Shown: positions 1 through 29,041 of the stretch, one piece after another
Numbering within the stretch: position 1 is the first letter of the stretch
Layout: each line of letters starts with the position of its first letter
Origin: a virus
Reading direction: 5' to 3' (one strand)
Virus record (IMG/VR): IMGVR_UViG_3300045988_100074
Span: 1-29,041 of that record
DNA length: 29,041 nucleotides
Made by a program: the position numbers and the translations under genes
Notes under the pieces: model-generated
What the model was told of the DNA's origin: nothing
Databases searched by the model: none
What the model saw: only the letters and a program-made list of their open reading frames with translations

Positions 1-1986
1 ATTTAAATAACCAGTATAAAGAATCCAGCTTGAAGTTATAGTATTTAAATACTTATTCCTTGCAAATTCTTGAGATGTATTTAATACCTTACGAGTATAT
101 GTTTCAGATTTAATCTCATCATTCTTTTTAACATTACCCTCAACAAGTAATGAATCCCATCCTCCTGCTGAATTAGTATAATATAACACATAATCTTTAC
201 CTGTGGTATCTATATCATATCTAATCTGTCTATCACTAATATTTCCGTCTTCTACAAATCCTACTATTAAATAGCTCCCACAAGGCCATAGTTTATTGCT
301 TAAATCTTCTGTATATGTATATCCATTAATTCCAGAATTTAAACTAATATCTATAGCAGTTGATGTTCCATCTATATAAAAGAATCTATTAACAACTCCC
401 GTTCCAGTTGGTAAAATTCAACTTGCTACTAAATATTGTCTTGGATCAACTAAACCAGTAATAGGATCACTTAACATAGTGCCTTTAGTCAAATCTCTAT
501 CTTTATAACTCCAATCATTGAAAAAAGTAATTGGTTTCTCATTTCCAGATGAAGTTATTAATGTAAATGGTTTCAAATATTCTGGAGATACTATTGTTTT
601 TGAAGTATTAAATATAATCCCATTAGATATATAATTTTCAGCAACATTATTTAATAAAAACTCTACTCTATCAGTTTCTGGATATTTATAAGCTTTTCCA
701 GCATAGACCATATCCCCTGCATAATCTAAATGATATTCAATAAAATCAGAACTGATAATTTCTTCCCAAACATAATCTTTCCAAATAGGAGATATATCAG
801 ATTTAACAGATTGTGTAATATTAATAGATAAATTAATAATACTTGAACTATTCTTTATAACAGATACTCCAATAGTTGCTTGTCTAGAAGATAAACCTGA
901 ATTTTCTGCAATGTTCAAACTAATAGTTGCTACACCTTGAGAATTCACAGTTATCTTCTGTCCACTAATCCAACCTACAGGAATGCTAAATACAACATCA
1001 TCTAAGTTGTTTGAGCCTGTACCAGTTATATTTAATGTAGATGCAGTCCAACTTACTTCATAATTAGTATTAGGAATCACCAAAGACGTTGCAGCTTGTT
1101 TAATTGGAACTGTAGCTTCAAGATTATAACCTCCAGAAGTTGTTGCAGTAACCATTGCACTAAACTCCAAATTATTAGTAGTTTTATTCTCTGGAACAGT
1201 TAATACAAAATAGTTATCAACACTATCCTTTTTAATATTACTAGCTTGTGGACAGGTAACATTAAATGAAGTAATAGTTTCTTCTGTTTTAGTTGTACTT
1301 AAATGAAATTCTTCAGTAACAAAAGCAGCTGCTCCATAAGTTCCAGAAGAAGGAGTTACTACTAACTTTAAATCTTCAGGAGTATTACTCTTTTCAATCT
1401 TAAAGCCATAACTATAACTAATAAATTTATTAGTATCATAATAAGCCCCTAATTGGATAGTTGCAGTTAAATCAGTATTTCATTGAGTATTAGCTCTTAC
1501 TGTAACTTTAAACTTAATAGAGCAAGAATCTCAATCCAGAACTTCCATATTAACTAAAGCTGTAGCATTAACAACTGCTGCATCTCATTTAATAATATCT
1601 GATCTATTTAATATATACTCTACTGTATATTCTCCACCAGTATTTGGTACTTTAATGGTGCCATTAGCAGGATAATATCCAGGAGCTTTACTATGTAAAT
1701 TAATTGGTAAATCTTCCTCTAATAAAGCAGTAGTAATGCCTCTAGGATAAAAATGAAATACAGTAGAAGAATCAGTAGTTATTGTTGTAGGAGATAAAAA
1801 TTGTATTGTACATCCTTCTTTACTTGGATCCTGTATAGTTACATTTAAAGGCCCTTCTTCAGTATAATCATCTCCCCAAGTCCAATAATCATATTCTCCA
1901 GTAATTCCCCATCCAGGATTATTCCATTTAACAGGAAAACTCCTTGATGCATTATATATTCCTAATTTACTTGGTATAAATGCCAT
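1..1986 (-). CDS. Large virion structural protein (tail/baseplate-like); C-terminus runs off the window; read with TGA=Trp
   Basis: ATG at 1984-1986. Track ORFs 1585..1986 and 418..1170 share one frame. I checked every in-frame triplet from 1 to 1986 and found no TAA/TAG and four TGA (418, 1480, 1531, 1585). Composition is beta-rich (Ser/Thr/Asn). The segment ending ...ISLNIAENSGLSSRQATIGVSV weakly resembles Ig-like/BACON-type domains. Confidence 0.75.
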
Positions 1987-1988
1987 TT

Positions 1989-2477
1989 TTAAAAGTTTTT
2001 AAATAAATAATAATCTACTTGTCCTTGTAAGTCTTTAGTTATAGCATCATCAAGAAGTTCCATATAGTTGTTCTCTATATATTCTAGAGTATTAGCAAGT
2101 GGATGTTTTCCTTGAGTTCCTTGAAGATGTATCTTTCTTCCAATTAAATATGCAAGTTGATCTACAGTAGGTAACTTGCCATTATAAGGTCTTGGAATTA
2201 CTGGCTTAGTTTTAATCCAACTCTTTATATCAGATAATGGAGGAAATTTACCAGCAGCTCTGCCTTCTTCAACATATTCTCAATAATCTAATAAGCTAAA
2301 ATTAACCTCATATTCTCCATCTTGAGTCTCAACTATATAGTTTAAACTATTACCTAATGCTCCAGTGTCCTCAGATCTGGTTTTAACTAATTCCTGTCTA
2401 TAAAGAGAAATTATAAGATCTCCTCACTTCCTTAATAGCTCACTTAAATTTGAGAACTTTAATTCTTGAATATTCAT
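1989..2477 (-). CDS. Putative head-tail connector / tail-completion protein (HK97 gp10-like), 162 aa
   Basis: ATG 2475-2477, TAA 1989-1991, all triplets checked. Two in-frame TGA (2280, 2424) hide it from the standard-code track. Motifs EDTGALGNSL and DYWEYVEEG resemble the gp10-type signature (recalled, not searched). Confidence 0.5.
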
Positions 2478-2517
2478 TTTTGTTAAAATATATTATTTTA
2501 TATATTAGTAGCTAATG

Positions 2518-2544
2518 AAAATAGGGAGGTTTACTCCCTATTTT
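2518..2544 (-). terminator. Rho-independent terminator-like hairpin
   Basis: AAAATAGGGAG / GTTTA / CTCCCTATTTT. The minus-strand reading is followed by TTTTCATT. It lies between two minus-strand gene blocks. Confidence 0.55.
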
Positions 2545-2547
2545 ATA

Positions 2548-2597
2548 TGTAACTTTTTTATATTATCTTAGTACCAAATATGAGTAAAAAAGTTACA
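2548..2597 (-). repeat. 50-bp inverted-repeat element, copy A (loop in opposite orientation to copies B-D)
   Basis: Arms are TGTAACTTTTTTA (2548-2560) and TAAAAAAGTTACA (2585-2597). The reverse complement of the loop, CTCATATTTGGTACTAAGATAATA, matches the loops of copies B, C and D. Confidence 0.8.
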
Positions 2598-2598
2598 G

Positions 2599-2916
2599 TT
2601 AATGTTTTCTTTTTCATTCTTCAATCTGTCTATTTTCTTCATTAGCTTTATCTATAACATAGCATATAATGTTAAGAAACTCTTTAATCTGCATATCATA
2701 TATCTGATGTCAATTAAATCTGGTAACTTCACTTACCTTATCTATTCAGATAATTCAGCTTCATTTTTGAGTAAAAGGATTAATCGTCTCGTCTGTATTA
2801 AGCTCTTCAGAAGTTTCCTTCTTTCCAGTTTGTCCCTGGTTTTCCTTAGTCTCTTCTTCATCTCCCTTTCCGAAGAGTGTAGGGTACTCAGCGTTGATAC
2901 TTGCAATAAGTTTACA
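2599..2916 (-). CDS. Candidate -1 frameshift extension of the 3383 gene (fusion about 261 aa)
   Basis: The -1 frame is open from 3015 to a TAA at 2599-2601 if TGA=Trp (TGA at 2614, 2710, 2746, 2755, 2761). It is entered at a T9 run (plus-strand A9 at 2916-2924). It has no ATG of its own before 2694. The sequence is protein-like: ...GKGDEEETKENQGQTGKKETSEELNTDETINPFTQKWSWIIWIDKVSEVTRFNWHQIYDMQIKEF... Confidence 0.4.
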
Positions 2917-3383
2917 AAAAAAAACATTATGTCTGAAAATATATCTATTGTTAGATGGGTATTTAAGAATTCTGCCTCATCAATAGGGTCATAATCTTCT
3001 CCATACTTCTTTCCATTAGGTAGTAAGAAACAAGCTGCCAGATTAGGCATAAAATCATCATACTGCTTATAAAAATTCTGAAAGTCAATATATTGACTGG
3101 CCGTCATCTTATTAACATTAAAAAAGACTTTATATTCTTTATTACCAATATTATAAGTAGTTTCTGGGGTTTTTGGCTTATATGGAGTCTCTATAAATTT
3201 AAGATTATTTATAAACTCTTGTAGCTTGTTTACTTCCATATTAGTTATATCTTCTATAGGTATATCACTAAGTACAGATACCATAGCTAAATTCATATCT
3301 AATTCATTTTCCCAGTCTTTTCGTATTATCTCAAACAGTCTTTTATAATGAGATAAATCCATTTCATTCCAATTCTTTATCAT
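2742..3383 (-). CDS. Hypothetical protein (zero-frame product, 213 aa) downstream of terL
   Basis: Track ORF. ATG 3381-3383 overlaps the terL stop by 1 nt. TAG stop at 2742. The last ~60 aa are Arg/Lys-rich and look like an out-of-frame reading of an acidic stretch. Confidence 0.6.
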   Translation of the reverse strand: MIKNWNEMDLSHYKRLFEIIRKDWENELDMNLAMVSVLSDIPIEDITNMEVNKLQEFINNLKFIETPYKPKTPETTYNIGNKEYKVFFNVNKMTASQYIDFQNFYKQYDDFMPNLAACFLLPNGKKYGEDYDPIDEAEFLNTHLTIDIFSDIMFFFVNLLQVSTLSTLHSSEREMKKRLRKTRDKLERRKLLKSLIQTRRLILLLKNEAELSE

Positions 3384-4630
3384 TATTTAATTGCAATATT
3401 ATAAGTTCCTTTATTTGTATTTAAAGCATCATAAGCTAACATTAAAGATATACAAGTATCATCATTAAATCCAGATGGAGCATTATATGATACATTTCCA
3501 GTTTTTGGATTATATGAAGCTTCATATAGTCTTAATTCATTTAATAGTTTATCATCCTTTAAAATACCAATCTTTTCGTTTTCTAATGCAGCTTGTAGCT
3601 TATTTACAATAGCTGCTTTAGACTTATTAGTAGTTAAAAACTTAACTATCCGTAATTTAGGATTCCTTTTTACAAGAATATCATAAAACACTGAACCTAT
3701 TGAGTTTTGTTCAACTTGAACTATCTTTATAAATCCCTGATACTCAGTGAATATATTTGTCAGTAAATCAACTTGTTCTGTTGGAGTTTTGTCGTTAAAA
3801 TACTTTATAAAGACCATCTGCCCATTTTCATTTAAAGCTGTAATACAAGTATAGTCTTTACCAGAACCAGTAGCCCAGTCAACTCCAATATAGAGATTAT
3901 GATATTCAGGTTTTTTATCAATTATACAGTTAGCTATATTATTAAATAGGCAACCATCATCATCTGCAAACTCTCCAAGATATTCAGTTCTAAATTTATT
4001 TTTGGAGGTTGTAAGGCGATACATTTCAAGTTTATCCTCACTTAACAGCATAGAAGTATCTTCTAATGCTCAATCAAAGGATTGATAATATTTACTAAAA
4101 TTACCATCAAAGCCCTTTTTAAAGCATTCATAAAAGAATCCTTCTCTAAACCTTGGAGTACTAATTATAAGTATTGGAGCATTTCATACATCAGCTATAG
4201 GTGTTAAAATTTCGTATACTTCATCTGATATATAAGCTGCTTCGTCAATTACTAATATTCCACTAACTGTAAATCCTCGTAATGAATCTTTTTGCTCAGC
4301 AGATTTAAATAGTATTTCACTCCCATTAGTAAATTCAATCTCAAGCAAAGATTCATTCTTTTTCTTAATAATATCTGTGCCATCTAATGCCTTCACTAAC
4401 TCTTTAAATATCTTTCTGGAGTTAGTAAGAGTTGGTTCAACAATACAGCTAATACTTCCAGGATAGTTAATTGAAAATCGTAATAGTTCATTTTCTGCCA
4501 TAAAGGATTTACCACATTGTCTCTTTGCTTTTACAGTAAATATTTTTCCAGACCTATAAGAGTGCTCTAAAGCAGTATGTACCTTTAATTGATAGATAAA
4601 TGGGCTATATCCTTTATATATTTTTGTCAT
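3383..4630 (-). CDS. terL: Terminase large subunit
   Basis: Track ORFs 4184..4666 and 3383..4051 are in the same frame. The gap 4052-4183 was checked and is open, with TGA at 4070 and 4184. Walker A KRQCGKS, Walker B ILVIDEAAY, IISTP motif, then an RNaseH-like nuclease half (IGVDWATGSGKDYTCI, NDDTCIS). Start taken at ATG 4628-4630; ATG 4664-4666 is also possible. Confidence 0.85.
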
Positions 4631-5057
4631 TGTTAATTGGATCTCCAAATTTAAACTGGACTTCATTATTCTGAATAGCTACAATAGTCTCAGGTTGATT
4701 TAATCCAAACATACTATTTATAGTCTTAATAATCTCATTTGCAGCTCTAATATCTCCCTTACTAATAGCAGTATCCAGTAATGATTCCAATCTTGATAAT
4801 TGTATATGTCTAAGATTTTTTATAAGGTTATCATTCTTTTCAGCAATTATCTTATAAGCTTCTCCAATATATCTTGCAGCCGTTGATTGGCTTACATTAT
4901 ATTTACTTTGAAGTTCTTCACTTACTTTATTCCTTGACCATCCTTTGTTAAATAACCTTGCAGCATAAAGATATTTAGTCTTTACTTCGTCTATTTGTTC
5001 CTTTTCTACCTCTGCCTTTTTCGGTCTCCCTACTTTCTTCTTTATTTGCTCCTTCAT
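4614..5057 (-). CDS. terS: Terminase small subunit (putative)
   Basis: Lies immediately upstream of terL and overlaps it by 17 nt. Basic N-terminus GRPKK plus an HTH-like stretch WSRNKVSEELQSKYNVSQSTAARYI. First ATG at 5055-5057; the track start at 5063 is TTG. Confidence 0.6.
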   Translation of the reverse strand: MKEQIKKKVGRPKKAEVEKEQIDEVKTKYLYAARLFNKGWSRNKVSEELQSKYNVSQSTAARYIGEAYKIIAEKNDNLIKNLRHIQLSRLESLLDTAISKGDIRAANEIIKTINSMFGLNQPETIVAIQNNEVQFKFGDPINNDKNI

Positions 5058-5307
5058 CCTCAATAGTTTTTAGTTTTTCAACATATTCAAAGTAGTAAAC
5101 TCCAAGTCTCTTTATAAGGTTAAGAACACAAGTTCCGCAGTTTATATTCATTTTATATGGCTGCTCTATTAGTTCCTCATAAATAGCTCTCATCCTTTCA
5201 GTATCTTCTTTTTGGATGTTACGACAATAGTTAGCTCTAACAGCACATTTAAACCTATTATCGAATTTACTTAAATATTCATACTGTTCTTTTGTTAATT
5301 CTTTCAT
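4975..5307 (-). CDS. Hypothetical Cys-containing protein, 110 aa
   Basis: Track ORF with ATG start. The last ~28 codons overlap terS in another frame and are low complexity. Confidence 0.5.
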   Translation of the reverse strand: MKELTKEQYEYLSKFDNRFKCAVRANYCRNIQKEDTERMRAIYEELIEQPYKMNINCGTCVLNLIKRLGVYYFEYVEKLKTIEDEGANKEESRETEKGRGRKGTNRRSKD

Positions 5308-5329
5308 TTTTATTTAAAATATATTATTT

Positions 5330-5656
5330 TTAATCCAAGTATTTATAAACTATATCTATTAGTTTGGTAATCATATCTTTAATTAGAATCATACAATCCT
5401 TTATAACTGGAGTCATAAATGCGATTAAAGCAATATATGCAATCATTAAGAAGCTTAATTGTCCAGTTACTAAGATATATAGTAAACTTGCCCACCAAGT
5501 ACAGCATAGAGAACATCCAAATAAAGGTATAGACCAATCAGTGTATTTAACTCCAGGATATAGTTTACTTCATACCCATCTATTTGCCTTGTCCATAGCT
5601 CCAGATAAATCAATACAGAAGACAAGAATAATAGCTATAAAAAGTATGCTTAACAT
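5330..5656 (-). CDS. Small integral membrane protein, 108 aa
   Basis: ATG 5654-5656, TAA 5330-5332, all triplets checked, one in-frame TGA (5570). Has hydrophobic segments and a CSLCCTWW motif. It replaces the antisense track ORF 5364..5678. Confidence 0.6.
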
Positions 5657-5895
5657 AACCTCTCTCTTATTTGTTTAATAAATCTCTGAATAGTCGTATG
5701 ACTAATTCCCAGAATCTTCCCAACTTCTCTATAACTTCGATATTCAGCATATAAGATAATTATGGTCTTATCTGCTCTATTTAATGCCTCTCATTTCGGA
5801 TAAATTGCAAGTAATCTATCATCCATCTCTGTAAAGGTATCTATTTCAAAGTTATACTCAATTAATAAATCATCAATATTAATCTTCTGCTTCAT
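5650..5895 (-). CDS. Sigma-70 region 4-like HTH protein, 81 aa (C-terminal half of an ECF-like sigma)
   Basis: ATG 5893-5895, TAA 5650-5652, one in-frame TGA (5791). The stretch ADKTIIILYAEYRSYREVGKILGISHTTIQRFIKQIRERL matches the region 4.2 pattern. Confidence 0.55.
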
Positions 5896-6187
5896 TTAAC
5901 CAATCCTCTAAATTATCCGTTTGTTGTTCTAATGGCTCTTTAAATATTTCATAGTACTTTTTATATTGGTAATAGTATCTACTATTCTTAGAAAACCAAT
6001 TATTCTTAAATACTCTTGTAATCCAATACTTCAGCTCATTCTTACTATCTAATGACTGAAGCTTGGAATTAGATGTTTCCAGAAGTGCGATACATACCAT
6101 TTGTGTGCAATCATCATCTGCACCAAATTTTTCTTTTAACTCCATAATAAATGGATAGTATTTTTCTATTATTTCATTGTTATTCAT
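5879..6187 (-). CDS. Sigma-70 region 2-like protein, 102 aa (N-terminal half of an ECF-like sigma)
   Basis: Track ORF. DDDCTQMVCIALLE...ELKYWITRVFKNNWFSKNSRY fits the ECF region 2 pattern (D-QE..., WL--IA-N---D--R). Confidence 0.5.
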   Translation of the reverse strand: MNNNEIIEKYYPFIMELKEKFGADDDCTQMVCIALLETSNSKLQSLDSKNELKYWITRVFKNNWFSKNSRYYYQYKKYYEIFKEPLEQQTDNLEDWLNEAED

Positions 6188-6671
6188 ATTCCCAAATAAA
6201 TCCTCCAGCTGTTTTTCGCTGACCTTTAAGAACCTTTACAATGTTTCTGGATTGTATATTAAGCTCCCGTTCAGCATCTATTGCGGAATCTCATCTCTTA
6301 ATAAAACTTCTATCTAAGGATAGCTGTTTAATTGCTTTCTTATGAGAAATTCCCATTTTAATGTTATGACTGCCATAATTATTGTTATACTCATAAGTAC
6401 AGTACTCTAAATTATCTAAGTTATTATTTAGCTTATTTTCGTCCTTATGATTAATACATAAGTCATTTTTACCTATGAAAACTTCTGCCATTAGTCTATG
6501 TAATAGGTATTTCTTTGGCCCAAACGGATTATATAAAGTAACATAATAGTATCCACTATTTTGAAGTTGAGGTTTGATATTTTTCGGAACTGAGGTTCTA
6601 GTACTCAAGACCGAACCGTCAGTTCCTATTAAATAGTTTTCATATCCAGGTATTGCCTTATATGTCGTCAT
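6180..6671 (-). CDS. HNH homing endonuclease (NUMOD4-like N-terminus, HNH core, C-terminal HTH)
   Basis: IPGYENYLIGTDGSV, LHRLMAEVFIG, INHKDENKLNNNLDNLEY. In-frame TGA at 6291, then DSAIDAERELNIQSRNIVKVLKGQRKTAGGFIWEYE and TAA at 6180-6182. Confidence 0.8.
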
Positions 6672-7095
6672 TTCTTATATAATTACTAAAAGTTGTGCCT
6701 ATTTCTAATTTAATTGCTTTCTTTAAAGATAACTCTGTTTTTAAAGAGTATTTATATTCTCCTCCAAAATCAGTTGTACTTCTTCCATATTTCATTGAAT
6801 CTTTAATAAAAGCTCTTTTTACATCTTTATAAATATAAACTCCATCATCAAATATAATGACTAATATAGAGTTACATTTACTAAGTATATCAAACTTATC
6901 CCTATTTATAATTGTAGTTGGATATTTATCTGATTTAAATCTTCTCCTTTTAACTTCAATTATATAGTCTATATTATTCCAAGTAAATGTTCCATCATAT
7001 CTGGAATAATCGTCTTTACATCATTCTATTTCTATATTATATTTATCTTTAAATAGATTCTTTATAAAGACTAAACTTCTTATATCTGTTTTCAT
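6658..7095 (-). CDS. PD-(D/E)xK-like nuclease (putative), 145 aa
   Basis: ATG 7093-7095, TAA 6658-6660, all triplets checked, one TGA (7021). Absent from the standard-code track. Contains SRYDGTF...DYIIEVKRR, a D...ExK arrangement. Confidence 0.45.
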
Positions 7096-7334
7096 TATCT
7101 TACATTATGAATTTTTAAGGTTACATCACAATACTGTTCATATAATTCAGATACTTCTGAACTTCCAGGATTATACCACATTACAGAGTCTAATTTATGC
7201 TGAAGTTCTGCCTGTTCTAATCTAAGCTCAAATGTTTTAGTTTGGTAGTCTCCATAAGCATTATATACTCTAATACCAGCTATAATAAAGCTAAGTACTA
7301 ATAATCCAGCTAATATTTTATTTATCTTTTTCAT
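7095..7334 (-). CDS. Small protein with N-terminal transmembrane helix, 79 aa
   Basis: Track ORF trimmed to the first ATG (7332-7334). MKKINKILAGLLVLSFIIAGI. Confidence 0.5.
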   Translation of the reverse strand: MKKINKILAGLLVLSFIIAGIRVYNAYGDYQTKTFELRLEQAELQHKLDSVMWYNPGSSEVSELYEQYCDVTLKIHNVR

Positions 7335-7345
7335 AATTAAATATA

Positions 7346-7525
7346 TTAGAAAGAAATACCTAAACCAAAAAACCAAGAGGATTTCTTTACCTTTTCATTG
7401 GTTTCAATCTCCTTTAATGCCTCATTACATAATTCTTGAGCTTTCTCAATAGAACCATCTTCAGTAATCTTACCATCTAATATATCAAGAAAATATTCAA
7501 GTGCTTCAATTTGTTTAGTTTTCAT
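7346..7525 (-). CDS. Small acidic protein, 59 aa; first gene of the leftward operon
   Basis: ATG 7523-7525, TAA 7346-7348. Lies about 40 nt downstream of the leftward promoter. Confidence 0.45.
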   Translation of the reverse strand: MKTKQIEALEYFLDILDGKITEDGSIEKAQELCNEALKEIETNEKVKKSSWFFGLGISF

Positions 7526-7565
7526 AATTTATAAAGTTTAATTGTTAATATTATGTCTTACTTTC

Positions 7566-7585
7566 ATAGTACAAATATACAACAA
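7566..7585. repeat. Left arm of a 20-bp perfect inverted repeat
   Basis: ATAGTACAAATATACAACAA is the exact reverse complement of 7759-7778. It embeds the -7 box of the leftward promoter. Confidence 0.9.
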
Positions 7586-7603
7586 AAAATTCATATTTCC
7601 AAA
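7572..7603 (-). promoter_or_regulatory. Bacteroidota-type promoter, leftward
   Basis: The minus strand reads TTTG, then a 20-nt spacer, then TATATTTG (consensus -33 TTTG / -7 TAnnTTTG). Confidence 0.6.
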
Positions 7604-7660
7604 TATTTTATGCATTTTTTCAAAAAAATATTACTATTTGTATTTTTTAGTGCTAAAAAT

Positions 7661-7691
7661 TTTGTAGATTAAAAAATTATTCTTATATTTG
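7661..7691 (+). promoter_or_regulatory. Bacteroidota-type promoter, rightward (distal)
   Basis: TTTG (7661-7664), 19-nt spacer, TATATTTG (7684-7691). Confidence 0.5.
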
Positions 7692-7740
7692 TAGTGTGAT
7701 AATAAAAATACAATTTTAAATAAAAATAATGCTTAAATTA

Positions 7741-7772
7741 TTTGGAGATTGAGAAAAATTGTTGTATATTTG
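7741..7772 (+). promoter_or_regulatory. Bacteroidota-type promoter, rightward (proximal)
   Basis: TTTG (7741-7744), 20-nt spacer, TATATTTG (7765-7772). Confidence 0.6.
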
Positions 7773-7778
7773 TACTAT
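7759..7778. repeat. Right arm of a 20-bp perfect inverted repeat
   Basis: TTGTTGTATATTTGTACTAT. It embeds the -7 box of the proximal rightward promoter. Confidence 0.9.
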
Positions 7779-7846
7779 CAAACTAAAACTACTTCCATAT
7801 TGAAAATTGAGCTGGGATTAATTTCCAGTTTAATTTTAACCTTTAC

Positions 7847-7896
7847 TGTAACTTTTTTACTAATATTTTGTAGTAAGATAAATAAAAAAAGTTACA
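7847..7896 (+). repeat. 50-bp inverted-repeat element, copy B
   Basis: Left arm TGTAACTTTTTTA, loop CTAATATTTTGTAGTAAGATAAA, right arm TAAAAAAAGTTACA. Lies in the leader, 35 nt upstream of the helicase ATG. Confidence 0.8.
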
Positions 7897-7930
7897 TATA
7901 AAATTTATTAACTTATTAAAAATTACTATT

Positions 7931-9649
7931 ATGAAAACTTATTTAAATAATTTAATCAATGAATTACCTACTAACTGCTTATTTGACAAAGGTAAAGTAG
8001 GATGTGGTGGAACTTCAATGGCTTTAGAGTGTGATAAGCCTTATGTTATATGTGTTCCATTTGTAAGCTTAGTTGAGAATAAACTTGCTCAATATCCTAA
8101 TGAAAGACGTAAAGAGCCTATTTTTGGAGTTTATCAAGGTATTACTAAGACAGACATTGAAGCTTATGTATCTTCAGTTAAATGCCCTAAAATCATTGTT
8201 ACTTATAATTCTCTTTATAAAGTAATAGAAGCAGTAAATCCTAAAGATTATAGCTTATTAATTGATGAATATCATATACTATTTAATCAATATAGTCTTA
8301 GAAGAGATGCAATTAAAGATGTATTAAAGACATATAGTCTATTTAAAGAATATACATTTATGACTGCAACTCCATTAGAAGATGAATTTGTTTTAGATGA
8401 ATTGTCTAAACTGCCATTAGTAAAACAAGAATGGGATGATGTTATTGAGACTAAAGTTCAGACTGTTAAATGCAAGAATGTAGAAGCTTCCACAATTAAG
8501 CTTATAAATGGATTTTTAAGTGGGAATGTTGAAGGTAATGCTTATATATTTGTTAACTCTGTTGACTTTATAAAGAATCTTATTTTAAAGGCTAAACTTA
8601 CAGCAGATAACACAAGAGTAGTATATTCTAAGAATAATAGAACTAAACTGCCAATTCAGAATTCTTCAGTAAATGATGAACCTAAGAAGATTAATTTGTT
8701 GACTTCTACTGTATTTGAAGGTTCTGATATTTATGATGAAAATGGAAGAATTATTGTAGTTAGTGATTCCTCTAAAGCTCAGACTCTTTTAGATATATCT
8801 ACTTCAATTCAACAGATTGCTGGTAGAATTAGAAATAGTAAATATTTAAATTGGATTACTCATCTTTATTCAGCCACAAGATATGCAGAGATAGATTATG
8901 ATACATTTAAAAATAATACATTAAAGAATATTGAAGAAACAAAGATTGCAGTTGAATCATATAATCAGCTTCCAGAAGTAGCTCGTAAGAAGATTACAGA
9001 CTTTACAAGTGACACATATATTCAAATTAATGAGGATTATACCTTTGAATTTGACCCAAATATGGCTAAAGTAGATATATTCAATTTTAAGGTTGCAAGA
9101 GGTTTATACTCTGTAAGAGTTAATCTTACTAATGAATATCTAAAGAATGGCTTTATAAAGGTTGCTGAATGTGAAGATAAATCTATTAAGATAGACCTTG
9201 AAGCTCCTAGTAAGTCATTTCAGGAGCTTATTAAAGATGTAAGAGCTGAATGGGAAACTAAATTTAAAGTTGGAACTCCTATATTAAATGAAGCTCTAAT
9301 TAAATATCCTTGGTTAAATGATGCAATTAATAAACTGGGATTTGAAAGAATGGCAACTTTGGGTTATTGCATTAAAGATATTAAAGAGGAGCTTGTTAAA
9401 ATATCAGATAAAAATATGCCAAATAAGGTTGCCAAATTACTTACAAGAGATATTCAGAATGGTATGTTCTACAGTTTAGCTTTATTAAAGAATAAGATTG
9501 CTGATGTATATAAGACTTTAGGTATAAAGAAAACTGCAAAGGCAACAGATATTGAACACTATTTTGAAGTTAGAAAATCAACTAAAACTGAAAAGGATGT
9601 TAGAAGCAAAGGATACATTATTATTAGACCAAGATTCATATTTAAATAG
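7931..9649 (+). CDS. SF2 (DExH-type) helicase, 572 aa
   Basis: Track ORF. Walker A GKVGCGGTS, motif II LLIDEYH, motif III MTATP, motif VI QIAGRIRN. No in-frame TGA; all Trp are TGG. TAG stop. Confidence 0.7.
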   Translation: MKTYLNNLINELPTNCLFDKGKVGCGGTSMALECDKPYVICVPFVSLVENKLAQYPNERRKEPIFGVYQGITKTDIEAYVSSVKCPKIIVTYNSLYKVIEAVNPKDYSLLIDEYHILFNQYSLRRDAIKDVLKTYSLFKEYTFMTATPLEDEFVLDELSKLPLVKQEWDDVIETKVQTVKCKNVEASTIKLINGFLSGNVEGNAYIFVNSVDFIKNLILKAKLTADNTRVVYSKNNRTKLPIQNSSVNDEPKKINLLTSTVFEGSDIYDENGRIIVVSDSSKAQTLLDISTSIQQIAGRIRNSKYLNWITHLYSATRYAEIDYDTFKNNTLKNIEETKIAVESYNQLPEVARKKITDFTSDTYIQINEDYTFEFDPNMAKVDIFNFKVARGLYSVRVNLTNEYLKNGFIKVAECEDKSIKIDLEAPSKSFQELIKDVRAEWETKFKVGTPILNEALIKYPWLNDAINKLGFERMATLGYCIKDIKEELVKISDKNMPNKVAKLLTRDIQNGMFYSLALLKNKIADVYKTLGIKKTAKATDIEHYFEVRKSTKTEKDVRSKGYIIIRPRFIFK

Positions 9650-9809
9650 AATTGCGGATATTAAAGAAACTCTTAAAAAGTCAGAAGATACTATTAAGGA
9701 GTTTGATAAGTGAATGAATGAATTTAAAGAGAATTCTAAGAAATTAGGAGATATTATAGATAGAGTATTAGCACAAAGAGATTTTACATTTATTTCAAAA
9801 TTTGATTAA
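9597..9809 (+). CDS. Small hypothetical protein, 70 aa
   Basis: ATG 9597-9599 overlaps the helicase 3' end. One in-frame TGA (9711). TAA at 9807-9809. A coiled-coil-like acidic/basic sequence. Confidence 0.4.
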
Positions 9810-9811
9810 TT

Positions 9812-9946
9812 ATGGATGATTTTTTATTTAAAAAGCTTGAAGAACTAGAATATAGAATAGTTCAATTAGAGAACCAAAACAAAGGGTTAGTTTGGGAAGA
9901 AGTAGAAGAAAAACCAGAGATTCCTAACACAACATATAATGACTAA
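9812..9946 (+). CDS. Small hypothetical protein, 44 aa
   Basis: ATG 9812-9814, TAA 9944-9946. Tightly abuts its neighbours. Confidence 0.35.
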   Translation: MDDFLFKKLEELEYRIVQLENQNKGLVWEEVEEKPEIPNTTYND

Positions 9947-9947
9947 T

Positions 9948-10088
9948 ATGAAGTACTTTACATATAAATTATGCTTAAATGGAGTAAATTACGTTTATGT
10001 AATTCCCGAAAATAGTAAATTCTTAGTAGACTTACAAACTGGAGAATTAATACCTAAAGATGAGAAATTATTTGAGATAATGGAATAA
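9948..10088 (+). CDS. Small hypothetical protein, 46 aa
   Basis: ATG 9948-9950, TAA 10086-10088, followed by a terminator hairpin. Confidence 0.35.
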   Translation: MKYFTYKLCLNGVNYVYVIPENSKFLVDLQTGELIPKDEKLFEIME

Positions 10089-10092
10089 ATGA

Positions 10093-10120
10093 AAATAGGA
10101 GGGTATATACCCTCCTATTT
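10093..10120. terminator. Bidirectional terminator hairpin between convergent operons
   Basis: AAATAGGAGGGTATATACCCTCCTATTT is a GC-cored palindrome flanked by A and T runs. It sits between the plus-strand stop (10088) and the minus-strand stop (10125). Confidence 0.65.
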
Positions 10121-10124
10121 CTGT

Positions 10125-10715
10125 TTAAGCGTATTTTCAAATATATCCTTTTACTTTATAGCCTCCTCTAATTGCTTTAGAAATAGAATTTTTATGAACT
10201 CCAACATCTAAAGAAGCACTAACAGCACAATCATATTCTTTAATAAGAACATCGTCTTTATATGCACCTACTTTTTTAGCTCTAGGATTATTTCCAAAAG
10301 AATTATTTAAATAACTCAAATCTTTACCTTTATGACTATTACTCATCTTTTTTCGAGTTTCTTCTGATGGATGTCTTCCAATACATTTGGCTCTAATCTT
10401 ATCTTTTCTTTCCTGAGTGAATACAATACCTAAGGTGCCGTCACCTCCATCTGTAGCATTATATCCATATTTTGGATTTCTAGTATTATACTTATGAATA
10501 AGAATTTTTTCTAAAGTCTTGGCACAAGGTTCTGGCAAATTATCTTTAATTATAATATGTTCAAAATTATCCCATCCATATTTTGTTATAGCGTTTCAAA
10601 ACGGCTGTTTTTTATAACCCAGACCATTTGCTCATCGTATTTCTGGCTTCTTACAAGTAATACCAATATATTTCTTACCGTTAATCTTGTTTAAATGAAC
10701 ATATATACTATACAT
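10125..10715 (-). CDS. GIY-YIG homing endonuclease (HE1)
   Basis: ATG 10713-10715. MYSIYVHLNKINGKKYIGIT, with R-[TGA]-ANGLGY and PF-[TGA]-NAITKYGWDNF, then NUMOD3-like EETRKKMSNSHKG. The track stop at 10137 is itself TGA, and the gene continues as ...GYI-W-KYA to TAA 10125-10127. In-frame TGA at 10137, 10596 and 10632. Confidence 0.85.
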
Positions 10716-11157
10716 ATAATTTACCTACTTTTCTTCGTTGTAATCCTTTAATACTATATAAAGCAATATGCACTCACTGAGATGTACTACTTTTTTCTAT
10801 AAAACATTCATCGAAATCAAATTCTTCAATAGCTTCAGCAATCCAACTTTGGAATACTTTCATATTACCATTAATTGGAGATATATCTGCTGCATATCCT
10901 GTTAGATGTGCAGATGTTAAAGATCCTCCTACTGCTTTATTAAGCTCCTTATTTCTAAAACCAGAGGAAATCCTGATGCCTGCATTGCCAAGCTGATTGT
11001 CATCACAATACTTTGCCCATCTCTCTCTTATTGGGTCTAAAAGCTTCTCGACCAACTCTATCAGGTGCTCTGTTATACTCTCATCTGGAGTGTTATCTAT
11101 ATGCTTAATTGAAGCAGTATCAGATCTTGTTAATTCTTCGAGTGTGAAATACTTCAT
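10708..11157 (-). CDS. Endolysin, zinc peptidase M15 family (VanY / L-Ala-D-Glu peptidase-like)
   Basis: FTLEELTRSD, ISSGFR, and SAHLTGYAADI (H-x6-D). In-frame TGA at 10774, followed by VHIAL. This W-V-H segment would supply the third zinc ligand. TAG stop at 10708-10710. Confidence 0.8.
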
Positions 11158-11315
11158 TATTTATATGAATTATGCAGTTTATAAAGGTAAATAAAATAGC
11201 ACACTGCTCCAAATAACGTTAAACTAATAGTAATCCAAAAAGGAATTACTTTAATTAGCAAAAATGCAATCATTAATAGTACAACTACTATTACATATTT
11301 TAACCAATATTTCAT
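11157..11315 (-). CDS. Holin candidate, 52 aa, two hydrophobic helices
   Basis: ATG 11313-11315. TAA 11157-11159 overlaps the endolysin ATG by 1 nt. MKYWLKYVIVVVLLMIAFLLIKVIPFWITISLTLFGAVCYFIYLYKLHNSYK. Too short for the track. Confidence 0.5.
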   Translation of the reverse strand: MKYWLKYVIVVVLLMIAFLLIKVIPFWITISLTLFGAVCYFIYLYKLHNSYK

Positions 11316-11316
11316 A

Positions 11317-11973
11317 TTATATTTTATTTAAAATTATACTTATCTGTATTCCAGCTCTTCTTAGATGTACTCAAGTATCATAAGGCATAGGTGTATCACA
11401 GAATGACAAACCTAAAATGCCAATATCTTTATCCTCAGTCTTTAAATAAAATACTGCTATTTCATTCACTCCGTTGGATTTAAATGCATAATATAATCTT
11501 GGATCATCTGCTTCTAAACTATCTATATTACCAAACCATCCATCATTCTTAGAAAACTCTATAATTGAAGTATAGTCAGATAACAGGAAATCTTTATAAT
11601 GGCTACTTACAGATTTTATTCCTGGTTTTACTTCCTCTGCATTCATTACTCCATAAGTAAATGGAAGTCCTCCTAATCCAGTAGTTCCATTATGATATTC
11701 AATAACCCAAACTCTATCAGCATTTGTGCTTTGAAGCAATTCTTTAAGCTTATATTTAATCTTTAAAGTTGCTTCATTTCTTGCAATAGTTTTAGAATTG
11801 TGAGTTTGTTCAATATAGGTTACAACCTTATTATAAACAATAGAGGGATTAAGTGTAATAACCATTACATAGGATATAAATATTAATCCAATCCCTGCTT
11901 TAAATATCTTTAGTAATCCATATTTATCAACCCATTCTAATACTTTACCAAACCAATTTAATTTATTTTCCAT
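11317..11973 (-). CDS. Membrane-anchored protein, 218 aa (possibly lysis-associated)
   Basis: Track ORF 11371..11973 extended through TGA 11371 (...PYDT-W-VHLRRAG...) to TAA 11317-11319. N-terminal TM segment IFKAGIGLIFISYVMVITL. Confidence 0.55.
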
Positions 11974-12398
11974 TACATATCATCAGTGCAAGTACCCAGT
12001 GTGTTGTCAACTTGGAAATCAGCTCTAACAAACACTCCGCAAGTAATATCTTTGAACTTTTGATAGAATGGAGTATAAATTAAAGGATAAGCTATTTCAA
12101 CTTCTGGATATAGGTTATTAAAACGATTAATTATATTTTGCAGTGCAAGCATACCTGCTGACTGTTCCTCCAATTGGTTGTTATCAGTCTCATCCCATCT
12201 TGATACGAAGTATAGGTTTAAAGAGTAAGTAATAGTATCTTCATCTACACTAAAAGTATTAGGTGTTATATAGAACACATTATATTCAATAGTTGGCAAG
12301 CTATTTAACTCATAAATGTCTTTACTTCCTACAAAATTGATGTTTGGCTCTTCTAATGCACAAGCTTTTAAATTGTTAATTATCTCATAGTAGGTCAT
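11973..12398 (-). CDS. Hypothetical virion-module protein, 141 aa
   Basis: Track ORF with ATG and TAA, a 1-nt overlap with the downstream gene, and no TGA. Confidence 0.55.
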   Translation of the reverse strand: MTYYEIINNLKACALEEPNINFVGSKDIYELNSLPTIEYNVFYITPNTFSVDEDTITYSLNLYFVSRWDETDNNQLEEQSAGMLALQNIINRFNNLYPEVEIAYPLIYTPFYQKFKDITCGVFVRADFQVDNTLGTCTDDM

Positions 12399-12400
12399 AA

Positions 12401-13090
12401 TTACTTACTCTTTTTATTGTTACTTGAAGGGAAATCATAAGCTCTTTGAAGAGGCCCCTCTCCAGGTTTAATGCTCCATCCTTTACCTCTTGTTCCACCA
12501 AGCCAAATATTGCAAGATGAGCTAGAGTAAAGATTGGGAAACATATCCTTTAATGGCTTATATGTATAAAGCTCAGGGAATTCATTATAATATGTAATTA
12601 TAAAGTCCTGTAAACGAGTCTTAAAGAAATCCGCCTTATCTCTATAATACTTCTTAATTTGATTTACTTGACTTGCTTCAGCAGCAATATCTTTCTCATC
12701 ATCAGTTCTCATAACTCCAAAATTACCAAGCTTATAAGATATAGGAATTACTATCTCGCTAAGTACTTGATAAAGTAAATAAGGCTGAACATAATAGTCT
12801 AATAGCTCTTTATATCTGTAGTTATCAGAATCATCAATAGAATCACTTGGAAGTGGCTCAGGAGGTTCTATTGGATGAACTGGAGTATGAGGATCAATCC
12901 AATTAATACATTTCTTTTGTAATGCTTCCAATAGCTTAGTACCAATAGTTGACTGAAGTTCTACATCTTGGGCACTTGTGATGGCTGCTTGTAAATATTT
13001 ACCCGATATATTGTTATCTAATGTAGAATTTGACTTTATATAGTCTTCTGAAATAAGCAGTACATTTCTATAGTTAAGTTGTTCCATCAT
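12401..13090 (-). CDS. Hypothetical virion-module protein, 229 aa
   Basis: Track ORF. Its start overlaps the HE2 3' end by 17 nt. No TGA. Confidence 0.55.
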   Translation of the reverse strand: MMEQLNYRNVLLISEDYIKSNSTLDNNISGKYLQAAITSAQDVELQSTIGTKLLEALQKKCINWIDPHTPVHPIEPPEPLPSDSIDDSDNYRYKELLDYYVQPYLLYQVLSEIVIPISYKLGNFGVMRTDDEKDIAAEASQVNQIKKYYRDKADFFKTRLQDFIITYYNEFPELYTYKPLKDMFPNLYSSSSCNIWLGGTRGKGWSIKPGEGPLQRAYDFPSSNNKKSK

Positions 13091-13682
13091 AAATAAATTT
13101 ATTGTTTTTATAAGGTCTATTTTCTTTTAAAGCTAAATATAATCCAGAACGTTCTCCATTAACTGATTTAACAGCTTCTTTCATTGAATTATATCTTGCA
13201 ATAAAATTCCCATTCATATCAAATCTTAATATAGGCTTAACTCTAGTAATTCGTCCTTTGGAAGCATTTCCAATTTTAATAAGTGTTTCCAAAGTATAGA
13301 TTCCTTTCTTTCCTTTATTCCAGGGTGTTTTACCTTTTTTAGAATTTGACATTTTTGCTCTACTCTCATTAGAAAAAGAATACCCGTATGTACCTTCTCC
13401 TCCTGATGTTATATTGTAACCATTTTCAGGAGTATTTGTTTTATATTTATGTATCAATATCCTTTCTAATGTCTTAGCACAAGCTTCTGGTAAATTATCT
13501 TTAATTATGATATGTTCAAATCCATCTCAGCTATATTTTTGTATCGCTTTATAAAAGTAAGCTTGAGTAGAGTATCCATATCCATTTTTTCACCTAGCTT
13601 GCACACTTTGTCCAGTAATGCCAAAATATAGCTTATTGTTATACTTATTTATATGGCAATAAACAGTATAATTATTCAACAT
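13074..13682 (-). CDS. GIY-YIG homing endonuclease (HE2), paralog of HE1
   Basis: ATG 13680-13682, all triplets to 13458 checked. MLNNYTVYCHINKYNNKLYFGITG, QAR-[TGA]-KNGYGY, KYS-[TGA]-DGFEH, NUMOD3-like ESRAKMSNSKKGKTPWNKG. In-frame TGA at 13527 and 13590. TAA at 13074. Confidence 0.85.
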
Positions 13683-14763
13683 TTTGTTTGCTATCTTCTT
13701 GTCCATTTGGAGTTAAGCTAAAAGGAGTTATAGTTATTGAACCTTTCATTCCAAATATCTTATCAAATGTATCTACTATTTCGACCTGAATTGGTCTAAC
13801 TACTGTACGATTATAAAGTTTAAAAGCTTCATTAAATTCTTGTTCGTTGAATCCACTTGAGTAGTTAAGGCCAAAAAGTACACTATTAGCTCTAAATGCG
13901 CAGAATATTTGCTCCCTTGTTCTTTCAGATAAAGCACTATATTTCTCATCAAAATCATCAGAGTCTAAACGCTCAATAGTAGTCTTATTTGTCTCATCAT
14001 CATTATATGAAATAAGAACTCTACCAGCATTTTGAAATCCTGAGAATTTCTCATTAATATTCATCTCAATCTCTTCTTTAACTTCGTCTGTAGGCTGTCC
14101 ATTATTAAAGTTAATGATAATATTACCCATAAATCCGTTATGAAGAGAATTTAGATGGAACTCATTAATATTCTTCTCAGTTTCGCAAGATAGGATAGCT
14201 GCACCATAAACAGGGACTGGATATACTTTTCTTGTTATATAGCCCTTATTATAAACAACACTTGTAGGATTATCATCTGAATAATTAAATTTTGGATATT
14301 TGATAGCTTTAATAGACCAAGCAGACCAATCATCGGCATAATAGAATACTTCATTCTTTTCATCAGAACGAATCTTCATAAAGTCAAGATGATATATTTC
14401 TGAAACTCTACCTACCATATCTCTAATTATTTGTAAAGCATATCCTCCAAAAATCATCTTATCTTTAGATACTTTACGCATAATATCCATAATAGTCTCA
14501 CCTTTATTATTTACAGTTACTTCAAATCCTGGTGCATTACATACAACATCATTACCAACAATAAAGTCAGCAGTACCATTAATGATAGATTGAAGAGTAG
14601 CTACATTTAAATATAGATCCCATAAATATACAGGATAGCGATTATCTTCACCCCAAGAAATCCAATCAGAACCCCTTTTTCTCGATTCTACAGGAAGTAC
14701 TAAATTTGACACTACAACAGGATCAATTGCACTTAATTGTACTTTTGTTTTATTTTCGCTCAT
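13672..14763 (-). CDS. Portal protein (putative), 363 aa
   Basis: Track ORF trimmed to ATG 14761-14763. Size and motif pattern (WGEDNRYP..., GGYALQII, PVPVYGAAI, NGFMGNIIINF, FGLNYSSGFNEQEF) fit portal families as I recall them. No TGA. Confidence 0.55.
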   Translation of the reverse strand: MSENKTKVQLSAIDPVVVSNLVLPVESRKRGSDWISWGEDNRYPVYLWDLYLNVATLQSIINGTADFIVGNDVVCNAPGFEVTVNNKGETIMDIMRKVSKDKMIFGGYALQIIRDMVGRVSEIYHLDFMKIRSDEKNEVFYYADDWSAWSIKAIKYPKFNYSDDNPTSVVYNKGYITRKVYPVPVYGAAILSCETEKNINEFHLNSLHNGFMGNIIINFNNGQPTDEVKEEIEMNINEKFSGFQNAGRVLISYNDDETNKTTIERLDSDDFDEKYSALSERTREQIFCAFRANSVLFGLNYSSGFNEQEFNEAFKLYNRTVVRPIQVEIVDTFDKIFGMKGSITITPFSLTPNGQEDSKQNVE

Positions 14764-15142
14764 AAGCCATATATTTGTTTTGTTTATCGTATTGGTATTT
14801 ATTATTCTGATAATCTCCAACTCTTATTAGTCCTGAACTCAATACAGGTATAGGTTTACCAGCAACTAATATCTGTGTTCCTGTAGTAAGAGTATTTTCA
14901 TAAGTTACCAGAATAACTGGATTACCATATAGCTCTGACTGCATAGGATTATTTACATCTACAATTACTTCAAGTTTATTTGGGTTACTAAACAGAATAT
15001 ACTGATATTCACCATCAGGCATATCATCAGATAATGTAATATCAAACTTATAGTAGATATTTTCAGCATAATTCTGATTTTCTAAGTTATATACATAAAC
15101 TTCTTTAGTAATTGTATTTTGCATTAATAGAGTATAGTTCAT
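14750..15142 (-). CDS. Hypothetical protein, 130 aa
   Basis: Track ORF. First gene after the terminator and element D. Overlaps the portal start by 14 nt. Confidence 0.55.
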   Translation of the reverse strand: MNYTLLMQNTITKEVYVYNLENQNYAENIYYKFDITLSDDMPDGEYQYILFSNPNKLEVIVDVNNPMQSELYGNPVILVTYENTLTTGTQILVAGKPIPVLSSGLIRVGDYQNNKYQYDKQNKYMAYERK

Positions 15143-15218
15143 ATTTTACAACAATTTACATTAGTTTTACACATCTTTTTCTTAAAATATAAACCAATTT
15201 ACTAATGTATTAAAATAA

Positions 15219-15244
15219 TTAAAGGAGACCTAAGCCTCCTTTAA
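15219..15244 (-). terminator. Rho-independent terminator-like hairpin
   Basis: TTAAAGGAG / ACCTAAGC / CTCCTTTAA. The minus-strand reading is followed by TTATTTTAAT. Confidence 0.55.
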
Positions 15245-15294
15245 TGTCAAGTTTTTTACTCAAATTTAGTATTAAGAAAAAATAAAAACTGACA
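15245..15294 (+). repeat. 50-bp inverted-repeat element, copy D (divergent arms with compensatory changes)
   Basis: Left arm TGTCAAGTTTTTTA, loop CTCAAATTTAGTATTAAGAAAAAA, right arm TAAAAACTGACA. Arm changes A->C and C->G are mirrored in the partner arm. Confidence 0.7.
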
Positions 15295-15295
15295 A

Positions 15296-16282
15296 TTATG
15301 CTGACGCTAAAGTTCAGTTTTTAGATGTAGCTAATGATTTCTGTTCCTCAGTAAGGGTATTATAAACAGCAGAATTAAATGTAATAGTTTGAGTAGAATT
15401 TCCTGTTAAATCATTTGCTTTATTTAAGATATTATCGACTGACTCAGCATTAAGATTTGGTAATCACTGCAAATTAAGATCTACCTTTAAATTTGTAATC
15501 CCTCCAAATGTAGTTATAGAAGTCATTTCTCCACCTGTTATTAATTCGCTAAATGTATAGTTATCAACAGCTGTCAAATCTATTTCTGGAATTTTAGTTA
15601 GATTTGTATTACCAGTCCAAAAGAATTGCTCTAATGTTAATGTACTAGAATTATATCCATTGAATACTATTTTATCACATATTTCGTTGCCATTATATCC
15701 ATACATAAAGTAAACTAGTGATGTATTAATTCCATTTTTAATATTTACTGTAATTGTACCAGTAGTACTTATGTTTGTAAAATATAAAACAAAAGGAATA
15801 TATAATTCTGTTATATTAAAAACTATATCTTGCAGAGTTGAATTTGGAGATATAGTGTTTTCAAACATACTTGAAGGGTTATTAAACTGTTGACCTGAAT
15901 TTATTGCTATTTGGTGAATATTAGCTTGTTTAAAACTCTCTTTTGCTAAATAAGAAACAGAAGTATCTAATTTACTACCTAAATCAATATAGCTATCAGG
16001 TAAGTTACTATTGTTAAATAAATATGAAATATCTGCAGTACTTGGATTTATAGTTCAATTTAGTTTCTCAAATTGACTATGATGTATATTACAATAAGCA
16101 AACGTTAATCCTGTTTTAGTAACATCAAACACCTCACCTCCAGAAATCTGTCCTATCTTATCTGCATAGCTTCTAAAGGTATCTGAATCTGATACAGCAA
16201 CACCTTTAGCTACAATAGCATCTTTAATGGCACTCTTAGTACCTTCAAGATACGTTAATTTATCAGAAATTGTATTTGCCAT
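15296..16282 (-). CDS. LRR-type putative receptor-binding / tail protein 3, 328 aa
   Basis: Track ORFs 16055..16282 and 15464..15868 share a frame and the gaps are open. In-frame TGA at 16055, 15464 and 15314. The C-terminus ...LTEEQKSLATSKN-[TGA]-TLASA parallels ...NKNWILA and ...SKNWSINRVA of its paralogs. Confidence 0.7.
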
Positions 16283-16283
16283 A

Positions 16284-16937
16284 TTAGATTACTTCACCAT
16301 TAATTGTATCAAGAGTAGTTGAAATATTACCAATCTGAGCTTGAATTGCTGAGATTTCTCCATCTAACTCTGTCATCTTTGTATTATATGCATCTGTAGT
16401 TACATAGTTTGATAACTCACTTTTATCTGCTTTAAGTGCAACTTCATCTTTAGTAGCTAATCCAGATACATCAGGAATCTTATTCTCTACAGCTGTAAGT
16501 TCTTCTTTAGTAGCAAAATCACTAGTATCAGGAATTTCTGCTTTAGTTGCATAATTACTTAAATCTACAGATAGTTGCAAACCTTCTCCATTTCTATGTA
16601 AAGATAGAGGTTGATTTGCTTGAAATACTTCCATTTTAGAAGTTTCTAATTCTTGAACCTCTCCTTTAAGATTAGTAATCTCAGTATTAATTGGAGCAAG
16701 TTTAGCATCAATAGATTGATCTACTAAAGGTGGAACTTGATCTTCAATACTTTCTGTTACTTTAGTATCAATTAACTCTTCTGCTTTCTCTTCAGAAATG
16801 TAATTACCTTTAGGCTGGAATCTTTCATCTGATTCAATCTTAGTATAAGAGCCAACAGGCAATTGTCCAGATTCAATACCACATTTCTTACTTACATAGA
16901 AAGTTTGCGTATTTTTAGTATTTTTAAGTATAATCAT
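16284..16937 (-). CDS. Tail fibre-like coiled-coil protein, 217 aa
   Basis: Track ORF. Repeated ATK-E(L/I)---K-D/S motifs (SNYATKAEIPDTSDFATKEELTAVENKIPDVSGLATKDEVALKADKSELSNY). Confidence 0.6.
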   Translation of the reverse strand: MIILKNTKNTQTFYVSKKCGIESGQLPVGSYTKIESDERFQPKGNYISEEKAEELIDTKVTESIEDQVPPLVDQSIDAKLAPINTEITNLKGEVQELETSKMEVFQANQPLSLHRNGEGLQLSVDLSNYATKAEIPDTSDFATKEELTAVENKIPDVSGLATKDEVALKADKSELSNYVTTDAYNTKMTELDGEISAIQAQIGNISTTLDTINGEVI

Positions 16938-16939
16938 AA

Positions 16940-17176
16940 TTATCTAACTTTTATTGATTCCTCATACTCTTTAGAAGCTTTAATAGCTAATTCTTTGTAT
17001 TCAGCATCCTTATCTAAAGAGACTTCTGATAGATGCTCTAAATCGCAACTTAAAGGACAGATGCATTCAGTAAATGAACTATATGTTTTAATATCCGTTC
17101 CTTCTTTATAGTTAGTAAGTACATAACCTTCTTCTGGACTAACTACTTTGTATTTTTCTTTGACTTCAATTTTCAT
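16940..17176 (-). CDS. Small conserved partner protein, 78 aa (paralog of 20735..20956)
   Basis: Trimmed to ATG 17174-17176. EEGYVLTNYKEGTDIKTYSSFTECICPLSCDL aligns with DEGYFITSYKEGDDIKEYSASTILYCPLTFDI. Confidence 0.6.
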   Translation of the reverse strand: MKIEVKEKYKVVSPEEGYVLTNYKEGTDIKTYSSFTECICPLSCDLEHLSEVSLDKDAEYKELAIKASKEYEESIKVR

Positions 17177-17177
17177 A

Positions 17178-18299
17178 TTATGCAACCCTATTTATGCTCC
17201 AATTTTTTGAAGCAATTAATGATTTTTGTTCATCTGTTAATTTATCGTATGCAGTAGATTTTAATGAAATACTTGTATTAGAACTTACTGCTGTGCCAAT
17301 AGATTCTGCTATAGTTTGTAATGAATCTGTAGATAGATTTGGAGATTGTGCAAAATAAAGAATGCCTCCTTTAGTTAAACTCTCTCCTAATCCATTTAAA
17401 GCTCCTACAGTTACTAATTCTGGACAAGATGCCGCAAAACTAGTACAATCTGTAACAAGATGGCAATCTATTTCTGGTGTAGCTGTTAATCTACTACAAG
17501 TACTAAACATATAGCTTATATCTGTAATTCCAGTAAAGGTAAAATTACTTGGAATAGTTGTTAGATATAATGCTCTATGAAACATATGATTACAATCTCC
17601 TTTAAATGGAATATTAATCGTTATATTATCTATATTAGTAGCTCCATCAGCTGTATCTGCAAATGCCCATTTTGGATCTACTAATACAAGATTTTGAAAA
17701 TTATTCATTACAGAGAAATCATTATTATCTATTTTTACTCCAATAAATAAATAATTTGCACTTACTTCTTTAGTAGTTGTAGGTATTTTAACATTAGATA
17801 AAGTAGCACTATGTATTGTTTGACCCCAAAATTGAGATTCACTAGACCATCTTCCATATGCTTCATTAAGATTAGTAATCTCCTGGTTATTTAGATCAAA
17901 ATGTGATGTTTTAAAAAACCCTCCTTTTCTACTTAAATCTCCACTATTTAACTTTACATCTGCATATGTTTGAGCAGAACCTATAATACTACAAAGAGGT
18001 ACACCATCTATATTAAGGGCTAATTCACTTAAATCAGCAGTAAAACTAATTACTGTAGAAGTAAGGCCAGATCCTCTACCCATTCAATCCCTTTGTATAT
18101 CATTTATAGTTCCATCATAACTGCTAAATACATAACTACAAGGATCAACTATTGTAGTACCTTGAGGAACTGGATTAGCAACTGTAACTATTTGTGGATT
18201 ACAAGGATTGATAGGCCAGACTTTGGTACTGCCAACATAAATAGCAGTACCTTGTCTGTCACCTACATAAAATGTTTTTAAATCATCTCTAATATTCAT
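17178..18299 (-). CDS. LRR-type putative receptor-binding / tail protein 2, 373 aa
   Basis: Track ORFs 18084..18299 and 17178..18083 are joined by in-frame TGA 18084 (...DIQRD-W-MGRGSG...). LRR-like FHRALYLTTIPSNFTFTGITDISYMFSTCSRLT. Conserved C-terminal tail LTDEQKSLIASKNWSI. Confidence 0.7.
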
Positions 18300-18300
18300 A

Positions 18301-20733
18301 TTATTCTACAATTAAATATTGTGTATTAGGATCTTTAGTTGATAAACCATCATACTCTGCTTGAGTTAGAACAGTAATAGTATTTATTTGAGTCTGAGTT
18401 CCAGTTCCAGCTTCAATATAGTTTCCAGCAGGCTGAATACCTAAATCTGATAAACTCTTATTGCCAGATAACTCAACAGAATTAATCTGAGGTTTATTTG
18501 TTAACTGAGTATAATCGGTAGTCCCTCCACTACCAGATATTTCAAGATTACCTTCTCCTAAAATACTTTCACCATTAATAGTCTTTATATTAGTACCAGA
18601 AACTAGTTGCTCTTGATAACTATGATAACTAGTATCTGCTGATACTCCAGTTGGAGTAATAGTAGTTTGAACAAGAGTATGATTAGCTGTAGTACTTTCA
18701 AAATGGAAAGTAGCTTGAATATTTTCTCCTGAAACAAAACATACTTCTGGAGCTGCTATATCACCATAACCTAGAATATTTACATAATAAAGCTCAAATG
18801 GTGTTTTATTAGCTATAGCATTCTTAACAGCAGCGAAATCTCCAGAAAGATGAGTAGTGGAATTTATAAATAGAAATGGAATATTAGAACCACTTTCAAT
18901 TTCTATATTACCTTCTCCAAGTAAAGACTGACTATTGATTGTTTTGATATTAGTTCCACTTACAAGTAAGTCTTGCTTAGTAGCCATCTCTTTATCAAGA
19001 GCATCTATCTTATTTCCATCTTCTTCTTGCTTTGTTTTAATAATTGATATATCTGAAGTATTAGTTGCTACTTGAGTAGATAAAGATTCTACTACAGAAG
19101 AATCTGCTTTACCTGCAAGTTCTATTTTTGTTGCATAATCTCCTACAGGCTGTTTAGTAGCAAGCTGCTCATCAACATAAGTCTTATCTGCTTTACCTGC
19201 TAAATCTCCAGAAACCTCTGTTTCAGTTACAAAGTTAGAATCATTAGTAAGCTCACTAACTTTAGTTGGAATATCACTCTTTAAAGCATAATCTCCTTTA
19301 TCTTGTTTTGCATCAATCTTACTTTGTAAAGAAGATCTTAGAGTCTCAATTTCCTCATTAACTGAATCGTTAGTTGCATAATCACCAACTGGTTGGTATC
19401 CAGATAAATCTACAGATAACTGAGTCTTATCTCCATTAAAAGCTAATGGAGCTTGAGGAGCAAATACTCCTTGTTTTTCCTCAAGTTTGGCATCTACTTC
19501 TTCTTTAGTATATCCTTTATTAGTAAGATCAACCTCAGTAACTTTAACAGTCATATTACCATTATTTACTAAGATTGCATTAATAACTACTAATACACCA
19601 TTATCTTGGAAATAATAGCCATATAAATCAATAGTTTCGGGATGCTCAATAGTTGCAACAGGAATAACTATAATATCACCTTTATATGTAATCTGGCAGA
19701 ATAAATAGAAGTCCAGATTAGTTCTAATAAAGTCATAGATATGTTTCTGTCTTACAGGATCATTCTCATCTAAATTAAGTAAGAAATGATTCTCAAAAGC
19801 AGAGATTACATTATCTATAATAGATATATTCTTTCCTGCTGTAAGCGTTTCCTGTTTTGAAGCTATCTCTTTATTAATAGCTGTATTTAAAGCATCAATT
19901 TCAGCTTTGGTATATTTATCTGCTAATTGTGCATATAGAGGACCATTAACAATACCAGCTTGGTTAGTCTCTGTATTATATATTGGAAGTTCAACTGCTT
20001 CTCCAGTTTGATTACCAAATACAGGAGCTAAAGTAACTTTAGATGGGACTGATTGAATATTAATGGCAGGTACGATTGAAGCTGCTCCAGATAATTCAGT
20101 TCCATTTAAAGATGGTTTGTTACGAATAGTATTATAATCTGCAGAAATAGTATTCTCTTCAATTACTATACCATCACCTTGGTTTAATTTATTCTGTTTA
20201 GAATTTAATGCACTTTCAGTAGCTTCTTTTGTAAGATAATTATCTTCAACTCATTTTTCAGTAGCATATCCATCTAAGCTACTAATAAACCCACTATCAT
20301 TAGTTAATTGTGAAGTTTTTGTTGGTATCTCAGATTTATCGGCTTTATTGGCAACTGCATCTGAAATTTCAGTTGTAACCTCTTCTTTAGTTGGATAATC
20401 AGCTAATCGTTCAGTTATCTGATTATCAATATTTTCAGCACTTGGAATAGTACTCTTTATTTGCTCTAACTCAGAATTAATAGTAACAATATCTTCAGAT
20501 GACGCTAATCCCAACTCTTCTGAAGTCATATTACCATTTAACTCAATACTATTGATCTCAGGTTTATCCTGAAGATCAAAATAGCTATTAGTAGCTAACT
20601 GAGAACCATCCATAACCTTAACTTCATCATCCTTGTCAATAACAATAACTTTAGTCACATTTGACTTATCTATTGTTTCGACTTCAAGGACATTAAGATA
20701 AGGAAGAATTGTCTTTTCAGTTTCGTTTGCCAT
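18301..20733 (-). CDS. Long tail fibre protein, 810 aa
   Basis: Track ORFs 20251..20733 and 18301..19554 share a frame. I checked all triplets 19555-20250 and found them open, with a single TGA at 20251. Fibre motifs TSQLTNDSGF, VSELTNDSNF, INSIELNGN, INSVELSGN, and two copies of LVSGTNIKTIN--S-LGEGN-EI. Confidence 0.8.
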
Positions 20734-20734
20734 A

Positions 20735-20956
20735 TTATTTATTTTTATAAGATTCCTCTTGTTCTTTTAAATATCTTTCATTTGTTTCTGCATCAATAAC
20801 CCTATAAATAGATATATCAAAGGTTAAAGGGCAATATAAAATAGTTGATGCACTATACTCTTTAATATCATCACCTTCTTTATATGAGGTAATAAAATAT
20901 CCTTCATCAGAGTATAACTTTATAAATATGCTAGTTTCAATATGTAAATGTTCCAT
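20735..20956 (-). CDS. Small conserved partner protein, 73 aa (paralog of 16940..17176)
   Basis: Track ORF. Its ATG overlaps the upstream stop by 1 nt. Confidence 0.6.
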   Translation of the reverse strand: MEHLHIETSIFIKLYSDEGYFITSYKEGDDIKEYSASTILYCPLTFDISIYRVIDAETNERYLKEQEESYKNK

Positions 20957-22143
20957 TATGCTAATATCCAGTTTTTATTAGTAGCTATTGCTTTCTGTTC
21001 ATCTGATAATTTTGCCAGATTGGTAGCTCCTAATGTTAAAGTTTTGCTATTCTCCCCTGTTAAATCAACTAATGCATTAATAACAGACATTAAAGAATCA
21101 GTAGTAAGATTGGTACTTGCTGATAGATATAATCCTGCTCTAAGCTCACCGTTTACTGTAAGATTAGTAATTCCACCACATTTTGAAAATATAGGATTTA
21201 TTGAACTTTCTTGAGATGTGTATGATGGAATGTTTAATGTTACATCTGTTAATCTAATGCAATCTCCAAACATATTAGTAGTAGTTACTAATTTAGGAGC
21301 GTCTAAATTAAGTGTTTTCAGGCTATTATATCCAGATAAGGTACCTCTGCTAAACATATTAGACCCATCTGTTAATTCAGGCATTGGAATAGTGAATGAT
21401 GTTAAATCAGCACATTCTGTAAACATATATCTGCCATCTTCTAATTTAGGCAATTGCATAGTGAACTCCTTAATTTTTGATCTTTGACATTTATATCTTC
21501 CATCAACTAAATTTTCTCAACCTACAACATTTGCAGGAACAGATGTTCCCGTAAACCTATATAAATTAACTACAGCTTGTGTAATATCATAGGTATTCAT
21601 TGGATTCGTAACATTAACAGTTACATCAATAAACTCCATATAATCATATCCATCTGCAGGATGAATCATTGTAGTTCCATTCTCTGTAATAGTAACTTCT
21701 CTATGCTCCTCAACTGGAATCTCTACATCTACTTCAATACTTGATAAACCTTGATAGCCAGCATCAGGTTTAACTTCAGTCATTGATAGGTTTTTATCTA
21801 TTGTTATATGTTTCTCTTGTAAAGTAGGAGTTGGTACTGGAACATTTATTTGTGCAGAAACCTTCTCCATAACATCATAATCTGGATCAGGTAAAATATC
21901 TATTAATCCATTAGATGTAATTGTAATCTCTTTAGTAGCTTGTACTGTAGGAACAACAACATCAACAGATACATTTACTTTCGACATACCATCATAACCC
22001 TCATCTGGAGTTACAACGAACTCAGCATTCTGAGTATATTCTACAGACTTCTCCTGTAATTTACATTCTTGAGCAGCTAAAGCTTCAATATCTCTTGAAG
22101 TTGTATTCTTTGCTACTTCTGGTGTTGTATATTTAATAACCAT
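20956..22143 (-). CDS. LRR-type putative receptor-binding / tail protein 1, 395 aa, with N-terminal tandem repeats
   Basis: Track ORFs 21517..22143 and 20956..21459 share a frame and 21460-21516 is open. One TGA at 21517. The LRR-like unit continues across the junction (LVDGRYKCQ...LEDGRYMFTECADL...LTDGSNMF...TTNMFGDCIRL). Confidence 0.75.
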
Positions 22144-22190
22144 TTTCTATAAAATATAAATAGTTAATTATCTGTCCATAAACAAAATAA

Positions 22191-22216
22191 GGGGCAAGTA
22201 AATTAATACTCGCCCC
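22191..22216 (-). terminator. Rho-independent terminator-like hairpin after the capsid/tube block
   Basis: GGGGCAAGTA / AATTAA / TACTCGCCCC (one mismatch). The minus-strand reading is followed by TTATTTTGTTTAT. Confidence 0.6.
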
Positions 22217-22226
22217 TCTTCTGTTG

Positions 22227-22751
22227 TTAAGCACCTACAACACTTTGAATAGCTTCAGCACTCAACTCATAAGGATATGATTCAGAGTCAGTAGCTAAAG
22301 TCAGCGTATAAGCGTTCTGATCACCTTTTGCAGTACCAGTAACACCCGTACCAGCGGAAGCGCTTACATAGTCATCTTTTCCTAAGAACCAGTATTTGCC
22401 ATTAGAATCTTCTACAACAACTACAAGTTGTCCAATAGAAAGAGCAGCAATCTCGATTCTTTTCTTAGTCTCCATCTTTGTAAATACAAGAGCAAGCTCA
22501 TTACTTACATAGTTGGTTCCTGCAGTTTCGTCAACGTTCAATGTTGAGGTTAGAGAACCAGTACCTTTGCGGAATTGGTAATTATACCATTTAGCAGAAG
22601 CTTCAAGAGTAATAGCTGAGATTTGATTAGTCTCATCATCTACAGTTACACTCTTAACATTATCGTACTGAGTAATCCATACCTGTTTGATACCACCAAG
22701 CGAAGATTCGCAATCCAGGGTAATACCAGCGATAGTTATTAAACAAGCCAT
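22227..22751 (-). CDS. Putative major tail (tube) protein, 174 aa
   Basis: Track ORF. The pattern ...GQLVVVVEDSNGKYWFLGKDDYVSASAGTGVTGTAKGDQNAYTLTLATDSESYPYEL resembles siphovirus major tail proteins (recalled). GC-richer than its surroundings, no TGA. A head-decoration role cannot be excluded. Confidence 0.45.
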   Translation of the reverse strand: MACLITIAGITLDCESSLGGIKQVWITQYDNVKSVTVDDETNQISAITLEASAKWYNYQFRKGTGSLTSTLNVDETAGTNYVSNELALVFTKMETKKRIEIAALSIGQLVVVVEDSNGKYWFLGKDDYVSASAGTGVTGTAKGDQNAYTLTLATDSESYPYELSAEAIQSVVGA

Positions 22752-22789
22752 ATAATTTCAATCTTATTTAAAGTTAAACTCTATTGAAA

Positions 22790-23692
22790 TTAGGCTTTGG
22801 CACCAAGAACTACCTCATCAGGGAATGCAACCTGTACGCCAGCGTTAAATTCAATAGCTAATCTAAATTCGCGGAAATCTTGTGAATACCACAATTCAAA
22901 CTTCTCTTCATCGTTCATCATATCGCAACCATAGAAGAAGTTCTTATCTAACTGACCAGCAACAATCTTATCAGTTCCATTAAGACCATTAACAGCGATT
23001 ACTTTAACCTGCGAACCAGGAAGCATAATCTCACCGTTAAGATTCTCACCACTATAGTGGTAGTAGTTCTTAGCAACTAACTCCTGGATAAATTTACGGA
23101 AAGTATCACTACCAACTAAGATAGAAGCACCATCCAGAACCTTCTCAGGAATAGCGTTATAAACTGCCATAATGTCATCATAAGCAGATGCACCAGTAAT
23201 TACTACATCAACTGTACCTTCAGCAGCACCAAGGATCTTTAACAGACCATCAAAGTACTTCAGGTTATTTGTTTCAGAAGCAGTATCACCCTGCCAAATA
23301 GCAGTCTCAATAGCAGCCTTAACGTTCTCAACTACTGCATTTACGAAATCCTCTTCAAAAGGAAGCGTCTTCTGACCAGCAGCTACTCGTACTTGATACT
23401 GAGTCCAGTATTTAAGCATCTCTTTATCACAATATGCCATATTGATCTTAATATTACCAGTAGCCAGAATTCTCTGAGAAAGAGTCTGAGTTCCAGCTTC
23501 ATCCCAACCACAAGCTAGGCCATCGCCAAACTGAATAGCAGTTGATAACAGGTTAAGAGCAGCACTAGTTTTGATGTCAGTTTGAAGATTGAACAACGAA
23601 GCACTCTTAGCCTTTAATACAGCCTCTTTTATCAATGGAAGCCTGCGCTGTTCTACGTAACTAGTTAAACTCGTCATTACGGGGTTTGCCAT
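22790..23692 (-). CDS. Major capsid protein (HK97-fold type, putative), 300 aa
   Basis: Track ORF. Follows the protease and scaffold genes. Its size, composition and GC-richer codon usage are typical of a highly expressed gene. All Trp are TGG. Confidence 0.7.
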   Translation of the reverse strand: MANPVMTSLTSYVEQRRLPLIKEAVLKAKSASLFNLQTDIKTSAALNLLSTAIQFGDGLACGWDEAGTQTLSQRILATGNIKINMAYCDKEMLKYWTQYQVRVAAGQKTLPFEEDFVNAVVENVKAAIETAIWQGDTASETNNLKYFDGLLKILGAAEGTVDVVITGASAYDDIMAVYNAIPEKVLDGASILVGSDTFRKFIQELVAKNYYHYSGENLNGEIMLPGSQVKVIAVNGLNGTDKIVAGQLDKNFFYGCDMMNDEEKFELWYSQDFREFRLAIEFNAGVQVAFPDEVVLGAKA

Positions 23693-23706
23693 ACTTAAAA
23701 ATTTTT

Positions 23707-24345
23707 TTAATTGTTATACTTAAATATTTTACCTTTATGCTGTTTATATTTTCCGTTTAATACTCTAAGAATAGAGCTTTTACAGTATCCATCTAAAACA
23801 GCATTTTTAATTGAAGGATAAGTTTTAATTATATTTCCTTCTAAATCTAGCATAATGATTGATTTAGTACCTTTATTTATATGAGATTCAGACATCCTTT
23901 TTCTTGTCTCTGAAGTAAACTCTCTATTTATAGCTATATTTTTAAGTCTTTCTGTAGTTTCAGCATTATATACTCCCGTTTTGTGTTTATTTCAGGGATT
24001 ACGACCTTTGCAAGATTCTGATATTTTAATAGCTATTTCTGGAGTCATTCCTCCATAACCTCCTGGTTTAAGATTTAAACATCTCTTATCGGTGTTATAA
24101 CAATCGCCTATAATATCAGCTTCTCTTAAAGCATTATCTTTTGAAGAATCATTAAATTCAATTATAACTTTTCTGTAAGTAACATCTTTAATCTTGCCAT
24201 ATTTACTATAGTAATTAGTAAGAATAGTGCCACTTCCTGCATAGCTATTATTAAATGGATCTTCATCAGTACTATGCTTGCCTATATAGTAAGTGTTTTC
24301 CCATCCAGGCATTAAAGGCTGAATTTCATAAATATAATGGTACAT
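23707..24345 (-). CDS. GIY-YIG-type homing endonuclease (HE3)
   Basis: Track ORFs 23992..24345 and 23707..23895 share a frame and 23896-23991 was checked open. One TGA at 23992 in GRNP-[TGA]-NKH, which matches the PWNKG motif of HE2. HYIYEI...YYIGKH, LREADIIG, NLKPGGYGG, NUMOD3-like SETRKRMSESH, C-terminal HTH-like tail. Confidence 0.75.
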
Positions 24346-24956
24346 TACTCAAACATTCCTTGGATATTTTTAAGCTTTTTATCAATAACAGGATTGCCAG
24401 TCATTATTGAAGCTTTACCTTCTATCTGTTCCTCAGCTGAAAATGCAGCACTCATTTTGCTCATCTTTTCAACCGTCTTTTCTGTAGCTTCAGATTTACC
24501 CTCTAATTCAGCTACTTTCTTAACAAGCTTATCAACAATGTCATAAAGCTCATTAATTTCGCGATGAATTGCATCAATTGCATCAGTTACAGTTTCTTTG
24601 TCACCATCAGTAGCTACTTCAGGATCAACTGGCTCTTCAGCAGTTTCTACCTTGCGTTTTCCACAAGCAGCATCAACTTCTGCTTTAGCTGCTTCTTCTG
24701 GATCAACCTCAGCTTTAGGATCAGTTACAGACTCTACTTTACCGTCTTTAACAACAATTGTCTTTCCATCCTCAGTTACATACTCACCATCCTCAGCAGG
24801 TTTGTATTCTCCGTTCTCATCCTGAACATATACATCCATACCAGCGCGTAAGTCTTCATCTGAATCCCAAGTAAGTACACCACTTGATGTCTTTAGATCC
24901 GTAAAATTAGACAGCATTCTCGCTAACTCCAATTTAATTTTAGTGAATTTACTCAT
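24345..24956 (-). CDS. Scaffolding protein (putative), 203 aa
   Basis: Track ORF. Very acidic with a coiled-coil-like C-terminus. Positioned between the protease and the MCP. No TGA. Confidence 0.55.
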   Translation of the reverse strand: MSKFTKIKLELARMLSNFTDLKTSSGVLTWDSDEDLRAGMDVYVQDENGEYKPAEDGEYVTEDGKTIVVKDGKVESVTDPKAEVDPEEAAKAEVDAACGKRKVETAEEPVDPEVATDGDKETVTDAIDAIHREINELYDIVDKLVKKVAELEGKSEATEKTVEKMSKMSAAFSAEEQIEGKASIMTGNPVIDKKLKNIQGMFE

Positions 24957-25551
24957 ACTTAAATTTAAAATTTTTATGATAGTTTTGTTTACCTTTGCAA
25001 CATCTTATAATAGCACTATGATCAAATTTATCCTCTCGTTCAGCATCCATCGAAGAATCCCAAGTTTTTATATAAACATCATTCAAATCTGTTTGAATTA
25101 TACGTTTACTTACTTTTTGCCTGGATTCTTTACTCTGTACAGAACCTAAACGTACTAATCTAAGCTTATCTTTTGTTTCATCGCTTATAATCCTTCCTCT
25201 CTGTTTTGCAGACATTTTATTTCTAGATTCGATTGTATGAATCTGTCCTTTATTGCCTCCTCCACCTAATGTAAGATTATAACCATTTGAATAAGTATCA
25301 AATAATTTAATATATCTCATTTCTGCTTCATCCAGTTTTGTTCTTAGTAATTCAGCTGTTGAACAGCAAAATACTTGCAGAATATCCCATTTAAAGGAAT
25401 CAAAACCATAATACTGAATTGCATTATGAAATTTATCATTCTTAGTTCTGTACTTATGTTCTTTTTGTCTGCGACTAAAATCATTAGTCTGCCCAACATA
25501 TTTTGCACCATTAGTTTGATTGGTTGCTAAGTATATACATCCACTATACAT
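24949..25551 (-). CDS. GIY-YIG homing endonuclease (HE4)
   Basis: Track ORF. GCIYLATNQTNGAKYVGQT, RRQKEH, NGYNLTLGGGG, three NUMOD3-like repeats (ESRNKMS, ETKDKLR, ESRQKVS). No TGA. Overlaps the scaffold start by 8 nt. Confidence 0.85.
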   Translation of the reverse strand: MYSGCIYLATNQTNGAKYVGQTNDFSRRQKEHKYRTKNDKFHNAIQYYGFDSFKWDILQVFCCSTAELLRTKLDEAEMRYIKLFDTYSNGYNLTLGGGGNKGQIHTIESRNKMSAKQRGRIISDETKDKLRLVRLGSVQSKESRQKVSKRIIQTDLNDVYIKTWDSSMDAEREDKFDHSAIIRCCKGKQNYHKNFKFKYE

Positions 25552-25561
25552 TAACCTCTTT

Positions 25562-26155
25562 TTAATGTTTAACTCTTTTTATCTTCTTAATCATATTAAG
25601 GATCTCTTTTATTTCGTCATATTCATCAGACTTTCTCTCTAAAGTAAATAAACCTTCAATTGAGAACCCTTTAAACTTACCAGCTTTAATTGCATCTCAA
25701 ATAACTTGATTATCTACTTTATAAGTGGCAAATAAAGAACCATCAGGAACATCCTGGAATTCAACTGGAGATATTCCTCTATTAATATCCTTTACATAGA
25801 TTTCTTGTAGAGTAATTCCATTTAAATCAGAATCTTCTAAATGTTCAATATTTACATCTGTAGTTCTCTTATCATACAGCATCTTCTCTGCCATTTTACG
25901 AAGAGTTTCCTTATCATACTGTATGTAGTATTCTCCGAGTTTCTCATCTCGTCTGAAAATTGGAGTATCACTTAACATTAAGCAAGATGTTACTAAATGC
26001 TTATCTTCATCCATCGAGAACTTCTGAGAATTACTAAAAGCAACCCAGTTAACTTGTGTAGCTGGTTTGCTTGTTAAAGCAACATATTCTATTCCATCAC
26101 AATCATCAGTAATCACTGCCTGAAATAATGGAAGATCATTATAAGTAATTTCCAT
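25562..26155 (-). CDS. Prohead protease-like protein (XkdF / S78_2-like), 197 aa
   Basis: Track ORF 25697..26155 extended through TGA 25697 (...NQVI-W-DAIKAGKFKGFSIEGLF...) to TAA 25562-25564. The YVALTSKPA and GFSIEG motifs resemble XkdF-type proteins (recalled). Confidence 0.5.
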
Positions 26156-26207
26156 TTTTATTAATATATAGCACTTTATAAATTTGTAATATTTTTAGAA
26201 TATCTAA

Positions 26208-26257
26208 TGTAACCTTTTTACTCATATTTTGTAGTTAATAAGAATAAAAAAGTTACA
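26208..26257 (+). repeat. 50-bp inverted-repeat element, copy C
   Basis: Left arm TGTAACCTTTTTA, loop CTCATATTTTGTAGTTAATAAGAA, right arm TAAAAAAGTTACA. Lies between the tape-measure-like gene stop and the protease start. Confidence 0.8.
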
Positions 26258-26267
26258 CTAAATATTT

Positions 26268-28940
26268 TTAGAATGAAGCATTAGATTCAGTAACTGCTAC
26301 CTTAGTTTGAGCTGAAGTAATATCAGATTCAACAACATAACACTTAACAGGTTCATTTAAAAGGTCAGTTTCTTTATCTCCAAGTAAGTTTCGAGTATAT
26401 TCTACAGGAGCAGTATTTAAAGCAGCAGGTGCTGCAATAGATGCAGAAGCAGAAGATGCAGATGCTCCACTAGTTTCGTCTACTTCCCAGATCTTTTTAA
26501 CATTAGCTATACCAGCTGCAATTGCTGCAGCAGCGGCGGCAGCACCTAAAGCTGGACCTACAACTGGAATACCAGCCATTGCAGAATAAGCACTGTTAGC
26601 TGCACTATATGTATCAATTAAAGCTTGAGCTGTTGCGAATCCTTTACCTACTTTACTTTCCTCTCCTCATATAGTTGCCATACTTCCTGCAACCTTTGAT
26701 GCTAGATCAAGGCGAGCTTTTATAGATTCTTGATATTGCTTATTAACATTTTCTCTAACTTTGTTTTTCTTATTTTCTCTGTCTATTTCATTTTCAGTTA
26801 ATTGCTCATCAATAGAATCTAATTCTAGTTTAATAAGTTTTCTCTGATCAGCTGTTAAAGTCTCATTTTCTAATTGTTTTAATAGAAAAGACTTCTGCTC
26901 CTCCAATCTTGTTTTTATTTGATTATGATATTTATCTATAGAACCTTCTTCAGTATCTGTTCCTAATAAACGATCTTTATATCCCTCTATGTCTTTTTTG
27001 CTTGAATAAGAGAACTCACCACTTAATCCAAATATTTTGGCAAATCCTTGTGTATATTGAGTTTTAGGAATTTCTAAAGATGTATCTTTTATATCATACC
27101 TTGCCTCGCGCATTCTTTTTAACTCAGTCTGCAGATCATCTCAAGCTTTATCCGCAGCACTTTTTCTTGCATTTTCTTCATCTTCTCTAGCTTTATCTCT
27201 AATTTTCTTCAGCTCTTCTTGATGCCAAGCCTCAACTTCTTCAATACTTCTATTATTTTTAATAGCTAGTGCTAATAGTCTAATATATTCATCTTCAAGT
27301 TCATCTACTGGGTCTTTATCCTCTAATCTCTTTTGAAGCCATTCATCAAATTCATTTATTACCTTCTTAGCTTCAGTAGTGTTCTTTGTAATAGTTGGAA
27401 TATTAAAGAACCCACCATACTTTTTATTAGTATCTGCTACATCCTCAAATAGCTTTTTAATCCTTTTCTCAATGTCTTTATTTAAATCATCCAACTGTTT
27501 ATAAGTATTCTCTTTATTTTGCTTTGTATACTCATAAATTGTATTTGAATAATCTTTTCAGAACATTGCTGTAGCTTTAAAAGCCTGCCAAGCAGATGCC
27601 TCTCCAAAGCTTGTATCAGAAATTTGATTCTCCAGTTCAGTACGTTTATTTAAATACTCCTCATAAAGCTTAATTGCAGCCTGTTCAATAGCCTGAGCTT
27701 TTGCTCTTGCAGTTAATGCTTCTACATAATTACCAGTATTATTTACAAACGCATCTTCTGCAGTCTTTACATTAGTAATATTTAAACCAGTCTCTTTAAT
27801 CTTATCGGAATATTGCTCTATAAACTTACGCTTAGCATCTGCAGAATCTCCAACCCTTTCGTAAGCTATTTGTAACTCTCTAAAGATAGCTATAGATTTA
27901 GAAGCAATCTGATTAGTAGTATCTGTAATAGACTTTCTAAATTCAGCAGCCTCCTTTTCAGCTGATTTTATTGAGGATATATACTCTATTATCTTATTAA
28001 TAGCTACTCCAATAGCTGTAGCTAATGCAATTCATACAGTTACATTACCAATAGTTTTAAGTGCAGTTTTAACTTTACCTACTCCAGAAGCTAATTCTGC
28101 AGCACCTTTAGCAGCTGCATTAGATGCTTCAGCTTGTTTATTAAGAACTGCAGCTATCCCAGGAGAATTTCTTTTTAGTCTTTCTAATTGTTCATTGGTT
28201 ACAGCTATACTATTACGAGCTTCTTTAGTACTATCATTTAATTTACCTATAATCGGAATCGTATTAGATACACTCTTATTAGTAGCAGATATTTCAGCAG
28301 GAGTGCCCATTACTCCTTGAATCATACCTCCTTTAAAATTAATATTGGTGCCTTCTAAATCCTTGACTACTTTAGAGATATTACCTAATTCAGTTCCAAC
28401 ATTACCAACAGATGTGCCAATGCCATTAAGCTTAGATGCATCAATCTGATTAAGATTTTTGGCAGCATTATTCAACCCTGTATTAAATGGAGAGATAAAA
28501 TCAGTTAATTTCTTAAACCAATTACCTAAAGTAGGCAATTCTTCAAGTAAATCTTTTATACCTCCAATACCTTGTACTAATGCAATAGATGACTGTAACT
28601 TAACCATTACTTTAGTTAAATCTTCAGATTCTTTCCCAAATAAAGTAATGGCAGCTGTTGCAGCACCATATCCACTAGCTAAGCCAGTGGATATTTTAGC
28701 TACACTTTCAAATCTTTGAGCAGTAGTTCTCGAAGATCTTGCTATCTGCTCATTAATCTTATTGAATTCTGATTGTCTCTTACCAAGTAATGCAAGAGTT
28801 TCATTATATTCCTTAGTACCAATCTCTAAATCATTCAGAGAACTAGATAATGCGTCAATATCTTTCTTTAAAGAGTTTATTGACTTATTACTTGACTTAG
28901 TATCAATACTAATAACCTTTTTAATTTCTGTTTGTGCCAT
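26268..28940 (-). CDS. Tape-measure-like protein (or internal/ejection protein), 890 aa
   Basis: Four track ORFs (28032..28940, 27141..27494, 26667..27113, 26268..26579) are all in one frame. The gaps were checked open, with TGA at 28032, 27558, 27141 and 26667. Long helical/coiled-coil sequence plus a Gly/Ala-rich hydrophobic segment GIPVVGPALGAAAAAAAIAAGIANV. Confidence 0.6.
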
Positions 28941-29041
28941 TAGATTGTAATATTTTTAACAGTATCTTCTGTTAGTGTTAAATTCTCTGTATATTTAACT
29001 GTTCCTGTAGGTCCATCAGTCACTTCAAATTTAAACTGAAC
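28940..29041 (-). CDS. 3' end of an upstream gene (partial)
   Basis: Open frame from the window edge, ending ...TEDTVKNITI with TAA 28940-28942. The stop overlaps the next ATG by 1 nt. Confidence 0.5.
   Translation of the reverse strand, partial: VQFKFEVTDGPTGTVKYTENLTLTEDTVKNITI

Follow-up and report, generated by a model that had tools for sequence, protein, structure and literature searches.

Phages of the gut in which TGA has been recoded from stop to tryptophan have already been published. For bacteria themselves, surveys report code 4 only in the Mycoplasmatales, a few endosymbionts and some genera of the Eggerthellaceae, to which the gTranslate preprint adds some Minisyncoccia; no lineage of the Bacteroidota is listed (10.64898/2025.12.01.691617; 10.64898/2026.05.24.727570). 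The stretch of DNA analyzed here (the window, 29,041 nt) represents 29 kb, or approximately 89%, of a JGI parent contig of 32,678 nt (~32.7 kb) from human gut metagenomes. The gene calls listed for this contig already read through the TGAs. The sequence (GC 30.6%) belongs to a tailed phage in which integration is apparently absent, and the genomes of its relatives measure 28.5–33.6 kb and are circularly permuted. Our overall reading, to which we assign a probability of roughly 65%, is that this human-gut tailed phage translates UGA as Trp in a Bacteroidota host that we infer to use the standard code.

An independent ORF scan with TAA and TAG as the sole stops returned the same 32 in-frame TGA coordinates as the initial annotation. 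They fall in 19 ORFs, of which g14 lies on the plus strand and the other 18 on the minus strand. The 35 complete ORFs end in TAA (32) or TAG (3); the absence of genes ending in TGA, noted earlier, follows from the way the ORFs were defined and carries no independent weight. Reading the window with translation table 4 gave 36 genes covering 93.5% of the sequence (mean 254 aa), whereas table 11 broke the same genes into 48 fragments with a mean of 159 aa and a coverage of 78.3%. Long-ORF coverage rose from 0.831 to 0.929 upon TGA read-through, and to 0.839 in a control with TAG read-through. Several Pfam domains run across TGA-encoded residues (X), namely Terminase_6N (residues 49–243, over X161 and X199), GIY-YIG (1–80, over X28 and X40) and Peptidase_S78_2 (48–168, over X153). 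When relatives are compared, the 30 codons past the TGAs show an excess of variable sites at third codon positions (243/211/451 over the three positions), as do the codons upstream (257/223/434), which supports persisting purifying selection on the predicted frame downstream of the TGAs. Dozens of independent assemblies retain these TGAs or have TGG in their place. Coverage, domain spans and third-position variation thus confirm that TGA is read as sense across the whole element. We conclude that at least 19 genes are translated with UGA as Trp (genetic code 4), including those for the terminase, endolysin, membrane and lysis-region proteins, a sigma-factor fragment, tail proteins, the prohead protease and homing endonucleases.

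The assignment to Trp, proposed initially from paralog alignments, is strongly supported by the interchange of TGA and TGG, by Trp columns in standard-code homologs and by the frame-specific purifying selection. The window genes contain 72 TGG and 32 TGA codons. In ten close relatives, all 46 changes at window TGAs were to TGG; over 58 related loci, 179 of 215 changes at TGAs were to TGG and 283 of 350 changes at TGGs were to TGA. In standard-code relatives the TGA columns hold W in 80 of 406 cells against a background of 1.8% (11x), and G in 5 of 406 against a background of 6.5%. Code 25 (TGA as Gly) is excluded.

At the left end of the window, on the minus strand, g01 (1..1986; TGAs 418, 1480, 1531, and 1585) encodes a large virion/tail protein truncated by the window start. 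Its relatives carry TGA/TGG at ratios of 26/9 (418), 23/16 (1480) and 16/21 (1531), and all have TGA at 1585. The adjacent g02 (1989..2477, minus strand; TGAs 2280 and 2424) encodes a virion-module protein of 162 aa, for which standard-code homologs have W at X66 (27/32) and Y at X18 (19/27). The large terminase g04 (3383..4666, minus strand; TGAs 4070, X199, and 4184, X161) consists of Terminase_6N and Terminase_6C (260–393) domains. The two TGAs do not separate the ATPase and nuclease halves, as had been suggested, since both X161 and X199 lie within the ATPase domain. Both columns are W in 44/44 close homologs, X199 being F or W in distant ones, and position 4184 is TGG in 37/47 relatives; under code 11 the terminase of relatives is called as two pieces of 186–198 aa and 213–222 aa.

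Further along the same strand, g07 (5330..5656; TGA 5570) encodes a small multi-pass membrane protein, by inference holin-like, with W at X29 in 10/26 standard-code homologs; clade-wide, TGA makes up 54% of its Trp codons. The product of g08 (5650..5895, minus strand) is a sigma-70 region 4/HTH protein (Pfam HTH_50, Sigma70_r4_2) with TGA 5791, a position at which 37 relatives have TGA and 4 have TGG. Together with g09 (5879–6187), a sigma-70 ECF N-terminal part (TIGR02937 match), it resembles a phage sigma factor divided between two genes. An HNH homing endonuclease is encoded by g10 (6180..6671, minus strand; Pfam HNH_3, NUMOD4, I-HmuI_NUMOD-like; TGA 6291, with 8 TGA and 14 TGG in relatives), and a 145-aa protein without assigned function by g11 (6658..7095, minus strand; TGA 7021, present in 37/37 relatives).

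The right-hand genes, likewise on the minus strand, include three homing endonuclease-type paralogs in which W and X occur at matching places: g15 (GIY-YIG, 10125..10715; TGAs 10137, 10596, and 10632), g20 (GIY-YIG/NUMOD3, 13074..13706; Pfam NUMOD3; TGAs 13527 and 13590) and the NUMOD-type g32 (23707..24345; TGA 23992), whose Pfam I-HmuI_NUMOD-like match is weak (E = 1.2e-3, 18.8 bits, under the 27-bit cut-off). The translations do contain the paralog contexts quoted initially: KYG-W-DNFEH of g15 pairs with KYS-X-DGFEH of g20, and TP-W-NKG of g20 aligns with NP-X-NKH of g32. The C-terminal I-X-KYA of g15 in turn parallels I-W-EYE of g10. The endolysin g16 (10708..11157; TGA 10774, X128; Pfam Peptidase_M15_3) is an M15 zinc peptidase that needs read-through, as had been argued; its H-x6-D motif lies upstream of the TGA, and X128 corresponds to the W of W-[VI]-H in 4/4 standard-code homologs. 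Upstream of it, g17 (11317..11973; TGA 11371) encodes a membrane-anchored protein with TGA at 11371 in 36/36 relatives, while three other Trp positions switch between TGG and TGA.

Of the tail proteins, g23 (15296..16282; TGAs 15314, 15464, and 16055) and g26 (17178..18299; TGA 18084) are of the receptor-binding type, and g29 (20956..22143; TGA 21517, X215) has a weak BspA-type LRR match at residues 237–332, downstream of X215 (Pfam LRR_5, E = 6e-4, 20.2 bits, under the 27.7-bit gathering score). The C-terminal SKN-X-TLA of g23 aligns with NKN-W-ILA of g29 and SKN-W-SIN of g26, contexts that were likewise recovered in the translations. Relatives carry TGA/TGG at 12/4 for position 15314 and 4/1 for 21517, and TGA in 2/2 of those covering 18084. 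In the 810-aa tail fibre g27 (18301..20733; TGA 20251, retained in 10/10 relatives), the Phage_tail_C domain is found at the C-terminus, past the TGA. The prohead protease g35 (25562..26155; TGA 25697) has W at X153 in 13/15 standard-code homologs, with TGA and TGG in 11 relatives each. The coiled-coil virion protein g36 (26268..28940; 890 aa, with a hydrophobic segment) is tape-measure-like or ejection-protein-like; TGA/TGG ratios in relatives are 14/11 (26667), 6/16 (27141), 17/5 (27558) and 14/7 (28032).

TGA usage is not neutral across genes. The portal gene g21 (13672..14763, minus strand; Pfam Phage_portal) contains 5 TGG and no TGA, and the major capsid gene g31 (22790..23692, minus strand; PHROG 11320, 1623, 10) contains 4 TGG and no TGA; across relatives the Trp codons of g31 are TGA in 0/44 cases, and TGA is depleted in g21 and its neighbours, strongly so in g21 itself. 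Depletion of TGA in early genes (Mann-Whitney, p = 0.003) and in head and portal genes (p = 2e-5), and of T at position +4 after TGA (2/32 vs 16/72 in the window; 12/101 vs 29/129 in the clade, Fisher p = 0.04), are modest in effect size and drawn from related, non-independent sequences.

The SF2 (DExH) helicase gene g13 (7931..9649, plus strand), probably an early replication gene, is written wholly in the standard code, with 4 TGG codons and TGA absent; its Trp codons across clade relatives are TGG throughout (TGA in 0/111). Its AlphaFold model (pLDDT 81) matches DEAD-box helicases, RecQ, PriA and the HSV-1 origin-binding protein in Foldseek. The divergent early promoter region (7572..7772) contains three Bacteroidetes-type matches (TTTG-N18-22-TAnnTTTG) at 7572–7603 (minus), 7661–7691 (plus) and 7741–7772 (plus), each directed toward its own operon. 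The whole window has 4 such matches (1.41 expected); 3 correctly oriented matches in this 200-nt region compare to ~0.02 expected, their placement is identical in relatives L002, L005, L092 and L093, and sigma-70-type matches in the region are fewer than chance. Like g13, g12 and most small early-region ORFs are free of TGA. The exception is g14 (9597..9809, plus strand; 70 aa), in the same rightward operon and overlapping the end of g13, with TGA at 9711 in 31/31 relatives; relatives at 76–87% nucleotide identity share the ORF, its stop codon and a 12-nt deletion that keeps the frame, and its third-position bias is weak. With host-type promoters and mostly TGA-free ORFs, the early region would be expressible under the host code.

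A tRNA with anticodon UCA, which the initial annotation had proposed to look for, is present neither in the window nor in ~70 clade loci (ARAGORN, Rfam). With ARAGORN, the window yielded no tRNA at all and the clade loci a single one, a tRNA-Ser(GCU) in L093, but no suppressor; Rfam searches at E up to 5, ARAGORN with relaxed thresholds on intergenic DNA and inspection of orthologous positions in relatives likewise returned none. The host tRNA-Trp (CCA) is a natural near-cognate for UGA. The most economical mechanism would be that release factor 2 of the infected cell is neutralised and tRNA-Trp reads UGA, the neutralisation step being purely conjectural; searches of Pfam, PHROGs and NCBIfam gave no candidate protein for it. 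Alternatively, a UGA-reading tRNA may be provided in trans. Most non-early genes would be completed only once UGA decoding is in place, and slow or late decoding would account for the avoidance of TGA in the genes for the helicase, capsid and portal proteins, as well as in +4 U (strong-termination) contexts.

A host that natively decodes UGA (code 4) would also fit the absence of a suppressor tRNA. It would suit as well the presence of TGA in 53–80% of genes, including the sigma-factor fragment and early-operon g14, and the up to 13 in-frame TGAs in single ORFs of relatives. The majority of TGG codons, used initially to argue for a recoded phage, is a weak argument, as TGA accounts for 47–69% of Trp codons in deeper clade members. 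The conclusion itself is probably right on other evidence: specific genes avoid TGA, no Bacteroidota are among the known code-4 bacteria, and several features point to a Bacteroidota host. The phage encodes an M15 peptidoglycan peptidase, its early promoters are of the Bacteroidetes type, and SD-like motifs precede 6–9% of genes, versus 42–46% in Firmicutes control loci. Distant standard-code relatives with 38% TerL identity and homologs of g02, g03, g06, g07, and g35 lie in Bacteroides sp. contigs of 189 kb and 587 kb, and the Hymenobacter sp. J193 chromosome carries a g13 homolog (46% identity). Other bins point elsewhere: MAGs of Acutalibacteraceae, Clostridia or Azospirillum CAG:239 contain some of the standard-code relatives, and those loci lack SD motifs too. 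For the clade, whose contigs are all ≤50 kb, no CRISPR spacer match or integrated copy was found. Taken together, the host is probably a peptidoglycan-walled, standard-code member of the Bacteroidota.

The phage sits within a monophyletic low-GC human-gut clade (TerL identity ≥58%, GC 27–31%), all sampled members of which read TGA as sense, with in-frame TGA in every sampled locus. Relatives at TerL identity ≤51% use the standard code, and in-frame TGA occurs in none of them except L019, L127, L141 and L151 (1–2 TGA cells each). The lower the GC content, the higher the TGA fraction; low-GC standard-code relatives use TAA almost exclusively as stop codon, and distant standard-code relatives seldom use TGA, even for stop. 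With a host that probably uses the standard code, the phage would count as alternatively coded as Borges et al. use the term. Compared to known gut phages with TGA recoded to Trp, its unusual feature is that a suppressor tRNA is absent from both the phage and its relatives.

The window has a GC content of 30.6% and carries nearly all of its genes on the minus strand. An ORF scan that accepted only TAA and TAG as stop codons resolved it into 36 tiled genes (g01–g36) and recovered exactly the 32 in-frame TGA positions in 19 genes that had been read as sense codons in the initial annotation. The comparison of coding density between the standard code 11 and code 4 (TGA as Trp) that was suggested there showed a gain from 78.3% coverage of the window (48 fragments, TGA as stop) to 93.5% (36 genes, TGA as sense codon). 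In a control, reading through TAG raised the long-ORF coverage from 0.831 to only 0.839, versus 0.929 when TGA was read through. The complete genes end in TAA (32) or TAG (3); the earlier statement that none ends in TGA is true, but it follows from the definition of the ORFs and is no independent evidence.

Several Pfam domains run across the TGA codons. The Terminase_6N domain (residues 49–243) includes both TGAs of the large terminase TerL (g04), the GIY-YIG domain of the homing-endonuclease-type protein g15 includes both of its N-terminal TGAs, and the Peptidase S78_2 domain of the protease g35 includes the TGA of that gene. The TerL codons had been placed between the ATPase and nuclease halves; code-11 gene callers do split the gene into N- and C-terminal pieces in relatives, but both TGAs are located inside the ATPase domain. 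In a set of 44 related loci, the 30 codons past each TGA have variable sites distributed over the three codon positions as 243/211/451, and the codons before the TGAs as 257/223/434. As the third-position enrichment is the same on both sides, selection on the reading frame persists past the TGAs. Identical TGAs were seen again in dozens of independent assemblies, and protein lengths agree with those of homologs only under read-through. Under code 11, gene calling breaks 19 of the 36 genes of the phage, those for the terminase, the endolysin and tail proteins among them. Public assemblies of relatives are annotated unevenly, some with code 4 and some fragmented, and the JGI gene calls of the parent contig already span TGAs (products of 890, 810, and 395 aa).

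The residue encoded by TGA was identified from codon exchange between relatives and from alignment columns of homologs. In ten close relatives (80–99% nucleotide identity), all 46 changes at a window TGA were to TGG, and a window TGG was replaced by TGA 42 times. Across 58 loci, 179 of the 215 changes at window TGAs were to TGG and 283 of the 350 changes at window TGGs were to TGA, the remainder being mostly TAT. In the TGA columns of standard-code relatives, W occupies 80 of 406 cells (background 1.8%, an 11-fold enrichment) and W, F, and Y together account for 48%. Conserved W motifs are filled by TGA: in the M15 endolysin (g16) the TGA column corresponds to the W of the W-[VI]-H motif in 4/4 standard-code homologs, and the residues at the in-frame TGA of g02 (X66) and of the protease (X153) are W in 27/32 and 13/15 homologs, respectively. 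The assignment to Trp in the initial annotation is therefore upheld by the TGA/TGG interchange and the homolog columns; the paralog contexts it cited were all found in our translations. Sequence searches of the PDB said little about the TGA columns, with X161 of TerL falling on an R three residues from a W in the alignment to P74-26 TerL, and the PDB M15 match ending before X128; metagenomic and standard-code homolog alignments were used instead. At the level of sequence, TGA as Trp (code 4) is confirmed, and four independent lines (domain spans, selection, interchange, and homolog columns) concur that TGA is translated as Trp.

Two other readings of TGA were weighed against this evidence. TGA would encode Gly (code 25) in a phage of Absconditabacteria or Gracilibacteria; code-25 phages exist in human microbiomes (10.1101/2021.08.26.457843), and a locus from Gracilibacteria (L066) likewise has few Shine-Dalgarno (SD) motifs. 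However, the window TGAs swap with TGG and not with GGN, the GGA codon accounting for 5 of the 215 changes, every one at a single homing-endonuclease site; Gly is below background in the TGA columns (5/406 cells versus 6.5%), and TGA occupies conserved W motifs, which leaves this reading extremely improbable. Hardly any weight can be given to the alternative that the TGAs are true stops, arising from pseudogenes, assembly errors or split genes, or passed by rare programmed read-through or selenocysteine insertion. Public annotations of relatives do still call some code-11 fragments as separate genes. Against this stand the recurrence of the same TGAs in independent assemblies, the purifying selection on the downstream frame, the domains and conserved motifs that run across the TGAs, and the homolog lengths reached only with read-through. 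Moreover, 32 sites in 19 genes are far beyond programmed read-through or selenocysteine usage, TGG substitutes freely, and the homolog columns hold W, F or Y, with C in only 1 of 406 cells. On these sequence grounds we consider code 25, pseudogenes, assembly error and selenocysteine excluded.

Gene families were assigned by Pfam, PHROGs, and NCBIfam. These identify, besides the large terminase (g04), the portal protein (g21), an S78-type prohead protease (g35), the major capsid protein (g31) and a tail fibre (g27). Three paralogous receptor-binding-type proteins (g23, g26, and g29) share a C-terminal tail (...TxEQKxxAxxKNW...) and have the small paralogs g25 and g28 between them. The tail region at 15296–22143 (minus strand) is the least conserved among relatives, as expected of a host-range cassette. 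The endolysin g16 is an M15 zinc peptidase (M15_3) with intact H-x6-D and W-V-H motifs and is conserved in the clade of low-GC code-4 relatives (~70 loci). There are five homing-endonuclease-type genes, g10 (HNH) and g15, g20, g32, and g34 (GIY-YIG/NUMOD), located at 6180–6671, 10125–10715, 13074–13706, 23707–24345, and 24949–25551 between core genes; their presence varies between relatives and their TGA fractions are the highest, 46–78%.

A sigma-70/ECF-like factor is encoded in two pieces, g09 matching the N-terminal part of ECF sigma-70 factors and g08 matching region 4 (window 5650–6187, minus strand). With a 17-nt overlap and different reading frames, the pair could be a sigma factor split in two or a case of programmed frameshifting. 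About 90% of relatives have TGA at the only Trp position of g08. The sole large plus-strand gene, g13, had no sequence-family match in Pfam, PHROGs or NCBIfam, but its AlphaFold model (pLDDT 81) matches SF2 helicases, such as DEAD-box proteins, RecQ, PriA, and the HSV-1 origin-binding protein; from this model we take it to be an early replication helicase. The only plus-strand gene with a TGA (9711) is g14 (9597–9809), which overlaps the TGA-free helicase gene at the latter's end. The variable sites of g14 show no bias towards third positions, but in translated alignments of diverged relatives (76–87% identity) the ORF, an in-frame 12-nt deletion and the stop codon are kept, and despite initial doubt we retained it as probably a real gene. 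Its TGA is invariant in 31/31 relatives, and the product would be a 38 aa peptide under the host code and a 70 aa protein under code 4, which could constitute a code-dependent product switch in the early operon.

Repeated elements were also observed between genes. A palindromic element of 60–67 nt, TGTAACTTTTTT ... ATATTT(T)G ... AAAAAAGTTACA, is present in three intergenic copies (2540–2606, 7838–7904, and 26199–26257; 78–88% match) just upstream of the operon starts g02, g13, and g35, and may be a phage-specific promoter, operator or RNA hairpin. Similar GC-rich hairpins, AATAGGAGGG...CCCTCCTATT, at 10088–10124 and 2514–2550, follow convergent or operon-end positions and look like intrinsic terminators.

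The window is part of JGI contig Ga0168703_1000496 (32,678 nt). Relatives are contigs of 28.5–33.6 kb from many human gut metagenomes, which are mutually circularly permuted and were never found in contigs larger than 50 kb, suggesting complete, non-integrated phage genomes. The clade is widespread and diverse; samples rich in the phage include ERR9187146, ERR1137310 and JGI 3300029303. All loci with a TerL identity of at least 58% have a GC content of 27–31% and in-frame TGAs; the TGA fraction in the clade tracks GC, and deeper members write 47% (L092) and 69% (L096) of their Trp codons as TGA, a single ORF having as many as 13. At TerL identities of 51% or lower, no in-frame TGA was found in homologous genes, with the exception of four loci (L019, L127, L141, and L151; 1–2 TGA cells each). 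Low-GC standard-code relatives stop nearly always at TAA, with 0–3 TGA stops among 14–20 ORFs in L013, L128, L132, L144, and L089. Low GC with near-exclusive TAA stops is the pattern expected from the order proposed by Borges et al., in which low GC is followed by loss of TGA stops and then by reassignment (10.1101/2021.08.26.457843). Two further low-GC loci, L131 and L149 (TerL 45–50% identity), have in-frame TAG in regions homologous to window genes and look TAG-recoded; the wider family may hold members with code 11, code 4 and code 15 (TAG reassigned). A megablast of 25 kb against INPHARED and a capsid tblastn returned nothing among cultured phages, and TerL showed only 25–28% identity to cultured phages, those of Thermus and Halorubrum; there is thus no cultured relative or host to borrow.

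Searches for a decoder of UGA did not recover the tRNA(UCA) predicted in the initial annotation. ARAGORN identified no tRNA gene in the window or in the readable rest of the parent contig, and in the clade relatives, which jointly span the whole circle, only a single tRNA-Ser(GCU); the region equivalent to the last 1.7 kb of the parent contig is fully coding in relatives, without a tRNA. Rfam gave no tRNA at E-values up to 5, and relaxed ARAGORN settings gave none in intergenic DNA. Thresholds of 80–90%, introns and the mitochondrial mode of ARAGORN produced matches only inside coding sequence, among them a mitochondrial-type 'SeC(tca)' at 11539–11602 inside g17 that was treated as a false positive. 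The tRNA-Ser(GCU) is complete, is not a suppressor and was gained by the code-4 locus L093 (TerL 58% identity) in the early intergenic region (6154–6241); the sister contig L092 has an empty site at this position. No domain of a release factor, which the initial annotation had also raised as a possible function, nor of a tRNA synthetase, deaminase or tRNA-modification enzyme, was found by Pfam, PHROGs or NCBIfam. Borges et al. detected a suppressor tRNA in only 35% of code-4 genomes (10.1101/2021.08.26.457843). Given the absence of such machinery in about 65% of published code-4 phage genomes, a phage-encoded tRNA(UCA), RF1 or TrpRS is not strictly required for membership of the code-4 phages.

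Use of TGA is uneven over the genes. Across the clade, none of the 111 Trp codons of g13 and none of the 44 of the capsid gene is TGA, versus 36% clade-wide; g12 is also free of TGA, and the portal gene and its neighbours rarely use it. TerL, g07 (holin-like), g08, g17, the endolysin and the homing endonucleases use it often (gene bias, Mann-Whitney p = 0.003 and 2e-5). This resembles a standard-code early module (g13 and g12, TGA-free clade-wide) next to TGA-rich late and lysis-region genes (TerL, g07, g17, the endolysin, and g08), with the exceptions that the capsid and portal genes of the window are also TGA-free and that g14 of the early operon has an invariant TGA. Besides g12 and g13, the early ORFs without TGA comprise one of 59 aa at 7352–7531 and two, of 44 aa and 46 aa, at 9812–10089. 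In addition, T at the +4 position follows TGA less often than TGG, in 2/32 versus 16/72 cases in the window and 12/101 versus 29/129 in the clade (p = 0.04). A T at +4 is a strong-termination context for RF2, and its depletion after TGA suggests RF2 competition. As the counts derive from related, non-independent sequences, both the uneven gene use and the +4 depletion are only suggestive.

With respect to the host, the data point indirectly to a standard-code member of the Bacteroidota, to which we assign a probability of roughly 0.75. The initial annotation had likewise concluded that this is a recoded phage and not one with a native code-4 host; this is probably right, but on other grounds than those given there. 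SD-like motifs were found in only 6–9% of genes, versus 42–46% in Firmicutes control loci in the same analysis, and few such motifs are the Bacteroidota pattern. The Bacteroidetes promoter TTTG-N18-22-TAnnTTTG occurs four times in the window; three of these copies fall in a 200-nt stretch of the divergent early intergenic region, where ~0.02 are expected by chance, each facing its own operon, and their placement is the same in both sub-clades. Sigma-70-type matches in the early region were below chance. The −7 box TAnnTTTG by itself is not enriched (51 versus 41.8 expected in the window), and information comes only from the composite motif and the way it clusters. Two Bacteroides sp. contigs, of 189 kb and 587 kb, contain distant relatives with five shared genes and 38% TerL identity, and a homolog of g13 is present in a Hymenobacter chromosome. 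Labels of metagenome-assembled genomes containing relatives (Acutalibacteraceae, Clostridia, and Azospirillum CAG:239) were discounted, as they concern short phage-sized contigs that are also without SD motifs.

The phage could instead simply share the code of a native code-4 host, either a gut member of the Mycoplasmatales or an unrecognised walled lineage, without any switch. Consistent with this, no relative encodes a suppressor tRNA, more than half of the window genes contain TGA, including regulatory genes, the deeper members use it for 47–69% of Trp codons, and its fraction follows GC like that of a drifting synonymous codon. Mycoplasmatales, to our knowledge the only code-4 bacteria expected in humans, have no cell wall, and a peptidoglycan hydrolase conserved in the clade argues against such a host. 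So do the Bacteroidetes-type early promoters and the absence of SD sites, the depletion of +4 U after TGA, and the helicase and capsid genes, which avoid TGA completely although TGA and TGG often replace each other in other genes. Outside the Mycoplasmatales, surveys of hundreds of thousands of genomes list code 4 only for a small number of endosymbionts and for certain genera of Eggerthellaceae sampled from zoo mammals; to these the gTranslate preprint adds part of the Minisyncoccia (10.64898/2025.12.01.691617; 10.64898/2026.05.24.727570). Code 4 is not known from any lineage of the Bacteroidota (10.64898/2026.05.24.727570). Known code-4 bacteria are scarce in human gut metagenomes, in which the phage itself is common; sense TGA was found in only 18 of 4,930 human-microbiome species genomes (PMC8153819). 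A native code-4 host is accordingly unlikely. Less likely still is a standard-code host in which a UGA-decoding tRNA is supplied in trans, by a co-resident prophage, a co-infecting recoded phage (for instance a crAss-like phage that recodes TGA) or a tRNA(UCA) specific to the host strain. The window phage has no tRNA of its own, its clade can gain a phage tRNA gene, as L093 illustrates, and other gut phages have suppressor tRNAs, some of them standard-code relatives of recoded phages (10.1101/2021.08.26.457843). Yet nothing in the data points to a helper, the clade is widespread and diverse, and having to rely on co-infection would be costly for a phage with a complete set of genes for the virion, lysis, replication and regulation.

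For a standard-code Bacteroidota host, a decoding scheme can be proposed. UGA Trp codons are present in most operons, and the TGA-free helicase gene is situated behind host-type promoters. The early region would be expressed under the host code, and the genes with TGA (the g08 sigma fragment, terminase, tail proteins, and lysis genes) would be completed only once UGA is decoded; this wait could set the timing of late functions, in line with a proposal of Borges et al. (10.1101/2021.08.26.457843). Our preferred guess is that RF2 would be neutralised and the host tRNA-Trp (CCA) would read UGA, as this would explain the Trp identity, need no tRNA gene and account for the avoidance of TGA in abundant and early proteins. 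Modification or editing of the host tRNA-Trp, or a tRNA(UCA) supplied in trans, would be other options. A candidate decoder or switch protein was not found by Pfam, PHROGs or NCBIfam. We tentatively raise the possibility, though a doubtful one, that an entire clade of small Bacteroidota gut phages decodes UGA as Trp efficiently and genome-wide without any encoded tRNA, which would imply a switch that is protein-based or repurposes a host tRNA. Either a small early phage protein would inactivate RF2, so that tRNA-Trp (CCA) reads UGA by default, or an enzyme would edit or modify the tRNA-Trp anticodon; in both versions the in-frame TGA of g08 would gate late transcription until the switch is done.

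Sharing of a reassigned host code is known from phages of Mycoplasma and Spiroplasma. It also occurs in the code-25 phages of Absconditabacteria (10.1101/2021.08.26.457843; PMC10746230). As in such phages, which need no suppressor tRNA, a large share of the window genes has an in-frame TGA; unlike in the code-25 phages, TGA is Trp and not Gly, and 53% of the genes are recoded versus ~90%. The window phage further differs from host-code-sharing phages in its cell-wall hydrolase, its TGA-free genes and its Bacteroidota promoter and ribosome-binding features. Stop-codon reassignment was described in crAss-like phages by Yutin et al. (PMC7886860), with TAG or TGA reassigned in genome blocks (PMC7886860; Mgcod, 10.1101/2022.06.29.495998). 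These are likewise low-GC gut phages infecting Bacteroidota, with a standard-code early module and late genes that need the reassigned stop. They are unrelated to the window in gene content, TerL and capsid searches of cultured phages having returned nothing close; its genome is three to six times smaller, its TGAs are scattered over most operons instead of one block, and it lacks a suppressor tRNA. A TAG-recoded prophage (L188; ENA ERZ28598220, scaffold_71, 132 kb), with 13 in-frame TAGs in TerL and 3 in the portal gene, adjoins intact code-11 bacterial genes (glutamine synthetase and TerC), and resembles the Garnet type of Borges et al. in size and lifestyle. Its late genes are heavily recoded, and its helicase, homologous to g13 (46% identity), again lacks the recoded codon; unlike the window phage it recodes TAG, has another terminase and capsid type, and carries an integrase (Phage_int_SAM_5).

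TGA-to-Trp recoding in gut phages is already known. Borges et al. reported it in diverse clades, namely Agate, Jade, and Sapphire and code-4 members of the small Garnet, Amethyst, and Topaz clades, including clades of 22–34 kb and clades that mix codes 11, 15, and 4 (10.1101/2021.08.26.457843). Gulyaeva et al. predicted code 4 for 6 of 1,899 vOTUs (PMC9610469), and proteomic validation of recoding so far concerns TAG-to-Gln only (PMC9523058). In common with the code-4 phages of Borges et al., TGA of the window aligns with Trp, GC is low and TAA is the favoured stop, the code changes between closely related clades, the recoded codon is frequent in lysis-region genes, and the predicted hosts are standard-code Bacteroidetes or Firmicutes. 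The genome size is also like that of the 22–34 kb clades. The well-described code-4 clades, in contrast, have genomes of 127–200 kb, often with tRNA(UCA), RF1 or TrpRS, versus ~32.7 kb here, and the ~70 clade loci have neither a translation gene nor, apart from the tRNA-Ser(GCU), any tRNA. The capsid and portal genes of the window avoid TGA, whereas structural genes are reported as recoded by Borges et al. The clade is thus set apart by its small genome, by capsid, portal and helicase genes that avoid TGA, and by the lack, throughout its members, of a suppressor tRNA or translation gene. For annotation, the harm done to this phage by standard-code gene calling is a practical reason to recognise code 4. 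In about two-thirds of code-4 phages no suppressor tRNA can be detected, and Borges et al. raised the question of how these switch UGA (10.1101/2021.08.26.457843); the gene-by-gene TGA pattern and the +4 context bias are testable signatures of RF2 competition. Being a compact and abundant ~30 kb example with many near-identical variants and no suppressor tRNA or translation-factor gene, the clade offers a clean system for how tRNA-less code-4 phages change the meaning of UGA.

Follow-up and report, generated by a model that had tools for sequence, protein, structure and literature searches.

The DNA examined here, a window of 29,041 nt, comes from a phage of the human gut in which TGA encodes an amino acid. 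It contains a 50-bp element in four copies, which lie exactly where a preliminary description had placed them and fill four of its ~6-7 real intergenic gaps. The copies and the features around them are the following:

2522-2544, no strand assigned: GC hairpin beside copy A (TAGGGAG-GTTTA-CTCCCTA), with T-rich tails on both strands
2548-2597, minus strand: copy A, read forward (arm, T-run, ACTCA...) on the minus strand as TGTAACTTTTTTACTCATATTTGGTACTAAGATAATATAAAAAAGTTACA; covariance model 69.3 bits
2599-2694, minus strand: conserved ORF of 31 aa (MQIKEFLN..EEWKRKH, TGA read as W), its stop 1 nt from copy A
5650-5895, minus strand: HTH protein of 81 aa (HTH_50), in the early leftward operon
7572-7603, minus strand: mirror early promoter, canonical Bacteroidota type
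7661-7691, plus strand: second early promoter, canonical Bacteroidota type
7741-7772, plus strand: early promoter, canonical Bacteroidota type (TTTG-N20-TATATTTG), 74 nt upstream of copy B
7812-7836, plus strand: hairpin, CTGGGATTAATTTCCAG then TTTAATTTT, between the early promoter and copy B
7847-7896, plus strand: copy B, TGTAACTTTTTTACTAATATTTTGTAGTAAGATAAATAAAAAAAGTTACA; covariance model 63.4 bits
7931-9649, plus strand: helicase-like gene (572 aa, SF2 or DEAD-like), the sole large plus-strand gene
15218-15245, minus strand: terminator-like hairpin beside copy D, 12 pairs then TATTTTAATA
15245-15294, plus strand: copy D, TGTCAAGTTTTTTACTCAAATTTAGTATTAAGAAAAAATAAAAACTGACA, with arms TGTCAAG../..CTGACA; covariance model 70.7 bits
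26208-26257, plus strand: copy C, TGTAACCTTTTTACTCATATTTTGTAGTTAATAAGAATAAAAAAGTTACA; covariance model 65 bits

When the window was scanned with a covariance model built from members of the element family, the four copies scored 63-71 bits, the next best site reached 12.5 bits and no fifth copy was found. The loop core TTTTTACTCATATTTTGTAGT has four matches at ≤3 mismatches in the window, against 0.00 expected from shuffles. Each element consists of self-complementary arms of 12-14 bp bracketing the core, and is very AT-rich (GC content 16-26%). In DNA as AT-rich as this, arms of 12 nt with a loop of 12-45 nt are not rare within 240 nt: the best arm of shuffled sequences was ~9-10 nt on average and 13 nt at most, with p ~0.12 for copy B alone. 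Since the inverted repeat alone is not rare, its significance rests on recurrence, conservation in relatives and covariation.

Sequence comparison confirmed that A is inverted relative to B, C and D, and A, C and D do lie between minus-strand genes once TGA is read as a sense codon. All copies except B are found 1-10 nt after a stop codon. Copy D is 1 nt from the stop of the minus-strand gene 15296-16282, and in the sense of that gene the terminator-like hairpin lies directly downstream of D and abuts it. Copy C follows the stop of a minus-strand gene of 890 aa (26268-28940) by 10 nt and precedes the start of a protease-like gene (25562-26155) by 52 nt; no GC hairpin was found at C. At A, the GC hairpin begins 3 nt beyond the element in its forward reading and keeps the same place in relatives, whichever the element orientation. 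Copy B is upstream of the helicase-like gene, as had been described: it sits between the early promoter with its hairpin and the start codon, 18 nt past the hairpin and T-run and 34 nt ahead of the ATG. Hairpin, T-run and element follow one another in this order at A, B and D and in distant relatives, and no copy other than B and the window's A is oriented with the downstream gene. A terminator scan marked the adjoining GC hairpins and not the elements, which are unlike intrinsic terminators in having an A/U-rich stem, a loop of 24 nt and no T-run after it.

In dozens of related metagenomic phage genomes of ~30-32 kb the element occupies the same intergenic junctions. Relatives with 31-55% helicase identity carry a forward arm-core-arm element immediately ahead of the helicase gene, usually directly behind a GC hairpin and T-run and usually as the only copy. 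A few carry another forward copy close by or an inverted copy past the helicase stop, and some of these relatives are prophages in Bacteroidota genomes. The position and orientation of B are conserved in all relatives examined, and the helicase-like gene is the gene linked to the element in all of them. We regard the site just upstream of this gene as the oldest one. The window's lineage has extra copies at 3-4 other junctions, directly after stop codons. The orientation of B, C and D is constant in every genome, and the junction holding A has the '-' orientation in ~11 genomes and the '+' orientation in ~10 or more, so that the reported occurrence of both orientations holds. At this junction the two orientations always bring different arms and loops, which indicates allele replacement and not a flip. 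On the same ground the element does not qualify as an inverton (invertible promoter), and no recombinase was found among the annotated proteins; to our knowledge, a 24-bp invertible segment is too short for known invertases. Over 67 nt that take in the flanks, A is an 88% match to B in inverted orientation, which points to conversion from B.

The suggestion that the arms matter as a paired or symmetric unit was borne out. Arm sequence drifts among relatives (TGTAAC/GTTACA, TGTCAAG/CTTGACA, TGTCTA/TAGACA, TGAGGG/CCCTCA, GTCCAT/ATGGAC) while compensatory changes preserve complementarity, which is still intact in relatives with 50-55% helicase identity, where the arms are entirely different. In 34 distinct family members, arm positions 4-7 covary on both sides; the covariation score was 0.172 versus 0.047 in shuffles (0 of 500 reached 0.172) and ~0 with the partners slid, in alignments that are fitted to the model and hold related sequences, so that independence is overstated. 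In the window's element family 92.6% of cells are paired and four pairs change on both sides (24 cells), and a second family scored 0.406 versus 0.127, compensatory change thus occurring in two independent families. Pairs kept by compensatory changes, as expected of a structured element, are therefore present, and the covariation test is blind to the difference between RNA, DNA or a symmetric protein site.

Such pairing could reflect an RNA hairpin within long-operon transcripts, acting as an intercistronic processing site, 3'-end stabiliser or attenuator, with a 12-14-bp A/U-rich stem directly after stop codons and sometimes paired with a canonical terminator; we consider this possible but on balance doubtful. 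It would account for the arm covariation, for the post-stop location of the copies other than B, for the terminator hairpins adjoining A and D and for the free orientation at the A junction, since perfect inverted repeats give an identical stem in either orientation. Predicted RNA stems of A, B and C also beat shuffles (-9.6 to -17.7 kcal/mol, z -2.9 to -7.4), that of C being most stable on the late-mRNA strand, where a C·A mismatch becomes a G·U pair. The arms of D are imperfect, and its predicted fold is no better than shuffles (z -0.8 and -1.6). However, the directional core is conserved at every position, yet it is transcribed forward at B and as the reverse complement at C and D, so that a factor binding RNA would not meet one and the same motif at these sites. 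Moreover, the oldest and most widely conserved copy stands in a 5' control region after a terminator and not at a 3' end, and a stem without a following U-tract is not an intrinsic terminator alone. The arm mismatches inspected are T·T, A·A and G·A plus G·T on either strand, a mixture that gives no sign of RNA-specific wobble, and no Rfam 15 family matched the window at E ≤1, while a relative's control region matched tRNA only.

The loop holds a conserved asymmetric core (T-run-ACTCA, ~6 nt, GTAnTA(A/T)GA, A-run), of which TTTTTACTCA-N6-GT is invariant in nearly all 34 distinct copies, at every position, while other loop bases drift; the core persists in relatives whose arms were replaced. Judged from this pattern, it is directional and selected. 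The proposal that function is independent of loop orientation was too strong, given a nearly invariant directional core and copies (B, C and D) that never flip. The loops read CATATTT(T/G)GTA(G/C)T and the phage's early -7 boxes TATATTT-GTA(C/G)T. Compared with Bacteroidota sigma-A promoters (-33 TTTG / -7 TAnnTTTG), the element has a -7-like box followed by GTA(G/C)T, like the phage early promoters, but the box starts with C instead of T or is one base longer, and a window pattern scan found no TTTG at -33, 18-21 nt upstream of the -7 box, in any element. The box is CATATTTG in A, ATATTTTG (one base longer) in B and C and CAAATTTA in D; its TTTG is missing in many relatives, and both the lack of a -33 box and the degenerate form of the -7-like box in many copies (ACTCACTCAAAG, ACTCAACTAATG) count against a promoter. 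Only three full matches to TTTG-N18-21-TAnnTTTG occur in the window, at 7603 (minus strand), 7661 and 7741 (both plus strand), all in the early divergent region, and with canonical promoters (TTTG-N19-20-TAnnTTTG) confined to that region the other genes need another promoter type. For the helicase gene, a promoter separate from the element has little space: in the window and in L086, L096, L222 and L223 the right arm ends 6-34 nt before the ATG, so that any promoter situated beyond the terminator would have to overlap the element, and RNA started from it could not carry both arms.

We infer that the 81-aa HTH protein is a candidate trans-acting factor. It is conserved across the phage family and matches HTH_50 above the curated cut-off (E 1.9e-8), several HTH families giving matches, and its score against Sigma70_r4_2 is 25.2 bits for a cut-off of 25.7. 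Its 102-aa neighbour has no Pfam match, only close homologues, and a Foldseek search of the PDB with its AlphaFold model (pLDDT 77) returned no sigma-like match (best E 3.7); a phage sigma factor with sigma-2 and sigma-4 domains was not found. The link to an ECF sigma factor that had been raised for the arms proved unsupported. With an ECF promoter defined by a -35 box with AAC, a 16-17-nt spacer and a CGT/GTC-type -10 box, TGTAAC-N16-nGTA fits A, B and C; the arm variants TGTCAAG, TGTCTA, TGAGGG and GTCCAT lack the AAC of ECF -35 boxes, and the HTH protein matches sigma-70 region 4 only at about the cut-off.

As relatives retain the element ahead of their helicase gene, we believe that it is most likely a phage-specific transcription control cassette, and tentatively favour one acting at the DNA level, as a promoter or operator that is non-canonical, depends on a factor and is gated by a symmetric stem or operator. 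From a core without -33 TTTG we infer a non-canonical promoter dependent on a phage factor; the comparisons directly show the anatomy, conservation and covariation of the element and the statistics of its positions and orientations, whereas its promoter activity, protein binding and antisense role are all deduced from sequence. The original job of the cassette would be control of the helicase (replication) operon. Its core resembles the phage's early -7 box with a base added, and its arms would together form a symmetric operator, each arm a half-site for a small regulator of the phage, or with lower probability would extrude as a stem, gating the promoter by either route. In the lineage, the cassette may have spread by copying to three or four further junctions, immediately past stop codons, where the extra copies, pointing mostly against late genes, would fire antisense or boundary transcripts or merely add a binding site, and at A a B-like copy of opposite orientation may have overwritten the earlier one. 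Transcripts running antisense to late genes have been reported in some Pseudomonas phages. If the core is a promoter, then C, D, the post-helicase copy of relatives and most versions of A would be antisense into gene 3' ends, an unusual aim that counts against the promoter reading, as do the window's copy A, which points directly into a terminator hairpin, the mixture of arm types within genomes, and half-sites centred ~37-44 bp apart and bracketing the promoter, an uncommon operator geometry. The window hairpin upstream of B is weak, so that transcription reading through from the early promoter might suffice for helicase expression in the absence of B; the corresponding hairpins of relatives are stronger (GGCAGGTGAAAATCCTGCC then ACTTTTT).

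The element can be compared with PeSLs, the promoter-early stem-loop cassettes of T4-type phages (PMC2839356, PMC4122927). Both are short composite motifs of terminator/promoter-like type repeated between genes and drifting in sequence between phages, both combine a stem-loop and T-run with a following promoter-like core, and in both copy exchange or shuffling is implicated, here in the apparent overwriting of one copy by another. However, in a PeSL a canonical early promoter of the host type follows the stem-loop, which runs in the direction of the genes, while the promoter-like core of the element lies inside the inverted repeat without the host -33 box, most extra copies run against the genes, and no enrichment of recombination breakpoints was seen.

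It is unlikely that the elements are pure protein-binding sites without a promoter, that is, split palindromic operators at which a phage regulator would block or organise transcription at unit boundaries, in the manner of mycobacteriophage L5 stoperators or phi29 p4 sites. Their scatter over transcription-unit junctions, with one in the early control region, would suit this role, as would left arms that are near-identical within a genome, arm sequences that are lineage-specific like operator/repressor pairs, the conserved HTH protein and the integrated prophages among the relatives, which would need silencing. On the other hand, the TGTAAC and TGTCAAG arm types co-occur within one genome, which fits poorly with a dimeric regulator of defined sequence specificity unless it reads TGTnA and the T-run alone; the asymmetric core between the half-sites is left unexplained; and no integrase or repressor gene was found in the window or annotated in the examined stretch of the phage's 32.3-kb contig. 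L5 stoperators and phi29 p4 sites are likewise multiple sites across intergenic gaps in early and late regions. The former are asymmetric 13-mers for the mycobacteriophage L5 repressor and not split palindromes, and the latter are inverted T-tract/A-tract half-sites with a 15-bp spacer, placed upstream of a promoter, whereas the arms of the element surround the promoter-like core.

A selfish or recombinogenic palindromic repeat (REP, MITE or PeSL type), spread by gene conversion and harmless in gaps, with only the copy upstream of the helicase gene functional, is very unlikely. It would fit the inverted A-B identity and a copy number that varies among relatives, some of which have a copy after the helicase stop, while L102 and L103 have a degenerate one at the A junction. 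In L223 and L097-type genomes the helicase gene lies between two inverted copies, and in the window's lineage, but not in the 52-55% relatives, the helicase block has been turned round with respect to the other genes. Like REP/BIME palindromes and MITEs, the element is a short palindromic intergenic repeat in both orientations, often after a stop. However, it has 4-5 copies only, at fixed orthologous positions across dozens of genomes, and a large conserved asymmetric loop whose core is under purifying selection in all copies while adjacent bases drift. No target-site duplication was seen in the flanks inspected, no transposase or RAYT was found among the annotated proteins, and breakpoints of high-identity segments were not clearly enriched at elements (8 of 169 versus 2.8% expected). 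The element thus does not qualify as a mobile palindrome, and the MITE-like reading is also opposed by conservation of the helicase site, mostly as a single copy, far beyond the lineage. Overall, the preliminary description was right in its observation and partly supported in its interpretation, as regards arm pairing, the change of orientation and the place of B; orientation independence was put too strongly, MITE-like mobility is weakly supported and the ECF link is unsupported.

It is hardly credible that the elements serve as origins of replication or as unwinding elements, in the form of AT-rich palindromes with phased A-tracts that lie beside the helicase gene and at which transcription or a hairpin primes replication, although the universal helicase link, the low GC content and the co-orientation of most copies on one strand would agree with it, because promoter function would explain that link equally well, no iterons or DnaA boxes were noted at the elements by eye, and four to five copies lie directly after stop codons in a 32-kb genome. 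Such origins would resemble those of phage T4, which are of the promoter-plus-unwinding-element type.

Returning to the factor-dependent promoter, a specific form of it, in our view distinctly unlikely, is a structure-gated one, in which the core would work between pairing arms (extruded DNA or a symmetric-protein clamp) and, in the window's lineage, the co-oriented copies at 3' ends of late gene blocks would form an antisense-promoter network. The early hairpin promoters of phage N4 are similar in that an inverted repeat with conserved pairing accompanies a promoter, in the element a putative one. The hairpins of N4, with stems of 5-7 bp and loops of 3 nt, are recognised by a virion RNA polymerase, whereas the loop of the element is 24 nt and no phage RNA polymerase was found among the annotated proteins. 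If this form is true, the antisense-promoter network would hold back the structural genes until the replication phase is over.

The four 50-bp copies of the inverted-repeat element, here called A, B, D and C, were found exactly at the positions given in the preliminary description, and they fill four of the only about 6-7 real intergenic gaps. Each consists of an asymmetric, directional core (the loop) between two complementary arms of 12-14 nt, and is read as forward when the arm is followed by a T-run and then by ACTCA. The copies and the adjacent hairpin of A are as follows.

2548-2597, minus strand: A, beginning 1 nt past the stop of a conserved 31-aa ORF (2599-2694)
2522-2540: GC hairpin, 7 nt beyond the other end of A
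7847-7896, plus strand: B, 34 nt 5' of the helicase ATG and 18 nt past a hairpin with a T-run
15245-15294, plus strand: D, 1 nt past the stop of gene 15296-16282 and abutting a 12-pair minus-strand terminator hairpin
26208-26257, plus strand: C, beginning 10 nt past the stop of an 890-aa gene

The loop core TTTTTACTCATATTTTGTAGT gave 4 matches at up to 3 mismatches in the window, against 0.00 expected, and a covariance model trained on 11 family members scored the four sites at 63-71 bits, each on its own forward strand, with the remainder of the window at 12.5 bits or less. Taken alone, B yields a p of about 0.12 (the best inverted-repeat arm in shuffled 240-nt stretches is about 9-10 nt), and in DNA this AT-rich, inverted repeats that pair 12-nt arms across a loop of 12-45 nt are not rare. 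The family is thus real on the strength of recurrence, conservation and covariation together, no single palindrome being sufficient. It represents the sole strongly repeated non-coding signal of the genome, and no match to an Rfam family was obtained. On the plus strand, the order of hairpin followed by element is common to A, B and D; the co-occurrence of terminators and elements was not significant gap by gap, since the two share one small set of gaps. Two strong GC hairpin terminators have no adjoining element, namely 10092-10121, at the convergent junction past the helicase operon, and 22191-22216, which follows gene 22227-22751, itself downstream of the capsid-like gene.

The window has a GC content of about 30%, and the same genome is present as a human-gut metagenome contig of 32,269 bp. 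Under the standard code the genes look fragmented, while reading TGA as sense produces a compact minus-strand array that includes the following ORFs.

3383-4666, minus strand: large terminase, with TGA as sense
13672-14763, minus strand: portal, with TGA as sense
22790-23692, minus strand: capsid-like gene, with TGA as sense
26268-28940, minus strand: the 890-aa gene, with TGA as sense

TGA is a sense codon across the window, probably encoding Trp, as it aligned to W at the single conserved position available for testing; that same alignment does not favour Gly (code 25). Recoding restores full-length terminase, tail and 890-aa genes (e.g., 3383-4666, 18301-20733, 26268-28940), and it further affects several genes of the early operon as well as a small ORF on the plus strand (e.g., 9597-9809). 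No tRNA gene was found in the window, and Shine-Dalgarno sequences are absent from the genes. The only large plus-strand gene is the SF2 helicase-like gene (7931-9649, 572 aa). Five apparent homing-endonuclease genes, a high load for a 32-kb phage, were also noted: 6180-6671 (HNH/NUMOD) and 10125-10715 (GIY-YIG/NUMOD) by Pfam, and 13074-13706, 23707-24345 and 24949-25551, GIY-YIG-like on sequence alone. In addition, three paralogous tail-fibre-like genes (15296-16282, 17178-18299, 20956-22143) share about 30 C-terminal aa (..EQKSL.ASKNW..). The first of these, adjacent to D, is hypervariable and receptor-binding-like, given that its identity in close relatives is only about 41%, compared to 97% for neighbouring genes.

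No relatives were returned by megablast when 25 kb of the window were compared with 50,697 phage records, and the helicase protein search gave distant matches only, at up to 31% identity. Relatives, many of about 30 kb, were gathered from IMG/VR by one pattern scan and two protein-anchored scans. The genomes carrying helicase relatives belong mostly to Bacteroidota or other FCB group members and include a Bacteroides congonensis prophage adjoining an integrase; the phage family with the element includes prophages in Bacteroides, Segatella and Alistipes genomes. Helicase homologues were borne by at least 673 contigs. One contig of 148 kb (L102/L191, IMGVR_UViG_3300045988_175865, 148,631 bp) carries a close relative of the window phage at its end; this may reflect an integrated or concatenated state, or mis-assembly.

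Covariance-model matches were limited to genomes with a helicase of 71% identity or more and fell at the same junctions, and B, C and D were in plus orientation in every matching genome. A fifth copy is present in some genomes, in minus orientation, 2 nt past the helicase stop. The A junction is variable: about 11 genomes, including the window, carry a minus copy with TGTAAC arms, and about 10 or more carry a plus copy with TGTCAAG/CTGACA, TGTCTA/TAGACA or TGTCAAG/CTTGACA arms. Whichever its orientation, the element occupies the identical position beside the same hairpin, and its flank towards the ORF is nearly identical up to a few bases from the element edge. Since A and B of the window match at 88% over 67 nt in inverted orientation, flanks included, a copy resembling B but oppositely oriented has overwritten the one at this junction; the two orientations are different alleles and no simple flip.

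Comparison of 34 distinct copies showed TGT, the T-run, ACTCA, a GT six bases later and ATAAAAA to be near-invariant, while arm positions 4-7 and the remaining loop vary. Arm changes are compensatory, with 92.6% of cells paired and both partners altered in four pairs (24 cells). Covariation scored 0.172, compared to 0.047 for shuffles (0 of 500 reached the observed value) and about 0 with partners slid; as the alignment was fitted to the model and is made up of related copies, the number of independent events is overstated.

More distant relatives retain an element at the helicase gene. In those with 52-55% helicase identity (L221, L222 and L223), all genes run in the same direction, and the element is kept before the helicase gene with the core T5-7ACT(C/G)A ... 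GTATATAGA ... A-run and with new arms, as follows.

L222: TGAGGGT7/A7CCCTCA
L221: GTCCAT/ATGGAC
L223: TGATAC/G(T)TTCA, plus an inverted copy directly past the helicase stop

Relatives at 31-47% identity have a second element family in this position, following a GC hairpin and T-run, with short arms and a loop of about 38 nt starting AAATTTTG. Its arms covary (90% paired, score 0.406 vs 0.127), and every copy found points forward and precedes plus-strand early genes. Three other lineages (L110, L199, L200) have individually significant arms, with 14-18 matched bases and p = 0 of 60 shuffles. A generic inverted-repeat scan of distant relatives was too noisy in AT-rich DNA, where lone arms of up to 12 nt are not significant; the claims for distant relatives therefore rest on these three lineages, on the covariation of the second family and on matches of the first covariance model. 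As the element is kept there by distant relatives, its ancestral, general site is the helicase operon's 5' control region, and the multi-copy state is specific to the lineage of the window. The helicase block is inverted in that lineage and co-directional in L221, L222 and L223. Inverted element copies flank the helicase gene in L223 and in L097-type genomes, and such copies could have mediated the inversion. In another distant relative (L148, 9628-9699), a tRNA gene lies between an early promoter and the terminator-element module, and an apparent in-frame TAG in its helicase ORF suggests a different stop-codon reassignment.

Regarding other promoter signals, the full Bacteroidota pattern (TTTG-N18-21-TAnnTTTG) occurs exactly three times in the window, always within the 405-bp divergent early region.

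7572-7603, minus strand: Bacteroidota-type promoter, pattern match to TTTG-N19-20-TATATTTG
7661-7691, plus strand: the same
7741-7772, plus strand: the same

Two of the three form a mirror-image pair (inverted repeat 7555-7585/7759-7789). An early promoter lies 74 nt upstream of B, consistent with the earlier placement of B in the predicted 5' leader of the helicase mRNA. With canonical promoters confined to the early region, the remaining genes must use another signal. The motif TATATTTTA, a candidate for such a signal, occurs five times on the minus strand, four of them in gaps shortly upstream of genes.

2484-2492, minus strand: TATATTTTA
5315-5323, minus strand: TATATTTTA
15183-15191, minus strand: TATATTTTA
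22150-22158, minus strand: TATATTTTA

Three of these sites are 6-7 nt from the ATG and the fourth is 40 nt away; the motif is preceded by a terminator hairpin at three sites, and could be a late promoter without a -33 box or a translation-start context. A sigma-70-type scan returned fewer promoter-like sites than shuffles and is uninformative for this host type. Likeness to a T7-type promoter (ACTCACT...AG) was dismissed, as no single-subunit RNA polymerase was found.

The link to an ECF-like sigma factor, previously offered as speculation, was rejected by Pfam, homologue search, structure prediction and Foldseek. The 81-aa protein (5650-5895, minus strand) matches HTH families and reaches sigma-70 region 4 only at about the cut-off. 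For the 102-aa protein (5879-6187, minus strand), Pfam gave no domain, all homologues are close and confined to this phage group, and the AlphaFold model (pLDDT 77) showed no sigma-like match in the PDB. Moreover, the AAC of the ECF -35 element is missing in most arm variants. The two genes overlap by 17 nt and are retained as a pair in relatives; the 102-aa product is predicted to be all-helical, with a fold of unrecognised type.

Concerning mechanism, the core is selected at all sites, yet local transcription reads it forward at B and reverse-complemented at C and D. This speaks against a sequence-specific function in RNA and in favour of one in DNA; the core thus probably acts on DNA. Several lineages have no more than 6-34 nt between the end of the right arm and the helicase ATG, with a terminator immediately upstream, an arrangement in which the promoter would have to overlap the element and transcripts would lack the left arm. 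Such an overlap is probable. The loop resembles the phage's own -7 box plus one extra base, without a -33 box. We therefore tentatively prefer, at somewhat less than even chances, a reading in which the core would serve as a non-canonical, factor-dependent promoter and the arms would form a symmetric operator or, with lower probability, an extruded stem. However, most extra copies are antisense, A in the window is aimed directly at a terminator, arm types are mixed inside single genomes, and the hairpin upstream of B in the window is weak.

An RNA hairpin, rather unlikely overall, best accounts for the siting directly past stop codons, for the free orientation at A and for the predicted stems of A, B and C (z -2.9 to -7.4), but the D stem is no better than shuffles, and both the conserved directional core and the ancestral 5' location are left unexplained. 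Pure operator or 'stoperator'-like sites are improbable. A conversion-prone selfish repeat is more doubtful still: of 169 recombination segment ends, 8 lay no more than 75 bp from an element, where 2.8% was expected, a weak signal from ends that are not independent, and breakpoint enrichment is not clear. The related suggestion of a MITE-like repeat did not hold, the positions being fixed and neither target-site duplications nor a transposase being present in the material examined. Replication origins are very improbable.

The nearest described system is PeSL, the composite terminator/promoter cassette of T4-type phages; like the element, it is a short regulatory repeat that drifts between phages and is exchanged among sites (PMC2839356, PMC4122927). 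In contrast, the promoter-like core of the element lies inside an inverted repeat and is no host consensus promoter, and most copies oppose genes. The element is placed among phage intergenic regulatory repeats. L5 stoperators, phi29 p4 sites, N4 hairpin promoters and REP elements are partial analogies.

To our knowledge, almost nothing is known about gene timing in non-crAss gut-Bacteroidota phages or about regulation in TGA-recoding phages. Were it simply a hairpin or a conversion-prone repeat, the element would be nothing unusual for a phage genome; should the antisense copies prove active, they would be a compact example of late-gene antisense control. Because the element is tied to the replication gene across a wide phage family, it offers a concrete, testable handle on a non-canonical promoter/operator class.
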